Shown piece after piece: positions 1 to 64,000 of a stretch of 64,000 bases of DNA. Both the position numbers and the translations under genes were made by a program. Source of the DNA: Candidatus Bathyarchaeota archaeon. Lineage in GTDB: Archaea > Thermoproteota > Bathyarchaeia > Bathyarchaeales > DTEX01. Positions within the stretch are counted from its first letter, which is position 1; each line of letters begins with the position of its first letter. The stretch spans positions 352,001 through 416,000 of the forward strand of contig CAVQNT010000002.1 in the NCBI GenBank assembly GCA_963714275.1, given 5' to 3'. The notes under the pieces were generated by a model. It had not been told where the DNA came from, ran no database searches, and worked only from the letters and a program-made list of their open reading frames with translations.

Positions 1-442
1 GATCCAAAAATCCCATTCATCTTTCCACATGATGTAGCGCTAGCATAGCGTTAGGGAATGCTGGCTTGCCCTGACTGCTGATGTTTCCTCCGATGTGGTC
101 GGGGTGAGCATGCGTGAGGATGACCGTGTCGATGTCCTCAGGTGTAATTCCTTCGGCTCGTAGGTTGGGGATCAGTTTACCAGTAGTTGGTTCCAAGTTA
201 CCCTCACCTGTGTCAACCAGAACCCGGTGCTGACCCGTGTTAATCAGCAGGCTTGGATAAGGGCTGACATACTCTTTCCACTTCGAGATGTCGAGGTTAT
301 GATCCATTAGCACCTTCTTTAAGTGTTCCTTGGGTGCATTAACAAAAAAAACCTGGGCAGGGTCAGAATACGCACTGTTACCGTCGTTAACAACCATACA
401 TTTGAAAGCCCCTAATTGAAAGTGAAAGCTTTCGTTACCCAT
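1..442 (-). CDS. MBL-fold metallo-hydrolase (YtnP/AHL-lactonase-like); 7-bp insertion near 40-47; runs off window start
   Basis: LVDTG and THAHPDHIGG motifs; paralog of 37394-38266; frame resumes as RYIMWKDEWDFW after the insertion. Confidence 0.85.
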
Positions 443-539
443 AGTTATTCTCCCAATCAGTTCTCTCTTCTGAATATATGTTGTTTTGAGATTTAAAACT
501 GAAGAAGCTTCGAGACATCGCTCGCGCGATGTGTGCGTG

Positions 540-624
540 CTGTGTCTTGCGTGTGTGTTTTTTATTTGTTTGTTTTTTTGTTGAGAGAGAGTTAGTGGGT
601 TTGAGCTCGGGATTAAATTTTTAT
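540..624 (-). repeat. Dispersed palindromic site copy (degenerate CCCAAACCC arm plus CA-rich tail)
   Basis: Reverse complement reads ATAAAAATTTAATCCCGAGCTCAAACCC...ACAAACAAA...ACACACAC, resembling 5411-5520. Confidence 0.6.
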
Positions 625-726
625 GAAAATGTAAAACTAGCTCTATAATCTGCATACATAGCGCGCACGCTGCCACAACACAAGCATGTGTGTTCCTTTA
701 TATTCGACGAAGCAGCTGGAAGGCTG

Positions 727-2011
727 TCATATTGCTGTTGGATCTACAACCTTTCCCATGAATAATATTGTTCCTGAACGGTCATCCCTGATTACAAAAA
801 AGAATGGTCTGTCTACAATAAAAGTTGGTTTAATAGTGGGAATTGAAGTTAAACCTATTCCTACATTTGTAGCAGCTGCTGCCACAGTTCCCTTTTCATT
901 AACCTCAATGACAGCCTTATGATCCACATAGTCTATAAAAAGGTCAGCAGGAGCAATGCCTCTAAAATTGGCATTAAACGGATCAAAAGCAATTCCCATC
1001 CCAAGCTTGTCTAAAACATCATTCAAACGCTTTACCCCATATTCTAACTTGAACTTGGGAAACTTTGCCTCAAGGCCTTCTACAAGTTTAAATCCGTCCA
1101 TATAATTCTCCCATGATTCTTTGCTTAATGATTCAATGAAAGAATCAAAAGTGACATCCCTATTCGGCAAGAACACGTACATCGCGATCTTGTCTCTACC
1201 ATAAGGAAATCTTGCAGCCTTGAAGTCTTCCCCTTCATAATAACTAAAGTTTCCCGTTGTTGACATCATGTCCACTTTTGCTGTGCTTCCATCAGATAGG
1301 AAGAAATCAGCTTCCTTGGTTGCTGACTCATTAAAACTTGTTACCCATTCTCCCTTGAAATAAATCGCGTTAATCAAAAACATAATTAGTTCAGGATCGA
1401 TTTCATCCACCATTTTATCTATTTTCCCATTAGTTTTGTTGCTTATCCAAGCATTTATCTCGTCAGGAGTTTGAGGGTTCCCAAAATCACGAGATAAGAC
1501 CTCGCTTTCAAAGTATTCTTTGACCCTTTGTGTGAAGTCCTGCTTAACCAAAGGTTCAAAACTTATTCATTATCCAAATAGAATCGGCAATATCCAATTG
1601 TACTTGCTTATCCACATTTTCTAGACTATCTATTAAGTTCAAGTACCCTTCGTTTAACTCTTCCAAACTCATGTTTCCAAGTTGAAGAGCTCTTGCCATG
1701 GCATCTTTTGTTGTGCCTTCTGCCCCGTTATACGTCATTGACAATGCGATCGAGATACTTAAGGGTGAAATGAAGACATTCATGTTTTTGTCTTCAATAG
1801 ACAGCTCTTTGAAGATGTTGAAAGCAAACTCTGTATTCGAGGAAACAAGACTTTTATCAACCAAATTTGCCTTTTCATCGGATAAGGCATAAACATCATT
1901 GATTTGACTTTGTGGGCTCAAATATTCATTAACAATAGATCCGACAAAAAATACTACTAAAATGATAAGCGTAACTAATGCAACTTTTCTTTTCTTTAAT
2001 TGTTCTATCAC
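727..2011 (-). CDS. Serpin with N-terminal membrane anchor/signal; frameshift near 1555
   Basis: NVFISPLSI, INAIYFKGEW, hinge NEKGTVAAAAT, DRPFFFVIRD...ILFMGKV across two ORFs. Confidence 0.92.
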
Positions 2012-2108
2012 ATAAAGCCCCTTAACTATACTTCTTAAAAATGTTTATTAATCTATACATTAGAACACCACAACATTACCAAAAATAAACATCAGCTAAG
2101 CTAGCTAA

Positions 2109-2642
2109 CACTATTTTAAACAAGTTTTCAGCTTGATTTCTGGAAATCTGAGACATGAATCCCGCAAGAAGTTTAAAGCTTATGATGGAAAAAACAACGC
2201 TTTCAACTTGGCACATGAAGTCTTGTCATGGAAAGTTTACAGAGCCTTAATCAAGGCTAAGCTCGAACCGTATCTAGGCTTCTTGCATTCGGTTCAATTC
2301 GGAAAACCTAGTCTCGTATGCGATTTCCAAGAATTATACAGATACCTCATAGATGATTTTTTGATTGAACGGAGAACAAGGTTTCACAAAAACGACTTCG
2401 TAGTTGTAACGGACTTTATAATGCATCTTAGAATTGGAAAGAAAATTCATTTATGCGATTATGAAACTAACGAGTTAGCCTGATGGTTTAAACGCACTTT
2501 TCGAAAGAACCGTTGAAATTCCGAGGATAAAGGTAGGCAACAGACAACCCTTGAAACCCTGATTAACGAAGAAGCCTTGTTATTCGCCAAGTATCTGAGA
2601 AATGAACGTGAAACTTGGATTCCTAGAGTGCCTTCACTCTAA
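2109..2642 (+). pseudogene. cas1: Solo Cas1 (casposase-like) C-terminal half; 5'-truncated and frameshifted
   Basis: NNAFNLAHEVL...KAKLEPYLGFLH...PSLVCDFQELYR is the Cas1 catalytic region; tail ETLINEEALLFAKYLRNERETWIPRVPSL*; starts abruptly after TCAGCTAAGCTAGCTAA. Confidence 0.85.
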
Positions 2643-2656
2643 TTTTTGTTAAAATT

Positions 2657-3763
2657 ATGATTAAATTTTTTGAAAGATTATATATATTATTAGTCAGAAT
2701 TAATGATTGGGAATTTATGATGAGTGAAAAGAAAGTTGTAAATAGAAACGTAGCCATTGCGTTAGGAATCATTTGTATCGTTTTAGCAGTCGGTTTAGTC
2801 GTAGATATAGCCAATATGCTAAAAGACAACATCATAGCAAGCAAGGATTCTACAATCAATGACCTAAATTCACAAATCACTAACAAAAACTCTCAAATAG
2901 CAGAGAAAGACAACACTATTTCTTCGTTAAACTCTCAAGTATCGAGTAAAGATTCTCAAATACAGACACTTACAAGCCAAATCATAGACCTACAGAATCA
3001 AATTACCTCACTTCAAAACGAAATTACCTCAAAACAAAACGAAATCTCTTCATTGAATACTCAGATTGCAGATCTTCAAGAATCTTTAGAAAACCTTCAG
3101 GCTAGAATATTAGAACTTGAAAGGATACTATTTACACAAGTAACCATAGACAAATTAGAGTGGAACGTTACAGGAAACAAAGTAACTGTGACCATTCGAA
3201 ACACTGGCAATCTTACAGCAACGATACAGTCGATCAGTCTAAGGGCAAATGTGGCGGGAGACCCTTTCGCAACAGAAAATATTGTTCCTCAGATAACAAT
3301 CGAAGCTGGGAAGACAGATGACGTAGTTTGGGCTCATAATTTGGGCTGGACAATTCACGATAGCACTTCCTACGTTGTTCGAGTAACACTTTCAACAGGC
3401 TTCAATTATGAGATAATCGCTTCTACACCCGAACCACAGATACAGGTAAGGATAGATTATGTACAATGGATTGTATCTCAGAATACAACTAAGATAACCG
3501 TAAGGAATACAGGAAGCCTCACTGCAACGATAGAATCAGTTGCAATAAGAAATAATCCAGGAGGAACATGGTATGTAACCACTATCCCCGCCGAAGCATC
3601 TGTTTCACCTACGTTGCCAACAACAATCGATGTCTGGTCCACAATAGATATTACTGTAATCTGGAAGAACCTGAAGCTGCAATCTAACAAATCATATGTT
3701 ATCAGAGTAACCACCGCAACAGGCTTCAACTTCGAGCTGACTTTTCAGTCGCCATCAGGTTAG
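2657..3763 (+). CDS. Membrane-anchored surface protein: TM + coiled coil + two Ig-like (CARDB-like) repeats; true start probably ~2717
   Basis: Hydrophobic N-terminus, heptad S/Q/N-rich stalk, duplicated RNTG.LTATI...SYV.RVT..TGFN.E domain. Confidence 0.8.
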   Translation: MIKFFERLYILLVRINDWEFMMSEKKVVNRNVAIALGIICIVLAVGLVVDIANMLKDNIIASKDSTINDLNSQITNKNSQIAEKDNTISSLNSQVSSKDSQIQTLTSQIIDLQNQITSLQNEITSKQNEISSLNTQIADLQESLENLQARILELERILFTQVTIDKLEWNVTGNKVTVTIRNTGNLTATIQSISLRANVAGDPFATENIVPQITIEAGKTDDVVWAHNLGWTIHDSTSYVVRVTLSTGFNYEIIASTPEPQIQVRIDYVQWIVSQNTTKITVRNTGSLTATIESVAIRNNPGGTWYVTTIPAEASVSPTLPTTIDVWSTIDITVIWKNLKLQSNKSYVIRVTTATGFNFELTFQSPSG

Positions 3764-3805
3764 CATGGATAGCTCAGCTAGAGAATCGAGCGTTTTAGGC
3801 TAGCT

Positions 3806-3962
3806 AGTTTTTTGTGTGATATATTATACTCTCTCTCATGTGTGTGAGTATATTTTTTCGTATTGTGAGGAGAGAGAGGTAGAGGAAGTAAGAGTAAGAT
3901 AGACAGAGAACATTAATAGTAGTTATAGAAGAAGAAGAAGAAAAGATTAAAATTTAATTCCT
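3806..3962 (+). repeat. Dispersed palindromic site copy (GT/GA-rich arm + GATTAAAATTTAAT)
   Basis: TTTTGTGTG...GTGTGAGTA...GAGAGAG...AAAGATTAAAATTTAATTCC, similar to 37281-37375. Confidence 0.65.
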
Positions 3963-4062
3963 TCCTTCCTGAATTATGAACTGTTAATTCGACGAATATC
4001 TAAAAAACAATTTAGAAATTTGAAATAAAAGATGGATTTAAGATATTGTTATTTGATTCTGA

Positions 4063-4320
4063 ATGCTTAAAAATAGGTACAAAAATACAAAACACAATAT
4101 GAGTCCTTTTCGTCTAATTGTGTTAGGAATACTTTTTATCATGTGGACTGCTTTTTCATTCGGCATTTCTACAATTATGACTGATGCAAGATTTTCTGCA
4201 TGGTGGCAAATTGTAATTGCATTATGTTTCTTGTGGCTTTCCTATGTTGCCATCGGACGTCTTATTCAGGAAGCTAGTTACACTGTTAAGCCAATCTGTG
4301 ACTTGTATTTTTGCCTATAG
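4063..4320 (+). CDS. Small two-TM hypothetical protein
   Basis: Two hydrophobic segments in 85 aa. Confidence 0.5.
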   Translation: MLKNRYKNTKHNMSPFRLIVLGILFIMWTAFSFGISTIMTDARFSAWWQIVIALCFLWLSYVAIGRLIQEASYTVKPICDLYFCL

Positions 4321-4835
4321 TACCAGTTAGCTAGATATTCCGTTCTTCTGTTTACTTATAGCTGAAGAACACGAGAGAGAAATAAAGAACCTATCTAGCT
4401 AATATGTTTCGAGCTGTTTTAAGTAGAGTTACAAGTTCCTCTTCTGACAGATCATTTTTGTCGTTTGCTTTGTTAAGCTTTGCTCATAGCTGAGCTAAGT
4501 CCAAATGGTATCTAGCTTGTTTTTCTAGCTTTTCAGTCATTTTAATCTTTTTTTTAATATTTTTTGATTAGTAAAAGTGTTGTGAAACAAAATTACATGT
4601 TATAACTAAATAGCAGACATATTATTTGACAATGCTCAGCTAGTTGTCAAGATAGCTAGGAAGCTTACTTTCTCAACTTACAATTTTACTTCGGCAAGAC
4701 TTCCTAAAATAAGCCTTTGTCTTCGTCTTTTTGGTACGACTCTTTGATTCTCACCACTTCTTTCACGGACGTGGAATCCAAACTCTGAGTTCATAAGACT
4801 AAAATGTATATGGAATATAGATTTTTCGTATAATA

Positions 4836-5075
4836 ATGTTCGCAGCAGTTGAAGAATTAGAAGTCATGCCTGTCACTTCCAGCGAGGTTCTTCGGATTCT
4901 TGGGGCGTTGAACTCGGAGGTGCTAGAAAATATTCTGGATGAGACAAAGTTCTCGAAAAGAATCGCTTCTCTCCAAGAACAGAGGGTTATTGTTGTGGAT
5001 AAACCAGCAGGTCCTGTGGATTCTGCTACAGTAAGTGTTGAGGCTTCTATTGGGAGGGAATCTAGCAATGACTGA
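4836..5075 (+). CDS. Hypothetical protein
   Basis: Protein-like composition; overlaps a short downstream ORF (~5068-5220). Confidence 0.4.
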   Translation: MFAAVEELEVMPVTSSEVLRILGALNSEVLENILDETKFSKRIASLQEQRVIVVDKPAGPVDSATVSVEASIGRESSND

Positions 5076-5395
5076 GGGCGTTGACAAATTCGATTACAGG
5101 TCTTACATTAGGATGAAGGCATTCAAGATTCTGGACCGAAACGAAGGGGTGAAACTGACGAGGAAGACTCTTGGAAGTCTCGAAATTATCGGTTTCCATT
5201 TGGTTCCATCGATATACTGATGATTTGCTATAACTAGTTATTCGTAAGCTCAGCTAGCTTTGCATCAAACAGTTACTTCCAACTTACAGGAGTAATTGAG
5301 CAATCCCACTTCAGTGTTAGAAAAAATGAATGATAGTTTACTCTTTTCTTCTTCTTTAAACATGAAAGATATGGAATCCACGTAGCTAGCTAGCC

Positions 5396-5520
5396 AGAGA
5401 GAGAAAGAGAAAGATTAAATTTTAATCCCAAACCCAAACCCATACTTAATTACACCCCTATACTCCAATACTCATACTTACCAATACAAGGCTAAACAAA
5501 CAAACACAAACACACACAAA
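5396..5520 (+). repeat. Dispersed palindromic site, complete form with both arms
   Basis: GAGAAAGAGAAA-GATTAAATTTTAATC-CCAAACCCAAACCC...CAAACAAACACAAACACACAC, bounded by AGCT tracts. Confidence 0.75.
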
Positions 5521-5643
5521 AGCTCAGCTAGCTTATGGAGTTTTCGAGCGTGCTTTATTATCAATATTATCCAAGAACATCAATAATACTACAGAAAAAA
5601 TTATATATTCATTCATGTTAATAGATTTTTTTGTGAACGGGGT

Positions 5644-6331
5644 TTGAATTTGAATATCTATCCAATTGACTTTGGCTTTAATCAATGCTACATAATCCAG
5701 AGTGAAGGTACTATCATGATCGATGGTGGCTCCCCAAACAAGGCAGAAGCCTTTAAGCAAGCAATAGAAAAGATTCAGATGAACCCTCAAGATATCAAAT
5801 TAATGGTCTTGACTCATGGGCATTTTGACCACATAGGTTCTGCTAAGGAAATAAAGGAGATAACAGGCGCCAAGATCGCTATGCACCTATCGGACATAGA
5901 CTACATTGACAAATCCAAATGGACACATATGCTTCCAAAAGGAGTCGGTATCTGGGGTAGCATAAACAGCGCGTTAACGCACGTTGCCATACCTTTTATA
6001 AATTTCCCACCGTTCGAAGTCGACATAGTCATTAGAGATGAAGGGATGCCATTGACAGGTTTTGGAATCCCAGGTAAAGTGGTCTACACTCCTGGTCACA
6101 CTGCTGGATCTATCAGTGTCATATTGGACTCAGGAGACGCTTTTATAGGATGCTTAGCCCAGAACAAGACTACCATTGCGACTGAGTCCCGGACTGCCTG
6201 TTTTGGCTGACAACATCGAAAAAGTAAAGGAAAGTTGGAGATCAATATTGGATCTGGGAGTAAAAACGGTATATCCAGGACACGGAAAGCCCTTTTCCGC
6301 TGACATAATCCGAAAGGCTTTGGCTAGCTAG
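5644..6331 (+). CDS. MBL-fold metallo-hydrolase; frameshift near 6165
   Basis: THGHFDHIG, TPGHTAGS, C-terminal VYPGHGKPF in another frame. Confidence 0.88.
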
Positions 6332-6388
6332 CTTAGAGTGCGCGTAAGACGCAAGAGGTTTTACTAATATGAAGACTTTTATCAATCC

Positions 6389-7448
6389 GTGAACATACCT
6401 TTCGAATGTATGTTGAACGAATCTCAACTTGATAATAACATTGAATGGCTTTTAGCAAAAGGTTCATCCCCAATAGTTTATCTAACACATCTGAACCTCC
6501 TCAATCGAGAACACTGCACAATTGAGATGCAAGGACTGTGGAATCAAGTTCAGACTTCCTTGGATAGCAAGGAGATTTTTGGAAAACAGCGAGAGGACGG
6601 AAGCTGGTATGATGGTGGTTCTTGGTCGTATAAACCAACCTATATGCCCAAATCAGGTTATACGCCAGTAAGCCCAAAATACGTGACAACAGTCTGGCTT
6701 CTAGTTAAACTAGGTGAAATGGGGTACACAGTAAAAGATCCGAGGATAAGAAAAGCCTGTGAGTGGATGATGAAGTGGCAGTGGCAGAATGGGGTTCTTT
6801 CAGAGAAGAAAGAAGCTTCACAGTCACTGAGGGTTTGTCCTAATCCCTCTAATTTTCCTTGCAGGATGAGTATTCAGACTCGAAGCCTTAGCTAAAGTTG
6901 GTTTTGGTACTGATCCTAGAATGCGTAAATCTTGGGAGTTAATGCTGAGGTGGAGGCGTGAGGATAAAGGATGGGTTCATGATGGGCATCTTGATGGGAC
7001 AGCTTCACCGTACAAGATCTGGACTAGGAGTTGTCCTTATGTCTCTTATATTGCTACGAGCGCGCTCTTTTATTCTGGAGTCCCAGAGTACAAGAAGTAT
7101 GCTGAGGAGAGCCTAGACTTCATTCTGTGGCATATGGATCAGAAGGAGCCTAAGGATCTTCAGAGGTTTTTCTGGCATGGACATGAGCCATTGAAGGAGT
7201 TGTTGATGTTCAGTGAGGTTGGGTTTGATCCTGAGCAAAGGTCCATTCAGGTTCTCCTTGAGTGGCTTAAGGGAATGTATGACCCGGGTGAAGCGTGTTT
7301 TAGTTATAAAGGTAAACCCTATTCCAAGATGAATATTAAGGAGGATAATGCCACATCCCATGTAATGAAATATAGAATGTACCATCAAGCTGAGGATGAC
7401 TGGTTAACATATTACGCAACAAGGATATTCAAAAATTTCTTGAATTGA
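6389..7448 (+). CDS. Prenyltransferase/squalene-cyclase-like alpha-barrel protein; frameshift near 6880
   Basis: QREDGSW and WQWQNG QW-like repeats, DPRIRKACEW. Confidence 0.6.
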
Positions 7449-7689
7449 ACAGACTAACTACATTTATTTCCATTACTAAACTTGGCGCACGTTAAAAATC
7501 TTTTCCAAACTTTGGTATTAACGAAAGACGTTGTTTAAGGACTCTTTTTACATTGAGGTATCTATCGAAATGAACCTTGTTTACAACGAGGACTCTGTCT
7601 GTAATAAGTAATTTAAAATAACCAGCTATGTCTCAGTTTGTGGCTTGTTCCCTGCTGTCAGATATTTGAGAAGTAACTGCCAGTCCTTC

Positions 7690-7917
7690 TCAAGGGCAGA
7701 GAAGTTGTTCTTTCTTCTGTTTATCTGGTTCTACCCTAACACTAAGAGGCCCAATCCCAGCAAGAGATGGCAAGATTTGTGATAATAATTGCTCTGCACT
7801 AAGTAGCCGAACTATACCGTTTGGATTGGTTTGTGTCCAACCATTCTTCTCTTTATGGTATCTTTGAATATAGCCATGTTTAGTTGTGATGTAGATTGTG
7901 CACTCATTATTCTTCAA
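7690..7917 (-). CDS. Hypothetical protein
   Basis: 75-aa ORF with ATG start and protein-like composition. Confidence 0.55.
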   Translation of the reverse strand: MKNNECTIYITTKHGYIQRYHKEKNGWTQTNPNGIVRLLSAEQLLSQILPSLAGIGPLSVRVEPDKQKKEQLLCP

Positions 7918-8052
7918 CTGAAATCACTAATCCGCATGATATCCTTCGGTTCTGCTATAACTTTTTCTCAAAATCAAAAACTGTCATTAAATGACTTAAT
8001 TACTATGTTACACATATTTAGAATCTAGAAAGCCTTTAAGGAGTTGATAAGT

Positions 8053-8496
8053 ATGGTCAGACTAAGAGATATAATGGTTTCTCCGGTTATAACAACTAAA
8101 AAGAACGCAAAGATAAGTGAAGCGGCAAGCACAATGTGCGCAAATAACTTAGGCTCACTAGTTGTTGTTGATAATAATGAAAAGCCAGTAGGCATGGTTA
8201 CAGAGCGGGATATGCTACGAAAGGTCATCATGACATCGAAAAACCCAAAACAAACCGATGTTTCCCAAATTATGTCAAGTCCTTTAGTAACAGGCGATCC
8301 AGACATGGACGTGGAGCATGCCGCCAAGTTCATGCTACAGAAAGACATCAAGAGGTTGCCGATTGTTGAAGAAGGAAAAATGATTGGTATAGTGACTTTC
8401 ACGGATATAATGAAGGCTCAACCTCAAATTATGATTGCCCTTGAAAGGAGTCTCGAAAAGTTGCCTAAACGGTTCAGGAAGTGGATGAGAAAATAG
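8053..8496 (+). CDS. CBS-domain pair protein
   Basis: LVVVD...VGMVTERD and LPIVEEGKMIGIVTFTDI. Confidence 0.92.
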   Translation: MVRLRDIMVSPVITTKKNAKISEAASTMCANNLGSLVVVDNNEKPVGMVTERDMLRKVIMTSKNPKQTDVSQIMSSPLVTGDPDMDVEHAAKFMLQKDIKRLPIVEEGKMIGIVTFTDIMKAQPQIMIALERSLEKLPKRFRKWMRK

Positions 8497-8578
8497 GGTA
8501 GTAAGAGATCCATTGATTTCTATACAATAGGATTCTATGAATATAAAAAAATAGGGGCATTATTTCGTAAGCAAGTGT

Positions 8579-8851
8579 TTACCTGAAATCTTCTGAATCT
8601 ACTACCGTCATTGGATATGGTCCTTCAAATGGGGCTGGAACTTTTTTGAGAACTTGTCGGATTGCCTCAGCATTTGTGGCATTCCATTGGCACAGTATTT
8701 TGACGATTTTGCCCTCTTGATTCAGTTGGGCCCAACTGTTGACCCAGTAGGCATCAAGTGTTGAATTGGCTTTTGCTGCTTTACCTACAGGAGCAGCTTC
8801 TGCTATGGTTGCAGGAGCTGGTAGTGGGTGAACAACTAAAAATTTCGGCAT
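8579..8851 (-). CDS. DUF4242-like small protein
   Basis: MPKFLVVH...W..SW...KILCQWNATNAEAIR pattern. Confidence 0.65.
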   Translation of the reverse strand: MPKFLVVHPLPAPATIAEAAPVGKAAKANSTLDAYWVNSWAQLNQEGKIVKILCQWNATNAEAIRQVLKKVPAPFEGPYPMTVVDSEDFR

Positions 8852-9820
8852 ATTTTTTTTCTCCAAAAACATATTTTTTAAGTTACATCTATATAAGTAC
8901 TTTTACTTTGTTTGATGTTTCTCTTGTACTAAAAAGTTCCTCATATATATGTAAGATAGCAAACCGTAGTAAGTCTGTGAAGCTTGAAGACAAGGGAAAT
9001 CTTGATAGCCAACAGTGATGGACACTACTATGCCATTAACAGTTAGACAAAATCACAGACTGGATATATCTTTCTAAGATAGTGTACTTTGCTGAGGTTT
9101 TCAACATAATCCTCAAACCCGACAAGAGAAAAGAAACAAGGAATGTTAGGTTTTCTAATATTCGCTATGCTGAACTTTGATTGTACCACATAATAGTAAA
9201 GTTGTACCTTGATAGCTAGTTTTCTGGCTTAGACTTAGCACGACCCTTAATCTTCATTGCTAACTCACTATCAAGTTATAAAAAAAATCGGAAAGAGTAA
9301 AAGTGCCTAATTACCAACAATATAGTAGAGAGATTATGTCCCCCAAAAAAGGACTCTAATAATGATGAAGGTTGTAACCAGAAAAATTTTTGTGAACACC
9401 CCCTGTATTTGGCGAGAAAAATACAGAAAGCAAGAAAAGGAAGCCTTAAATGATGTATCTTTCTAAAAAATAGTGAGTGAACAAGCTATGAGGGGAGATG
9501 GAATATGAGACTTTTGGTATGACAATAGGTTTCTTGGTATCCTGCTCTGGTGTTTATTGTTTTTATTTGGCTTAGTCATTATTGCTATTGGATTTGACGT
9601 TTACAATGGCATAATCATCATAGGGGTTGTTCTCATTATCGCATTCAAACTTTTTGAAAAATACATTAAAAGATGGAGAGAGTAAAAAAAATATAATTTT
9701 CGTTCTTATTCTCAATAGAGAAATCAGAGCATAGTTTGTATATTTCTAAGTCTCTAGCCTGCTAAGTGTTTCATGTGAATTCCTACACAAGCAATAAAAC
9801 TAAAACAGAACAACTGTTGC

Positions 9821-10369
9821 ATGGTGAGAAAAATGCTTGAAGGCAAAAATGTAAATTTAAGACTCATGGAGAAAGAGGATATGTCTCTGTTTGCAGAATG
9901 GGCTAACAAGCCTGAGGTCTTTGGTGAATATAATCCTCTGCATCAGATGTCCAGAACAGAGGCAGAGAAGATGCTTGAGAATCCTCTTGAACTGAAACCA
10001 TTCTTTATAGAGAAAAAAGATGGAAGCAAAATTGGTTTTGTAGCCCATTTTAACGTCCTGCACGTTGCGGGAAAACTGTTGGAAATAGGTTATTCTCTGG
10101 TTCCAAATGAAAGAGGCAAAGGCTACTGCACAGAAGCTGTAAGGATTATGGTGGACTACCTTTTTCTATCGAGAGAAACGATGCGTATTCAAGCTAGCAC
10201 AGATACGAGAAATCTTGCTTCTCAGAAGGTTCTGGAAAAGGCAGGTTTCAAAAAGGAAGGAACGATGCGTAAATACTTTTTCATCAGAGGAGAAACGAGA
10301 GACGCCTATCTCTACAGCATTCTCAGAGAAGAATGGAAAGAACCAAAAATACTAACAAAAGCCACTTGA
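9821..10369 (+). CDS. GNAT N-acetyltransferase (RimJ/RimL family)
   Basis: EIGYSL...RGKGYCTEAV, NLASQKVLEKAGFKKEG. Confidence 0.92.
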   Translation: MVRKMLEGKNVNLRLMEKEDMSLFAEWANKPEVFGEYNPLHQMSRTEAEKMLENPLELKPFFIEKKDGSKIGFVAHFNVLHVAGKLLEIGYSLVPNERGKGYCTEAVRIMVDYLFLSRETMRIQASTDTRNLASQKVLEKAGFKKEGTMRKYFFIRGETRDAYLYSILREEWKEPKILTKAT

Positions 10370-10579
10370 AGACAGCCTGGTTTTAGCTAACTAGTAATAG
10401 ATTTTAGGAAAGGCTATAGAGATTGTATTGAAAATGTGAATTTCACATAAAGGCGATGCTGTATTTAAATGACAATATATGCAGGTAATGTTAAGACAGT
10501 ATTTGCCCCTATTAGCTAACCTAAAAAGCGGTAAGCATAACTGAAGCTTTCTTTGCATGAAAAATAGGAGACAGATGTA

Positions 10580-10864
10580 TTGGAAATATTTGAACATGAA
10601 ATATACAAGTTTCTCACGGAACGTAAAGATGCGATGAAAATATCCGAAGTATGTGAAGCTTTTGGGCAAGACCGTGAAACGAGAGATAATGTTAGAGAAA
10701 AATTGTTAATGATGGCTAGGTACGGCTTAATATTTATTGACGGAGAATACGTATCCGCCCGCAGGATTCTTGAAAAGAGAACTGAATATGACAGGAATGT
10801 CCAAGCAAAACCAGTTCCCGCAACTATGAAGGCCATAAAGCGTGCACGCTTACTAATAAGTTAA
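10580..10864 (+). CDS. Hypothetical protein, possible winged helix
   Basis: Helix-turn-helix-like spacing, GLIFIDG wing. Confidence 0.55.
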   Translation: MEIFEHEIYKFLTERKDAMKISEVCEAFGQDRETRDNVREKLLMMARYGLIFIDGEYVSARRILEKRTEYDRNVQAKPVPATMKAIKRARLLIS

Positions 10865-10919
10865 AATAGTCCGAGAATTTGGTCGCGCTTCCTCCTTCTC
10901 ATAAGGGTGAAAGATTAGA

Positions 10920-11390
10920 TTGGAGGGCAGTTATCACGAGCTTCTCAAGAAAGTTGCTAATAACAAACTTGAGAGGGATGGATATGCCCTATACGTTGAG
11001 CCTCGTGAATCTCCTTTAGAGCAGCTTACATGGGATTATTATCGTCCAGACATTCTTGGAGTATCATCCAGTCAGTCAACTTTGAAGATTGTTATTGTAG
11101 AATGTGAGACAAATCCGTCAATGAGGCGGATGAAAGGTAAAACTTCAAAGTTAAGACGATGTTTTTCTTTACAAAAACGGTTGTGTGAAGAATATTATCT
11201 ACGCCTATTATTAGTAATTCCACCTATGAAGCTCCGAAGAGTGAACGGGTCTACTATACGCAGGTCATGGGAAATATGGACCGTAAACAAGAAAGGAGCC
11301 ATAATCTACACAATCCCTCCATTATACAAAATACCAGCTGAGCTAAACATTTCGATATACTACTGGTCAAGCACCACCCCTCACCAATGA
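10920..11390 (+). CDS. Hypothetical protein, putative PD-(D/E)XK nuclease fold
   Basis: VEP...RPDILG...IVIVECET motif. Confidence 0.55.
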   Translation: MEGSYHELLKKVANNKLERDGYALYVEPRESPLEQLTWDYYRPDILGVSSSQSTLKIVIVECETNPSMRRMKGKTSKLRRCFSLQKRLCEEYYLRLLLVIPPMKLRRVNGSTIRRSWEIWTVNKKGAIIYTIPPLYKIPAELNISIYYWSSTTPHQ

Positions 11391-11562
11391 AGAGATTGGA
11401 TCAATGCTTAAAGAGAACCATCATGCGAGGATTTACACACACAATAAAGACGAACCATATACGCTAGTTAGCATACACGCTATTTACATGAAGCTGCTTT
11501 TTTTACAGAATTTCTTGTTCTATAGAAGAATTAAATGTTTACACTCTCAGAAACTCCAGCGT

Positions 11563-12684
11563 TTATAATAGTCTCTTTTCAGCTTCCTTAAGCATGTTGA
11601 TCACAGGTAGATGATAGGGACATTTTTTCTCGCATTCTCCGCATTCAGTGCAGCTATTCACCCTTGTCCGCAGCTTCGGATACTGGTCTCGGGTCCAGTT
11701 CTTTATGCCATAAAATGTGTAGTAAAGGTCCCATCTCAGTATTGTCGGTATCTCAACCGCGTCAGGACACGGCATACACAACCCGCATTCTCTGCAGAAC
11801 GGCTCAGGAGGATTCTGCCCAAATTTGTAAGCTTCCTTCTCGTCCAACGTAAGACCATCATAGTTCTCCGCTGCCTGAACAGCCCAGTCTACCTCCTCCT
11901 TGGACCGAAATCCAGGAATAACCGTATCTACATCATGTGCCAGCACGAACCTCAGGCAACGCTGACTCTTTCCAGTCCGTCTCTCCCGAAATGGGCAATG
12001 AACTCTGAACGGTCAGGCCAATCCAGCTCCCGGCTTTCCAAGGAATCTGGCTTGTCTCTGAGGAAACTCTAATGGACTTCCGCACCCACCCAGCGGCTTC
12101 ATAATTACCAAGCCCACATTGAGATCATTTACGAGTTTGACCAGCTCCTCAGTCGCTTTTCTCTCAAGAACGTTCAGGGGCACAAGAACTGTATCGAACT
12201 CGCCGGTTCTTACTGCCTTCGCCAGAATGTATGGGTTGTGTCCACTTATTCCTATATAGTCGATCTTGCCTTGCGATTTCGCTTCCTTGAGAGCGTTCAA
12301 TGAGCCATCTGGACCCGTAGCCTTCAGGAACTGTTCTTCGCTGTCGACGCCGTGCAGTTGAACAAGGTCTATCCGATCCGTCTGAAGATTCCTAAGACTC
12401 TGTTTTAATCCTGCTCTAGCCGCGTCTTCCCTGGTTCTCTGATGAGTCTTTGTCGCCAAGACGACCCTGTCTCTTACGTCTTTCAATGCGGCGCCTATCT
12501 TTTCTTCACTATCTCCATATGCTCTGGCTGTGTCAAAGTAGGTGATACCCCTCTCGTAGGCGTACCTCACCACCTTTTCTGCCTCAGCCCTCGACCGGGC
12601 TATGATCGGTATTCCACCGAAACCAACGACTGATACTTCCAGACCCGTTCTCCCAAGCATTCTCTTCTTCAAATCAGTCACCAC
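11563..12684 (-). CDS. Aldo/keto reductase with C-terminal 4Fe-4S dicluster; frameshifted near 11950-12020
   Basis: GITYFDTARAYGDSE, IDLVQLH; CRECGLCMPCP and CTECGECEKKCP. Confidence 0.9.
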
Positions 12685-12769
12685 ACCTTTCTTCTCGGGC
12701 CAAACCTTAAAATAGGCTCCTTACGGGTCACAGTTGTTCAGGAAAGTAATAAAGATTGCAGTCTTTCGT

Positions 12770-13135
12770 TTATTTTTCCTTCATTATCGAGAACCTTTTC
12801 GCCAGCCATAGTGACTGGACTTGCGTTATAAATTTGGCTTTGCCCTTCGGAGACTCTTTTTCGACGGCTTTAATTATTTCCCTTATTTCAGAAAGTTTTT
12901 TGGCTGCCACAATGCCCTTTTCGGTAAGGAAGGTCCGTCTTTCTTGAGACACGTTACTCATAGCAACCTCATCTATTAGACCATGTTTTTGGAGAACCTT
13001 GATAACTTGATATATGGTTTCCGTGGAAGCATCCACGTTCTTTTTTATTGCTGACCTGTTTGCAGCGTAATCTTTTTGTTCATAAAGGAAACTTAATAGT
13101 TGAATTGTTTCAATTTCAAAGTCCTGTAGTGGCAT
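12770..13135 (-). CDS. Winged-helix DNA-binding protein
   Basis: TIYQVIKVLQKHGLI...RRTFLTEKG. Confidence 0.7.
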   Translation of the reverse strand: MPLQDFEIETIQLLSFLYEQKDYAANRSAIKKNVDASTETIYQVIKVLQKHGLIDEVAMSNVSQERRTFLTEKGIVAAKKLSEIREIIKAVEKESPKGKAKFITQVQSLWLAKRFSIMKEK

Positions 13136-13380
13136 CGGCGTTCAATTTTTAGATGTAGGTTTATGTTCTATTTAAGTAGCAGTGGATGACACTAAGAAGG
13201 GGGCAAGGGTTGCCGGCAGACCTAACCGCAGGGCTAATCACACAGGAACAGCATGAGTTTGCTTGCTTCGCATTAAGTAACACGTAAGTGCCTTAATTGG
13301 ATTCTTATTCGTGCGCGATGGTTTCGTAGTAGCATTGATGAAAAGAAAAAGATATTCAAATAGGAAAATGTTATGATAAA

Positions 13381-14559
13381 TTGGTTATCTTGTTTGAAGG
13401 AAGGTCTAGGGTTCGACCAGTCGAGTGTAAAGTTTGCGGTAAAAATTCTTTGTTGATTTCAGGTTGCCTACAAGTCTGTGTAAACTGTCTACGAGAAGAA
13501 CCTAAAGCATCTTTACCCTTCTTAAAGGAAGTGCATTCGAGAATAAGGTCCCATTTCGGATTGCCAGAAGCTCCACCGAAGAGTCCTGACGGAATCCCAT
13601 GCAAAGTCTGTGCTAATGAATGCACAATGGGAAAAAGTGAAACCAGTTACTGCGGGATGAAGAGAAACGTTAACGGAAGGTTAGACTCTCTCATAAACCC
13701 AAAAACGGGAATCTTACACTATTACTTGGACAAGCAGGTGACGAACTGTTGCGCTGCTTGGTTCTGTCCTGCAGGAACCGGCGTAGGTTACCCTCAATAC
13801 GCTTACAGGCGTGGCCCCGAATATGGCTACCAGAATTTAGCAATCTTCTTCTATGGTTGCAACTTTGACTGTCTCTTCTGCCAGAACGCATCACACAAGA
13901 ATATTTCGGCTGGTCAAGCAGTAAGTGTGGAGGAGCTTGTCGCAGAGACCAAGAGAAACCGTTCTGTCTCCTGTTGGTGCTTCTTCGGAGGGTCACCTGA
14001 ACCTCAGCTTCCGTTCGCAATCAAAGCCTCTAAAACTGTACTGGAAGAAACGCCGAAAAGAGTACTAAGGATATGCTTTGAATGGAATGGATGTGGCAAT
14101 ACGAAGCTTGTCCACAGAGCTGCTGAACTTTCATTAGTCAGCGGAGGCAACATCAAGTTTGACCTCAAATGCTTCGATCCTACGATAAGCTACGCCTTAA
14201 GTGGCGTCTCAAACCAGAGAGCCTACGAGAACTTTAAGATGATTGCTCAAGAGTTCTGTTCTCAAAGACCAGGTCTTCCTCTCTTAACAGCGACTACACT
14301 GTTGGTTCCGGGTTATGTTGACAGGATCGAGGTCGAAAAAATCGCTGAGTTCATAGCGGATCTCGACCCCAAGATTCCATATAGCCTGCTTGTTTTTCAT
14401 CCAGACTTCATGTTGACTGATCTCCAAATTACACCTTTAGAACAGACAATAGAATGTTACAGAGCAGCCAAGAAACATCTTGAAAAAGTGAATGTTGGGA
14501 ACCTTCAAACGCTTGGTATACAAAGAATGGCAGATTTTAAAAAGAGAGTGAACAGCTGA
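13381..14559 (+). CDS. Radical SAM protein (PFL-activase/AmmeMemoRadiSam-like)
   Basis: GCNFDCLFCQN CxxxCxxC motif plus N-terminal Cys clusters. Confidence 0.9.
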   Translation: MVILFEGRSRVRPVECKVCGKNSLLISGCLQVCVNCLREEPKASLPFLKEVHSRIRSHFGLPEAPPKSPDGIPCKVCANECTMGKSETSYCGMKRNVNGRLDSLINPKTGILHYYLDKQVTNCCAAWFCPAGTGVGYPQYAYRRGPEYGYQNLAIFFYGCNFDCLFCQNASHKNISAGQAVSVEELVAETKRNRSVSCWCFFGGSPEPQLPFAIKASKTVLEETPKRVLRICFEWNGCGNTKLVHRAAELSLVSGGNIKFDLKCFDPTISYALSGVSNQRAYENFKMIAQEFCSQRPGLPLLTATTLLVPGYVDRIEVEKIAEFIADLDPKIPYSLLVFHPDFMLTDLQITPLEQTIECYRAAKKHLEKVNVGNLQTLGIQRMADFKKRVNS

Positions 14560-14774
14560 TAATGCCAATTATTGAAGCCTTTGTCTATCTTAACGCGCGT
14601 TGTCATCCTATGTAAACCTTTAAGAGCATCAGTTGGTGAGCGCGACAGTTTGGGTTGGGAATAAATTTTGATAAAAAAATTATGCCTGGTCTTTTTTGAT
14701 TACGTCTATACCAAGCAAATGCCTAGCCATGATCATATGCAAGTGAGGACCCATGGATAGTAGCTAGTCAGCTA

Positions 14775-14886
14775 TGCGTCGTATCCGTTTTCGTTCTTTT
14801 TTCTGATGAGGGGATTAGGTGTCGTTAGGAAGCTTGGTCTTCCCGGGGTTGGTGGGAGTGATGCTCATTATGCTCAGGCTAGCTAG
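14775..14886 (+). pseudogene. Internal fragment of a PHP-domain phosphoesterase gene
   Basis: RKLGLPGVGGSDAHYAQ, flanked by TAGCTAGTCAGCTA and GCTAGCTAGCTAG. Confidence 0.6.
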
Positions 14887-14989
14887 CTAGAATCTCTTAG
14901 CTACGTTTAAATCAAGGAGAATCTGGCTTATTGAAATTTCTAATCCTTTTTTAAGCTAGAATACTTCCAGTGAAGGGCATTCTCCTATC

Positions 14990-15127
14990 TCACTCGGTTT
15001 GTCGTTGACGCCAAAGGTTGTATGGGCACTGTCTCCAACAACACGTGCTACCCTTCAATGAGCAAACCTTACACTCAGCGCTGTCAAAAGGTTTAATCCT
15101 TCTAATCCTCCCAGTTTTACTATCCAA
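14990..15127 (-). CDS. 45-aa Cys-rich protein (not in ORF track)
   Basis: TTG start; MDSKTGRIRRIKPFDSAECKVCSLKGSTCCWRQCPYNLWRQRQTE*; directly downstream of the AAA-Lon gene. Confidence 0.5.
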   Translation of the reverse strand: MDSKTGRIRRIKPFDSAECKVCSLKGSTCCWRQCPYNLWRQRQTE

Positions 15128-15158
15128 CGATGCCCACAATAAGGAAGGTAGCCTTAAT

Positions 15159-17873
15159 TTATTCTTTTCTTGGAATTCTCCTCACTTTGAGGTTCTTCAG
15201 AAGGTCTTCTTGCGATGAAAATCCAAGCATACTCTCTACAGCTGCTTCTAGAAATGTTTGTACTGGAACAATCTTAACTTTTTTTTCCAGCAACATCTTC
15301 TCAGTGTCAAACTCTCCAAGTCTCTCATAATTGTACCTAGGTATCACAAGCTTGCGGGCGAATCTGTCAGATAGAGCTGCCTCGATTTTTCCCATCCCTC
15401 TGTAATCTAGGCCGCCGACAGGCCAGACCTCGCCTCTCGCTGTTATAGCGCCGGTCATTATTACAGTTGAGTCTACCTCCATGTTCAGGAAGGCTGAAAG
15501 CATCGCCACAGCGATCGCGATGCCTGCTGAAGGCCCAGAAACTGGAGGTCTAGTTATTCCCCAGCCAACTATTTGTTTCTCCATTCCCTTGGCTGGTGTT
15601 ACCAACTCAACATAGACATCGTACTTCCTGAACCTCCAACGCGAGATGGAGTTAATGTATATGAAAGCATCTTGGGCGCTGGCGAGGATGCTTTCTCCAG
15701 CCTCGCTTCCAATTATCTGTACTCTTCCCGATCCCTGTGGATTAACTACTACTTCGATGACTCCTACGAGACCCCCAAGTTCACCTCGTTCGCCTAAGGC
15801 TATTAGCCCGTAGCTTTTGCCGATCTCGGGGGTTTGGACTCTTATGGTGCGCTGGATCATACTTTGGGCTTCTACTTGTTCGTCGAAAGTGCTCTCTAGA
15901 GACTTCTCGAAGTGGTACAACCTAAGTGGATAATTGGATGGGTCAACTTTCCCCAGTTTTTCTGCAAGTTCAGGATCCTCTGCTTTGATCTTTAGGTTTT
16001 CAAACAGCCTCTCAAGATCGGCCTTGAATAACTCTTTTACCTTTTCAGTCTTCTCCTGCCCGTACTTCATCGCTTCTAGGAGCTTACGGCATGCCTCCAG
16101 CTCTTTAGTTCTCAGACGGTTCGCATCGTCAATTGCATCTGCGATCTTCCTAGGGCTGAGTATCTTCTTCTCAAAAACCCTGAGAACATCATCTGTAGTT
16201 GTCGCCTTCTCTAACATGTCATGATAACGCCGGAGGTGTACTTCCAGGATCTCCTTTTTTTCAGCCTTGTTTTTAGGATAGGTGAAGTCGAAGTTACGCG
16301 TAAAACGTTCTAGAAGGGCAGAATCAAGTATCTCAGCCCTATTTGTAGCTCCGATCACTACGACATTTGTTAGGGGTGTGAAGCCATCTATCTCGGTAAG
16401 GAGCTGAGAGACTACACGGTCAACAATCGGGTCCTGGGTCCCCCTTTTTGGAGCAATAGAATCTATCTCGTCGAAAAAGATGATTGCAGGAGCATTCTTA
16501 CGTGCATCCTCGAAGATGTCTCGAATAGTCTTCTCAGGGTCCCCATAATGGCCTTGAAGTATAGAGGGACCATTTATGTTGTAGAACCATACATCGTTCT
16601 CGCCGGCGATTGCCTTTGCCAACAGAGTCTTTCCAGTTCCTGGGGGCCCATAGAAAATGAAGCCCTTTGGAGGATGATATCCAGCCTTCACAGCCAAATC
16701 AGCGTCCAAAGCTAAGGATATCTCCTTGATTATCTCTTCCTTAACTCCGTGAAGACCCCCAACATCATTGTACCTTTCCCTCGGCGCGATCCGGTTTCCG
16801 GCTCTCTTCGCTGCTTCAGTCTTCTCTTGAGACGTGTAGGTTTTAAGTCTTCGAGCTGCGGCTCGGAAATCATTTATTGTGACAAGCTTCCCCAGGTTCA
16901 CTTTTTTGGTACTCTTTTTCTTGACTAAATTGACTAGTTGCTGCTGGATTGGTCGGGATTTCTCCGTCATAACGATATCGAAGGCGTTAACTATGTCTGC
17001 TGGCGTTAGGCGGGTGCTTCCAACTGCCCTAAGCGAGTCTTCAAGGACCTCCACGATCTCGACTGGGTTCAGCGTTATGTCGTATTTACGATTCTGCCTA
17101 CGCGCTATCTCTATGAGCATTAGGCGATTCGTGCCTGCGTCCAGATCAATAGTGCCTACGAGACCCCTTCTACGAAGCGTCTCTGTGATTGTTTCGTATT
17201 CGCTCGTGGCAATCAGCAAGACACACCTATAATTTCTCTTCTGCAACTGGTCAATCTTCTCTAAAAAGACGGTTTGGACCCTTTTCTCCTCCATTCCCAC
17301 TTCTGTTGTTGAAGAGAACCTGCTTCCGAAGGCTTGAAACTCATCGATTAGAATAATGCTTGGTTTTTCAAAAGCTTCTTGAAAGAAAGCCCCAAGCTGC
17401 TGTGCGCTCCTTCCATACCACATGGTGTAAACATTTTCAGGCTTTAAATAGGCATAGTGCACAAGCATGCCGTACTTTAAGCCTTCATCAAACACTGCTC
17501 TTTGACAAGCCTCAGCGAAAAAGGTCTTGCCGCTGCCAGATCCACCCTTCAAAATAAACACTTTTGATGGTGGCACGGGGCAGGTTTTCCGAATTTCAGG
17601 ATCTCTGTAGACGTGGTAATGAGCGCTAACCAAGATCCTGCTGAAATCATCTTCTCCGCCTACGACATCCTCTCTCCTAACGTTTGGGAAGTCCATCCTT
17701 TTCCGTATCTTCTTCGCACGTCTTTCCGCTTCGCTCCTCCGTTTTTCAGGAGGCTTTTGGAGAAATCTCCACAACCTGTACTGCCACGAGGAAACATAGA
17801 GTAATGGCGCGAAAGATTTTCTAATCCTGGGCTTGGAGTGCCACCACTGGTCTACAAATTCATCTTCTTCCAT
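15159..17873 (-). CDS. Tandem AAA+ ATPase (CDC48-like) fused to C-terminal Lon S16 protease domain
   Basis: Walker A GGSGSGKT and GPPGTGKT; Walker B IILIDE and IIFFDEID; SRH ATNR...LDSALL.RF; SGPSAG...MTG.I...GEV.PVGG...KIEAA. Confidence 0.88.
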   Translation of the reverse strand: MEEDEFVDQWWHSKPRIRKSFAPLLYVSSWQYRLWRFLQKPPEKRRSEAERRAKKIRKRMDFPNVRREDVVGGEDDFSRILVSAHYHVYRDPEIRKTCPVPPSKVFILKGGSGSGKTFFAEACQRAVFDEGLKYGMLVHYAYLKPENVYTMWYGRSAQQLGAFFQEAFEKPSIILIDEFQAFGSRFSSTTEVGMEEKRVQTVFLEKIDQLQKRNYRCVLLIATSEYETITETLRRRGLVGTIDLDAGTNRLMLIEIARRQNRKYDITLNPVEIVEVLEDSLRAVGSTRLTPADIVNAFDIVMTEKSRPIQQQLVNLVKKKSTKKVNLGKLVTINDFRAAARRLKTYTSQEKTEAAKRAGNRIAPRERYNDVGGLHGVKEEIIKEISLALDADLAVKAGYHPPKGFIFYGPPGTGKTLLAKAIAGENDVWFYNINGPSILQGHYGDPEKTIRDIFEDARKNAPAIIFFDEIDSIAPKRGTQDPIVDRVVSQLLTEIDGFTPLTNVVVIGATNRAEILDSALLERFTRNFDFTYPKNKAEKKEILEVHLRRYHDMLEKATTTDDVLRVFEKKILSPRKIADAIDDANRLRTKELEACRKLLEAMKYGQEKTEKVKELFKADLERLFENLKIKAEDPELAEKLGKVDPSNYPLRLYHFEKSLESTFDEQVEAQSMIQRTIRVQTPEIGKSYGLIALGERGELGGLVGVIEVVVNPQGSGRVQIIGSEAGESILASAQDAFIYINSISRWRFRKYDVYVELVTPAKGMEKQIVGWGITRPPVSGPSAGIAIAVAMLSAFLNMEVDSTVIMTGAITARGEVWPVGGLDYRGMGKIEAALSDRFARKLVIPRYNYERLGEFDTEKMLLEKKVKIVPVQTFLEAAVESMLGFSSQEDLLKNLKVRRIPRKE

Positions 17874-17875
17874 CG

Positions 17876-18655
17876 TTAAACGCCTGCTGGTAATGTGAAG
17901 GTTGTGAAAGTGTAAAGCTCGTATATCGCTAAGGCGCTTATGGCTATCACTACGACACAGAGGATCCAGCGTTTATTTGATACGATTTCCTTCTTGTTCT
18001 TGAAGTAGGTATCTAAGAAGAGGAAAACATTGGAATACGCTATGAGACCCGCGGCTGCTAAGAGTAATATCGAATTAAACGGCGTGGGAAGCTCGATGAA
18101 AAAAAAGTTGGAGGTTCTGCTATTAACATTTAACAAAATATTTATCGTCCAGTTTCCAGGCGGACGAGTGTAAGGACCCCTCAAATCAACAAAAGATTCA
18201 TGCGTTTTCACGTTTTTTCCATAGAAGTCAAAATAGAAGGCGAAATCTCGTACATAAACACTTATTAAATAATCCCAAGGCATGTCACTTCGAAAAGTGA
18301 TTGTTAGGTTATAAAGACCACCGGATTGGGGACGTACCCAGATAGCTGTTGTGTTTGTTTTGTAATAAGGGTCTGTGTAGCTTGTCGATATTGATAGATC
18401 AAAGGGAAGGCTTCTACTCAGGGGCGTACATACAACTGATGTATATTCCACGGGATTAACATAGACTGTAAGAGTATCCCCTTCAACAGCATCCAAATCG
18501 TAGCGATCGACATATTCCAAGTTCGCAGCACATATTACCCTAGGACAAATAAGAAACACCAACAAAAGAAGCGCGAAAAATATCGAAAGCAGTTCGATAG
18601 ATAAATGCCTTCGTAATTCTTTCGTGAACATGTTCTTTGTTCCGAGCATTTTCAA
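17876..18655 (-). CDS. Membrane protein: signal/TM, extracellular beta domain, two C-terminal TMs
   Basis: Hydrophobicity pattern; ends 2 bp before the AAA-Lon start. Confidence 0.75.
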   Translation of the reverse strand: MKMLGTKNMFTKELRRHLSIELLSIFFALLLLVFLICPRVICAANLEYVDRYDLDAVEGDTLTVYVNPVEYTSVVCTPLSRSLPFDLSISTSYTDPYYKTNTTAIWVRPQSGGLYNLTITFRSDMPWDYLISVYVRDFAFYFDFYGKNVKTHESFVDLRGPYTRPPGNWTINILLNVNSRTSNFFFIELPTPFNSILLLAAAGLIAYSNVFLFLDTYFKNKKEIVSNKRWILCVVVIAISALAIYELYTFTTFTLPAGV

Positions 18656-18899
18656 AATACTCCTTGCATAATATACTGAGAAATCTCTTCAATAAAGATT
18701 TCTGAAGGAGAAAATAGTTATAGCACTTATATTGCCCTTTCAACCTGCGCTAATTAAGCAGATGAATCTCCGGCTCTAAAGATGATGGCATCAGTTCCAA
18801 CTTCGTTGCAAGGTAGAAATCCATTATCATGAGCCGGATATGAGAGGTTTCGGAATCTAACTTCTCAACAATGCTAGCTCAGCTATTCTCTTCATATCC

Positions 18900-18998
18900 A
18901 TATGCTAAAGTAAGGGAGAGGAACTACATTGATCGTTATATGTAGTATAGATAGGGATAGGCAAGTATTGGGTTTGGGTTGGGCGCTTAATTTTAAGG
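18900..18998 (-). repeat. Dispersed palindromic site copy (CCCAACCCAAACCC arm)
   Basis: Reverse complement CCTTAAAATTAAGCGCCCAACCCAAACCCAATACTT vs CCCAAACCCATACTT at ~5433-5447. Confidence 0.6.
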
Positions 18999-19024
18999 TA
19001 GATTCAGATGAATTTGACTAGTAG

Positions 19025-19930
19025 CTAGCTAAAACCACGGTGCAAGCCGAGCTTCCTAGCGTAATCAACTACTTTAAGATATTCAGTTGAGGTAGGTCTT
19101 CTACTCAATTCTTCGTATTCGTAGGCTCTGCCACATGGCCTGTACTGAGCCATTATGTTTACATAGCATTCTTTTGAAAGCTCTTCTGAAATAAATTCTA
19201 AAACTTTCTCGCTTCCAGCAAGATTATTCGGTAACACGAGATGTCTAATTAATAGCCCTCTGTAGGCAATTCCCCTCTCATCAACCTTCAAATCTCCTAC
19301 TTGACGATGCATCTCTTTGACAGCCTCTTTGCAACGTTCAAAATAATCTGGTGCATTAGAGTATTTCTTCGCGGGTTCGCTTCCGCTATACTTTATGTCC
19401 GGCTTGTAGATGTCCACTATACCATCAAGCAGTCTTATTGTCTCCACGTTTTCGTATCCGCTGCAGTTCCAAAATATTGGTAGCTTCAAACCTCTTCCGG
19501 CAGCAACAGAGATTGCTTTCACAAGTTGCGGTGTAAAGTGGGTTGGTGTAACAAGATTAATATTATGACATCCCCTACTCTGTAGGTTGAGCATAATTTC
19601 GGCCGCTTCACCTATAGATGTCTCTTCGCCGTAACCTAGATGACTTATCTCGTAATTTTGACAATAGATGCATAGCAGATTGCAGTTTGTTAAGAAAATC
19701 GTGCCCGAGCCGTTTCTACCAGTAATCTCTGGCTCCTCTCCAAAATGTGGGCCATAACTTGAAATGATAAGTTCATTACCAGACCTGCAATATCCCTTCT
19801 TTCCTTCTAATCTATTTGCTCTGCATTTTCTTGGGCAGAGCTCACATGACTCAAGTATTTTGTAGAGCCTCACTATTCTTTCATCTAATTCTCCACTTTC
19901 ATACAGTTTAAGATAACTTGATGCAAACAT
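19025..19930 (-). CDS. Radical SAM protein, PflX-like
   Basis: CELCPRKC, HFGEEP, CNLLCIYCQN, GLLIRHLVLP. Confidence 0.9.
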   Translation of the reverse strand: MFASSYLKLYESGELDERIVRLYKILESCELCPRKCRANRLEGKKGYCRSGNELIISSYGPHFGEEPEITGRNGSGTIFLTNCNLLCIYCQNYEISHLGYGEETSIGEAAEIMLNLQSRGCHNINLVTPTHFTPQLVKAISVAAGRGLKLPIFWNCSGYENVETIRLLDGIVDIYKPDIKYSGSEPAKKYSNAPDYFERCKEAVKEMHRQVGDLKVDERGIAYRGLLIRHLVLPNNLAGSEKVLEFISEELSKECYVNIMAQYRPCGRAYEYEELSRRPTSTEYLKVVDYARKLGLHRGFS

Positions 19931-19931
19931 A

Positions 19932-20480
19932 CTAATGATTCCTGTTTTTCTCTTTTAACTTGAACTTACACTGCGGACAGAGGTCAGGCCCTTTCAGGTC
20001 AGTGTCAAAAACGCTGTTTGAGAAGTGCATTACACAGGCGGGGTCGGGGCAGTATCCTAGTCCGAAGGTGTGGCCTGATTCATGGACGGATTCCTTGACA
20101 AGGCGACTGAAGAACAACTCTGGACTAGGAGCTTCCCCGTAGAACTCGGGTCTCAGCCTATGTGTTGAGACTACAGCGATTCCCGTGCCAGGATCAGCCT
20201 CCCCGAAGACGAAGTTAAGATTTCCAGCGTAAAGGTCCACCGACTCCACAGCCAACATCCTCTCGTCATCTCCTTTCTTGACACTGTTTCGGAGGAACTG
20301 AAGAATCAAGGTTGAGTTATATTGTCCCCTACTTCGGTTGAGGCAGCTAGAAGGAGGATGAGTGACTTGATCATCGAGAATTATTCGACTTTTTGGGAAA
20401 GCCTCTACAAGTTTATCTTCCAATTCTCGAAGAACATCTTGATCCAGCTTACCATTAGACAAGAATCTTACACGAATCAA
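19932..20480 (-). CDS. Archaemetzincin (M54 Zn protease)
   Basis: LNFVFGEA, KESVHESGHTFGLGYC...CVMHFS...D.K...C..C. Confidence 0.88.
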   Translation of the reverse strand: MIRVRFLSNGKLDQDVLRELEDKLVEAFPKSRIILDDQVTHPPSSCLNRSRGQYNSTLILQFLRNSVKKGDDERMLAVESVDLYAGNLNFVFGEADPGTGIAVVSTHRLRPEFYGEAPSPELFFSRLVKESVHESGHTFGLGYCPDPACVMHFSNSVFDTDLKGPDLCPQCKFKLKEKNRNH

Positions 20481-21478
20481 GATTAGATCGCCTATAAATT
20501 GTGATAAGCATGCTTCCGCTTTACTTATTCAAAATGCTAGTCAGCTACATCGCAGCCCAAACGTATGCCCAAACCATGTGTCCGAGGAAAAACAATCCGA
20601 AGTCTCCTTAATTGCTTCCTCTTGTAATATATTCCAACCTAAAAACTAAATATGCTTTCAGCTAGGATCGTCTGGTCGTCAGCTATTCCTTTTGTAATTG
20701 CTGACTGTTTGACCAGGCGATTCTGGATTCGGTTTTTATTCCTGATTAATTGCTTGTTTTAGCTGAGCTATACTGAATTCTTTAATAATTACTATAGTAG
20801 CTAGCCGGCTCTTGTTCGTAAAAATTGGTTGTTTTTTGTTGCTTTTTGTTGTTTTTTGTCACTTTTTGTGTGTGATCTGAAAAAAAGGGTTTTGTTTGAG
20901 GACGTTTAAAAAGGGTGGTTTTTATTGGCATGTCAAGTTTTTCTCGAGTTTTCCCTATGCTGCGAAGCTTGCCATTGTCGCCATCAGTATGCCAAGGGTG
21001 CCTGAAGAAATTTAAAAATGCGGTTTCAGTTTCTGCTTTCATCATTTCTTCCGATACAGTGTATAACTTTTCCGCTAAAATCAAAAACTGGCTTAGCTAA
21101 TGGAATCTTCATTCCAAAACACTCGCTTAAAGGAGATCATAGGTTCATTTCAATAAAAACTATGACATTATGTCAGCAAAGTAATGTTCCAAGGAATTAT
21201 TATTCAGTTTTTCATATCACTCAAATAAAAACGCCTATGGAAAAACCAGTTATTTTTCTATATCAGTGTTCTTTACGCTAAATCTAAACACCAACTATGT
21301 TCAACCATAAACAACAAAGCGATTATCAAACTCAAACTAATGCAAAATTGTATTGTACAACCAAAGTTCAAAAAACAGATAAAAGAACCCGGCATTTTGC
21401 ACTCGCTAGAGATGTGTACGAAGTGCGTAGGAAGGCTTAAATATCGAATTAGGACCGTTAAACGGTGGAGGCATCGAT

Positions 21479-21688
21479 ATGGGTGTAGTAATACTTTCAT
21501 CGAAATTTCAGGTTGTAATTCCCCGGGATGTCCGAGAAAAACTAAACCTCATGCCGGGACAAAAAATCGTCGTGATAGAGAAAGATGGCGTCCTCCATCT
21601 AATCCCTCAAAAACCCATGAAAGAAATGAGGGGCTTCGCAAAGAACATAAACACACAGGATGTTAGGGATGAAGAGGATCGCTTTTGA
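21479..21688 (+). CDS. vapB: AbrB/MazE-fold antitoxin
   Basis: LSSKFQVVIPRDVREKLNL.PGQ; overlaps the PIN gene. Confidence 0.85.
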   Translation: MGVVILSSKFQVVIPRDVREKLNLMPGQKIVVIEKDGVLHLIPQKPMKEMRGFAKNINTQDVRDEEDRF

Positions 21689-22062
21689 TTTTAATAGACT
21701 CCTACGGTTGGATTGAATACTTCGCTGAAGGACCACTTGCAGACAGTGACGCACCCTTCATAGAAAAATCAAACGCCGAAAACACCATAACGCCAACCAT
21801 CGTTGTCTACGAAGTCTACAGAAAAATCAAAAACACGAAAGGCGAACAGAAAGCATTAGAAGCCTACGCCCAAATATCCCGAACAAAAATCATCGAATTA
21901 AACAGCCCCTTATCCCTAGAAGCCGCAGACATCAGCCTAACAACAAACTTGGGAATGGCCGACTCAATAATCGTAGCCACAGCAAAAACCTGCAACGCCG
22001 AGATAATAACAAGCGACAAACACCTAAAAGACATAAAAGGAGTTAAATTCATAAGCAAATGA
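21685..22062 (+). CDS. vapC: PIN-domain toxin
   Basis: ILIDSYGWIE, YEV, MADSII.ATA, TSDKHL. Confidence 0.9.
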   Translation: MILIDSYGWIEYFAEGPLADSDAPFIEKSNAENTITPTIVVYEVYRKIKNTKGEQKALEAYAQISRTKIIELNSPLSLEAADISLTTNLGMADSIIVATAKTCNAEIITSDKHLKDIKGVKFISK

Positions 22063-22259
22063 GACTGCCCAACTATGCCTTCTCAACAGTTCCAAGCAGC
22101 ATCTTCACCACCATAAAGCCTCAAATCAGTAAAAACTCAGCCTGATGCACCATTATATTACGCAACCACTATCACATCCATCCCGCCTCAACTTCACTAA
22201 ACACCCGTCAGTGAGCTGAGCTAAACACTTATGGGGAAATTAGCTAAGAAATATGCTTT

Positions 22260-22320
22260 GCCGGGATGCCCAAGTTGTCATTTTATCTTCTCATCTCCCC
22301 GGCAGCTTGGGTTTCCCGGC
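22260..22320. other. GC-rich long hairpin (possible structured RNA or regulatory element)
   Basis: GCCGGGATGCCCAAGTTG ... CAGCTTGGGTTTCCCGGC, 18-nt arms pairing with G-U wobbles. Confidence 0.55.
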
Positions 22321-22378
22321 ACCCCTCTCCCCAAGACGGCACAGACTGCTTAAATGTTGTTTTCCTGAAGCTTAAGTC

Positions 22379-22570
22379 ATGTTTACACTTTTTCTCCATA
22401 GGAACTGCCAGAAGTGCAAGAACACAGTTACACAGCTGGTTTTTTACGAGGAAGAAAATGAAGAGCTCAGAATAATATCTTATTGGAAAAACTGTCTAGT
22501 CTGCAATGCAGATCTAACAGCACCAACAATCGAAGAGATCCAAAATAATCCTTACTTTATAAAACCCTAA
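22379..22570 (+). CDS. Small zinc-ribbon protein
   Basis: CQKC...CLVC. Confidence 0.55.
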   Translation: MFTLFLHRNCQKCKNTVTQLVFYEEENEELRIISYWKNCLVCNADLTAPTIEEIQNNPYFIKP

Positions 22571-22969
22571 AATAGAGAGAGAAGCTCAGACATATTCGTA
22601 TTTTTATTTGGTTTTGTAGATTCATTAGTACTTAAAAAAATCCATCACACCCTGAGTCAATGAAGCCAAAGCCTATCTATTCTGGAAATATCAGGGCCAT
22701 TAAGATGGGTAGAATCGAGTAAATTCCAAGTCCTTAAGACTATATCATTTTTCTAAATGAAAATTGCATGCATGCATGCAGCAACCTAAAGTCACTTTTC
22801 CCTTTTCTGTTTTGAAGGAGATGGGTTTCAGGAACGCTGCACAGTCGTATGTTCCGGGTTCCTGTTCAACTCTAGCGCGCGCCTCTAAGTTGGCTTGCAA
22901 CAAAGGGCGTGGTCACAACCAGCGCGGCGCGAGCGTATTAATTGTTTGGTGTAGCCGCAAACTATGTCT

Positions 22970-23698
22970 TCAAAAATATAAGGTGTCATAGGCTCTTACA
23001 GCGTGTTTCGCAGCCTTGATTCTTTTTCCTTGTTTGATAAGTGATTTGGCAAGTTCGTACTCCTCTTTCGCTTCTTTCAGTTCTCTTCCACTTGAGATTT
23101 TGATGAGGTATCCTGCTAAGAGGAGTATCTCGTCCAGAAAAGTGTATTTCAGGTAGTCAAGATTTTCGTAGTGTTCAATTCTGTCCCATATATCTTTAAA
23201 TGGCTTTTTTTCTTTGGAGAGTGCTGCTATTTTTTGTCCAGATGTGTACAATATGTCCAATGCTTCCTGAAAGTTGAATCTTGAAACAGGTGTGGGATTT
23301 ATGCCTCTTATCTGTCTGTGATAGAAGAAGCTGTAGATGGACTGGACGGCTAAACATAACCCTTTGCCAGTTCCTCCAGCAATTGAGATTCCAAGTCCGT
23401 ACATTCCGTTGGCATTGGAAATCATCACAGTGTCCATGAAATCTTTGGTTAAGCCGTTGATGTCGCCATAATAGACTGGAGCGCCTATGACTAGGGCGTC
23501 GGCCTCCTCACATAATCTGTTCAGTTCTTCAGGGCACTTGGCTTCCTCTGTGTAAAATGGTATCTTGTAATCTATCAGGTATGCCTTCATAGATTCAACG
23601 CCAGCTGATTTTACTCCTTCTAAAGCTCGGGTGACCAGCTGGTCGGTCAAACGTCCTTTACGTGGGCTACCAACGATTCCAAGGATCATCTCAATCAC
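22970..23698 (-). CDS. Flavodoxin-family / NADPH-dependent FMN reductase
   Basis: ILGIVGSPRKG, ADALVIGAPVYYG. Confidence 0.85.
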   Translation of the reverse strand: MIEMILGIVGSPRKGRLTDQLVTRALEGVKSAGVESMKAYLIDYKIPFYTEEAKCPEELNRLCEEADALVIGAPVYYGDINGLTKDFMDTVMISNANGMYGLGISIAGGTGKGLCLAVQSIYSFFYHRQIRGINPTPVSRFNFQEALDILYTSGQKIAALSKEKKPFKDIWDRIEHYENLDYLKYTFLDEILLLAGYLIKISSGRELKEAKEEYELAKSLIKQGKRIKAAKHAVRAYDTLYF

Positions 23699-23870
23699 CT
23701 TTCATGTTTCAAGATCACATTGGGTATAAAGTAGAAGCCTCCTTTATGGCTTATCGGTTGAGCTTTCAGCACGTCGAGTATTCCGTTCGTGAGCATGTCT
23801 TCACCTACATGGGCTGCTACGACCTCTCCGACAAACAATGTGCGATCTCCACTTCGTGATCAGACTTGAG
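23695..23870 (-). pseudogene. Flavin-reductase-like C-terminal fragment
   Basis: GDRTLFVGEVVAAHV...ILDVLKAQPISHKGGFYF; no intact 5' part. Confidence 0.6.
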
Positions 23871-24047
23871 CCTAATAGTATAGTCAGGTTTCTTTTTGCC
23901 GCTTGGTGAAGGCAACAAGGTCTCTGGAACGATCATGTACCCTATAAGGTTGATGAGCGGCTCCTTGATGTTTCTTTTCACGAACTCTTCCGGGAGTTAG
24001 CTCAGCTAAATGACATTTTTATTAATAGACCTTTTTACACATCTTTA

Positions 24048-24905
24048 TTGAAGGTGTTTGGTTTGAAAGAACTGCTTAAGGTAGCTGGAATACAAACAAA
24101 TCCTAAGATTTTGGAGAAAGAAGAAAATTTGAAAAAATGTTTAGAGTTGATGCATGTTGCATCAAAGAATGGTAGTCAACTATTGATTTTTCCTGAATGT
24201 TCATTTACGGGATACTGTTTCTCTAGCCTCGATGAAGGTTTAGATGCAGCTGAACCCATTCCAGGACCAAGCACAAACGAGATTGGTTCCTTATGCAAAG
24301 ATCTTGAAATATATACAATCGTTGGCTTACTTGAAATAGACCGTGATAAGTGTTATAACGCCTTAGCCTTTTTCGGTCCAGAAGGCATTATAGGAAAGTA
24401 CCGAAAGATTCACCTACCTTACCTAGGAATAGATCGTTACGCTACCCCAGGCGACAAGCCCTTAAAGGTCTACACTACAGAAATAGGCAAGATAGGTCTA
24501 AACATCTGCTTTGATGTAAGACTCCCTGAAAGTGCGCGTGTGATGGCTCTTATGGGTGCAGAGATTATTGTTCTACCAACTAATTGGCCTCGTGGTGCAG
24601 AGGCTATTCCCAAGTACGTAATTAACGCTAGAGCGTATGAAAACAGAGTTAACTATGTAGCGGTCAACCGTGTAGGAGTAGAAAGAGGCTTTCACTTCAT
24701 TGGAAGAAGCAAAATCGTGGACTATGCTGGTCAGACTTTGGCTAAGGCCAGCGCGGTCAATGAGGAAATCATATACGCTCAATTGAACCTTAAAGCAGCC
24801 CAAGAAAAACATGTAACAATAATCCCTGGAAAATTCGAGTTACCACTTTTTGAGGCCAGGAGACCAGAATTTTACGGTCTAATATCACAAAAAAATAGAA
24901 ATTAG
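24048..24905 (+). CDS. Carbon-nitrogen hydrolase (nitrilase family)
   Basis: FPE, YRKIHL, ICFD: E-K-C triad. Confidence 0.93.
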   Translation: MKVFGLKELLKVAGIQTNPKILEKEENLKKCLELMHVASKNGSQLLIFPECSFTGYCFSSLDEGLDAAEPIPGPSTNEIGSLCKDLEIYTIVGLLEIDRDKCYNALAFFGPEGIIGKYRKIHLPYLGIDRYATPGDKPLKVYTTEIGKIGLNICFDVRLPESARVMALMGAEIIVLPTNWPRGAEAIPKYVINARAYENRVNYVAVNRVGVERGFHFIGRSKIVDYAGQTLAKASAVNEEIIYAQLNLKAAQEKHVTIIPGKFELPLFEARRPEFYGLISQKNRN

Positions 24906-25513
24906 TGATCCTAAGTTAATAGATTGCCAGCAAGGAGCAGACCCTGATACATTGATCTGTGAAGAAGCATGGAAACTTAGATGATGTAGAACGGATCCTT
25001 ATTCCACCTAGCCACAATCTCGGCGTCTCTTAAGATTTGATCTTTCAGCGCTTCAACTTTAGTGTCGCTCTTTCTGCTCGTTTTTCCGCTTTTTCCTCTG
25101 CTTTTCTGAGTTTCCAAGGTTTTCACACAACAAACAAAAAAGTAATATTATGAAGCGATATACCTCTATATTAAACTTTCAGCAGATTCATAATAGCGCG
25201 CTTTTCGAATCTAATAGTCAGCTTTTACTAGATTTTTTGCGATTTCACTTCCGATCTGCTCGAAGTCCTTCTCTGCGTTTGCTTGGTTCTAGGAGCTTTG
25301 ATTCCTCAATCAACATTACTAGCGGAAGTAATTTGGATGGGGTATATTTTATAAAGTCTCTCGAAAGGGTTTTTATAATAAAAGCAGACTTTATAGAAGA
25401 ATAAAGCGAAAGTAATCATTAAAAGAAAGAAAAACCTAATTACTCCACAAAGCATAATTTTGTATAATCTAGTTAAGAAAAGGCGATGAGTTATATCTGA
25501 AAAGAAACCATAT

Positions 25514-27796
25514 TTGAATCCTTCTTTGGATATCGAGCAAAGACTTAAGGACCTTCTACAGAGGATGACACTTGAAGAAAAGATTGCGCAGCTAGGATCA
25601 ATGCCTTCTAAGCTTGACTACATTCCTCAGAAGGGACTTCTCGAAAACGGCAAGTTCTCAAAAGAGAAGGCTAAAAAACTCATAGGCAAAGGCATCGGGC
25701 AAATAACGCGCGTTTCAGGAGGAACACGCCAAATAACAAGCCCAAAGCAGGCAGCGACCGTTGCCAACGAGATTCAGGGATTCCTGATTGAGGAAACAAG
25801 GCTTGGGATTCCCGCAATAGTACATGAGGAATGCCTAAGCGGGTTTATGGCTCATGGCGCGACGGCTTTCCCTCAAGCAATCGGCTTATCTAGCACATGG
25901 CATCCCGAGCTGGTTCAGAAGGTTACTTCGATAATTCGAAGACAGATGAGAACAGTAGGCGCGCATCAAGGGCTTTCACCTGTTGTTGACGTTGTTAGAG
26001 ACCCAAGATGGGGAAGAAACGAAGAGACATATGGCGAAGACCCGTATCTCGTTGCCAGAATAGCAGTAGCATATGTTAAGGGGCTACAGGGAAATGATCC
26101 GAAAACCGGAGTCATAGCTACCTTGAAGCATTTTGCCGGTCACGGTTTTTCGGAAGGAGGAAGAAATCAAGCTCCTGTCCATGTTCCAACTAGAGAGTTT
26201 AGAGAAGTGTGCCTCTTTCCCTTTGAAGCTGCCATAAAGGAGGCACATGCCTATTCTGTGATGAGCAGTTATCACGATTTGGACGGTGTGCCGCTCTCGG
26301 CTTCTCGTGAGCTTTTAACTGGAATCCTTAGAGAAGAATGGGGCTTCAAAGGGTTTGTGGTCTCCGATTACGCAGCGATAAGTATGCTGCAAACCGCGCA
26401 TCATGTTGCTTTAGATGCAAAAGACGCGGCGGTTCAGGCTTTGGAGGCGGGAATTGAGATAGAACTCCCCCATACTGACTGTTACGGGAAACCTCTGCTC
26501 CAAGCGGCTAAGGAAGGAATAATCTCCGAGGCAACCATTGACGAGGCAGTGTCCAGAGTCCTTAGAGCCAAGTTCCTCCTCGGATTATTCGAAAATCCCT
26601 ATGTCGATGTTAAGCAAGTTGATGGAGCTTATGACACGGCAGAGGACCGTGCCCTTGCACTTCAGGCCGCCAGAGAATCCATTGTGCTTCTAAAAAATGG
26701 GGGCATTCTTCCGCTTAGAAAAAATGTTAATTCCTTAGTAGTCATAGGGCCAAATGCTGACAGCACGAGAAACCTCCACGGGGACTACAGTGACACCGCA
26801 CATATGCAATGCGAAAGGGATGCAGTGCCAACCGTCAGCGTCTTGGAAGGAATTAAAAAGAAAGTCTCGCCAAAAACAAAAATTTTTCACGTAAAGGGAT
26901 GCGATATCTCAGGGACATCAACAGATGGCTTCAAAGAGGCTTTAGAAGCTACGAAAAAATCAAACATTATCATCGCAGTCGTAGGAGAGAAATCTGGGCT
27001 TTCACCGTCTGATGTGTCAGGCGAGTCTAGAGACAGGGCAAATGTGGATCTTCCAGGTGTTCAGGAAGAACTAGTGAGGACTTTGCGCGGCTATGGAAAG
27101 CACATTGTTTTAGTTTTGGTCAACGGGCGTCCACTTTCTCTTCAACGGATTATTGAAGACTGCGTTGCCGTGGTTGAGGCGTGGGTGCCGGGTGAGGAAG
27201 GTGGCAACGCTGTGGCTGACGTGTTGTTTGGAGACTATAATCCGGGAGGAAAACTTCCAGTCTCGCTGCCTAAGCACATCGGCCAAATCCCGGTCAATTA
27301 TGCCAGAAAGCCACATTCCATACGAGATTATGTTTTTATGGATTCAAGACCTTTGTTCCCGTTTGGACACGGCTTAAGCTACACGCAGTTCGAATACGAT
27401 GGTTTAACGGTCACGCCGAAGAAGGTATACCCAGCCGGAAAAGTGAGAATAAGCTGCGAAGTGAAGAACACGGGCAACCGGCAAGGCGACGAGGTTATTC
27501 AGCTCTACGTAAAAGATGAGATTGCTTCTGTCACTAGACCTATAAAGGAACTGAAAGGCTTCAGGAGATTGGCACTTGAACCTGGAGAGAAGAAGACCGT
27601 AACCTTCGAGCTTTCAATGGACCAGCTTGCCTTCTACGATAGGCACATGAAATTCATCGTGGAACCGGGACTGTTTAAGGTAATGGTTGGAAGCTCCTCG
27701 GAAGACATTAGACTGGAAGGAAGCTTCGAAGTAATCGGTGAGACGAAGCTCACGCCTTCAAGCCGCACCTTTTTCAGCAACGTGACAGTTCAGTAG
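25514..27796 (+). CDS. GH3 beta-glucosidase/xylosidase (BglX-like)
   Basis: RDPRWGRNEETYGEDP, KHFAG, GFVVSDY, PLFPFGHGLSYT, Fn3 tail. Confidence 0.95.
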   Translation: MNPSLDIEQRLKDLLQRMTLEEKIAQLGSMPSKLDYIPQKGLLENGKFSKEKAKKLIGKGIGQITRVSGGTRQITSPKQAATVANEIQGFLIEETRLGIPAIVHEECLSGFMAHGATAFPQAIGLSSTWHPELVQKVTSIIRRQMRTVGAHQGLSPVVDVVRDPRWGRNEETYGEDPYLVARIAVAYVKGLQGNDPKTGVIATLKHFAGHGFSEGGRNQAPVHVPTREFREVCLFPFEAAIKEAHAYSVMSSYHDLDGVPLSASRELLTGILREEWGFKGFVVSDYAAISMLQTAHHVALDAKDAAVQALEAGIEIELPHTDCYGKPLLQAAKEGIISEATIDEAVSRVLRAKFLLGLFENPYVDVKQVDGAYDTAEDRALALQAARESIVLLKNGGILPLRKNVNSLVVIGPNADSTRNLHGDYSDTAHMQCERDAVPTVSVLEGIKKKVSPKTKIFHVKGCDISGTSTDGFKEALEATKKSNIIIAVVGEKSGLSPSDVSGESRDRANVDLPGVQEELVRTLRGYGKHIVLVLVNGRPLSLQRIIEDCVAVVEAWVPGEEGGNAVADVLFGDYNPGGKLPVSLPKHIGQIPVNYARKPHSIRDYVFMDSRPLFPFGHGLSYTQFEYDGLTVTPKKVYPAGKVRISCEVKNTGNRQGDEVIQLYVKDEIASVTRPIKELKGFRRLALEPGEKKTVTFELSMDQLAFYDRHMKFIVEPGLFKVMVGSSSEDIRLEGSFEVIGETKLTPSSRTFFSNVTVQ

Positions 27797-28007
27797 CCAT
27801 CATAGAACATTGTCCAAACATGAGTCTAAAGAAAAGCAGTATCTAAGAAAGCAAATAGGTATGAGCTCACCAGAAGAAGAATACGTTTATGAAACGAACC
27901 AACAGTGAAACTCATGACGGCTGCCACTGAGGTAAAAGATGGTGTTGCTCACGATAAAGAGTTATATCATGGACGAACATAGTTAGACGACATTTTGGTG
28001 TTGAATT

Positions 28008-29311
28008 ATGTCTTCTCAGAGAATCACCATACCCTATCAGGATCAGATGCTTGAGGCGGATGTTGCCAGCCGAAACCTTTTGGCAATAATCGAGGAGAGG
28101 CCAGACCTTCCGCCCGTTGACTGACTTGGAGGCTGAGGCTAAACATGCCCTTTCTAGCCCAATCGGGTTGGAACGAATATCAAAATATGTGGGAGCCAAC
28201 TCCACAGTTGCCATCCTTGTTGACGATTACACGAGGCCGACGCCTGCTCACAGGATAGCGCCACTAGTGGTAGAGGAGCTTGAGGCTGCGGGCGTTAAAG
28301 AGAGGAACATCTTCTTCCTCTACGCGCCTGGTCAACATCCCGCAACTCGGGAGCTTGCTGTAGAAAAGGTTGGAAAAACGCTTGCAGACCGTTTTGAGAT
28401 CATTGTCCACAACCCCAAGGCCTTCGAGGATCTTTTCTTCCTCGGCTTCACCTCTACTGGGACGCCGGTCTGGGTGAATAAGGCGATTAAACGCGCTGAC
28501 TTCATTACCAACATCGGGGGCATCAAGCCCAACTTTTCGCCTGGCTGGGGAGGAGGCTGCAAGATTATTATGCCGGGTATTTCGGGTTGGGAGACCATCA
28601 ATTATACTCATACGAAGGTTATGGCAGGAGACAGGGTGAATTCAGAAGGCGTCGATGATACCCCAGTTAGGCGCGACATTGAGGAAATCGGCGACATGGC
28701 TGGGCTCAAGTTCATCCTTAACGTGGTCTGGAACAGAAGTGGTCAAATCTGTGGTGTTGTGGCTGGAGATCCCCATCAAGCTTGGTATAAGGGCTTAGAA
28801 ATCGCCAAGAAGAGTCTTTGTTTATAAACTTCCAAAACGAGCCGAGATTGCAATCATAGGCGCTGGAAAGGCAGAGTACATTTCCGAAGCCCTTTATGCA
28901 GCCACAAAAGGCTACAGCTTAACAAAGGAAAATGGTACGATTATCGTAGTGGCGCCTTGCACACGCGGTTGGAATAAGGAAGTTTCTCCCATAGAAAAAG
29001 ACTGGTATAAATCGTTCCCTTCGGAAGACTTAATGCGTTATACAGCCAGCGAGATCGCTTGGAAGACTCAGAAGCGAGAGCTCGACCCCGCCAGAAACAT
29101 GAACGGCCCTTACGGTCTCAGGTTAACAATAGAAAAGAGGCATGTTCTTATCGTTTCTCACGCAGCAGCTCCTGAAAAGCTGAAAACATACGGCGTTGAC
29201 CATGCCTTCAACCTTACTAAGGCCTTAATAAAGGCTTATGCTAAGCAAGGTTCAGAAGCATGTGTTATTATTATGCCCCAGGATTTCAGATATGTTCTCA
29301 AAGTTGACTAA
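28008..29311 (+). CDS. LarA-family nickel-pincer racemase/epimerase; frameshifts near 28110 and 28820
   Basis: ILVDDYTRPTP, GTPVWVNK, GGGCKIIMPGISG. Confidence 0.82.
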
Positions 29312-29411
29312 CATGTGTACAGCTATCATGCAAGGTGCTAGCTCAGCTTCTGTTCTTTTTTTAGGAAAGGATATATTTTTGGCTAATATCATAATTCTGG
29401 AAGTGTTGGAT

Positions 29412-29561
29412 ATGGTAAAGGCGCTTATTCTGTATCATTCGCAAGAATTTGGTAACACTGCTGTTATGGCGGAGGCGCTTGCTGAAGGATTAAGGACTGC
29501 CGGCTGTGAAGTCGATTTATTTAACACAAATGATAAGCGCTTCAAGCTGACTAACTGTTAG
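29412..29561 (+). pseudogene. Flavodoxin 5' fragment
   Basis: MVKALILYHSQEFGNTAVMAEALAEGL; cut at AGCTGACTAACTGTTAGCTAGCTAA. Confidence 0.75.
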
Positions 29562-29737
29562 CTAGCTAAGAGTATTCCTTCTGGAAGCTCCCTAGTTCTT
29601 CACCTCTTCTTTTACTCTAAAAAAATATGGTTGTTTTTAAAAATGACGAACAATGACAGATTTAGGGAACACCTGCAAATACAGAAGTGGAAGAATAAAT
29701 GTCTAGTCAAAGGACAAAAAGGTGCGTGTAAAAAAAT

Positions 29738-30667
29738 TTGGAAAACATCAAAAGGAAAGAGATTAAAGATGTTGTTCCTGCTATTTTTCTAATTGGTAGT
29801 CTATTTGTCATTATCGACACTTTAGCTTTGTTGACTGTTGAACCATATGAAGCCTCTGGTGTTGCGGTGTTTAGTAATCCAAATGACCCAGTGGATATTG
29901 TATATTTATTTTTGACATTACTGGGGTTTACATTTGCGTTTTTGTTGATCGCTAGATTTTGGAAAAAACAGTTGATACGTGGAATTGTCTTAATGTCAAT
30001 TGGGCTAACAGTTTTCAGTACGGCCTTTACTTTGTTGGCAACTTTGTTTCCAGAAGAGTGGTCACTGTTTCTTTCAATAACGACCGTAGTACTTCTAGTT
30101 CTAATACTCATCAAGTATCCTGAATGGTATGTGGTAGACACATGCTGCATAATTGTGGGAGCTAGTGCCATCGCAATGCTTGGTATCTCATTGAGCATTT
30201 TCCTCGTGATTGTTTTGCTTATTGGATTAGCGATATATGACGCAATATCAGTCTACATAACTAAACACATGATTGACCTTGCAGACGCTCTCTTGGATCT
30301 TAGGTTACCAATAATATTCACTATACCGATAACTAGAAACTATTCGCTGATTAAAGAAACGAAGAGTCTTAAAGTAAAACTCAAGGACAATGAGAAACGG
30401 GATGCGTTTTTTATAGGGTTAGGAGACATTATAATGCCTGGTACTCTGGTCGCTTCCACTTTTCACAATATTACTAGTAACGGTCTCCCTGTAGCCTTAT
30501 CAGTAATGCTGGGAACAATTTTGGGCCTCATAGTTCTCATGAGAACAGCCATTAAAGGAAAGCCGCAAGCAGGACTGCCTTTTCTTTGCGGTGGAGCAAT
30601 ATTAGGCTATTTGTTATCGAGCTATATGTTATTCGGAACATTCACTGGTCTTTTTCTGACTAGCTAG
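29738..30667 (+). CDS. Presenilin-family intramembrane aspartyl protease (PSH, A22)
   Basis: IYDAISV, IGLGD and PQAGLP motifs; multi-TM. Confidence 0.92.
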   Translation: MENIKRKEIKDVVPAIFLIGSLFVIIDTLALLTVEPYEASGVAVFSNPNDPVDIVYLFLTLLGFTFAFLLIARFWKKQLIRGIVLMSIGLTVFSTAFTLLATLFPEEWSLFLSITTVVLLVLILIKYPEWYVVDTCCIIVGASAIAMLGISLSIFLVIVLLIGLAIYDAISVYITKHMIDLADALLDLRLPIIFTIPITRNYSLIKETKSLKVKLKDNEKRDAFFIGLGDIIMPGTLVASTFHNITSNGLPVALSVMLGTILGLIVLMRTAIKGKPQAGLPFLCGGAILGYLLSSYMLFGTFTGLFLTS

Positions 30668-31052
30668 TAAACGCACTAATCAATAACTTCAAAATGTTAG
30701 GTCGTTTTTGTAGATGAGCAGCGCGCGCTAACTAAGGAGAAAGAAGCCTCAGTTTAATTCATGACAGTGGTTAATTACTAGACTCTGAGAAATTTGTCGC
30801 TGGTTCTAAGTTGGCTTAATTTCTTTTTTCTTTCCAAACCAGTAGATTATCACAGCTATTACCAAAAAAATTATTGTACTTACTGGTGCGAAGGTATTTT
30901 CCCCTGGGGCAGGAAATAACATTGATATACCTAGAAAGATAGTAACAATGATTCCAACCCAATAATACCATTTCAAACAGTTATCCTCGGCGTTACCATA
31001 TTTATCTTAATATTACCTCATCGACTGTACTGGGTCCTAATGTTTCGATAGT

Positions 31053-31859
31053 CTACTGTAACCGACGGCAGAGGTCGTCCCTAATGAATGCTGAACCGCG
31101 ATATCGTAGTGTTTGAGTTACCTGACGCACAGGTAAAGTATTCAAAACCTCTAACAGCTTAACAAGCTGCTTAGGAAGGTCCGCTTTACCCGGATCACCA
31201 AAGAAGATCTCTCCTGATTCGCCTCGCCACAACTCATCAATTGTAGTATCGCTGGGGAAGATGACTGGATAGTTGGCGTCGGGAGGACCATCAAGAGAAG
31301 GGATATATTTATAGAAAAGTAAAGGTCGGTTGTTAATCATTTTACTTGCAGCGAAGCGGACAATAGCGTTCTGTTTCTTTAGCGGACCGAGATCCATGCT
31401 AATTAACAGTTGATCCCATAATGAGGCTTTACACAGTAAATGTCCGTTAGGCTGAGCTTCAGCTGTTGGAATGTCAGCATACATCTTTGGCCAGCCTACC
31501 TGTTCCCGACCTCTAATGATTGGAATAGCATCGTTCAAGAACATCACTAGAACATTCTCGCCCTCAACATGGTCCTTTTCACCATCAAAACGTGCAGCCA
31601 CTTGCACAGCAACTTCATTATACCCGCGATCTGCCATGAAGTCGACATGATTATAGTAGGCAAACTAAACGGTTACGACGGGCTTCTCAGCTAGTTGGAA
31701 ACAGTCGGGTATAAGAGGCTGGAGGGCATCAGAATCGGTTTGGTACTGAAGAAGAAGCCATTCAGCCTCGCCTAAATGGGGACGATGGTCCTCTCTTTTC
31801 TCAGCAATCGGCCCACCAATCAATGGCATCAAATAAATTTTGCTTGGATCAATCTTCAT
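31053..31859 (-). CDS. Acetoacetate decarboxylase family protein; frameshift near 31665
   Basis: GYNEVAV, IRGREQVGWPKMYADI. Confidence 0.85.
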
Positions 31860-31960
31860 GTTCTACTTCCCCTAATTTCGAATTGTATTACTACAACTAT
31901 GTAAGCCTATTCATGAAGTCCTCATATAAGCTCAGGTAGCTACCAAAAACACAGTGTGAA

Positions 31961-32194
31961 TCATTGTTGTCTTTGTCCGCATTCAAGGCAAAAACGTACA
32001 GAAGTTGGTACCTTGCTTTTGCAACTCGGACATATTTTTAACACAAGTTCAGGATGTAACAAGGTTCCGCAAAAATTGCAGTAGTTGGAAATTGAGTAGA
32101 CCTGCAACCTACATTTTGGGCAGATCAAGCAATGCGTATATAGAGGAAGGGGGATCAGAATCAATGCTCCAAGAACCAATTCATCCACACCCAT
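31961..32194 (-). CDS. Double zinc-ribbon protein with TM segment
   Basis: CPKC..CNFCG..CPSC..CLECG. Confidence 0.7.
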   Translation of the reverse strand: MGVDELVLGALILIPLPLYTHCLICPKCRLQVYSISNYCNFCGTLLHPELVLKICPSCKSKVPTSVRFCLECGQRQQ

Positions 32195-32497
32195 GGAGAT
32201 ATATCCGTTCTACTTGTTCTTTTTATTTCTTCATCATTCTAGTTAAGTTAAGTAACTGATAACTATTAGTAATAGATAGCATCGTTTTACGTGTTCTTCG
32301 CAATAACTTTGTCCGCAGATTTCTTGGAGAGAATTGTAAAGACTGCCAATTTATGTTGTTCTTCTCACTTGAGTGGTTCTACAACTGGCTACCATAACTG
32401 GATGTTGGCAAACTGCATCGGAGATAGAAAATTCGCATTTACTTTTTTTAGCTAGGCTGACTTATTTTCTCAGATCAATGTCTATAATTGAAGCCAA

Positions 32498-33776
32498 TTG
32501 ATAAACTTAGCCATCATAGGCGCTGGTGTTGGAGGATGCTCGGCGGCTTATTTTGCCAGCAAATATCTCCCAGATTCAAAGATAACTATCTACGAAGCTA
32601 GTGATAGGGTAGGCGGAAGAGTGCTAACCCTCGAGGAAGGACCTCTGAAGTCTGGAGATGGGAGCCGAATTCTTCAACCCCACGAATAAGACAATCTTAG
32701 GACTCGTTAAGGATAGGGGCTTAAGGGTGAGGAAAATCGAGGAAAGCATGGACTTCGCAATATGGAATGGTTCCGAGATCATCTTCAAGTCAAACCAAGT
32801 GGCTACTCTTACGATGCTAAAACTCTTCATGAGATACAAACTGAACATGTCCAAAATGTTCTTCATCCTCAAAGAGGCAAGACGCCTGGTTAAGTACTTA
32901 TACGAAGGAAACTGGGAGAATCCAAGCGCTGTTGATGAACTCTTCGAGTCTATAGGCCTAGACAAATGGTACAGGAAGCAATTCAATAGTATCCTCAATG
33001 AACGAGGCGTGGACGAAGCATTCATAGACGACGTTGTAACGCCTATCACGAGGATAATCTACTCTCAGAATGCAGACCTAGGAGGATTCGCAGGGCTTAC
33101 ATCAATAATAGGTGTTTACGTTGGACCGTTATACAACCTAGCTGACGGTAACAGCGTTCTTCCAAGGAGTCTCGCAGAGGCATCAAATTCAGAGCTTAGG
33201 CTGGGGCAGAAGGTAGAAAACATCGAAAAAACACCCGACAGTTCTTACAGGGTTTCAGTTGGAGAGAAGACTTCCATTTTTGATGGTGTGATTATTGCGG
33301 TTCCGCTGGAGTTAGCTGGATTTGAGTTCGACGGTGTCTCAATGCGTAAGTGGAAGCCACAGCAGTACAAAAGAGTCTACACGAGGGTTATGCGTGGCTT
33401 CGTTGACTCAGGTTACTTTGGTCTTGAAGAATCAAGAAAATTGCCTCCCATGATACTAACCACTGCGGAGGCAAATCAAATAATTCGCTTCACCATAAAG
33501 CAATCGGCTAATAGCGAGTCCTTGCTGACAATTTCCTCAACTGAGCCGCTCTCCGATGATGTGCTCTACGGGGTTCTCAAGAATGGGAAGACAGTTCTAG
33601 AACACAGTTGGGAAGCAGCATACCCTGCCTTCAAGCCGATGGATAAACTTCCGCCTTCTCGCCTCGATGAAAGGCTCATGTACCTCAACTCCATCGAATC
33701 CGCAGCCTCATCCATGGAGACATCGGCCTTTTCGGCCCTCAATGCCATAAAAATGATGAAACGCGAATTTAGATAA
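32498..33776 (+). CDS. FAD-dependent oxidoreductase, prenylcysteine oxidase/lyase-like; frameshift near 32650
   Basis: GAGVGG...E...VGGR; HSWEAAYP; YLNSIESAASSMETSA. Confidence 0.8.
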
Positions 33777-33902
33777 TCTGATTCATCGAAAGTTCACATT
33801 TGTTCTTAGTTAGCCAGACTGAAGCTCAGCTCACTCGATTGATGAGTTAGTACCACACATTATAGATGTAGTAGTAGTAATTAAGAAAAAAGGAGTGGTG
33901 GT

Positions 33903-34438
33903 TTATTTCCATTTGACGGTGCAGCCGACGGGTTCTGTATTTTGTACCGGGACTTCCTGTCCTTTAAGTATGGCGTCTAAGGCGTCTCTCAAATAATGTC
34001 AGCTGTACATTGTTTGGTTCGTAAACGTTGTCGTCGATTCTGCCGTGATAACGAAGCGTCCGTTTCTTGTCAAAGACGAAGACTTCAGGTGTTCGTTCAG
34101 CTCCGTATGATCTGGCTATGCTTTGGCTTTCGTCTCTTAGATAGGGAAAATTGAAGCCTTTTTCTTTCAGCTCGAACTTTCATGTTCTTGAAACTGTCTT
34201 CAGGATAATTCTTGTCATCGTTGGAGTTAATTGCAACGAGTGCAACTCCTTTGTCTTTGTAGTCTCTCTGCAACTCAACAAACCTTTCCTCGTATGCCTG
34301 AACAGTTGGGCAATGGTTGCAGCTGAACATGACTATGATGATTTTCTTTTCCTTGAAATCTTCCAAGCTGTACGTGTTGCTGTCAACCCCAGGCAACTTG
34401 AAGCCGGGTGCAAGATCTCCAATTTTCAGATCTGCCAT
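33903..34438 (-). CDS. Thioredoxin-fold redoxin (AhpC/TSA-like); frameshifted
   Basis: FSCNHCPTV, AINSND; C-terminal EPVGCTVKWK*. Confidence 0.85.
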
Positions 34439-34545
34439 AATTCATTCTCCACTAAAGAAAAACAGGAAACAGTTAATTAACTTTTTTCTCAATAGTTGAA
34501 GCGAAGGGTTAATTAGGCTTCGTGATGTGCAAGAAGTGACTTTAA

Positions 34546-34973
34546 ATGGAAACCGAAAGTGATGACTATAGACGGATTCGAGCCTCAGTTGAGAAATCGG
34601 TAACAAAATATGCTGAAAGAAGCCTTTTTTTCTGAATCCTGACGACATAGTCGTCAAGAACGTCATTTCAGGACTAGCTAGAAACAAACTGAAATATGGG
34701 TACAACTATTGTCCATGCCGAGAAGTGAAAGGAATCCTAAAAGAGGACGCAAAAAACATCTGCCCATGCCAAACACATAAAGAAGAAATCATACGTCACG
34801 GAACCTGCGAATGCGGACTCTTCGTCAATAAAGTCTTACTTCGAAGCAAAAAAGATTCTCTTTCAAGTTTAGGCAGATTGTTCCCTTCATTAATTGAGGA
34901 TGCAAAAACTCTTCCCTTAGCGAGGTTGTGCCCAACAAATAACTGGTTCTATTGCTTTCTCTTCCTTCAATAG
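34546..34973 (+). CDS. Ferredoxin:thioredoxin reductase catalytic subunit-like; frameshift near 34625
   Basis: YGYNYCPCR...ICPC...GTCECGLFV. Confidence 0.8.
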
Positions 34974-35338
34974 TAGTGCAGCGAAGAATGGTGTTCATTA
35001 ATAAGTCTGTTTCATCTTGCTTTTATAAAACAGGGTTTAAATTTGGCTTATCTCACGTATACAGAAGGCTACATAAGGTGTTAGAAGTATAAGGAAGGCT
35101 GGTTGAAGCATGCCTGTAAATGAAACTGTTATGTTTCTAGCTCAGCTAATTCTTTTTGGATTTCTTCCATATGTTTTTCCATTAATTTTATTTAAGCAGT
35201 CTGGCTCAACTCTTTTGCCCAATATAAACTAGCTAGTCATATACATGTATTTTTGGAGAAAGAGTGTGTTTTTATGTAAAAGTTAGATGAGGGAAAGAAG
35301 AAAAAGTTTATAATCTCATCTCGAAATCCACACAAGTA

Positions 35339-36051
35339 CTAATAACGTTTTGCATTCTTTCTTCCGTAAGGGCAGACATAGACGCAAAGACCGCAGATGC
35401 CTTCTCCCATGGTTTGGGCTCTTTTATCCGTATAATCCTTGCATAAATGAGCTCTAAACCTTAAATCTCTAGGTTCTGAAGGGTCGAAGGGTCTACCGGT
35501 GAACGCTTTTACGGGGCATATTTCAACGCATTCTAGGCAGTTCCCACAACGATTATCCATAGGTCTTCCAGTTCCCAATGGTGCGTCTGTCAACACTGTT
35601 GCCCATCTTACCCTAGGTCCATATTCAGGAGTAATCAGTAGACAGACTTTTACCTATCCAGCCTAGACCAGCAAGGTGAGCTGCAGTTTATGAGAGAATG
35701 CTCCCATCAACCTATTCTGGTTAACCGTTTGAGAAGCTGGGATTTGATAGTCTCTAAAATTGGATTCCTGTATCTTCTTTGCTACTGCAAGAGATGCCCT
35801 GTCAAGGCTGCTATTCACAGAGTTGTACAACCCTCGATACGTGTATATTGCTGATGGCTCTTCATGGCGATAAAGTTCATCCACCACTGCGTCCAACAGT
35901 CTAATACCTATTGAGACAGCCTTAGGAAACGCTACAATATGTTCTCCACCTTGCGCCAAAACGAAATTGCGAGCTTGAATAATGTCTGCTGCCCAAAAAA
36001 GTCTGCTCCCAAAGCCTTAGCAGTGTTTTCTAAATCATTCCGCAGATTCAT
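35339..36051 (-). CDS. Epoxyqueuosine-reductase-like 4Fe-4S protein; frameshifted
   Basis: FSHK, TPEYGPRVRW, CGNCLECVEICP, CGLCVYVCPYG. Confidence 0.82.
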
Positions 36052-36336
36052 AAAACCATCCTGAACTCTCCCGCTGCATCTGGAAGATAAGCTTATCGCC
36101 CACAGCTACTACTGGAAGAAGCCAAAGCTTGTTTTTCCAGTAAACATGATTCTTTTAAGGCGTTTGCAGGGCGAGTGGTTGACCGATAACCTTGAGGAGA
36201 CTTCTGGGTATTCTTCCACCTTTCTATGCAGAGCAAGACCGACTTTAAATGTTAATTACAAATTCTATGTAACCTTTTTCAAGATCTATTGGAAGAACAT
36301 TCTCGTCAAGCATGCCCCAGGCTCTAGCTGTTTGCT

Positions 36337-37164
36337 TCAACTTTTAAGGAAAGCCAAGATGTCTGTTTGAAACTGGCGTTTGTTGTCGTCAAAGGCGTTG
36401 TGTCCAAATCCTTTATAGAGGATCAACTTGGCATTCGGGATCCCCTCAGCTGATTCACGATTCAGATAGAACTTGTCTTCTTCTCCTCCGATGACAAGAG
36501 TGGGCACCTTGATCTCAATCAGTTGCTCCGAAGTGAAGTCATGATTTACCTCCGCCTCGGCTTCTACCAACCCATCCGAGGGGTCGCCAGAGGCGCCAAA
36601 CATGCTCTTTCCAAAGAGCCACATTAACAACTTAAAAACGTACTTTTTTAGTCCCTTGGGATATATCGAGGTAACCATAAAGACAGCTGCCTTTCTCCAT
36701 TTACCCTGACGCGCCAAGTCACCTACGTGCCTTGTCCATTCCTTACCTTCTTCACTCAGGCGATAACCAGTCTCGGCAAGGACTAAGTGGCGAATCAAGT
36801 CGGGATGATCAACAGCAAAGTGATGGGCAATCGGTCCCCCTGACGAAAGTCCTATTATGTCAACCGGCCATGCTAACTCTTCCTTTATCATGGCTGCGTA
36901 GTCGTCGGACATGTCCCGTGTAGAGTACCCAGCAGGTAAACCTCCCCTTCGGCTTACATAATATACCGTGTATTCTTTCGCAAGTTCCTTGAAGCTACCT
37001 GAAACCATTCGAAGTTGGAAGCCAGATGGAGGTTTATGTTCAAAGTCAGGCCCTCCCCCAAAGATGACTACAACTCGTTGCCCGCTTCCCATACGGAAGA
37101 ATGGAAGTCCATTCTTGGAATATCCTGTTGCTGCTTCCGGCTTTGTGCCATGTTCTTTAGTCAT
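36337..37164 (-). CDS. Alpha/beta hydrolase
   Basis: GLSSGG nucleophile elbow, PTLVIGGEED, GFGH. Confidence 0.9.
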   Translation of the reverse strand: MTKEHGTKPEAATGYSKNGLPFFRMGSGQRVVVIFGGGPDFEHKPPSGFQLRMVSGSFKELAKEYTVYYVSRRGGLPAGYSTRDMSDDYAAMIKEELAWPVDIIGLSSGGPIAHHFAVDHPDLIRHLVLAETGYRLSEEGKEWTRHVGDLARQGKWRKAAVFMVTSIYPKGLKKYVFKLLMWLFGKSMFGASGDPSDGLVEAEAEVNHDFTSEQLIEIKVPTLVIGGEEDKFYLNRESAEGIPNAKLILYKGFGHNAFDDNKRQFQTDILAFLKS

Positions 37165-37280
37165 GAATCCACCCACTAATTGCATTATCAACAATCGAGA
37201 AGGTTATCCAAAACATATTTAGACAAAGATACATTTATCTTTTTAAATGTTTAGTCAAGTTTTTATTTTTAGTAATTGTC

Positions 37281-37389
37281 TAGTTTGTGTGTATTTTGTT
37301 TTTCGTGTGAGTAGAGTAGAGAGTATACTGAACAGAAGAGAACGGAACGCGAGAGAGAAAGATTAAATTTTAACCCCAACCCAAACCCC
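37281..37389 (+). repeat. Dispersed palindromic site copy with both arms
   Basis: GAGAGAGAAA-GATTAAATTTTAACC-CCAACCCAAACCCC. Confidence 0.75.
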
Positions 37390-37393
37390 TCGT

Positions 37394-38266
37394 CTAAATA
37401 GGCCGCCACTGCCACACTTCTCCCTTCTGGATGACATGGCCTAGGCCAGGGAAGGGGAAGTGAAAGGCAAGCACTAGAGCCTTCTCCGCCGCGGCTCTGC
37501 TGAGAAGTCGGCGCCTAGTGTTGGCGACTTGTTCGGGTGCAAAGTCGACGGCCGCGCACCAATCTGGCGACTCCAGGTGGATGGGATGGAGCCAAGCGTC
37601 GGAGATGCACAGCAGTTGCTCACCCCCTGAGGAGATGGCCAGCGCCATGTGACCAAGTGTGTGGCCGGGCGCCGCAACGGCTCGGATGCCTGGCACGATC
37701 TCCGTTTCACGGTCAACGAGGTCAAGTCGATCCTGAATCGGCGGAAGGTTTTTGCGTGCGAACGCTATCTGACGCTTTCTGACATGCTCATCGAGCTTCT
37801 GTTCCGCCTGTTCTGAGGTCCAGAAATCCCACTCATCCTTCCACATAATGAAACGGGCCTTAGGGAAAGCCGGCTTGCCCTCGCTGTTGAGGTTCCCGCC
37901 GATGTGGTCTGGATGTCCGTGTGTGAGGATGACCCTGTCGATGTCCTCGGGCGCGACTCCTTCGGCCTTTAGGTTGGGGATGAGTTTACCTGTGGTCTGT
38001 GCAAGGCCATCTGCTCCCGTGTCTACCAGCACCCGATGCCTACCAGTGTTGATCAATAGGCAGATATACGGACTTATCCACTCCACCCACTTTTCTGGCT
38101 GGAGGTTGTGTTCGCGAAGCTTTTGCACTAGACGTTCTTTTGGCGCGTTGACGAAAAGAAGGATTGCAGGCGGTGGGAACATGGGCGGTGTGTACGTCAT
38201 TGTGCCATCGCTGACGGCCATACATTCGAAGGTCCCTACCTTGAACCGATAACTCTCAGAGCTCAT
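37394..38266 (-). CDS. MBL-fold metallo-hydrolase (YtnP/AHL-lactonase-like)
   Basis: THGHPDHIGG, APGHTLGH, AFHFPFPG; visibly more GC-rich than its flanks. Confidence 0.92.
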   Translation of the reverse strand: MSSESYRFKVGTFECMAVSDGTMTYTPPMFPPPAILLFVNAPKERLVQKLREHNLQPEKWVEWISPYICLLINTGRHRVLVDTGADGLAQTTGKLIPNLKAEGVAPEDIDRVILTHGHPDHIGGNLNSEGKPAFPKARFIMWKDEWDFWTSEQAEQKLDEHVRKRQIAFARKNLPPIQDRLDLVDRETEIVPGIRAVAAPGHTLGHMALAISSGGEQLLCISDAWLHPIHLESPDWCAAVDFAPEQVANTRRRLLSRAAAEKALVLAFHFPFPGLGHVIQKGEVWQWRPI

Positions 38267-38470
38267 AGTTTTCCCCTCGCTTCCAGATTCATCGTTACTA
38301 TAGTATAAAGAGTTCAGAACTTTTAATGTTATTGATGTCGAAAAAACAAAGAAAGATTTTCGTGAAGGTCGATTTGGTGAGAACGCTAGGATTGTTTGAA
38401 ATTCAAATCTAGCACGCGCAAGTTTGTTGTCTGATATACATGATACTTGTATAGTTTAGTACACAAGTAC

Positions 38471-38577
38471 GTTAGTTAGTCAGTTAGTCAAAGAGTTAGT
38501 TAGTATAGTCAGTCGTTCCGTCCCGTCAAAAAAGTGTGTGTGGGGGTTAAATTTTAACCCCAAACCCAAACCCAAAC
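38471..38577 (+). repeat. TTAG/TCAG tract followed by palindromic site copy
   Basis: GTTAGTTAGTCAGTTAGTCA...; perfect GGGGTTAAA-T-TTTAACCCC (38543-38561) followed by AAACCCAAACCCAAAC. Confidence 0.78.
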
Positions 38578-38578
38578 A

Positions 38579-39115
38579 CTAGATGTCAGTATTTATAGCA
38601 AACGCAATCTCACGTAGTTTGCTTAGCGCATCCTTGAGGAGTTTTCTATCTACGGTGGGAATAGGTTTGATACTATCTCCAGAATTTGAGAAGTCACAAT
38701 AGAATACTGCCATCCTTGCTTCCCAATCCGCAACACTTTTTACGTCAAAAAATTCTGGGTCGAACACAGTCTCATCAAATGCACCTTCATGAAGTGTTGT
38801 ACACTCGCTAGGAAGAGTCTTAATTGCAATCTCGAATTTTTTTGTGTGGTTTCGGAATTCTTTCTTATATTTAACTTGGACTTTTCCCTTTGAGGGGGTG
38901 TACTGTTTCAATAATAGAATTTTCCCGTACTCTTCTACTGCGTAAGTATAAAGCCCTGTGCATATCGCTTCGTTACCTCCATTATCCAAGAGTTTTTCTG
39001 CGGATTCCAACAATTCTAACACTCCCTGAAGCGTCTCTTGAATGCACTTCTTCCAAACTTCTTCTGTAATCTCTAGAATCTCAACCCAATCTCCTTTATC
39101 ATCCTTTAACATCAT
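38579..39115 (-). CDS. AbiV-family (HEPN) abortive-infection protein
   Basis: LLESAEKLL...YAVEEYGK...FRNHTKK pattern. Confidence 0.7.
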   Translation of the reverse strand: MMLKDDKGDWVEILEITEEVWKKCIQETLQGVLELLESAEKLLDNGGNEAICTGLYTYAVEEYGKILLLKQYTPSKGKVQVKYKKEFRNHTKKFEIAIKTLPSECTTLHEGAFDETVFDPEFFDVKSVADWEARMAVFYCDFSNSGDSIKPIPTVDRKLLKDALSKLREIAFAINTDI

Positions 39116-39288
39116 AGACCCAGCCCTTTATTCATATCATAGATTTCGCTATTCTAAGTTGCCACTCTTTAGTTTCATTTCTTAAATATCTGGCAAATAG
39201 TAACGCTTCCTCATCTATCAAAGATTCTATGGTCTGCTTTTAGCGCGCGCGCTAACTTTACTGCGTACGTATCCGTTTACGTTAATTC

Positions 39289-39723
39289 TCAGTTAGTTTC
39301 TCTCACGGGAGGGGTATATGTAATAATAAGTAATAGTAAGAGAGAAGAAAGAAAGAGAGGGGGAAGGTTGTAAGAATGAGAGAAATAGGGTAGTCGTAGG
39401 TATGCTGAGAGAAAAAGATTAAAATTTAATAGGGTTAGTACCTGATATTTTAATTTAATCTTTGGGTGATAGTGAACCAGTGGCACCATTTTGTTCAGTG
39501 AGCTAATCATTTTGTTCACAGTTCTTCTAACGACTGGGATTACTATGAGACTCGTTGGGAACCCAACTATAAACCCTATTAGAAACCCTCCTGAAAATCT
39601 CAAAGGAAATCCAGAGTCGAATCCAGTCATCAAAATGGTCATCGTAAGAGTCATCGTAAAATCCATTGCCAGTGTCATGAACAACGCGAACAATACTGTT
39701 GAGTATTTCTCATTAATCTTCAT
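39289..39723 (-). CDS. DUF2798-like two-TM protein; ORF reads through the repeat site
   Basis: FALFMTLAM...GF...FPTSLIVIPVVRR; recognisable domain ends near 39495. Confidence 0.65.
   Translation of the reverse strand: MKINEKYSTVLFALFMTLAMDFTMTLTMTILMTGFDSGFPLRFSGGFLIGFIVGFPTSLIVIPVVRRTVNKMISSLNKMVPLVHYHPKIKLKYQVLTLLNFNLFLSAYLRLPYFSHSYNLPPLFLSSLLLLLIITYTPPVRETN
39300..39462 (+). repeat. Dispersed palindromic site copy (purine arm + GATTAAAATTTAAT)
   Basis: Long GA-rich tract, then GAGAGAAAAAGATTAAAATTTAATAGGG...TTTAATCTTT. Confidence 0.65.
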
Positions 39724-40073
39724 AAGGCTCACCCGAGCGTGCCATAATCTATTCATCCTTGCCCTAACTCTCTTTTATATTTTGATAATATGTAATGTTA
39801 AACTTGAGATTAGTGAAAATTGAATGAGTGGGGCTTAGTGTGCTCCCTATGCACACAAAAAAAACACAATTATTAAATGTCAAAAAGGGAACTAGGATTA
39901 AATCATGGAAGATGTGATTAAAATCAATAGGGATAGTAGATGATAAATCAATTTAATCTTAGTTCGGGAGATATCTGGGTCAATCAATCAATTTAATGTG
40001 TTTCCTGTTATTGATATATTGATTTATATGTAAATTCGATTAAAAAATAAAAAATTGAGAGTCGGGTGATTTT

Positions 40074-40514
40074 TTGGGTAGAATGGAAAGGTCAATTGAA
40101 ATTGGGGGACCGCCTGAAAAAATTTGGTCGATGGTTTTTTGGGACAGAGTTCAAGAATGGTTTGACGTAATCAAGAAGGTTGAACGTACTTCTAAAGGTA
40201 AGGATGGGTTAGGTGCAACTGCCCATGTCGTCGGTGAGGCTATGGGAATAAAAGTCGAGTGGGATGCTGAGACCGTAGAATGGAAAGAAAATGAGAAGGT
40301 TGCATGGCGCTCTACTTCTGGAAACTTTTCAATGTCGAGTTCAATGACTTTCAGTCCCATCAAAGACGGAACCAAAGTAACATTTATGATGAACTATGAT
40401 TTGCCCTACTCGGTTCTTGGCAAGATAATCGACAAATTGGGGGTTAGCAGAGAAGTCGGTAAGAGCATTGATAGAGGCATGAAAAAAATAAAAGAAACTG
40501 GTGAGAAAGAATGA
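40074..40514 (+). CDS. SRPBCC (polyketide cyclase/dehydrase-like) protein
   Basis: ERSIEI..PPEKIW, EWKENEKVAW, GTKVT..MNY. Confidence 0.85.
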   Translation: MGRMERSIEIGGPPEKIWSMVFWDRVQEWFDVIKKVERTSKGKDGLGATAHVVGEAMGIKVEWDAETVEWKENEKVAWRSTSGNFSMSSSMTFSPIKDGTKVTFMMNYDLPYSVLGKIIDKLGVSREVGKSIDRGMKKIKETGEKE

Positions 40515-40554
40515 ATTACAGCCTGCGGTTGCTTTCTTTGAATATATGTTTGTG

Positions 40555-41010
40555 TTAATGGAATCCTTTTTCCCATCGATTCACAATGGTGCCCACTATC
40601 GTTTTTTCGAACCATCCCTTTGCTACCTGTTTAGCCATCGATAGCCTATCGTAATACTCCCTATATTGCTGGATTTTTTCTCCGCTGAACTCGTACACGG
40701 TTATCCCAGGTATTTCACGAAATCTTCTACCATCAGACGTAGAGCCCTCATAAACCCATTCGTAGACAGCCCTATTTCCCTTTACCAAAATCCCAATGCC
40801 GGCGTCTCTAATTCTTAACTCCGGAGTTTTCTGAGTCATATAAGTAAAAGTGTGCTTCACCTCCTCCTTGCCTTTGAGTGCTCCCTCAGGTTGAACCCAG
40901 ACCACATCTTCTGTAAGAAAGGATAACACTTTATCCACGTCCCTTCTCGTATAGGCTTCAACAAAATCACGGACTACCCTTGCAATCTTTTCCTCAGACA
41001 TTCTATTCAC
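40555..41010 (-). CDS. NTF2/SnoaL-like protein
   Basis: FVEAY..RDVD...FLTEDVVW, EKIQQYREYYD. Confidence 0.85.
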   Translation of the reverse strand: MNRMSEEKIARVVRDFVEAYTRRDVDKVLSFLTEDVVWVQPEGALKGKEEVKHTFTYMTQKTPELRIRDAGIGILVKGNRAVYEWVYEGSTSDGRRFREIPGITVYEFSGEKIQQYREYYDRLSMAKQVAKGWFEKTIVGTIVNRWEKGFH

Positions 41011-41169
41011 CTCCTAAAACCTTACTGCTAAGCTAATGCATAATTCGTTTTTCTTACTTTTATTGGTTGAGCTATGTTTGTGTGCGGTAAGTTTGTTGAC
41101 CAAACGTCAAATCTTTAATACGACTTGAAATCATGCATGTAATAAAGAAAAAGGGAGGCGAGTTCCATT

Positions 41170-41454
41170 ATGGCAAGCCAATTGGAAAATCAACCTTTCA
41201 AGAACCGAGAACACATAAAAGCTGAGATTAGAAGATGTGCGTGGGCTAATAGCGTTTTTCAGTATTTTAGTTTTCTATTCGCTGCGTTAGGAGTCATTGG
41301 TGAAGCTTTTAACACAACTATTGGTCTACAATCAATTATTTGGCTGCTGCTGGCAATCTTTACAAGTCTGCATGCTATAGTTCCCGCTATGCATCTAGTG
41401 GTGGCTAAGCATTTACTTGGTATAGAAACTGAAAGTAAAAAAAGTAGCGATTGA
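41170..41454 (+). CDS. Small membrane protein
   Basis: Two TM segments; GGGAGG upstream. Confidence 0.65.
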   Translation: MASQLENQPFKNREHIKAEIRRCAWANSVFQYFSFLFAALGVIGEAFNTTIGLQSIIWLLLAIFTSLHAIVPAMHLVVAKHLLGIETESKKSSD

Positions 41455-41582
41455 CAAATTTCTTCATATTACATATGGATAAGTCGTTATCCTGCTCCCT
41501 TGGGAATAGCAAGGCTTCTTCGTTAATTACTAGTGAGCTACTTGCTAGCTAGTAGAGAAAAATTAATTATTTATGGAGTCTT

Positions 41583-41810
41583 TCATCTAATGGTCGATGA
41601 ATGGAGTTTCTTCTTTTCTTTTCGTTTTTTAGACAGTTCTTTGAATAAAGTAAATGCAATGGCAAAAGCAAAAAGTCCCCCGAAAAAAACAACGAGCATT
41701 AATTTGATGTCCCTAACTCCCAAAAACCAGCAGACAATAGCATAAATAGCCAAAATTGTATATGCAACAATCGATTTTCCAATAGCCACTAAACGTTCCT
41801 TTATGTCCAT
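41583..41810 (-). CDS. Small membrane protein
   Basis: Two TM segments, basic tail. Confidence 0.6.
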   Translation of the reverse strand: MDIKERLVAIGKSIVAYTILAIYAIVCWFLGVRDIKLMLVVFFGGLFAFAIAFTLFKELSKKRKEKKKLHSSTIR

Positions 41811-41903
41811 TATTTACCAATCTCTCGTTTCTTTTATTATATTTGGCTTGATTCTCATGTTAGAACATATATTATGAAAATGTTGGGTCAATCAATTTAA
41901 GGT

Positions 41904-42389
41904 TCATGAGGTTCCATATTTTAGGTTTGACCTCCATCCTAAGAACGATTTACCCAATCCTAGTCGCTCTGCATCTCTAGAGAGCTCCTGCGCGCCAGAC
42001 GAGTTCACACCGTACAAGTATTTCAACTCGTTAAAAGCCTTCTCAAAGTTCTCAGCCTCAGACACCTTCAACTGTAACCTTGATTTCAACTCGTGAGAGT
42101 CAAGAGCCTCATCCAGATTCTCTTCGAGTATCTTCATAATCTCCCCTTTAATCTCCCACATATACCTTCCTGCCTTAAAGAAAGGACATTTTGCCCCATA
42201 CCCCTTCAACTCCTCTACACTCTTCAAGAGTTTCTTATAGTCTATGACACTCTTCATTTTCTGTGAGTGCTGAGTAACGTAGGGAACTACACATTCCAAT
42301 TTCTCGTAATTCAAGTGAGTGCACTCAAAACAGTTCTTATCCTTTTCCCCTCCTAGCCTCGCGAAATGTTCCTTAAGATTGCTCTGCAC
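41904..42389 (-). CDS. Hypothetical protein with Cys motif
   Basis: CFECTH...C...CPFF. Confidence 0.55.
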   Translation of the reverse strand: MQSNLKEHFARLGGEKDKNCFECTHLNYEKLECVVPYVTQHSQKMKSVIDYKKLLKSVEELKGYGAKCPFFKAGRYMWEIKGEIMKILEENLDEALDSHELKSRLQLKVSEAENFEKAFNELKYLYGVNSSGAQELSRDAERLGLGKSFLGWRSNLKYGTS

Positions 42390-42659
42390 ATAATCACCTT
42401 GAACGTCGACTCATTTTTTCTCCAACTCCTTAATCCTCTTTTCCTTCAACTCCACCCTCAAAAGAGTTTCTATAAGCTCCTTCATAGTCATTATATTCTT
42501 TATGGCACATATTTTTCCTTTCGTCCACAGGTCTTCACTAGCTTAATTTAATATAAAAGGCGATTAGTAAACCAGTGGCACCCAGTAGACGGTCCTTTCG
42601 CACGCGCTATACAAAGAGCCAGTTATGGTTATTTTATCCCTATTTTTTTAAATAGCTGG

Positions 42660-43808
42660 CTAATTATTGAGGAACCTCCGAAGGCTGCCTGCGACAAACT
42701 CAATTAGAGTCTTGGGAAGTTCGTATATAGTTCTTGCCATAAAGGTCTTATAGTCTTGTTCACTTTTGGAAATGTCGTAAAGCAATCGGGAATAAGTGCT
42801 GCTTCGAGAAGCGAGAATAACTGAGAGTTCGATCATTAGGGGGTTGTAAAACATGTCTCTCTGTTTGCAGCCTTCCATTAGGTCATTACCATATTCTCGT
42901 CTCCAAAGATCATCATAGGATAATATGTTATTTCTAATTATTGTCTCAGCAGCTAACTTTCCCGACCATAATGCATATAAAACGCCCTCACCAGTTATTG
43001 GGTCAACATGCCCTGCGGCGTCTCCAATCAGAATCCAATTTTCTCCAGCACATGGGAGCTTGAAGAAGTTTGGGTCTTTTGCCGAAGGGAGCATGGCAGC
43101 AAATTGCGAGATAACTTTTATTTTTAGACCATAAGAGCGAATAAAATCATCAAGAATTCCCTTCAGAATACTTCCATATCTTAGCTCGCTACCTATACCT
43201 ATACTTGAATGATCGTCTCTTGGGAAGATCCAGATGTAACCAGGTATTCCATCCAAAAACTTCATTGTCGCATATTCTTTTTCAGCGCCTATCGCAAAGT
43301 ATCCATAACCTATTCCGAGATTTTCCCGCGATATGGATCCAACTGTTTTCTTGCGAACAATGCTGTTAACTCCGTCAGCTCCCACAAGTATTTTTGCCTT
43401 CATCAGCCTCTTCTCAGTCTTAATTTCCCAAAAACCTTGTTTCTTTTCGATTTCTGTAACTTTCTCTTTGATCAGTTTTGCACCATTTCCTATCGCCATG
43501 TTCAAAATGCCTTCATCCAAATAGCGTCTCGAAATAATGAATCCTTTTCTTTTACCCTTTGCAATGACTTCTCTGTTCTTTGGAGAGATTATTTTAAAAT
43601 CAGCAGAAATACTTCCCTTTGAAGGAAATTGTTCGATGAACGGAAACTTCTCTATAACCAAAGGCGAAATTCCACCGCCGCAAGGCTTCTCCCTTGGATG
43701 AGAATTGTCAAAAATTATGGAATTAACCCCTTTTGTTGCTAGCTCATAAGCACAATTAGCACCTGCAAGCCCGCCACCAATAATAGCAACAGCCTCGATA
43801 TTTTCCAC
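42660..43808 (-). CDS. Geranylgeranyl-reductase-family FAD oxidoreductase
   Basis: GGGLAG, KPCGGGI, GADGVNS, GDAAGHVDPITGEG. Confidence 0.9.
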   Translation of the reverse strand: MENIEAVAIIGGGLAGANCAYELATKGVNSIIFDNSHPREKPCGGGISPLVIEKFPFIEQFPSKGSISADFKIISPKNREVIAKGKRKGFIISRRYLDEGILNMAIGNGAKLIKEKVTEIEKKQGFWEIKTEKRLMKAKILVGADGVNSIVRKKTVGSISRENLGIGYGYFAIGAEKEYATMKFLDGIPGYIWIFPRDDHSSIGIGSELRYGSILKGILDDFIRSYGLKIKVISQFAAMLPSAKDPNFFKLPCAGENWILIGDAAGHVDPITGEGVLYALWSGKLAAETIIRNNILSYDDLWRREYGNDLMEGCKQRDMFYNPLMIELSVILASRSSTYSRLLYDISKSEQDYKTFMARTIYELPKTLIEFVAGSLRRFLNN

Positions 43809-43941
43809 AAATCTAACTCACGTTCTAAATATTTAAAATAATCAAATGTGCAAGAACGCTAGAATCGCTATGATAAAATATTCTCCATCAACTATCACGT
43901 CAGCAAGAAAAACATGTCTTCGATGAGCTCAGCTAGCTGAC

Positions 43942-44289
43942 TTCCTGGGGGGAGATAAATTAACTGGCGTAAGACTCGAATCCGTTGATGGGAAGGATCG
44001 ATATGATCTAAATGTTGACGGAGTTTTTTTGGAGATTGGTCTAACACCAAACTCTGATCCATTAAAGAGTCTGGTTGAGCTTAATCAGGTAGGTGAAGTT
44101 CCTGTTAAAAAAGACCAGTCTACAAGCGTGAAAGGTTTGTTTGCTGCAGGGGATGTTACTGACGTTGAAGAGAAGCAGATATCTATTGCTGTTGGTCAAG
44201 GCGCTTTGGCTGCCCTCACAGCACACAAATATCTTGTTCAGAATAAATTTTCAAAGAGTGAAAATGGTTTAAGAGAGTCTTGGCAGTAG
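43942..44289 (+). pseudogene. Thioredoxin reductase (TrxB/AhpF-like) 3' fragment
   Basis: DGVFLEIGLTPNS, TSVKGLFAAGDVT, QISIAVGQG; begins directly after TGAGCTCAGCTAGCTGAC. Confidence 0.8.
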
Positions 44290-44506
44290 TTAACAACTTC
44301 ATCCAGAAAATAATCAATCGATTCAAAAAAGGCAGAAGCCTAATTTCATTATGTAACAAAGAGAAGGAAAAATGGAGAAAAGACTGAAAATAGGGTTTTT
44401 ATTAGGATCTTGAGAAAGTCTAGTTTTGGAGTCATAAGCTGATACAATTATCCGAATGAAAATTTATATATGAATCCAAGGCAAATTATGGGCTGAGAAA
44501 AAAGAA

Positions 44507-44872
44507 ATGGCTCTTTTCGATAGTAAAGAACTTAAATATGCTTGGAAAGCGAAGTATCTTAGCGGTCATTCTTCTTTTCCCAAATCCATGAATGTTCATA
44601 TAATTATGATGCCTGATTTCCTAGAGATTCCAGAATTTCCCTTACAGATTCCTTATGAGATGGTTCATAATGTTCAGTCATTGAGTCAAGAAAAAATCGC
44701 ATCTTTAGGTCTTTTACATGGGGGACTAGCTTCTTTATTGAAAAGGAAAAAGGTATATATGGTTTTGACTTTTGATGATGATACAGCTATTGAACAAAAT
44801 CTTGTCTTTGATGTGGAAAAAATTGAGGAAATACAACCATTATTGTATCACAAAATAATGAAGCATGAATAA
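44507..44872 (+). CDS. Hypothetical protein
   Basis: 121-aa ATG ORF. Confidence 0.65.
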   Translation: MALFDSKELKYAWKAKYLSGHSSFPKSMNVHIIMMPDFLEIPEFPLQIPYEMVHNVQSLSQEKIASLGLLHGGLASLLKRKKVYMVLTFDDDTAIEQNLVFDVEKIEEIQPLLYHKIMKHE

Positions 44873-44925
44873 AATCTTGTATACCTTTTTTGAAGAAGCT
44901 CAGCTAGAGAAGTCAAAGTTGCTAG

Positions 44926-45432
44926 CTAATGAGCTAATGTTTTTATTATTTGCGAGATTGTTTCAGCGATCCTTGAGAATGTCTTTGAACTCGTATTAAT
45001 TGTAAAATCGTAGTTTATTATATTAAGGCAGTCTGTATTAAGTAATCTTTGGATTAGATGATTTCTTTCTATATCGCTCTTTATGACATCTTCCCTTGCT
45101 TTTTCAGCAGATACTCCTCTTCTTTGGGCTACATGTTTGATTCTTTCTTCAAGTGGGGCAGAAAGAAAGATTTTTATCACATCTTTTTTATCAAGAAGCA
45201 TGAAGGCCGATCTGCCTTCGATTATAACATTGTCTCTCTTGAGGATCTCTTCAAGTTTACTTTTTATAACAGTGTCTAAGTCGATTTCACCAGATATGCC
45301 AAAAGATTTGAGATCCTTTATACTCTCAATAATAACACTTGTATTGAAAGTGTCCAATCCGAATTTGGAAGCAAGTATCTCAGCTACCTCAGTACAACCT
45401 GAGCCAAGATATCCACATAATGCTATTCTCAC
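44926..45432 (-). CDS. Cytidylate-kinase-like protein
   Basis: IALCGYLGSG, VIIEGR, KIFLSAPLEERI, YDFTINTS. Confidence 0.82.
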   Translation of the reverse strand: MRIALCGYLGSGCTEVAEILASKFGLDTFNTSVIIESIKDLKSFGISGEIDLDTVIKSKLEEILKRDNVIIEGRSAFMLLDKKDVIKIFLSAPLEERIKHVAQRRGVSAEKAREDVIKSDIERNHLIQRLLNTDCLNIINYDFTINTSSKTFSRIAETISQIIKTLAH

Positions 45433-45558
45433 GAAATCACCATTCTTCTGATATGTTCAATTTTGAATATAAGTTTGTTTGATCTTAACTGTACCAGTCA
45501 ATCTTCAAAAATAACAGAAGTATAAGCTATTACAATAATATGTCTAAAAGAATCCATG

Positions 45559-45822
45559 TTATCGCTTAAACTCTTCTACGAATTTCTGAGCTAAGTATTC
45601 GTGTTCTCTGCTTTCTACTATAACTTCAAAGGCATCATCTTCTTGAGAGAGGGATACCATGACATAGTCTGTATACATCTCGCCAAAGATTACACAACAA
45701 GAACCACGATCAGTCCTTTTCAAACCCGTGTTCTTTTCGAAGAATTGAACAGCCTTATCCAAAATCTCCTTCTGACCTTTCTTAGTCTTGAATGAAAGTT
45801 TTATCATAATCCACACAATCAC
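45559..45822 (-). CDS. Hypothetical protein
   Basis: Protein-like 87-aa ORF. Confidence 0.6.
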   Translation of the reverse strand: MIVWIMIKLSFKTKKGQKEILDKAVQFFEKNTGLKRTDRGSCCVIFGEMYTDYVMVSLSQEDDAFEVIVESREHEYLAQKFVEEFKR

Positions 45823-45980
45823 ATAAAAAATACATAGACTTCCATATAAAAGTCTGCTAAGAGAATAGTGTAAATAATGTTTCTTGGTCGAAAGCCATAT
45901 TATAAAATGAAAAAAAGTTAAAAATAATCAGGCACACAGTAATATTTTAAGGTAAATCGCTTCGTTTCCCTCTCTCTAGC

Positions 45981-46568
45981 TTACTTCTTGCCATGAAATA
46001 ATTCGCTGCCTGCACCAGGATAGATTACTCTCTTCGATTTAGGAGTAGGTTTAGTGACTTTTGGCCACTTGTCCAGAAGCGGTTCTGATCCTTCAAGGGT
46101 TACCTTTGAGGGACTGACGTCTGCAATTGTAGGAGTTCTTCGCACATCTTTGTCTTCAACATTGGCACTGAACTCAATAGGGATTCCATTGGGATCAAAG
46201 GCATAAATTGAATGAATGAATCCATGGTCAATAACGTCTGAAACATCAAAACCAGCTGCTTCAAGCCTGTCTTTCAATTCCCACAGTTCGTTTTCAGTTT
46301 CCACCCCAAATGAAACGTGATCAAAGATAAAAGGTCCTTTCACAGGTCTTCCATGGTCCTTTTTTGGCACGGGCGTCACTCCTGGCCACTCAAAAAAGGC
46401 TACTAGATCTTTCTCCGAGAGCTGGAAAAAGTAGTGTCTGTAGCCAGGTCCACCTAGACCTGCCACCAGCCTCATACCTAAGAGATCTCTCCAGAAACGA
46501 ATAGTGCTGTCCATGTTGCCTGTTGCCATAGCAAGGTGATTAACGCCGTTAAATTTTACCACGGTCAT
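45981..46568 (-). CDS. VOC/glyoxalase family protein
   Basis: NHLAM, DHVSF, SIYAFDPNGIPIEF. Confidence 0.9.
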   Translation of the reverse strand: MTVVKFNGVNHLAMATGNMDSTIRFWRDLLGMRLVAGLGGPGYRHYFFQLSEKDLVAFFEWPGVTPVPKKDHGRPVKGPFIFDHVSFGVETENELWELKDRLEAAGFDVSDVIDHGFIHSIYAFDPNGIPIEFSANVEDKDVRRTPTIADVSPSKVTLEGSEPLLDKWPKVTKPTPKSKRVIYPGAGSELFHGKK

Positions 46569-46673
46569 ACCTCATTACCTATAGGTCTCAATAGACTATT
46601 AAGAGATTTTTTTCAGTCATGATACCAAATATTCATCGAAAGCTCACTCAGCTTTGGTTACACTAAATTCACA

Positions 46674-47563
<890 letters not shown>

Positions 47564-47689
47564 ACCTGATTCCTCTTTAAAGATGTTTTATTTGGATTAT
47601 GTTTTTTTATGGGGTAACATGATAATATATTTTGTCTTTAAGAAAAAATGTTTAGGAAATAATTCTTTACCATTTCCCTGTTGATTAGA

Positions 47690-48151
47690 TTAAAGAGTTT
47701 TCAGTTCATCAAGCGCTTTTAGAACTTCTTTAGAGTGTCGTTTCACATCGACCTTCGGAAAAATATGCGTTATCTTCCCATCTTTGTTGATGATGAAGGT
47801 AAATCTTTTTGCGAGAACCCCTCCAACTCCAAGCACATTATAGGCTTTAGCAACTTCCTTTTTATTATCGCTGAGAATTGTAAATGGTAAATTGTATTTT
47901 TCAGAAAATTTTAAATGCGATTCGACACTGTCAAGACTAACTCCTATTACAACTGCACCTTTATCTTGATAGGGCTTGTAATTATCCCTGAAACTACACG
48001 CCTCTGCAGTGCAACCTGACGTGAAGTCTTTCGGATAAAAGTATAGAACCACGACTTTTTTTCCAAGATAGTCTTTCAGACTTGCCGGTAGGCCATGTTC
48101 GTCCAACAGTGAGAAATCGGGTGCTTTATCTCCGACCTTAAGCTCAACCAT
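47690..48151 (-). CDS. bcp: Peroxiredoxin Bcp/PrxQ
   Basis: YFYPKDFTSGCTAEACSFRD. Confidence 0.92.
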   Translation of the reverse strand: MVELKVGDKAPDFSLLDEHGLPASLKDYLGKKVVVLYFYPKDFTSGCTAEACSFRDNYKPYQDKGAVVIGVSLDSVESHLKFSEKYNLPFTILSDNKKEVAKAYNVLGVGGVLAKRFTFIINKDGKITHIFPKVDVKRHSKEVLKALDELKTL

Positions 48152-48497
48152 AATATTCGACCCGACAGAGAATAATTTCTAATATGCATTTAGGTGTTTC
48201 GATTGCCATTGGTAATGTATGATCTTATTATGTCAGGTTTGGTTTGATTAAAAATTAAAAAACCTAGACCGTTTTTACAAGCATTTTTCTAATCTCTTAT
48301 GATTATTCTAGGCGAACTTTCCTGAGACTTTTTGCTGCAATCCAGTTAGCAGCGAGGTGAGTCAGATGCACCAAAAGAGAATCTTGTAAGAGTTGCATGT
48401 AGGGGAAGAAAGAGCAAGTTATAGAAGCTTGCGCCATCACAGATGAAGCCTTAGAGAATATAAGAACTTGATTTTTTCCATAGTGCGCTATTGATGT

Positions 48498-48827
48498 TTA
48501 TTTAAGCATATTTCCTTCTTCGCGCAATGTTGTGCAGAGTCTGCAGAAGTTAATCATAACTTCATTGGTATCTATTTTCTCAGTTGCTATTCGTTTAGCT
48601 ATCTCGTTTGCTAACGATTGAATTCTTGGTAGAAAAAGCTCGAATTGCTCTATGCCTTTATATCCGCGTTTCAAATGAAGATACTGGCTTATGGCAGCTT
48701 GAGTTGTACCAAGCCTCTCTGCAGCCTCTACCTGCGTGAAACCGTACTTTTCAATAAGGTCCTTTGCGACCAGAGATCTAAAAATGGGCAGAACATATCG
48801 CGCAATAATTTCGCATGCAAAATTCAT
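48498..48827 (-). CDS. Archaeal HTH transcriptional regulator
   Basis: CE...LP..R...TQVEAAERLGTTQAAISQY..KRG. Confidence 0.85.
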   Translation of the reverse strand: MNFACEIIARYVLPIFRSLVAKDLIEKYGFTQVEAAERLGTTQAAISQYLHLKRGYKGIEQFELFLPRIQSLANEIAKRIATEKIDTNEVMINFCRLCTTLREEGNMLK

Positions 48828-49306
48828 CTTTCATCCAAAAAATATAACGTACTTATACTTATAAATGTGAGTAGGGTAGCCCACTTTGCGATGTCAGGTT
48901 TACGGAAGACTCATATATAGAAAACATGTGACTGGGAAGACCTGCTGTGCAAACAAACTTTATATCTTCTTTTCCGAGGACTGCAGGAGATGATGGAATC
49001 AACGCTTGCCTAGAAAGCAGATGTAAATTAGATATTCAATTAATTATCGAACAAAGAGACATCAACATTTTCTCCTAATGTCCTTAATTAGTCTGCGATA
49101 TCGCAGATAATTCTGAATTCCGTCATGATCGTATTTCCATTTACACGCCTAATACTCCTTGGCTTCGCAACATCTGCACTTGAAATCGTATTTACCTTTA
49201 ATAGCATCCATAGCCCAAACCCAATCCCGTAAAGCTTTTCACACCTAGAAATAGGTATTATTAGTCTTTTAGAAAAAATGGGGAATAAGAAGGGCGTGTC
49301 TTCGTT

Positions 49307-49462
49307 TTACTTTTTGGCTTTGGGTTTTGCTTCTTTTTTGACTTCTTTCATTGGAGTGTCACAGCACACTAAATCACATTCAGAACATCCGCATGTTTCG
49401 TCAACTAATACGACGATTCCACATTCTTCACACTCATATCTGGCGCCTTTGTTTTTTGCCAT
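49307..49462 (-). CDS. 51-aa desulforedoxin-like metal-binding protein (not in ORF track)
   Basis: MAKNKGARYECEECGIVVLVDETCGCSECDLVCCDTPMKEVKK... Confidence 0.7.
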   Translation of the reverse strand: MAKNKGARYECEECGIVVLVDETCGCSECDLVCCDTPMKEVKKEAKPKAKK

Positions 49463-49787
49463 ATTTATCCCTCTAATAATAATATTGATGATGTGAGCTT
49501 AATATGTGTGCCTAGAATTGATGTATCACAAGGGTGAATCTCAAAGAAATAGTGAGCTGACTGATGTAGTCATCGATCGAGGCCTCAGAACATGGCGTTA
49601 TATGCTTGGGCAGTTTTGAAACATTTAATGGTTGTGGAATATGCGGGAAAAAATTAACAAATGAATGAAATAGATTTTTATTGAAAAAAATATTATAAAT
49701 AATTATGAATTTAATGCCCCGTTTAAGAATACCTCTTAGAATAATTCCTATTTCTGAACAATCACCAGAATTCTGGAAGTCATTCTT

Positions 49788-51162
49788 ATGAAAATCAAAA
49801 CCATCAAGTCCGAGGGCCTTGCACACAACAGTTACTATATCTCAGACGAAAACGAAGTAGCCATAATTGACCCACGTCGTGACAGCCTCATTTATCACAC
49901 TATGGCACAGCAAGAATGCACAAAAATAAATTACATCTTTGAAACCCACAGAAACGAAGACTACATAACAGGCTCACTCGAGTGACAAAATACAACAGGC
50001 GCCGAGATTTGCCACAGTAAAGAGTCTGTCATTCAAATATGGCGAACACAACCTATCTGACGCTGAAATCCTTCACATCGGCAAATTGAAAATCGAAGCG
50101 CTTTACACTCCAGGCCACACCAACGAATCAATGTGCTATGCAGTCTATGCCCCTGAAAGTCGCAAAGAGCCCCTGTTTATTTTCACAGGTGACACTTTGT
50201 TCGTCGGCTCAGTCGGACGTACAGACCTCTATGGTAAAACTAAACAGCCAGTCCAAGCTGAAAAACTGTATCACAGCATACACGAAAAACTCCTATCGCT
50301 AGGTGATGGTTCAATTATCTATCCTAGCCACGGCGCCGGCAGCATTTGTGGAAACATAATCAGCGATCGAGAATATAGCACGATAGGCTACGAAAGAAAA
50401 TTCAACTCTTACTTGCGGCTAAATAAGGACGAGTTCATTAAAAAGGCAGAAAACGAAGAGTTCCTTATACCACCATACTTCAAGAAAATGGAAGAATATA
50501 ACCTGAATGGTCCTCCTCTCTTAAAGAATCTTAAAGCTCCGAGAGCATTGAATTTAAAAGATTTCGAGTTGGAAGCAAACCAAGCCAACACTATCATCGT
50601 AGATACACGAATGCCTTACGCCTTTGCAGGCTCTTTTATTCCAGGCTCACTCAACCTCTGGCTAGATGGAACCAGCATATACCCAGGTTGGATACTCAAC
50701 TACGGGCAACGTCTCCTGTTTATACACGAACGACAAAAAGACATGAAGTTGACAGCCACACACTTCTGGAGACTAGGATTTGACTGCATGATAGGCTTTC
50801 TTTGTTCTGGCATAAACGAATGGCAAGAAGAAGGAAAAACCATAAGTAGCTTGGGCACTTTGTCCGCTTCCGAACTCAGAACCAAGTTGATAACAAAAGA
50901 ATTGACTGTACTAGATGTCCGAGAACCAAGTGAATGGAAAGAAGGGTACATAGAAGGTTCGAACCGCATATACTTCGGTCACTTGGCAAACAAAACTAAT
51001 TCACTTACAAAAAATAAGCCTATAGCAATAGTTTGCTCGGTAGGAAATAGGGCCAGCGTAGCCGCAAGTATATTAATTAGACAAGGTTTTAAAAACGTCC
51101 AAAACGTATTAGGAGGAATGACCTCCTGGAACAGTTTAGGCTACCCAATAAAGACAGACTAA
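49788..51162 (+). CDS. MBL-fold hydrolase with rhodanese domains (persulfide dioxygenase-like); disrupted near 49980-50040
   Basis: IFETHRNEDY, TPGHT, TGDTLF, HGAGS.CG, DVREPSEW, CSVGNRA. Confidence 0.88.
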
Positions 51163-51300
51163 TTCTCTTGTTCGACGACTTTTAGCTCAGCTCAGCTAAG
51201 CCTCAATGATGATCTATGAAAAAGAGTCAAGTAAAGTTCATGAATATGATTAAATACAATTATCACTAAAAAAATTAATATTATCCTTAGCTTTGGCTTA

Positions 51301-51375
51301 TTGTCCCGTTCATGCCTAAGGTACTTGGCGAACAGCAGGGCTTCCTCATTAATCAAAGTTTCAAGAGTCTGTCTA
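51301..51375 (-). pseudogene. cas1: Second remnant of the Cas1 C-terminal tail
   Basis: RQTLETLINEEALLFAKYLRHERD, near-identical in protein to ~2542-2610 but with many synonymous differences. Confidence 0.75.
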
Positions 51376-51450
51376 GACTTCAAGTTGAACAACACTTTTA
51401 TACTAAATTAGCGAAAAAGGCACGAGACAACCCATAGGATACTGATATTC

Positions 51451-52114
51451 ATGGCCAAGAATGCTAAGATAAAGGTAACTAAGGATGGTCCATACCTCGT
51501 CACAGGTGGCATTCCTCTATTACGAATGATCATAGAGACCGATAGCTACGGTGACCCCTGTATATGGCGAGAGGTTCAGAGATATCCTCAGCGAGAAAGC
51601 TATGCCCTCTGCCGCTGTGGAAAATCCAATAAACAAGCCATATTGCGATGGTGCTCACACAATGCAACGGTTCAATGGCACTGAAACAGCCAGTAGTGAA
51701 CTCTACCTCGAAAACGTGAAGGAGTACCTTGGCCCAGAGCTTAAGCTTACGGATAAACCGGAGCTTTGCGTCGGTGCAGGTTTCTGCGTCCGTGACGCAG
51801 GTATCTGGAATCTCACAGTTCACAGTGATAGACCCGGTTTCAAGGAGATTGCCATAGAGGAAGCAGCTAACTGCCCATCCGGACGGCTCGTTGTCTGGGA
51901 TAAACAGGGTAACCCGATAGAACCAGATTATGAGCCTAGCATTGTTGTCACTGAGCACGAGGACGGTTCACCCGGTCCTCTCTGGATTCGCGGAGAAGTC
52001 GAGATCGAATCCGTGGATGGCATAATATATGAGAAGCGAAACCGCGTTACTCTATGCAGATGCGGTAAGTCCCTAAACAAGCCCCTTTGCGACGGCTCCC
52101 ATTTCGACATATGA
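51451..52114 (+). CDS. CDGSH iron-sulfur domain protein; frameshift near 51635
   Basis: ALCRCGKS.NKPYCDGAH, CVGAGFC, TLCRCGKSLNKPLCDGSH. Confidence 0.88.
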
Positions 52115-52164
52115 TAGCACGCGCGCGCCTTTCATGTTCAATTAGTTCCAGCTGCTTGCAAAAC

Positions 52165-52338
52165 CTATGCGTCCTTTATCGTCTTCTTCATATCTTCCTT
52201 GCTATGCTTTAGGAACTCAGGATGATGGTTTTTTGCATGAAGCATAATATGGTCTAATACGTCGTTCTCTCCCCAGGGCGACTTCACAGTCCAACCGCAA
52301 TCAGGGCAGGTCGTCGTCTTCATCTTACCTTTATTCAT
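52165..52338 (-). CDS. DUF1059-like small metal-binding protein
   Basis: CPDCGW...H...HAKNHH. Confidence 0.65.
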   Translation of the reverse strand: MNKGKMKTTTCPDCGWTVKSPWGENDVLDHIMLHAKNHHPEFLKHSKEDMKKTIKDA

Positions 52339-52395
52339 AAGATCACCTCCATTCCGAACTACAACCAATCAGCGCGCGCACAGTTTTCATCGCGT

Positions 52396-52683
52396 CTACT
52401 TTTGAATTCCTATTTTCTTGGCCCAGGCAACAAGTTCTGAGAACTTCAGTACTGGAGTTATCGTTACTTCTCCTACAAGCCTTAATGGCTCAACCGCATT
52501 GTTGAGAGCTGTATTATCGTCTGTTTCTAGAACAAAATAGTAAACATGACCTGGTGCATCCGTATATCCTGCTATTTCTTTAACTCCAGATTTTTTCATG
52601 CTCTCTTCGATTTTTACTGTGAATTCTTTATCGGGTCGTACAACTCCTCCAGGACACAACTCAGACTGAATGTCTAGCAACAA
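52396..52683 (-). CDS. Small ferredoxin-fold protein (DUF3303-like)
   Basis: CPG...GHVYYFVLETDD...VTITPV. Confidence 0.6.
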   Translation of the reverse strand: MLLDIQSELCPGGVVRPDKEFTVKIEESMKKSGVKEIAGYTDAPGHVYYFVLETDDNTALNNAVEPLRLVGEVTITPVLKFSELVAWAKKIGIQK

Positions 52684-52894
52684 TCATGAACAGCAAACCA
52701 AATCACCTCATAGTGAAATAATATACCCGTCATTTAAGTTTTTGTGATTGCACTGGCACAGTTACATGCGTTCTTATAATCGAGTCCCGATTGTGTGATA
52801 AAGGGCTAGGAAATTTTAAGACTAATATTAGGAAATATCGTTATTTTTATATGGAGTTGTTTAGTAAGACTAGAGCAAACAAGCCGGTGAAGTT

Positions 52895-53424
52895 ATGGTG
52901 AATTCTATTCTTGAGGTAATAAGAAAGAGAAGAAGCGTGATAAGATTCGAAAGTACAACCGTGTCTGATGAACAGATTCAAGAAATTTTAGAGGCTGGAA
53001 GATGGGCTCCATCTTGGCTTAACAGTCAACCTTGGAGGTTCATATTAATAAAAGACAAAGAGACTAAAGAAAAAATCAGTGACCTTGCCCCAACAATTTA
53101 TAAATTAGGAATGATGGACGCACCTGTTTGCATTGCAATATACGTCGATCCTAAAGAAGATCCATACCATTTTGTGGAAGACGGTGCAGCCGCCACACAA
53201 AACATGGCACTAGCTGCATACAGTCTAGGATTGGGATCAGCTGGATAGGAATCTTCAACCTAAAAAACGAAAAAAATTCAGCTGAAAATAAAATAAAAGA
53301 AATCCTAAATATACCTAAAAGTTGCAGAATAATTTCGATTATGCCTATCGGAGTTCCTAAATACTCTAAAGAAAAGGAAAGAAAGAAGATTTCAGATCTT
53401 GTTTTTCATAATAATGTCAAGTAA
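52895..53424 (+). CDS. Nitroreductase family protein; frameshift near 53240
   Basis: KRRSVIRF, WAPSWLNSQPWRF, QNMALAAYSLGLGS. Confidence 0.9.
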
Positions 53425-53541
53425 TTGATTCAACATTTTCCTTCAGATCGAGTTTTAAACCAGTACTTCCCAAGTATGTCTACGAGAACTCCACTGTTTC
53501 AGAGAGTATTAGGCTTTGCACTTGCTACGCCTATTCTCTCA

Positions 53542-55494
53542 TCATAAGATCAGAGAAAGTAGTCTGAAAGCTATTCCTCCAACAAGTATGGCAGTGGCGA
53601 AGTTTGCTATTGCTATGACCGCGGCGGTTTTCCACCCATAATCCTTTGCCAGTACTGTTACTGTAGATATGCATGGAATAAAGATGATGCTAACTAGGGC
53701 GAGCGTTATCAGCTGGACCGGAGTTGAAAAAGAGAGCAAGGTTTGTTGAGCCAAATATGGCCACTGCTCCCAGCAGTGTTAGTTCTTTCCGGACCAAACC
53801 GAGTATTAAGAGTATTCCAGCTATGGCGGGAAGCCCAAGCCAACCGACAGTGAGTGGCGAGATTGCATTACTCAAATGTTGCAGGATGCCGACCGCGTAC
53901 AAAACTTGAATGAGGGCACTTCCACCAATGTACAGTGGAAATACGAAGTATATTAAAGATTTGGTTCGTACCCAAGTCTGCTTACCCACGACGGACAATG
54001 AAGGAACCTTGAGAGAATGCATTTCCATTATGAGACCTGTTGATTGACCTGGAACAACTTTGAGAGCCACTCTTCCCAAGACGAAGATGAGCGCGATGTC
54101 CACTGCGTAGAGTGATAATGCCCACATAGGACCCACGAAGGCTGCTACCAACCCAAGAATCACGATTGTTCTTGCTGTACATGGGGCGAAGGTAATGGCG
54201 TAGGATGCAAGTAGTCGTTCACGTTTCGTTTCCATGATTCTACAGGCACGAATTGCAGGGACGTTGCATCCGTAGCCTAAGATCATTGGAATCAATGCTT
54301 TTCCATGTAATCCTATCTTGTGCATTGCGCTGTCCATCATGAATGCAACTCTTGTGAGGATGCCGGAGTCTTCAATCATGGCTAACATGAGATAAGAACG
54401 GTACAACATAGGGCATAACCAACGTTATCGCCGGCAACCAAGCCGCCGTAATACGCCGTTCCAGATAATGCCCTGAATCGACCCACTGAAACTTGGATTC
54501 ACTGGTGAAAATAATGATAATGCGTTTGAAAATAAATTGGACAGCAGGTTCCCAATACTGAATGTCCAGAGAAGCAAGCCTGCTATTACACCTGTAGACG
54601 TAATGTAGCCAAATATTTTGTGTGTAGTGATCCAATCCAACTTTTCTGAAGTTGTGGTTTTAATTTCACTCTGTCTGTTGAACCTCATTTGCAATCTTGC
54701 TTGCAAGAGAATACCTTTCGGAAGCGATAACTGCGAAACACGGTTCATTGTGAATAGAAGAGATTTCCGCTGCCAGAACCTCGGATGTTTTTATCACAAC
54801 TTCAGATTTGGAACCTACCAGTTTCTTAATTTCAGGATCATTTTCCATAAGTTTGATGGCAACCCATCTGGAGGGGTACTTCAGTCCAAGGTTTCCTGTT
54901 TGGATCGCTTGATCGAGTTTGGTTATTCGTTCTTCTATTTCAGCTCCATACCTGACGGGTGTCTTTTTCTTGTTGCTGGCAGTTTCTGCAACTCAACGGC
55001 AGTTTTTGTTAGCTCGTATATTCCCTCTCCTCTGATGCCACTGTTGGAACAACAGGTACGCCTAGAGCTTGCTCCAACTTTCTTTGTGTTGATTGTCAAT
55101 TCCTTTTTTCTTGGCAACATCAACTTGGTTAAGGCAAATTACCAGAGGGGCTTCCATCTCGATGAGTTGTAGAGTGAAGAATAGGTTGCGTTCAAGAACA
55201 GCGGCATCGACCACGTTTATGACAACATCTGGATTCTCCAGGGCCACGTATTCTCTCGACACGAATTCCTCCATTCCGAAGGTGGAAAATGAATAGATGC
55301 CGGGCAGGTCAACGACAGTTATTTTTTGTCCTTCAAAATTGATGTTGCCTTCGGCTTTTTCCACTGTTTTTCCTGGCCAGTTGCCGATTATTTGACTTGA
55401 ACCTGTGAGCTGGTTGAATAATACGCTTTTTCCAACATTAGCATTGCCAGCTAGGGCAATGGTTATGCCGTTGATTATTTTGGGACTTTTTCAA
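53542..55494 (-). CDS. feoB: Ferrous iron transporter B; several frameshifts
   Basis: [44 protein letters not shown]. Confidence 0.92.
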
Positions 55495-55540
55495 ATTTGA
55501 AGATTTAGAATGGCATGACATGACGAATCATCTTTTTTGA

Positions 55541-56273
55541 TCATTTTTTTCTGTGGATTCAACAAAGACGTTTGCAGCGATATCTTGTCCTAGTGCCACC
55601 TTGGAGCCTCTCACGCACACTTCTACTGGGCCTTTTAATGGTGCGACCCTTTCCACTTTTATAGAGGTTCCAGGGAGTTAATCCCATGTCCAAAAGTCTT
55701 TGGAGGATCTGTGTTCACCTCTGATGAAAGAGATCTTTGCCGAGATGCCCGCTTTGAGATTGCATATTGAAACCAGATTCTGTTGCCGTTTTCCCACTTC
55801 CTCTAGGCCTTTCTTGTGCATTTCTACGCATTCTTCGCATGTTGAGAACGGCAGGTTGCAGGCTGGGATAATCTTGCTATCGTCTGGACATTTGTCAGGA
55901 TGTTTCAGAAAGCGGCAGAGGGATTCTTCAGCTTCATCGGACAACGAGTGTTCCATTTCGCATGCTTGTAAGTGAACTTTATCTTTCCGAATATGCAGAA
56001 TGTCTGCAGAAACCTTTCGAGCAATCGTGTTTTCGAGTTGTTTTTTCGGCGATCTTTAAGGCCTTTTGCGGTGAGAGTTGCTCCTCGGTACGGGAAATAT
56101 TTCACATAGCCATTGTCATCTAATTTTTTCAGCATCTCAGTGACGCTGGCTGGAGCGATTTTCAAGCGTTCGGAGACTTCCGTGGTACTGGCCGTTTGCC
56201 CATTCAGCGTAAGGCTGTAAAGGGTCTCCAGATATTCCTCCATGTTGCTGCTTATTACGACTTCATCAGACAT
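55541..56273 (-). CDS. DtxR/MntR-family metal-dependent regulator with C-terminal FeoA domain; frameshifted
   Basis: [39 protein letters not shown]; FeoA-like [18 protein letters not shown]. Confidence 0.88.
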
Positions 56274-56332
56274 TTAGGCGCACCTAAATTCTATTGGCGC
56301 CCCTACCATATAAACATTTAGGCAAACCTAAA
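56273..56332. promoter_or_regulatory. Two palindromic DtxR-type operator boxes
   Basis: TTTAGGCGCACCTAAA (56273-56288) and TTTAGGCAAACCTAAA (56317-56332) at and upstream of the regulator start. Confidence 0.7.
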
Positions 56333-56773
56333 AAATTATGTCGTGACATCCATAATGACGTATGTGACGACATTTTCGCTAAAGTAAACACCAAAATAAG
56401 CCTATTTATGGTGTGGCGTTGCGCCGTACGCTCATCTAATACTGCCCTTGGAAGAATGACCCTAGGAATCTAGAGCCAAGAAAAATCCATGGCTTATTCT
56501 TTATCACACTCTGATATTTGGCGAGTTGGTCGTCGCTTACCCCTTAGCTATCTAAAGACTCAGCTACTAGTAGGAACTTCAAAACAGAGAATAGAAAATT
56601 TCAAGATCGTGTCCTCATCCTTAAGAAAACCCGCTAGCCTTAATCCATAGTTACGAATTATATAACTGCTCTGAAAGCTCCAAATGACTGATAACCAATG
56701 GCATTAAATAAATTAAAACAATGTAAATAAATTAAAACTGAAGAAAAAGAAGTATAGAGGGGTTGATTAAGAA

Positions 56774-57025
56774 ATGAATATATGTCAAAGCTGTGGAATG
56801 CCTTTACAAAAGAAAGAAGATTTCGGAAAGAATGCAGATGGAAGTAAAAGCGAAGAGTATTGTTGTTACTGCTTTCAGAATGGCAAATTCCTAGATGAAG
56901 GTATAACTCTGCAAGAGAAAATGGAAAAAAATGTGAAAATTGCAGTTCAGATGGGAATGCCCGAAGATGAAGCGAGGAAAATGGCGTCTAATGTTTTACC
57001 AAAACTAAAAAGATGGAGAAAATAA
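56774..57025 (+). CDS. Zinc-ribbon protein (Zn_ribbon_2-like)
   Basis: CQSCGMPL...YCCYCFQNG...LPKLKRW. Confidence 0.85.
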   Translation: MNICQSCGMPLQKKEDFGKNADGSKSEEYCCYCFQNGKFLDEGITLQEKMEKNVKIAVQMGMPEDEARKMASNVLPKLKRWRK

Positions 57026-57223
57026 GCCGAATCTGTCGAAGAAGTCGAAATGCTAAAAGAGGGCTGATGATTTTTGTAGAGGAGAGGGGATAAGATTCCT
57101 CATTTAAATTTAATAAATTACTATAAACTATAGCTAAATTTTGCCTAGTTTATTCTTAGTTAATGCCCTTTTTCTTCTTTCCCTTATTATTTAAATTATA
57201 ATTCGTTTTTGTATGTTATAACC

Positions 57224-57664
57224 TCACGAAACTCTGTTATTGTGCAAGTTAGCTAGGCACTGATCACAGTATCTATATATATCCAAGCGTTGCCCAATAG
57301 GTTTGAATCCGAGATCCCCAATTATTTGAGACCAAAGTTTTTTAATACTTTCCGCTTGGTAATCTTGGATCTTTCCACAGTTCCTACAGATAATGTTGAT
57401 GTGAGGTGAAGTATCAGGATCATATCTGGAGATCCCATCAGTAAATCCCAGTTCTTGCAGCATCCCGATTTCTGTGAGAAGACCCAATGTCTGATATACA
57501 GTTGCCAAACTCAGCGTTGGATACTTCTTCTTCACCACTTGATATACTTGGTCAGCTGTTGGGTGGTCCTTGCTTGAGAGGATAAACTCGCAAATTGCTA
57601 TTCGTTGAGGTGTAACCCTGAAACCTTTCTCTCGAAGCTTGGCAATGAGTTGCTGATTTTTCAT
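57224..57664 (-). CDS. Fur/PerR-family regulator
   Basis: RVTPQR, HPTA, SLATVYQTL, HINIICRNCG, CDQC. Confidence 0.92.
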   Translation of the reverse strand: MKNQQLIAKLREKGFRVTPQRIAICEFILSSKDHPTADQVYQVVKKKYPTLSLATVYQTLGLLTEIGMLQELGFTDGISRYDPDTSPHINIICRNCGKIQDYQAESIKKLWSQIIGDLGFKPIGQRLDIYRYCDQCLANLHNNRVS

Positions 57665-57781
57665 AGCTATGAATTACTTATGTAGTTACCTAAAACGTTT
57701 TCTAAAAAATAACAAGACTTAAATAATAATGATTACAATCTATTCCTGACACAAATTACTATAATTGGAGATAATAAGATA

Positions 57782-59230
57782 ATGGAAAAAAAGAAATACT
57801 TGACAACAAACCAAGGCGTACCAATCACTGACAATCAAAACTCATTAACTGTCGGCGAACGAGGTCCTGTTTTGCTGCAGGATGTACAGTTCATTGAGAA
57901 GATGGCACACTTTGACAGAGAACGCATCCCCGAGAGAGTTGTCCATGCGAAGGGAGCAGGAGCACATGGCTACTTTCAGGTCTACAAGAGCATGGCACCA
58001 TACACAAAGGCGAAATTCCTCCAAGACCCAGAGAAAAAAACTCCTGTGTTCTTAAGATTTTCAACTGTAACCGGAGGAAGAGGATCCGCTGACACGGTGC
58101 GAGATCCACGTGGATTTGCCGTAAAGTTCTACACTGAAGAAGGCAACTACGACCTTGTTGGAAACAATCTTCCCGTGTTTTTCATCAGAGACGCCATCAA
58201 ATTTCCAGATATGGTTCATGCATTTAAGGGCGCACCTGACAACAACATGCCATCGTCTTCTTCCTCACACAACAGCTTCTGGGATTTCATATCTTTAACC
58301 CCTGAATCGACCCACATGATCATATGGCTCTTCTCAGACCGTGGGACACCAAAAAGTTACAGGATGACTGAGGGCTTTGGAGTTAACACTTATGTCTGGG
58401 TGAACTCAGAAGGAAAACGGCAGTATGTGAAATACCACTGGAAACCAAAATTGGGAGTTCACAATCTTGACCGTCATGAAGCAACTCGGCTGGCAGGCGT
58501 CGATCCAGACTACCTCACCCGCGATCTCTGGGATACCATAGCCAAGGGTGAAGAGGTTGAGTATGAACTCTGCGTCCAGCTGATGAAAATCGAGGATGAG
58601 TTGAAACAAGATTTTGATCCACTTGATCCAACAAAGACTTGGCCTGAAGACAAATTTCCGCTGATGCCAGTTGGGAAGATGGTGTTGAATCGCAATCCCA
58701 AGAACTTCTTCGCTGAAGTTGAGCAAGCAGCTTTCTGTCCAGCAAGCATTGTTCCGGGAATAGAATTCTCAGCCGACAAGTTGCTTCAGGGCAGAACATT
58801 CTCATATGCGGATACCCAGCGTCATCGATTGGGACCAAACTACCTACAAATTCCAGTAAACCGTCCCACTGTGGAGGTCAACAACAGCCAGCGCGATGGG
58901 TCAATGCAAATGGGAGAATACAGTGGTCCTGTGAATTATGAACCAGCAAGCATTGCTGGAGGCTCGCCCGTGGAGGCTCTGTCAGGAACACCATCCACAT
59001 TTCGCGTTGAGGGAGATGTCACCAAAAAGAAGATTAGCAAAACCAACGACTTCCAACAAGCTGGAGAGAAGTATCGTTCCTTAAGCAAGATAGACCAAGA
59101 ACATCTAGTAGATAATCTCATTGCAGATCTTACACCCATAGATAAACAGATCCAGCAACGAGTGATAGCAAATCTGACTAAAGCTGACCCGGAGTTAGGT
59201 AAATCCGTAGCTAAAGGCCTTAAACTCTAA
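57782..59230 (+). CDS. Monofunctional heme catalase
   Basis: FDRERIPERVVHAKG, RDPRGFAVKFYT, QGRTFSYADTQRHRLG. Confidence 0.96.
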   Translation: MEKKKYLTTNQGVPITDNQNSLTVGERGPVLLQDVQFIEKMAHFDRERIPERVVHAKGAGAHGYFQVYKSMAPYTKAKFLQDPEKKTPVFLRFSTVTGGRGSADTVRDPRGFAVKFYTEEGNYDLVGNNLPVFFIRDAIKFPDMVHAFKGAPDNNMPSSSSSHNSFWDFISLTPESTHMIIWLFSDRGTPKSYRMTEGFGVNTYVWVNSEGKRQYVKYHWKPKLGVHNLDRHEATRLAGVDPDYLTRDLWDTIAKGEEVEYELCVQLMKIEDELKQDFDPLDPTKTWPEDKFPLMPVGKMVLNRNPKNFFAEVEQAAFCPASIVPGIEFSADKLLQGRTFSYADTQRHRLGPNYLQIPVNRPTVEVNNSQRDGSMQMGEYSGPVNYEPASIAGGSPVEALSGTPSTFRVEGDVTKKKISKTNDFQQAGEKYRSLSKIDQEHLVDNLIADLTPIDKQIQQRVIANLTKADPELGKSVAKGLKL

Positions 59231-59562
59231 AACTAGATAGCTATCGAGCTTTCCCTTCGGCTAACTGACTTTTCTCATTTTTTAAATAACCTCACTGGAA
59301 TTAACAAGAATTACTTCATCGCCCTCTTCGGCTCCCATTTTATGTGCTGTATTATAACATGGGAACCCTTTTTTAAGTTTCAATATTTTGGGCAGACTAG
59401 CTAGCAGCATATTACTTCACCGCATTTTGGGCACTGCCATTTTTTCTCTTATATCTTCAGGAAATTCGTTATCACAATTTCCACTTCAAAAACAACAGTC
59501 AGCTAGCTTAATTATAGATAAGAGAATGATAAATACAGGATTTCGAGTCAGCTGAAATAAAC

Positions 59563-62211
59563 TTATTGTAACGTGCGCTTACTAGGACCTAGTCGCATCA
59601 ACCTCGGAGCTTCGAGCCAAAATGTTGAGGCGAAAACGACAGACAAAATTTCCAACCATATTAGAAGAGTAAGTGTTGTCGTCTTTATATACGCGAAAAT
59701 GGGGGACACATTGGTTATTAGAAGAGTTAACGTAACCATGCTGATGAGCCAAAAAGTGCCAAAGCGGTTGGAGAAAAATCCCTGCTTTAGAAACGATACC
59801 TTTTCTTGTTTTAAATTAAGCGCCAGAAAGATATGTCCCAGAAGCCACGTTACGAAAGCAGCTGTTTGTGCTAAAACAGCATTACTGGTTTGAAAATAGA
59901 GTGAAATGTATATTGCCAAAATCCCCAGTGTAAGGCCGATTCCATTCTGAAGAATCTTCAGCAAAATGGGATCGCTGAGGTACTCTCTTATTCTCTTGGC
60001 GGATGCTTCATAATATCTGGTTCAGCGACCTCGGTAACGAATATTGTTGATGAGGCTAAATCCATCAAAAGTTCAATTAAAATAATATGAATCGGCGCAA
60101 ATGGGAATGGAATACCTAGAACAAGGGGAACAACGAAGACAGAGAGGAGAATTGCTTTTGCTGAAAGGTAGTACGTTAAACCTTTGCGGAAATTGTCAAT
60201 CGCTTTCCTTCCAATAGCAACTCCATCACGGATGTGGGCGTAGTTGTCATCAGTCAGAATAAGATCCGCAGTCTCTTTAGCAAGATCAGTCCCAATCTCG
60301 CCCATTGCTACGCCCACGTTAGCGGATTTGATTGCGGGAGCGTCGTTGACGCCGTCTCCTATCACCGCCACCTCTTCTCCATGCGATTGAAGAGCCCTGA
60401 CTAGGCGGAGTTTCTGTAAAGGTGATATACGGGCAAAAAGATGAACTGACTTGACTATGTTATCGAGTTCCGTATCATCGATTTTCTCTACCTGATCACC
60501 GGTAATAATTTCGCCGCTTAGTCCTATTTTCTCTGCTACGGCTTTTGTAGTCGCTGGATGATCTCCTGTTACAATAAAGGTCTTAACGCCTGCATCTATA
60601 AGAGATGCAACTGCCTCTCCCGTTCCTTCCCGAATAGGATCTTCAAGAACAGCTAATGCTAAGAAATTTATTCCTTCAAGTTTGTCTTTTTTGGGCGTGT
60701 CTGATTCAAATATGGCATATGCGACAACCCTCTTCCCCAAATTGCCTTCAAGTGCAACGATTTTTTTCAGTCGTTCTTTTTCTTTAAAGTTAAGCGTTGA
60801 GGATTCTATGAGGGATTCCGGCTTTCCAGCAATGGCGTGGAGATAGCCCTCCCTTCCTTTGTAGATTAGTGTACGCCATGGATGCCCTTCCGAAAACCCT
60901 TCATAGGAGAATGGGATTTGCTTCGCTCTAGCGAAGTCTCTTTCAAATATTTGCGCTATCGCTTTATCAGTGGGATCATTAAGATATTCCGGAAGAGCGT
61001 ACGAAATTTTTTCTTGAAGTTCTTGAGGTATTTTTTGTGGGATTATCTTCTTCATATGGAAGAATGAATTTTTCTACTTGCATTTTGTTTTCAGTTAACG
61101 TCCCGGTTTTGTCAGTAACAATTGATGTCACGGACCCAAGCGTCTCAGCACCACGTAAACGCTTCACGACAACATTTTTTTTGGCCAGCTCAAAAGAAGC
61201 GAGTGCTAGTGCCATCGTTATAATAACTGGGGGTTGACCAGGCACCATAAGAAACGTGAGTGCTAGCCACGTTAATACCATTTGTTGAGGGTCAAGCCCG
61301 CGAAGAAAACCAATTAGAGGAATTATGAAACTGACAATAACCACAACCAGTGCTAGGTTTTTCACAAGTTTTGTCATCGCTTGCTGTAATGGAGTCTGTT
61401 CTCTTTGGGCGGTCACTACTTCCTTTGCGATTTTCCCGAATTCACTTTTCTCTCCAATAGCTAAGACTATTGCCTTTCCTTCACCGTCGAGTACAGTTGT
61501 GCCAGAGAAGATGGAGTTGACCCTTTCAGCAATATTCGTTTTTTCTGCAACTTCCGCCCCAGCTTCTTTTCTTACCGAAAGCGATTCACCTGTTAGCGAG
61601 GCTTCATTCACAAGGAGACCGCTTGATTCAATTAATCGGGCATCGACTGCTATGCGAACCCCTGTGGAGAGGATTATCAGATCGCCGACAACTACATCTG
61701 TTGTGGAAATTTCTTGCTCTTTTCCTTCTCTGATTACTTTGGTAGTAGGTTGTGTGAGTTCTCTGAGACGAGCCATTGTGCGATCAGATCGAAATTTGTT
61801 TATGAACTCGATCGAGATGTATGCAGCGACAACAAAGATCATTACCACTCCTTCAACGAGTTCTCTGAAAATAAATGAAATAGCAGCGATCGATAGTAGC
61901 AGAACCATCATCGGCTGTCTAATGCCTTCAAGTACTAGTCTCCAAATACTCGTAGGTTTCAGTTCCTTTAGGACATTAATACCAAAAATCACTCGGTGAT
62001 CTTGAACTTGCTCGATTGACAGACCATTCTTAGGATCGACATTTAAAGTTTCCAGAATTTTTTGTTTTGGTAATGCCCACCAATAAAATAGAGTTGACAA
62101 ATTAATTTTAGAAGATCCTAATTGATTTTTTACTCTATTATTCATCTCTTTCATTTTGATCTTCCTTTTCATCTTGCTTACTTTAAAATAGCTCTTCTCT
62201 TTTAATAACAA
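59563..62211 (-). CDS. Cation-transporting P-type ATPase (P2A-like); frameshifts near 61050 and 59985; true start probably downstream of 62211
   Basis: TGES, DKTGTLT, TGDH, GDGVNDAPA. Confidence 0.9.
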
Positions 62212-62395
62212 TTTCTAGTTTTGATTAATTTTTACTAGCCAGCCTTTAATAAAAAACTCCTCAAGAAAATTGATGAAGAAAGCAAAAAAGCTCGCAGATC
62301 ACGATCAGACTACATACAATTAATTCTTGAAAAACACCTCAATCAACTATACTCATCTGAAGTCGAAAATGCTAGCTGTCACTTGCTAAGGTTAG

Positions 62396-63427
62396 TTAGC
62401 TAGGTATTTTGACGTGAAGGTTTATTGCGATCTCCGCTATGTCAGTCCCGTATTCTGCGATCCTTCTTATGCTCTCAAGGATCAGCCTTATGCCTACAAC
62501 TGTTCTTGCATTAATCTGGAGTTTGAGAAGATTCTCGATTATTGATTCTTCTAATTCGGCTACATTTCTTATCTTGGCTATCGTCTCGTGAACCTGTTCC
62601 GCATCGTACTTGTAAAGTGCTTTTATGGAGTTCTCTTGGATTACTGTTGCAAGATCACTCACAGCTATAAGGTTTTCTATTGTTTGTTCCTCTATTGGAG
62701 TTTCAAGTGTCGAGAGTACCTTAGCGATTCTGGCAGCGTGGTCAGCGCTTCTTTCGATGCTTTTCACTATTAGGCGGTAGCCTAGGCAGTCCCGCGGGTG
62801 TGATAGACCTATCTCCTCTATGAGAAGTCTATTTTCAACTGCAGCCTTTAACTGTCGAACTATGAAAAGGTAGAGTCTATCAACTTCGTCGTCTCTAAGA
62901 ACAATTTCTTGGGCCAAGGCTTTATCGTTGGTTCTTAAGGCTTCGATTGCGTCTTTGAACATGAATGTCATCAATATGTGCATGCGTCTTAGAGCCCTAT
63001 CGAGCGGGAGCTCTACGATTCCAAGAAGACACTGGACAATCATCTCATTTGCTGTTTCCTCCATTATTTCAACACCAATCAGTTTCTGGTGGATGGAGTT
63101 TCTAAGAAAGCCTCTGGTTCTCGCGTCTTTTAGCTTAACCCTGATAATATCGTAACCTGCGAGATAATGTGCAATGAACTCTGTAACAACGGCTTCAGGG
63201 CGGCTTATTTGAGAAGCGTCGAAGATTGACTCTGAAGACTCTTTAGGTTTCAATTCTCCTCGAGGAACTAGAAGCAACGACAAGTCAGGTTGCGAAATTA
63301 GAGCAATTTGGTCTTTAGGTTTCAAGTCAACTGCTTCTATCCATTTCTTGGGAAGTGAAACGACGTAAGTTGAGCCTCCTGTAACTTGAACTTTCCTGAT
63401 CTCGACTGATCGTTCCATGGGTCTCAC
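62396..63427 (-). CDS. phoU: Phosphate uptake regulator (AbrB + PhoU domains)
   Basis: RKVQVTGGSTYVVSLPKKW; RDDEVDRLY; ERSADHA. Confidence 0.88.
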   Translation of the reverse strand: MRPMERSVEIRKVQVTGGSTYVVSLPKKWIEAVDLKPKDQIALISQPDLSLLLVPRGELKPKESSESIFDASQISRPEAVVTEFIAHYLAGYDIIRVKLKDARTRGFLRNSIHQKLIGVEIMEETANEMIVQCLLGIVELPLDRALRRMHILMTFMFKDAIEALRTNDKALAQEIVLRDDEVDRLYLFIVRQLKAAVENRLLIEEIGLSHPRDCLGYRLIVKSIERSADHAARIAKVLSTLETPIEEQTIENLIAVSDLATVIQENSIKALYKYDAEQVHETIAKIRNVAELEESIIENLLKLQINARTVVGIRLILESIRRIAEYGTDIAEIAINLHVKIPS

Positions 63428-63557
63428 ATCATAGACTACATTCTAATCTATAGAGGCTAAATATAAACTTTGGTCATATATAGTTTATGTCCAAAATGTA
63501 TATGTAATTCTTCTCCTTCTCAATAGCAATGAAATACGAAAAAAGGAGGAAAGAAGA

Positions 63558-64000
63558 ATGAATTACAAGAATCTTGCCATGATAGAAACAGTTGCTTTGA
63601 TTGCCGTTATCGCTGGTTCTGGATGGGAAATATACACTCTCAACAGTGCAGTCCAGAATTTCTCTGCGACAGCAACGCTGAGTGGAGCTGGAGCAACATT
63701 TCCTGCACCATTGATTCAAAATTGGACTGAGGAGTACTATGTTTTGACCGGCGTGCAAGTAAACTATAACCCCATCGGCAGTGGCGGAGGCATCCAGCAG
63801 CACACAGCTAAGACTGTGGACTTTGGTGCAACCGACCCTCCAATGACCGACTCAGAGTTCACCGCAGCTTCTGGGACCTTACAAATACCAGACACAATTG
63901 GCGGCGTCGTAATCATATACAATATACTAGGAATATCAACGGAACTCAACTTTACTGGCGAAATAATTGCGGACATTTTCCGACTTGACATAACAAGGTG
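63558..64000 (+). CDS. pstS: Phosphate ABC transporter substrate-binding protein (runs off window end)
   Basis: LSGAGATFPAP, VNYNPIGSGGG, VDFGATDPP. Confidence 0.9.
   Translation, partial: MNYKNLAMIETVALIAVIAGSGWEIYTLNSAVQNFSATATLSGAGATFPAPLIQNWTEEYYVLTGVQVNYNPIGSGGGIQQHTAKTVDFGATDPPMTDSEFTAASGTLQIPDTIGGVVIIYNILGISTELNFTGEIIADIFRLDITR

What the first reader, a model, noticed from the sequence alone, without database searches (positions are those of the whole stretch)
540..39462. Dispersed bipartite site family with interchangeable arms (att-like or telomere-like)
Seen: about 7 copies (~597-624 rev, 3942-3961, 5401-5447, 18965-18998 rev, 37351-37389, 38543-38577, 39407-39434). Two arm types meet at the palindrome: L = ...GAGAGAAAGATTAAA and R = (GGGTTT)nGGG(G/A)TTAAA read towards the centre. 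Copies occur as L+R (5.4 and 37.4 kb), L alone (3.9, 39.4), R alone (0.6, 19.0) and a G-extended perfect palindrome plus R (38.55). Most arms continue as ~100-bp strand-biased tracts that are C-poor reading inward. Inference: mixed arm combinations are what recombination at the palindrome centre would give (attL/attR/attP logic). The GGGTTT repeats are telomere-like and could form G-quadruplex-type structure.
Basis: partly seen in the sequence, partly recalled or inferred. Interest (0 to 1): 0.72.

Follow-up and report, generated by a model that had tools for sequence, protein, structure and literature searches.

The report
Ends of small Cas1 transposons
The scattered two-armed sites are the ends of a family of small jumping genes that use a CRISPR-type Cas1 enzyme to insert; the short AT-rich palindrome is the piece of target DNA that each insertion copies, which makes this archaeon a natural test case for how CRISPR repeats may have begun.

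Summary
The core TTAAA-W-TTTAA occurs 5 times exactly in the window and 68 times in the 2.64-Mb Bathyarchaeia genome (about 5 expected). It is nearly always intergenic and is flanked outward by G-poor, low-complexity arms of at least four types, not two.

The sites are best read as junctions made by small Cas1-encoding transposons of 3.9-6.7 kb that resemble casposons but carry no family B DNA polymerase (PolB). In 11 complete elements (3 in this genome, 8 in other Bathyarchaeia assemblies), near-perfect 100-146-nt G-poor terminal inverted repeats (TIRs) start right after a 13-15-bp direct repeat. That repeat is usually the palindrome, and its asymmetric bases match in both copies, so it is a target-site duplication (TSD), not a crossover core.

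In the window:
- A Cas1 remnant (2097-2630) lies 1.3 kb upstream of the 3947 site.
- The long arm at 37363 is homologous to the right TIR of an intact element in a same-genus genome.

Most copies are solo or decayed ends. Promoter activity is untested, and no empty site was found. The att and telomere readings are not supported. This scan had already noted both the palindrome repeat and the Cas1 transposons on other pieces of this genome, as separate notes. I found no publication describing them.

The parts
520..624 (-). Site S1: degenerate core 613-623 (one mismatch). A CCCAAA-like G-poor arm runs leftwards (about 612 to 520) towards the ATG of a metallo-beta-lactamase-fold gene.
   Evidence: The arm shares 48-51 nt at 85-90% with arms elsewhere, e.g. 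C7 138669-138719.
2097..2630 (+). Remnant of the transposon Cas1 gene (residues 164-341 of 344, with four in-frame stops).
   Evidence: Pfam Cas1, 65 bits; 67% identity to the Cas1 of the C4 element; next site 1317 nt downstream.
3805..3977 (.). Site S2: a 142-nt CT-type arm (3805-3946) read as the right TIR of the decayed Cas1 element, the core 3947-3957, and a short TTCC arm 3958-3977.
   Evidence: The arm is 84% identical over 135 nt to an arm beside site C3 6433. Its first 18 nt equal the TIR start of the C2 931103-937508 Cas1 element.
5396..5537 (.). Site S3: short CT arm (about 20 nt), core 5415-5425, and a 112-nt CCCAAA-type arm ending at an AGCT-rich motif just before an ATG.
   Evidence: The arm family is shared with C2 946295, C4 105161 (outer flank of the C4 Cas1 element) and C5 168163.
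18880..18998 (-). Site S4: degenerate 10-nt core (18978-18987) with a CCCAAA-type arm running leftwards.
   Evidence: No other copy of this arm was found in the genome.
37268..37392 (.). Site S5: solo CT-type TIR (about 37268-37362), core 37363-37373, and a short CCCAAA arm 37374-37392 that abuts the stop of a minus-strand metallo-beta-lactamase gene.
   Evidence: The arm aligns to the right TIR of an intact Cas1 element in same-genus genome G006 (32 of 35 and 29 of 37 positions). Contigs of runs X3 and X4 stop matching at 37374 and continue with unlike sequence.
38460..38577 (.). Site S6: CA/GTCA-style arm to the left, 19-nt perfect palindrome around core 38547-38557, and a CCCAAA arm 38558-38577 abutting the stop of an AbiV-like HEPN gene.
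   Evidence: Many contigs with unlike flanks on either side of 38541-38579 (table 7). Pfam AbiV.
39307..39466 (.). Site S7: 112-nt CT-type arm (39307-39418), core 39419-39429, and a right arm 39430-39466 that has a second copy at C5 16142.
   Evidence: A joint from 39430 appears in runs X2 and X3.

Best explanation
The sites are junctions left by a family of small (3.9-6.7 kb) Cas1-encoding DNA transposons of Bathyarchaeia. These elements resemble casposons but carry no family B DNA polymerase (PolB). Each has 100-146-nt, G-poor, low-complexity terminal inverted repeats (TIRs).

The Cas1 integrase is inferred to join the two 3' ends to a target with cuts staggered by about 15 bp. Repair then duplicates the target. 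The preferred target is a 15-mer of the form G-A/G-T-TAAA-W-TTTA-A-N-C, usually palindromic, so a full copy of the palindrome ends up outside each TIR.

A duplicated palindrome beside an existing end is again a good target. Later insertions would therefore land next to earlier ones and put arms of different types on either side of one palindrome. Decay of element interiors would leave solo arm-palindrome-arm junctions such as those in the window.

Shown here: the TIR plus direct-repeat plus Cas1 architecture, the linkage of Cas1 remnants to sites, the homology of window arms to TIRs, and breakpoints at the palindrome edge. Inferred: Cas1 as the integrase, the 15-bp stagger, serial insertion as the source of mixed arms, and any promoter role.
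For: (1) Cas1 homologues from 15 loci of other Bathyarchaeia assemblies are flanked by inverted repeats in 11 of 15 loci, and in 8 of them the repeats are 101-146 nt at 96-100% identity.

(2) In 6 of these 8 the TIR starts right after the palindrome. In the other two (L011, L015) it starts after non-palindromic 13-15-bp direct repeats, which are true target duplications.

(3) This genome has 3 TIR-bounded Cas1 elements: C4 99116-105161, C7 143211-147627 (CCCAAA-type TIR) and C2 931103-937508.

(4) The central base of the palindrome agrees in 8 of 8 pairs. L009 (G...G) and the C2 element (a C at the third position) carry further asymmetries that are the same in both copies.

(5) 10 of 13 Cas1 genes or remnants in this genome have a site within 2.5 kb downstream, against 6.8% of 20000 random points. 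This includes the window remnant and S2.

(6) A TIR profile built only from 8 foreign elements gave 11 hits (E up to 10) in this genome, and 10 of them begin at a site, facing outwards.

(7) The S5 arm aligns to the right TIR of the intact G006 element. G001 has Cas1 followed by a CCCAAA-type TIR and the palindrome.

(8) Homology between copies ends at the far edge of the palindrome. Metagenome contigs do the same at 37374.

(9) The Cas1 proteins keep invariant E, H and D residues plus an acidic residue in the usual order.

(10) The elements share a gene core: Cas1 in 11 of 11, ORF-A in 10 of 11 and ORF-B in 9 of 11.
Against: Only 3 of about 86 sites in this genome bound intact elements.

The single-gene units between S5, S6 and S7 have unlike arms at their two ends, so they are not simple TIR-bounded transposons.

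Adjacent sites share the central base only 25 times against 17, which is no clear excess.

Except for S2 and S5, window arms match known TIRs only in their first 20 nt or so of low-complexity sequence. No window arm was hit by the TIR profile.

One pair (C6 469854/475238) is an inverted duplication without Cas1.

No empty site was found. No transposition has been observed.
Confidence: 0.75

Rival explanations
1. The sites are primarily bidirectional archaeal promoters: a symmetric TATA box with a BRE (the TFB-recognition element that sets promoter direction) on each side, and arms transcribed as unstructured G-poor 5' leaders. Cas1 elements merely target or carry them.
For: The CT-arm end plus palindrome (AAAGA-TTAAAT...) resembles the A-rich element plus TTAAA/TTTAA box that I saw by eye 25-45 nt upstream of about 12 of 29 tRNA genes. 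A regular expression for it occurs 57 times in sense against 32 in antisense upstream of 1943 genes. In the window, 6 of 7 sites have a long arm facing the 5' end of the next gene. The non-palindromic TSDs of L011 and L015 also resemble that box.
Against: Genome-wide, typed arms face gene starts 54 times and gene ends 57 times, with 15 far from any gene. The background for gaps of 150 nt or more is 1521 against 1293. The hydrolase gene beside S5 has its own conserved upstream region, and 0 of 13 metagenome homologues with 350 nt of upstream sequence carry the palindrome. The CCCAAA form of the site (core plus R arm) was found in only 3 of 40 related genomes, so this site type is not shown to be a general promoter of the lineage. 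A motif sampler on tRNA upstream regions gave no clean motif.
Confidence: 0.12
2. One reading: att-like sites of a tyrosine or Xer-type recombinase, with arms exchanged by crossover at the palindrome centre.
For: Mixed arm combinations and breakpoints at the palindrome.
Against: Identity includes the whole palindrome rather than half of it. The palindrome pairs are direct repeats outside long TIRs. No integrase family was found in 8 elements.
Confidence: 0.03
3. Cas1 captures foreign gene-sized DNA at the palindrome, giving cassette arrays (see the novel case).
For: Consecutive single-gene units are separated by palindromes at 37363, 38547 and 39419. Five consecutive sites with the same central base lie at C7 138586-147627.
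Against: The units carry TIR-like arms at both ends, which captured DNA should lack. There is no excess of concordant neighbours overall.
Confidence: 0.08
4. Telomere-like or G-quadruplex-forming structural repeats.
For: (GGGTTT)n on one strand, with up to 5 units at C7 143211.
Against: The sites are internal, with unique flanks. No contig ends in the repeat. The window copies have 3 G-tracts. The repeat is tied to the palindrome: 31 of 106 loose matches, and nearly all of those with two full units.
Confidence: 0.02

Closest known systems
Casposons, families 1-4 (PMC4046053 and review PMC9939771, passages read)
   Same: A Cas1 gene with no CRISPR or Cas2 beside it. TIRs (25-602 nt in casposons, 100-146 nt here). 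TSD of about 15 bp (median 15; 15 bp in vitro). A recurrent specific target. Copies next to one another separated only by the duplicated target.
   Different: No family B polymerase, which all casposons carry and which gives them the name 'self-synthesizing'. Elements are much smaller. The target is an intergenic AT-rich, usually palindromic 15-mer rather than the 3' end of a tRNA or protein gene. Copy number is high, with many solo ends (13 Cas1 loci and about 86 sites in one genome). TIRs are strongly G-poor and of low complexity. By sequence, the best solved relative is a CRISPR Cas1 (4n06, E 1.7e-20) rather than the M. mazei casposase (6opm, E 3.7e-13).
Spacer integration at the CRISPR leader-repeat junction by Cas1-Cas2 (as described in PMC9939771)
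   Same: A short, often palindromic sequence is duplicated at every Cas1 integration and is then the target again. Here the adjacent arm could play the part of the leader.
   Different: Inserts here are kilobase elements with TIRs, not 30-40-bp spacers. No Cas2 was found in the genome (completeness 91%). Spacing is irregular.
Insertion sequences that create outward or hybrid promoters at their ends (recalled; no paper read)
   Same: The TIR end supplies an A/G-rich BRE-like stretch next to a TATA-like duplicated target.
   Different: Promoter activity here rests on sequence resemblance only. The archaeal promoter type differs from the bacterial -35/-10 case.
Earlier notes of this scan: e1-3192492 (palindrome-cored intergenic repeat) and e1-4978880 (polymerase-less Cas1 transposon remnant)
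   Same: Same genome, same palindrome family and same Cas1 elements.
   Different: As listed, the two notes treat the repeat and the transposon separately and leave the repeat's function open. Here the palindrome is shown to be the transposon's duplicated target and the arms its TIRs.

Membership tests
Casposon | Encodes a Cas1-family integrase with the catalytic residues | tested here: met
   Pfam Cas1 at 126-157 bits in complete elements. TIGR00287 is above its cut-off. Invariant E162, H227 and D239 plus an acidic residue at 242 in 8 sequences.
Casposon | Encodes a family B DNA polymerase inside the element | tested here: not met
   No DNA_pol_B hit among the ORFs of 8 elements (9 ORFs, 55). 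The largest ORF is Cas1, at about 350 aa. The nearest PolB in this genome lies 6.3 kb outside the C7 element.
Casposon | Terminal inverted repeats | tested here: met
   8 foreign and 3 own elements have TIRs of about 75-146 nt, mostly at 96-100% identity.
Casposon | Target-site duplication of about 14-15 bp | tested here: met
   Direct repeats of 13-15 bp flank the TIRs. Two are non-palindromic. The central base is concordant in 8 of 8 palindromic pairs.
Casposon | Cas1 belongs to the casposase clade (Cas1-solo group 2) | tested here: inconclusive
   Only pairwise scores are available: 4n06 (CRISPR Cas1) at 1.7e-20 against casposase 6opm at 3.7e-13. No subtype model is above its cut-off. No tree was built.
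Tyrosine-recombinase att site or integron attC | Crossover inside the core, so that identity switches within it | tested here: not met
   Homology between copies and with metagenome contigs runs through the whole palindrome and stops at its far edge.
Tyrosine-recombinase att site or integron attC | A linked integrase gene | tested here: not met
   No integrase or recombinase Pfam family among the ORFs of 8 elements or the 43 window ORFs of 150 aa or more.
Archaeal BRE/TATA promoter | Sequence matches the organism's own promoter elements | tested here: inconclusive
   Resemblance by eye to about 12 of 29 tRNA upstream regions. Regular expression 57 sense against 32 antisense. The motif sampler gave nothing clean.
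Archaeal BRE/TATA promoter | Lies upstream of genes, in their orientation | tested here: not met
   Arms face 54 gene starts against 57 gene ends.
Archaeal BRE/TATA promoter | Transcripts start about 25 nt downstream | not testable with these tools
   No RNA run is listed for this DNA.
Telomeric repeat | Lies at the ends of linear replicons | tested here: not met
   All copies are internal. No contig end carries the repeat.
CRISPR array | Regular repeat-spacer units with Cas2 and other cas genes | tested here: not met
   Spacing between neighbouring sites ranges from 202 to 7898 bp. No Cas2 in the genome.

The most novel reading that the evidence does not exclude
The palindrome works like a proto-CRISPR repeat. 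A Cas1 that needs no Cas2 keeps integrating DNA next to a leader-like arm and duplicates the 15-bp palindrome each time. This builds arrays in which kilobase units, including single cargo genes such as the hydrolase, metallo-beta-lactamase and AbiV genes at 36.3-39.4 kb, are separated by copies of one repeat. That would be a living intermediate between a casposon's target duplication and a CRISPR array, or a Cas1-based counterpart of an integron. A small AEP-like primase (ORF-A) may replace PolB for replication.
Probability: 0.1. Interest if true: 0.9.

Novelty: new variant of a known kind. Interest (0 to 1): 0.62.

Why it matters
Casposons are rare, large and low in copy number, and all described ones carry PolB. 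This family is small and abundant. It lacks PolB and inserts into a short palindrome that it duplicates and can then use again.

Leading models take that behaviour as the origin of CRISPR repeats from casposon target duplications. The family therefore offers many natural insertion events for testing those models. Its minimal enzyme-end-target set is small enough for biochemistry.

It also explains a conspicuous class of low-complexity intergenic DNA in Bathyarchaeia genomes and marks their variable regions.

Tried and rejected
- **RNA evidence:** no RNA holder is listed for window 33000-42000, so expression and start sites could not be examined.
- **Viral contigs:** 0 matches to the core-plus-R-arm pattern.
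- **Same-genus genomes:** no DNA homology to window 34-42 kb beyond the short sites, so no synteny comparison was possible.
- **Empty site:** the 900-nt outer flanks of 11 elements were compared with all loci held and with the genome. No contiguous left-plus-right flank was found.
- **Circular or cassette reading of a repeated flank:** the flank shared by C10 14672, C2 301091 and C6 365244 turned out to be a mosaic with permuted module order and no second palindrome. I left it there.
- **Simple promoter-plus-leader model:** rejected as the main explanation, because arm orientation relative to genes is random and the S5 gene has its own upstream region.
- **AGCT-rich motif as the regular distal boundary of arms:** only 17% of arms have it within 160 nt, against 4% of controls. 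It is a separate motif.
- **Motif sampler on tRNA upstream regions:** one run timed out. A lighter run gave no clean motif.
- **Arm homology:** window arms against TIRs of complete elements gave mostly matches limited to the first 20 nt or so.
- **ORF-A:** no Pfam family above threshold (1 of 8 members matched AEP-like at E 0.057). The profile against solved structures gave nothing. Foldseek gave no match at E 0.001 or better.
- **Supplements:** supplementary tables of the casposon papers (TIR and TSD lists) were not opened.
Full report
**Observation**

- The core is an 11-nt odd palindrome, TTAAA-W-TTTAA. It is exact at window positions 3947, 5415, 37363, 38547 and 39419, and degenerate at 613 and 18978.
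- With up to one mismatch the window has 17 matches on both strands, against 6.4 +/- 2.8 in 100 shuffles. No shuffle reached 17.
- The window is G000:C2:352001-416000 of a 2.64-Mb, 10-contig genome. Earlier notes of this scan call it Bathyarchaeia, and the named relatives found later agree.
- Genome-wide there are 68 exact cores, against roughly 5 expected from base composition. 67 of 68 lie outside predicted genes.
- Reading outward from the core, the flanks are G-poor and of low complexity. G-free or C-free runs of 50 nt or more number 125, against 5.6 expected.
Among 136 arms I counted CCCAAA 39, CT 35, CA 22, TTCC 4 and other 36, in many combinations.
- The CCCAAA repeat is tied to the core: 31 of 106 loose matches, and nearly all of those with two full units, follow it directly.

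**First idea, and why it fell short**

I first read the sites as bidirectional archaeal promoters with G-poor leaders. In the window, 6 of 7 sites have a long arm facing the 5' end of the next gene.

- Genome-wide, however, typed arms face gene starts 54 times and gene ends 57 times, with 15 far from any gene. The background for large gaps is 1521 against 1293.
- No RNA run holds this DNA, so transcription could not be examined.

**The link to Cas1**

Comparing 600 nt on each side of all 68 sites showed two things.

- Arms are repeated modules of about 100 nt, and their homology stops exactly at the far edge of the palindrome.
- Two pairs of sites 5-6 kb apart enclose inverted repeats.

One such segment (C4 99116-105161) encodes Cas1. 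Pfam Cas1 has 7 matches in the genome. A protein search finds 14 matches at 13 loci, most of them C-terminal remnants. 10 of 13 have a site within 2.5 kb downstream, against 6.8% of 20000 random points. One remnant is in the window (2097-2630), 1317 nt upstream of the 3947 site. That site's 142-nt CT arm faces the remnant.

**Independent elements**

The Cas1 of the C4 element retrieved 15 loci from other Bathyarchaeia assemblies, at 51-73% identity.

- Inverted repeats flank Cas1 in 11 of 15 loci. In 8 they are 101-146 nt long and 96-100% identical. Four loci (L005, L006, L012, L018) gave none, and three of them are cut by a contig end.
- In L007, L009, L010, L013, L016 and L017 the TIR begins right after the palindrome.
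- In L011 and L015 it begins after non-palindromic direct repeats of 13-15 bp.
- This genome has three TIR-bounded Cas1 elements: C4, C7 and C2 931103-937508. It also has one inverted duplication without Cas1, at C6 469854/475238.
- The one asymmetric position of the palindrome, its central base, agrees in 8 of 8 pairs where both copies are readable. The right-hand copy in L017 is mutated.
- L009 (G on both sides) and the C2 element (C at the third position) carry further asymmetries that are identical in both copies.

The palindrome is therefore a direct repeat outside the TIRs, that is, a target-site duplication. All the duplicated 15-mers fit one loose consensus (G, A/G, T/C, T/A, AAA, N, TTT, ...C).

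**Both arm types are TIRs**

- CT-type TIRs are the rule.
- The C7 element and the same-genus G001 element have CCCAAA-type TIRs.
- The long arm of the 37363 site aligns to the right TIR of the intact G006 element, at 32 of 35 and 29 of 37 positions.
- The arm of the 3947 site is 84% identical over 135 nt to an arm beside site C3 6433.
- A profile built only from the 8 foreign TIRs gave 11 weak hits in this genome, and 10 of them start at a site and face outward. None of these hits lies in the window.
- TIRs diverge fast, so other window arms match known TIRs only in their first 20 nt or so.

**Element content**

- None of the 8 elements scanned has a family B polymerase or a recombinase other than Cas1.
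- The genome has no Cas2. Its PolB genes lie outside the elements.
- The elements share Cas1 (11 of 11), ORF-A (10 of 11) and ORF-B (9 of 11).
- The Cas1 proteins keep the catalytic E, H and D residues plus an acidic residue. They match only the generic Cas1 model.
- Their best solved relative is a CRISPR Cas1 (4n06) rather than the M. mazei casposase (6opm). Clade membership is therefore open.
- ORF-A is a lead only. A language-model search pointed to AEP-like primases. A model with mean pLDDT 68 aligned to AEP primase or PrimPol chains in 12 of the top 15 rows, at Z 5.1-6.5. That is below the level the tool calls safe, and Foldseek gave nothing at E 0.001 or better.

**Population evidence**

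Contigs of four metagenome runs were laid on window 26001-46000.

- Two contigs (X4, 927 nt; X3, 504 nt) match up to 37374, the right edge of the 37363 palindrome, and then continue with unlike sequence.
- Many contigs share only the 38547 site and have different flanks.
- Joints start at 39430.

The same call shows many single-base differences from near-identical contigs. Several split ORFs in the window may therefore be assembly errors.

**Limits**

- Only 3 of about 86 sites bound intact elements.
- The single-gene units between 37363, 38547 and 39419 have unlike arms at their two ends.
- Neighbouring sites share the central base 25 times against 17.
- Hydrolase homologues in metagenomes lack the arm and palindrome (0 of 13 loci with 350 nt of upstream sequence; five of the 21 loci start inside the gene and were left out). 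Homology with the window stops about 75 nt upstream of the start codon. The 37363 arm is therefore a solo end beside a gene that has its own upstream region.
- No empty site was found.
- The pattern with the R arm occurs in only 3 of 40 related genomes. Relatives of the Cas1 occur in 18 of 40.

**Promoter resemblance**

The CT end plus palindrome looks like the A-rich box plus TTAAA/TTTAA element upstream of about 12 of 29 tRNA genes, judged by eye. A regular expression for it is 1.8 times commoner in sense than in antisense upstream of genes. The elements may therefore target promoter-like DNA, or rebuild promoters at their ends. This is inference only.

**Comparison with what is known**

Casposons are defined by Cas1 plus PolB, TIRs of 25-602 nt and TSDs of median 15 bp (PMC4046053, passages read). 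In vitro they make 15-bp duplications, use a target made of a duplicated part and a leader-like part, and occur in tandem separated only by the TSD (PMC9939771, passages read).

The present family shares all of this except PolB. It differs in size, copy number, target and TIR composition. Four literature searches found no description of PolB-less Cas1 transposons in Bathyarchaeia.

This scan had noted the palindrome repeat (e1-3192492) and a Cas1 transposon remnant (e1-4978880) on other pieces of the same genome. As listed, those notes treat them separately. Here they are joined.

**Verdict**

It is wrong on mechanism (a duplicated target rather than a crossover core) and on telomere likeness.
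- I rate the finding a new variant of a known kind.

Noticed in passing
window 2094, 5247, 5384, 5521, 6323, 14878, 18873, 19023, 29337, 29560, 43926, 59501: A second palindromic motif, AGCTAGCT or AGCT-N-AGCTAGC. GCTAGCTA is the commonest GC-containing intergenic 8-mer (214 occurrences). There are 155 clusters genome-wide, 149 of them intergenic, typically 90-110 nt from a gene boundary and with no preference for starts or ends. It is enriched near the sites (17% of arms against 4% of controls within 160 nt). Function unknown.
   Followed up: partly
window 27825-34000; also ORF pairs 727-1551/1556-2011 and 59988-61055/60979-62211: Near-identical metagenome contigs lack single bases at many places (table 4). 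Split serpin, P-type ATPase and other ORFs may therefore be indel errors of a long-read assembly rather than pseudogenes.
   Followed up: partly
L010:5318-5872 and homologues; in G000 the C4 element, L002:4617-5147: ORF-A is conserved in 10 of 11 Cas1 elements. It has an hhhDxE strand motif, and its model aligns weakly (Z 5.1-6.5) to AEP primases and PrimPols, including a CRISPR-associated Prim-Pol. It may be a replacement for PolB.
   Followed up: partly
L015:10221-10853: Cargo ORF of an archaeal Cas1 element that matches the eukaryote-type COMM and COMMD HN domains (E 7e-5 and 4e-6).
   Followed up: no
G000 C6:469854-475238 (L001): A 5.4-kb segment bounded by a 195-bp inverted repeat that includes the palindrome and 12 nt of outward CCCAAA arm. 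It encodes an SSB-like OB-fold protein and a TFIIE-alpha-like protein, with no Cas1. It does not fit the transposon model.
   Followed up: partly
window 17-676, 5644-6210, 37394-38266: Three metallo-beta-lactamase-fold genes each sit beside a site. The third matches metagenome contigs at much higher depth, and with unlike flanks on both sides of the gene.
   Followed up: no
window 38579-39115; L009:8052-8456 and 8759-9796: Defence-type or toxin-type cargo lies next to or inside the elements: an AbiV-like HEPN gene between two sites in the window, and Fic/DOC and a ClpP-like SDH protease in the L009 element.
   Followed up: no
G000 C2:300661-302500 against C10:12765-14683: The same three repeated modules occur in circularly permuted order, with the palindrome internal in one copy and at the boundary in the other. 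Unexplained.
   Followed up: partly
G000 C7:138586-147627: Five consecutive sites all carry the same central base, which is what serial duplication of one original palindrome would give. This is a single case.
   Followed up: no

What the first reader, a model, noticed from the sequence alone, without database searches (positions are those of the whole stretch)
36337..39723. Integron-like array of single-gene cassettes separated by a novel palindromic/(CCCAAA)n site
Seen: four co-oriented (minus-strand), functionally unrelated genes (alpha/beta hydrolase, GC-rich MBL hydrolase, AbiV-like defence gene, DUF2798) are separated by three direct-orientation copies of a non-coding site centred on TTAAA-W-TTTAA (~37368, 38552, 39424). 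The stop codons of the MBL and AbiV genes lie within about 5 bp of the CCCAAACCC arm. Known: integron cassettes show this one-gene-per-site layout, compositional heterogeneity and defence cargo. The sites lack attC RYYYAAC/GTTRRRY ends and no integrase is in the window. Inference: a non-attC cassette system.
Basis: partly seen in the sequence, partly recalled or inferred. Interest (0 to 1): 0.8.

Follow-up and report, generated by a model that had tools for sequence, protein, structure and literature searches.

The report
Cas1 transposon junction sites between genes
The repeated palindromic site between these four genes is real. It is most likely the insertion site and end-repeat of a family of Cas1-carrying mobile elements that have no polymerase gene and that I did not find described, so the gene-by-gene layout probably reflects mobile DNA but not an integron.

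Summary
The four minus-strand genes are confirmed: an alpha/beta hydrolase, a GC-rich MBL hydrolase, an AbiV-like gene and a DUF2798 gene. Sites 1 and 2 are true copies: an 11-bp core TTAAATTTTAA followed by a CCCC(AAACCC)n arm, 4 and 1 nt from the stop codons. Site 3 shares only the core and a purine-rich left arm, and it copies the 3' end of a tyrosine-integrase gene found elsewhere in the genome.

The site is not local. The genome holds 68 exact cores, 61 of them intergenic. Their arms have a strict polarity: C-rich and G-poor when read away from the core.

Seven elements (four in this genome, three in other genera) are flanked by 13-15-bp direct repeats of the core. They have terminal inverted repeats of about 26 to 60 bp or more. 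Six of them are 4.4-6.4 kb and carry an apparently intact or split Cas1, with no polymerase-sized ORF. One is a 1.25-kb single-gene methyltransferase cassette. Cas1 homologues lie within 0.1-4.3 kb of the motif in 10 further genomes.

Metagenome contigs lose similarity to the window exactly at the window's cores.

The best reading is casposon-like transposons without PolB that target a palindromic 15-mer. The window array would be a patchwork of their junctions. It is cassette-like but not an integron. Rivals are a host regulatory palindrome that is merely targeted, and a tyrosine-recombinase att site.

The parts
36337..37194 (-). Alpha/beta hydrolase gene (285 aa). Together with about 50 nt of its own promoter it behaves as a conserved unit found in many contexts.
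   Evidence: Pfam Abhydrolase_1. In 21 metagenome contigs at about 76-96% nt identity (20 of them 84-96%), similarity to the window covers only w37244-36343, and at least 6 different flanks are seen.
37195..37360 (-). Spacer holding the hydrolase promoter region and, on the gene strand, a G-poor low-complexity tract of about 100 nt running out from site 1 (TC-type arm).
   Evidence: Sequence. G-poor tracts downstream of cores have median length 17.5 nt and reach 134 nt, against a background median of 0. The tract has no alignable copy elsewhere in the genome.
37361..37375 (+). Site 1: GA-TTAAATTTTAA-CC (core 37363-37373). It has the form of the right-hand junction of a TC-type element: a (GA)nAAAGA arm, then the core, then a C3A3 arm.
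   Evidence: The same junction form occurs at the right end of the C4 Cas1 element. Contigs X1 record 2 and X4 record 26 stop matching at 37374, and X1 record 4 starts matching at 37372.
37374..37389 (+). CCCCAACCCAAACCCC arm (C3A3 type), 4 nt from the MBL stop codon.
   Evidence: Genome-wide, 31 of 36 (CCCAAA) arrays of at least 2 units have a core within 30 nt on their 5' side and 0 have one on their 3' side.
37394..38266 (-). MBL-fold hydrolase (290 aa). Its best NCBIfam resemblance is to AidB-type lactonases, below that model's cut-off. It is GC-rich and horizontally acquired.
   Evidence: Homologues at 53-79% aa identity occur in Chloroflexota, Pirellulales, Bathyarchaeota and other groups. 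None of those 38 loci holds the armed motif; two have an unarmed one-mismatch core.
38530..38577 (+). Site 2: (GT)nGGGGG-TTAAATTTTAA-CCCC(AAACCC)3 (core 38547-38557). It has the same form as the sites into which both TC-type Cas1 elements of this genome are inserted, so it looks like an unoccupied or regenerated target.
   Evidence: Compare the outer flanks of the C4 and C2 elements. DNA hairpin -8.9 kcal/mol, z -1.2. Summed contig depth here reaches about 5800 in run X4, with divergent loose ends on both sides. X3 record 20 and X4 record 29 lose similarity at 38546 and 38556.
38579..39115 (-). AbiV-like (HEPN) abortive-infection gene (178 aa). Its stop codon is 1 nt from the C3A3 arm.
   Evidence: Pfam HEPN_AbiV, NCBIfam TIGR04498. 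Little or no contig cover in the four runs laid.
39408..39465 (+). Site 3: AAAGA-TTAAAATTTAA followed by a second, degenerate inverted half. It is a 58-nt copy of the 3' end of a tyrosine-integrase gene plus its downstream sequence. It has no C3A3 arm.
   Evidence: 97% identical to C5:16106-16163. There the core supplies the stop codon of the integrase ORF. DNA fold -5.5 kcal/mol, z -2.3.
39289..39756 (-). DUF2798 ORF. The domain covers only aa 25-83, and the ORF then reads on through site 3 and the low-complexity arm.
   Evidence: translation.
2133..2483 (+). Cas1 fragment (116 aa, matching the C-terminal part of the family model). It belongs to the same Cas1 family as the intact element-borne copies.
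   Evidence: Pfam Cas_Cas1 E 1.5e-15. 69-77% nt identity to the Cas1 genes on C7, C4 and C2. Listed among the genome's Cas1 matches.
3947..3957 (+). A further armed core: (GAA)nAAAGA-TTAAAATTTAA-TTCCTTCCTTCC.
5415..5425 (+). A further armed core: (GA)nAAAGA-TTAAATTTTAA-TCCC(AAACCC)2, a right-junction form.

Best explanation
WHAT IT IS. The three sites are copies of a lineage-wide 13-15-bp AT-rich palindrome, (G)A-TTAAAWTTTAA-T(C). Its flanks are C-rich and G-poor low-complexity 'arms' when read away from the core.

SHOWN.
- This palindrome is the direct repeat that flanks a family of 4.4-6.4-kb elements.
- Those elements have long terminal inverted repeats, which are the arms.
- They carry an apparently intact or split Cas1 gene and no polymerase-sized ORF.
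- At least one Cas1-less single-gene element has the same ends.

INFERRED.
- Cas1 acts as a casposase-type integrase. It joins the purine-rich 3' ends of the element (...GA) to the two edges of the palindrome.
- Host repair then fills the staggered gaps and duplicates the palindrome.
- Each insertion therefore produces two new targets. Later insertions, and rearrangements between cores, pile up gene-sized segments separated by cores.
- The window's run abhydrolase | MBL | AbiV | DUF2798 is such a patchwork. Sites 1 and 3 have the form of an element's right junction, and site 2 has the form of an empty or regenerated target.
- The window segments themselves are decayed or rearranged. They are not clean elements.
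For: 1. GENOME-WIDE AND POLAR. There are 68 exact cores, 61 of them intergenic. 59 of 68 have a C-free left arm, a G-free right arm, or both. 31 of 36 CCCAAA arrays have the core on their 5' side and 0 on their 3' side. G makes up 5-13 of 136 bases at each of the 12 flank positions.

2. DISCRETE ELEMENTS. 5 of 43 adjacent core pairs have inner arms that are inverted repeats at or above the 99th percentile of random pairs (0.4 expected); no outer arms reach that level. Over all pairs within 12 kb the count is 7 of 124 (1.2 expected).

3. DIRECT REPEATS AND INVERTED ENDS. The direct repeats are 15 bp in 5 of 7 elements, 14 bp in one and 13 bp in one. They include asymmetric repeats (GACTAAATTTTAATC twice; GCTTAAATTTTAACC twice), which cannot be inverted repeats. 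Terminal inverted repeats match at 60 of 60 and 59 of 60 positions in two elements.

4. CAS1 CONTENT. Six of the seven carry Cas1 of 344-352 aa (five intact, one split). It scores 160 bits against TIGR00287, cut-off 71.7. The alignment to PDB 4n06 shows the E, H, D and E positions present (residue roles from PMC9939771, section 8). The largest ORF in any element is 352 aa. No Cas2 and no Y1 transposase were found in the genome.

5. COHERENT FAMILIES ACROSS GENERA. TC-type elements (G000 C4 and C2, G371, G284) share Cas1 at 67-74% identity plus two more ORFs. C3A3-type elements (G000 C7, G410) share Cas1 at 59% plus two ORFs.

6. LINKAGE ACROSS GENOMES. A hand tally gives Cas1 homologues (E <= 1e-30) in 22 of 53 motif-positive genomes, against 32 of 348 motif-negative ones. 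Cas1 and the motif lie on the same contig within 0.1-4.3 kb in 10 genomes other than G000, and within 9 kb in one more. Both listings are truncated.

7. BREAKS IN THE WINDOW ITSELF. Contigs from three samples lose similarity exactly at the cores on both sides of the MBL segment and to the right of the abhydrolase segment.

8. PARALOGUE BOUNDARIES fall at the core.

9. MATCH TO KNOWN CASPOSASES. Duplications are 13 bp for family 1 (with A and T as the end bases), about 14 bp for family 2, and 15 bp for A. boonei in vitro. Known targets include a palindrome, and tandem insertions are known (passages read in PMC8464041, PMC9939771, PMC6563490).
Against: - No activity, excision product or true empty orthologous site was seen. 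Cas1 is implicated only by linkage and by being the only recognisable integrase in the elements.
- The core is palindromic apart from its centre, so calling the repeats direct rather than inverted rests on the centre base and on two asymmetric cases.
- Only 5-7 of roughly 40-120 core pairs form clean elements. Most cores are orphans.
- Adjacent cores are direct in 24 cases and inverted in 19, so there is no bias.
- The MBL and AbiV segments of the window lack convincing inverted ends (11 of 24 and 8 of 24).
- Of the 21 metagenome contigs with the abhydrolase gene, 17 have no core at all, and there similarity ends at the promoter and stop codon, not at a core.
- Some genomes have many motifs but no close Cas1 (G360 with 20 copies, G187 with 9), and 32 genomes have the Cas1 without the strict 22-nt motif.
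- Of the 10 further Cas1 loci fetched from other genomes, only 3 show a core pair with matching inverted ends, and 2 have no core at all.
- By sequence the Cas1 is nearer a CRISPR Cas1 (4n06, E 4e-24) than the M. mazei casposase (6opm, E 4e-11).
- Related genomes are not independent observations.
- The ORF calls are crude.
Confidence: 0.6

Rival explanations
1. The palindrome is a host cis-element: a bidirectional promoter or terminator, or a protein-binding or nucleoid site. It is common in intergenic DNA of this archaeal class. The Cas1 elements merely use it as their insertion target, as some bacterial insertion sequences target REP sequences. On this reading the window's sites are ordinary gene punctuation.
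For: - The AAAGA + TTAAAT part of the motif resembles the BRE/TATA-like pattern AAAAG-N1-2-YTTAAAT that I read by eye upstream of the genome's tRNA genes.
- In other genera the site is a full hairpin-forming palindrome (-12.5 kcal/mol, z -3.2). It often lies 15-33 nt after stop codons, between convergent genes.
- In G000, converging genes lie closer to the core (median about 100-116 nt) than genes that lead away from it (about 235-268 nt).
- Both TC-type Cas1 elements in G000 sit in the same kind of pre-existing site.
Against: - There is no orientation rule. The gene-orientation classes are -- 19, -+ 15, ++ 14 and +- 13.
- C3A3 arms face 20 converging and 18 leaving genes. Neither a promoter nor a terminator explains both divergent and convergent positions.
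- Cores cluster in islands and are absent from 435 kb of contig C2. They are absent or rare in most relatives: 348 of 401 genomes of the class have none. That does not fit a general transcription signal.
- Site 1 has no hairpin.
- Arms pair across segments, not across the core.
- No RNA data could be obtained.
Confidence: 0.18
2. The cores are att-type crossover sites of a tyrosine recombinase, with inverted arm-binding sites around an AAAWTTT overlap. Segments are exchanged, inverted or integrated by site-specific recombination, in an integron-like or shufflon-like way.
For: - Site 3 is a copy of the 3' end of a tyrosine-integrase gene whose stop codon lies inside the core.
- The genome has 18 Phage_integrase matches, 14 of them over the family cut-off.
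- Hybrid arms at most sites are what attL and attR junctions would look like.
- The roughly 13-7-13 palindromic layout resembles simple recombinase sites (recalled knowledge, not tested here).
Against: - None of the seven clean elements encodes an integrase that Pfam detects.
- They have long terminal inverted repeats of about 26 to 60 bp or more, which integrase-borne elements do not need.
- The duplication length of 13-15 bp matches casposases (PMC8464041, PMC9939771).
- No integrase lies in the window. The nearest (C2:431079) is about 40 kb from the array.
- There is no attC-like structure and no single array with attI and Pc.
Confidence: 0.08
3. The site is a REP- or MITE-like selfish palindrome that spreads on its own, or through an enzyme not identified here. 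Its nearness to Cas1 genes would reflect only shared residence in mobile-DNA islands.
For: - Copy number per genome is patchy, from 0 to 41, across the class.
- The sites are intergenic and independent of gene orientation.
- Depth in wetland and sediment metagenomes is very high.
- Some genomes have many motifs and no close Cas1.
- REP-like palindromes have been reported across archaea (passages read in PMC12306157).
Against: - No Y1 or RAYT-type transposase was found in G000; the same search hit 6 of 14 control genomes.
- The arms are of at least four unrelated sequence types and vary in length, unlike copies of a single MITE.
- The arms extend into inverted repeats of 60 bp or more that bound multi-gene elements.
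- Cas1 lies within about 0.1-4.3 kb of one of only 1-13 motif copies in 10 other genomes.
Confidence: 0.1
4. The sites are a chance or assembly artefact: low-complexity joins made by the assembler between unrelated contigs.
For: - Arms are microsatellite-like.
- Short-read contigs from other samples end at the sites.
Against: - The same architecture is found in independent assemblies of at least 52 other genomes of the class, with 1 control hit in all.
- Several contigs bridge cores (X4 record 29, X1 record 4).
- Long perfect inverted repeats and direct repeats are present.
- 0 of 100 shuffles reach the observed count in the window.
Confidence: 0.02

Closest known systems
Casposons (Cas1-encoding self-synthesising transposons, families 1-4)
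   Same: A Cas1 homologue is the only recognisable integrase. The elements have terminal inverted repeats. They are flanked by a 13-15-bp direct repeat, matching the 13 bp reported for family 1, about 14 bp for family 2 and 15 bp for A. boonei in vitro. Insertion is sequence-specific, and a palindromic target is known for A. boonei. Tandem insertion into the same target is known. The Cas1 lacks a C-terminal HTH extension by length, as in family 1. (passages read in PMC9939771, PMC8464041, PMC6563490.)
   Different: There is no family B polymerase, nor any ORF longer than 352 aa. The elements are only 4.4-6.4 kb, against roughly 6-20 kb for casposons. The target is a short palindrome present in dozens of copies per genome, not a single tRNA or ef-2 site. 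Element ends are microsatellite-like and of several types. Cas1-less derivatives carrying a single gene exist. By sequence the Cas1 is nearer a CRISPR Cas1 than the one solved casposase.
Integron gene cassettes (IntI, attI, attC)
   Same: Gene-sized modules of unrelated function are punctuated by a repeated site. Cargo includes defence genes and genes acquired from other organisms. Composition varies from module to module.
   Different: There is no IntI, attI or Pc. The sites are 11-15-bp perfect palindromes with low-complexity arms, not 55-140-bp imperfect attC hairpins. They are scattered genome-wide in all orientations. The modules keep their own promoters. The elements have terminal inverted repeats and target duplications.
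REP/BIME elements with RAYT transposases, and insertion sequences that target REPs
   Same: Short extragenic palindromes occur in many copies and are lineage-specific. The putative mobilising gene is flanked by inverted copies, as in REPtrons (recalled). Mobile elements insert into the palindromes.
   Different: No Y1/RAYT gene was found. The organism is an archaeon. The core is AT-rich with polar arms rather than a GC-rich stem with a GTAG head.
CRISPR arrays (repeat duplication by Cas1-Cas2)
   Same: A Cas1-family integrase appears to duplicate a short, partly palindromic sequence at each insertion, giving a repeat-insert-repeat pattern.
   Different: The inserts are kilobase-long elements with their own inverted ends, not 30-40-bp spacers. 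The repeat is 13-15 bp. There is no Cas2, no leader and no effector genes. The order is not regular.

Membership tests
Integron | IntI-type tyrosine recombinase next to the array | tested here: not met
   None of the 18 PF00589 matches lies in the window. The nearest is C2:431079, about 40 kb from the array.
Integron | attC sites: 55-140-bp imperfect palindromes with RYYYAAC ... GTTRRRY ends | tested here: not met
   The core is an 11-15-bp perfect palindrome with low-complexity arms. Site 1 does not fold. GTTAAAT occurs in site 2 only as part of the palindrome.
Integron | One array of promoterless, co-oriented cassettes read from Pc | tested here: not met
   Sites lie on at least 9 of 10 contigs and in all gene-orientation classes. 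The abhydrolase keeps about 50 nt of conserved promoter in other contexts. Spacers are 170-300 nt.
Casposon | Cas1 homologue with catalytic residues, not in a CRISPR-cas locus | tested here: met
   TIGR00287 scores 160 and 139 bits, cut-off 71.7. E, H, D and E are present in the alignment to 4n06. No Cas2 was found in the genome. The neighbouring ORFs match no cas family in Pfam. In the window itself there is only a fragment.
Casposon | Family B DNA polymerase inside the element | tested here: not met
   The largest ORF in the six Cas1 elements is 352 aa, and none matches DNA_pol_B in Pfam. The genome's PF00136 matches lie elsewhere; the nearest is 9 kb from a Cas1 and outside the repeat-bounded element.
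Casposon | Terminal inverted repeats | tested here: met
   Matches of 60 of 60 and 59 of 60 in two elements. The others are long but offset by differing numbers of microsatellite units. 5 of 43 adjacent core pairs exceed the 99th percentile, 0.4 expected.
Casposon | Target-site duplication of about 13-15 bp at a specific target | tested here: met
   Direct repeats are 15 bp in 5 elements, 14 bp in 1 and 13 bp in 1, always containing TTAAAWTTTAA or a one-mismatch variant. The palindromic sequence leaves the exact length ambiguous.
Casposon | Integration catalysed by the Cas1 | not testable with these tools
   This needs an in vitro or in vivo assay.
REP/RAYT | Y1 (RAYT) transposase in the genome | tested here: not met
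   PF01797 gave 0 matches in G000 (91% complete); the same search hit 6 of 14 control genomes.
Archaeal BRE/TATA promoter | Purine-rich BRE plus TATA box about 25 nt upstream of a transcript start | tested here: inconclusive
   The sequence resembles the pattern I read by eye in tRNA upstreams. However, genes leading away lie 72-878 nt off, and many sites face gene 3' ends. No RNA run was listed.
CRISPR array | Regular repeats of 24-47 bp with 30-40-bp spacers, plus cas2 and effector genes | tested here: not met
   Core spacing ranges from 0.26 to over 10 kb. No Cas2 was found.

The most novel reading that the evidence does not exclude
In this archaeal class a stand-alone Cas1 builds arrays of kilobase-long, gene-carrying inserts. 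It does so by repeatedly integrating polymerase-less elements, and their Cas1-less single-gene derivatives, into a 13-15-bp palindrome that it duplicates each time.

This would be a living 'repeat-insert-repeat' system that sits between casposons and CRISPR adaptation. In effect it would be a Cas1-driven gene-cassette platform that captures foreign genes such as the MBL hydrolase and defence genes such as AbiV.
Probability: 0.3. Interest if true: 0.92.

Novelty: new variant of a known kind. Interest (0 to 1): 0.78.

Why it matters
All casposons described in the papers I could read carry a family B polymerase and use one or a few targets per genome. A compact Cas1 element without a polymerase would widen what Cas1 integrases are known to do. 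Here its multi-copy palindromic target is duplicated at every insertion, and it has single-gene non-autonomous relatives. That would give a natural system close to the proposed step from transposon to CRISPR repeat duplication.

It would also explain how these sediment archaea shuffle and acquire single genes, including defence genes. Finally, it offers a short, defined target and end sequence for biochemical tests of a Cas1 integrase that lacks an HTH domain.

Tried and rejected
- EXPRESSION. No listed holder of the stretch is on record as RNA (two RNA-type runs were listed only as same-study additions, holding next to none of its words), so promoter or terminator use could not be tested.
- RFAM. 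At E <= 1, window 35500-40500 gave only a sub-threshold C/D-box hit inside the hydrolase gene.
- DNA SEARCH OF RELATIVES. Searching window 30000-46000 in 25 relatives found no syntenic region, only scattered gene-level hits. An orthologous occupied-versus-empty comparison was therefore not possible.
- DOES THE MOTIF TRAVEL WITH THE MBL GENE? Rejected: 0 of 38 homologous loci have the armed motif, and two have an unarmed one-mismatch core.
- DOES THE MOTIF TRAVEL WITH THE ABHYDROLASE GENE? Mostly rejected: 17 of 21 contigs have no core.
- A COHERENT CASPOSON SHARED BY THE GENOME'S CAS1 LOCI. At DNA level only the Cas1 gene aligns. Protein-level comparison later recovered shared accessory ORFs.
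- A SIMPLE ARM-TYPE RULE FOR GENE ORIENTATION was rejected.
- DIRECT-ORIENTATION BIAS OF NEIGHBOURING CORES. None: 24 direct against 19 inverted.
- HOMOLOGY OF THE WINDOW'S G-POOR ARMS to other TC-type ends. No alignable match. The likeness is in composition only.
- A DECAYED 6-KB CAS1 ELEMENT around the window's Cas1 fragment (C2:349965-355947). Its inner arms do not pass the threshold.
- THE JOINT 37325 -> 38542 in run X4 (one contig, 27 nt on its shorter side). It is too weak to count as a precise loss of the MBL segment.

Full report
1. THE OBSERVATION

- 36337-37194, alpha/beta hydrolase.
- 37394-38266, MBL-fold hydrolase.
- 38579-39115, HEPN/AbiV.
- 39289-39756, DUF2798. The domain covers only aa 25-83, and the ORF then reads on through site 3.

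The MBL gene stands out in composition. Its GC is 0.54-0.60 against 0.37-0.42 on either side, and the change falls at about the start and stop codons.

The three sites are at the stated centres.
- Site 1 reads gagagagaaaga-TTAAATTTTAA-ccccaacccaaacccc.
- Site 2 reads gtgtgtggggg-TTAAATTTTAA-ccccaaacccaaacccaaac.
- These two share 17 nt in direct orientation. Their arms end 4 nt and 1 nt from the MBL and AbiV stop codons.
- Site 3 reads gagaaaaaga-TTAAAATTTAA-tagggttag. It has the core with the other centre base and the purine-rich left arm, but no CCCAAA arm.

The motif is not chance. In the window it occurs 4 times against 0.36 expected, and 0 of 100 shuffles reach 4.

2. THE SITE IS GENOME-WIDE AND HAS A STRICT ANATOMY

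The window is C2:352001-416000 of a 2.64-Mb, 10-contig assembly. It is an archaeon to judge by its genes (archaemetzincin, signal-peptide peptidase and others). Bathyarchaeia is my inference from the record titles of MBL homologues and the sediment and wetland holders.

Counts for the core TTAAAWTTTAA:
- It occurs 68 times, against 2-8 for other palindromes of the same composition.
- 61 of the 68 are intergenic by crude ORF calls.
- The flanking gene orientations are -- 19, -+ 15, ++ 14 and +- 13.

The arms:
- 59 of 68 cores have a C-free, G-containing left arm, a G-free, C-containing right arm, or both; 31 have both.
- G is found at only 5-13 of 136 half-sites at each of the 12 flanking positions. 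The first two flank bases are mostly T and C, giving the extended consensus GA-core-TC.
- The arms are of several types: (CCCAAA)n, (TC)n/TCTTTC, TGCACACAC and TTCCTTCC.
- The polarity is absolute for the first type. 31 of 36 arrays have a core within 30 nt on their 5' side and none on their 3' side.
- G-poor tracts run on for up to 134 nt.

Cores cluster in islands. There are 20 on the 221-kb contig C7 and none between 481 and 916 kb of C2.

3. NOT A PLAIN PROMOTER OR TERMINATOR

The AAAGA-TTAAAT part resembles the BRE/TATA-like pattern that I read by eye upstream of the genome's tRNA genes. In other genera the site is a full hairpin-forming palindrome that often follows stop codons.

However, arm type does not predict the orientation of the neighbouring gene. 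C3A3 arms face 20 converging and 18 leaving genes; TC arms face 13 and 17. Both divergent and convergent intergenic regions hold sites. Site 1 has no hairpin. No Rfam family matches. No holder of the stretch on record as RNA was listed, so transcription could not be examined.

4. DISTRIBUTION IN RELATIVES

The 22-nt motif (core plus a C3A3 arm, up to 1 mismatch) occurs 29 times in G000. It occurs in 6 of 41 genomes of the relatives search, G000 included. Across the class it occurs in 53 of 401 genomes, with 1 control hit in all. It is concentrated in one genus of another family (11 of 12 genomes, up to 41 copies) and reaches 11 copies in another order.

In the four metagenome runs laid on the window, the 35 nt of site 2 reach a summed contig depth of about 5800. 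The loose ends on both sides diverge from one another. The element is therefore multi-copy in these communities.

5. THE LINK TO CAS1

G000 has no Y1 transposase and no Cas2. It has seven Cas1 matches in six loci:
- Two intact 344-aa genes, on C7 and C4.
- One split gene, on C2.
- Three fragments, one of them at window 2133-2483.

Five of the six loci lie within 0.3-1.5 kb of an exact core.

Pairs of cores flank Cas1. The sequence just inside the two cores is an inverted repeat. Among 43 adjacent core pairs, 5 have inner arms at or above the 99th percentile of random pairs (0.4 expected), and no outer arms do. Among all 124 pairs within 12 kb the count is 7 (1.2 expected).

The same structure is present around Cas1 homologues in three other genera, G371, G410 and G284.

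For the seven clean elements:
- The direct repeat is 15 bp in five, 14 bp in one and 13 bp in one.
- Two of the repeats are asymmetric (GACTAAATTTTAATC and GCTTAAATTTTAACC, each present twice in the same orientation). They are therefore direct repeats, not inverted ones.
- In all six Cas1 elements the centre base is the same at both ends.
- Terminal inverted repeats match at 60 of 60 and 59 of 60 positions in two elements. In the others they continue after offsets caused by different numbers of microsatellite units.

The six Cas1 elements are 4.4-6.4 kb, and their largest ORF is 352 aa. They therefore hold no family B polymerase. The genome's DNA_pol_B matches lie elsewhere.

The elements fall into two families.
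- TC-type ends: Cas1 is 67-74% identical between copies, and ORFs of about 180 aa and 110 aa and a Zn-ribbon ORF are shared.
- C3A3-type ends: Cas1 is 59% identical, and two other ORFs are shared.
- Cargo includes Fic/DOC, a ClpP-like protease and a beta-helix protein.

The Cas1 passes the general Cas1 model (160 bits against a 71.7 cut-off). It keeps the E, H, D and E positions in its alignment with PDB 4n06.

Two further elements have the same ends but no Cas1.
- C3:76612-77863 is 1.25 kb. It has inverted ends of about 26 bp, a 13-bp direct repeat ATTAAATTTTAAT, and a single SAM-methyltransferase gene. It is a true single-gene cassette.
- A 5.4-kb element on C6 has 195-bp inverted ends that finish in core plus a C3A3 arm. 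It carries RHH, SSB-like, Alba and TFIIE-alpha-like genes.

Across genomes (hand tally, both truncated), close Cas1 homologues (E <= 1e-30) occur in 22 of 53 motif-positive genomes and in 32 of 348 motif-negative ones. In 10 genomes other than G000 a Cas1 homologue lies 0.1-4.3 kb from one of the few motif copies on the same contig, and in one more it lies 9 kb away. Related genomes are not independent observations, so I give no P value.

6. ARMS PAIR ACROSS SEGMENTS

In G000 the two arms of one site are of the same type in only 4 of 79 sites (13.2 expected; 0.04% of permutations were that low). The arms that face each other across a segment are of the same type in 14 of 43 pairs (8.1 expected; 1.2% of permutations were that high).

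This fits segments that bring their own inverted ends and sit back to back at shared cores. It explains the polarity rule: every arm is an element end read inward from a duplicated target.

Both TC-type Cas1 elements of G000 are inserted in a site of the form (GT)nGGGGA-core-TCCC(AAACCC)n. Window site 2 has just this form. Sites 1 and 3 have the form of an element's right junction, (GA)nAAAGA-core.

7. EVIDENCE AT THE WINDOW ITSELF

Contigs from other samples lose similarity to the window at the cores.
- X1 record 2 and X4 record 26 carry the abhydrolase and its upstream spacer as far as 37374, then 17 and 65 unmatched letters.
- X1 record 4 carries 182 unmatched letters and then the arm plus the MBL 3' end from 37372, with 1 mismatch in 191.
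- X3 record 20 and X4 record 29 carry the spacer upstream of MBL as far as 38546 and 38556, then 109 and 448 unmatched letters.
- AbiV has little or no cover in the four runs.
- These are short assembly contigs aligned at 88% or better. Length variation in the arms could end some alignments early. The 182- and 448-letter cases are the robust ones.

The abhydrolase gene occurs in 21 metagenome contigs at about 76-96% nt identity (20 of them at 84-96%). Similarity to the window is limited to the ORF plus up to 50 nt of promoter, and at least six different flanks are seen. Only 4 of the 21 contigs hold a core; in two of them a CCCAAA arm follows the stop codon directly. Gene-by-gene reshuffling is therefore real, but it does not always involve the core.

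MBL homologues at 53-79% aa identity are spread over several bacterial phyla and archaea, and none of their loci holds the armed motif. The gene is foreign and the sites belong to the host lineage.

Paralogue comparisons inside G000 also place homology boundaries at the core.
- Three GNAT genes share 245 nt of upstream sequence starting exactly at the core, and one of them has only a degenerate core.
- A small basic ORF has the core plus arm in two copies and lacks it in a third.
- In a third family the TC tract exists without a core in three copies, and in the fourth it is joined to G-arm plus core exactly at its first base.

Site 3, with window 41569-42449, copies the end of an integrase-bearing region on C5. 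In the window the two pieces are separated by 2.1 kb that holds the DUF2798, SRPBCC and SnoaL genes.

8. MECHANISM

Shown:
- The anatomy of target duplication plus inverted ends.
- The Cas1 content of the elements and the absence of a polymerase.
- Conservation of the two element families across genera.
- The linkage between Cas1 and the motif.
- The breaks of similarity at the window's cores.

Inferred:
- Cas1 joins the element's 3' ends (...GA) to the two edges of the palindrome.
- Host enzymes fill the gaps, which duplicates 13-15 bp.
- The duplicated cores are reused. Tandem casposon insertion is known (PMC6563490, passages read).
- Over time the elements decay, lose Cas1 or exchange parts at cores. 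This leaves arrays such as the one in the window.

The window's own MBL and AbiV segments do not have convincing inverted ends (11 of 24 and 8 of 24). That these two genes were moved as cassettes by this route is therefore the weakest link; I put it at about even odds.

9. COMPARISON WITH WHAT IS KNOWN

Casposons are defined by cas1 plus polB islands with terminal inverted repeats and target duplications. The review I read says that a polymerase gene is conserved in all identified casposons (PMC9939771; abstract, section 8 and passages).

Reported duplications are 13 bp for family 1, where the casposase has no HTH domain and A and T are the end bases of the duplicated target. They are about 14 bp for family 2 and 15 bp for A. 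boonei in vitro (PMC8464041 and PMC9939771, passages).

The present elements meet the Cas1, inverted-repeat, duplication and site-specificity criteria. They fail the polymerase criterion. I therefore call them casposon-like, not casposons.

They fail every defining feature of integrons that I could test, and they have no RAYT gene.

My searches found no description of polymerase-less Cas1 elements, or of this palindrome, in Bathyarchaeia. The searches were made, and I read passages of PMC13343696, PMC8730458 and PMC12306157. One paper notes that Asgard archaea encode diverse Cas1 homologues 'possibly associated with novel MGE' (PMC8730458, passage). I did not read the primary paper behind that remark (CRISPR J 2020), and I opened no supplements, so an earlier mention cannot be ruled out.

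10. VERDICT

The integron analogy is right about modularity and mobility but wrong about mechanism and organisation. The finding points to a Cas1-based insertion system with a multi-copy palindromic target that appears to be undescribed. I rate it a new variant of a known kind, of high interest.

Noticed in passing
window 17-2011, 5644-6210, 12013-12684, 28117-28827, 52895-53248, 59563-62211: Many genes in the window look truncated or split. Examples are a serpin in two ORFs, MBL fragments, a partial aldo-keto reductase, a partial LarA N-terminus, a partial nitroreductase and a cation ATPase in pieces. Either the island is rich in pseudogenes or the assembly carries frameshifts.
   Followed up: no
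window 39408-39465 and 41569-42449; C5:15139-17002: Two pieces that are adjacent on C5, next to a 415-aa tyrosine-integrase gene, are 2.1 kb apart in the window. The DUF2798, SRPBCC (40074-40514), SnoaL (40555-41010) and a 94-aa ORF lie between them. The break is at site 3.
   Followed up: partly
G000 C6:469843-475259 (L075 3843-9259): A 5.4-kb element with 195-bp inverted ends. Each end holds a small basic ORF followed by the core and a CCCAAA arm. It carries RHH, SSB-like OB-fold, Alba and TFIIE-alpha-like genes. The Alba plus SSB-like pair also sits beside the Cas1 fragment on C9.
   Followed up: partly
L004-L041 (homologues of window 37394-38266): The MBL-fold hydrolase has homologues at 53-79% aa identity in Dehalococcoidia, Anaerolineae, Pirellulales, Syntrophobacterales, Aerophobetes, Bathyarchaeota, Methanoregula and others. 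It looks like a widely exchanged sediment gene.
   Followed up: partly
L046 80-176 versus window 40052-40147; upstream flanks in L042, L043, L046-L048, L054: In several metagenome contigs the abhydrolase gene directly follows an SRPBCC-like gene. That gene is related to the one that lies 3 kb away on the other strand in the window.
   Followed up: no
genome-wide, e.g. C2:357500, C2:946200, C6:469780, C7:217700: A second recurrent palindromic word of the form GCTAGCT(S)AGCTAGC often appears where the G-poor tracts end.
   Followed up: no
G000 C7:153900-155123: A 758-aa family B polymerase ORF lies 9 kb from the intact Cas1 on C7, outside the repeat-bounded 4.4-kb element. I did not examine whether a larger composite element exists.
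   Followed up: no
G000 C5:136338-136415: ARAGORN reports a tRNA with a four-base anticodon (gcgg) and an undetermined amino acid.
   Followed up: no
G000 as a whole: At 2.64 Mb the genome is larger than its same-genus and same-family relatives (1.1-2.2 Mb, rounded). It has 18 Phage_integrase matches and 7 Cas1 matches. The extra DNA may be largely mobile islands.
   Followed up: no
G000 C2:298500-303500, C10:12765-14683, C6:364609-367290: A mosaic of repeated gene-sized modules occurs in a different order at different loci (A-B-C on C2, B-C-A on C10). One module boundary falls exactly at a core.
   Followed up: partly
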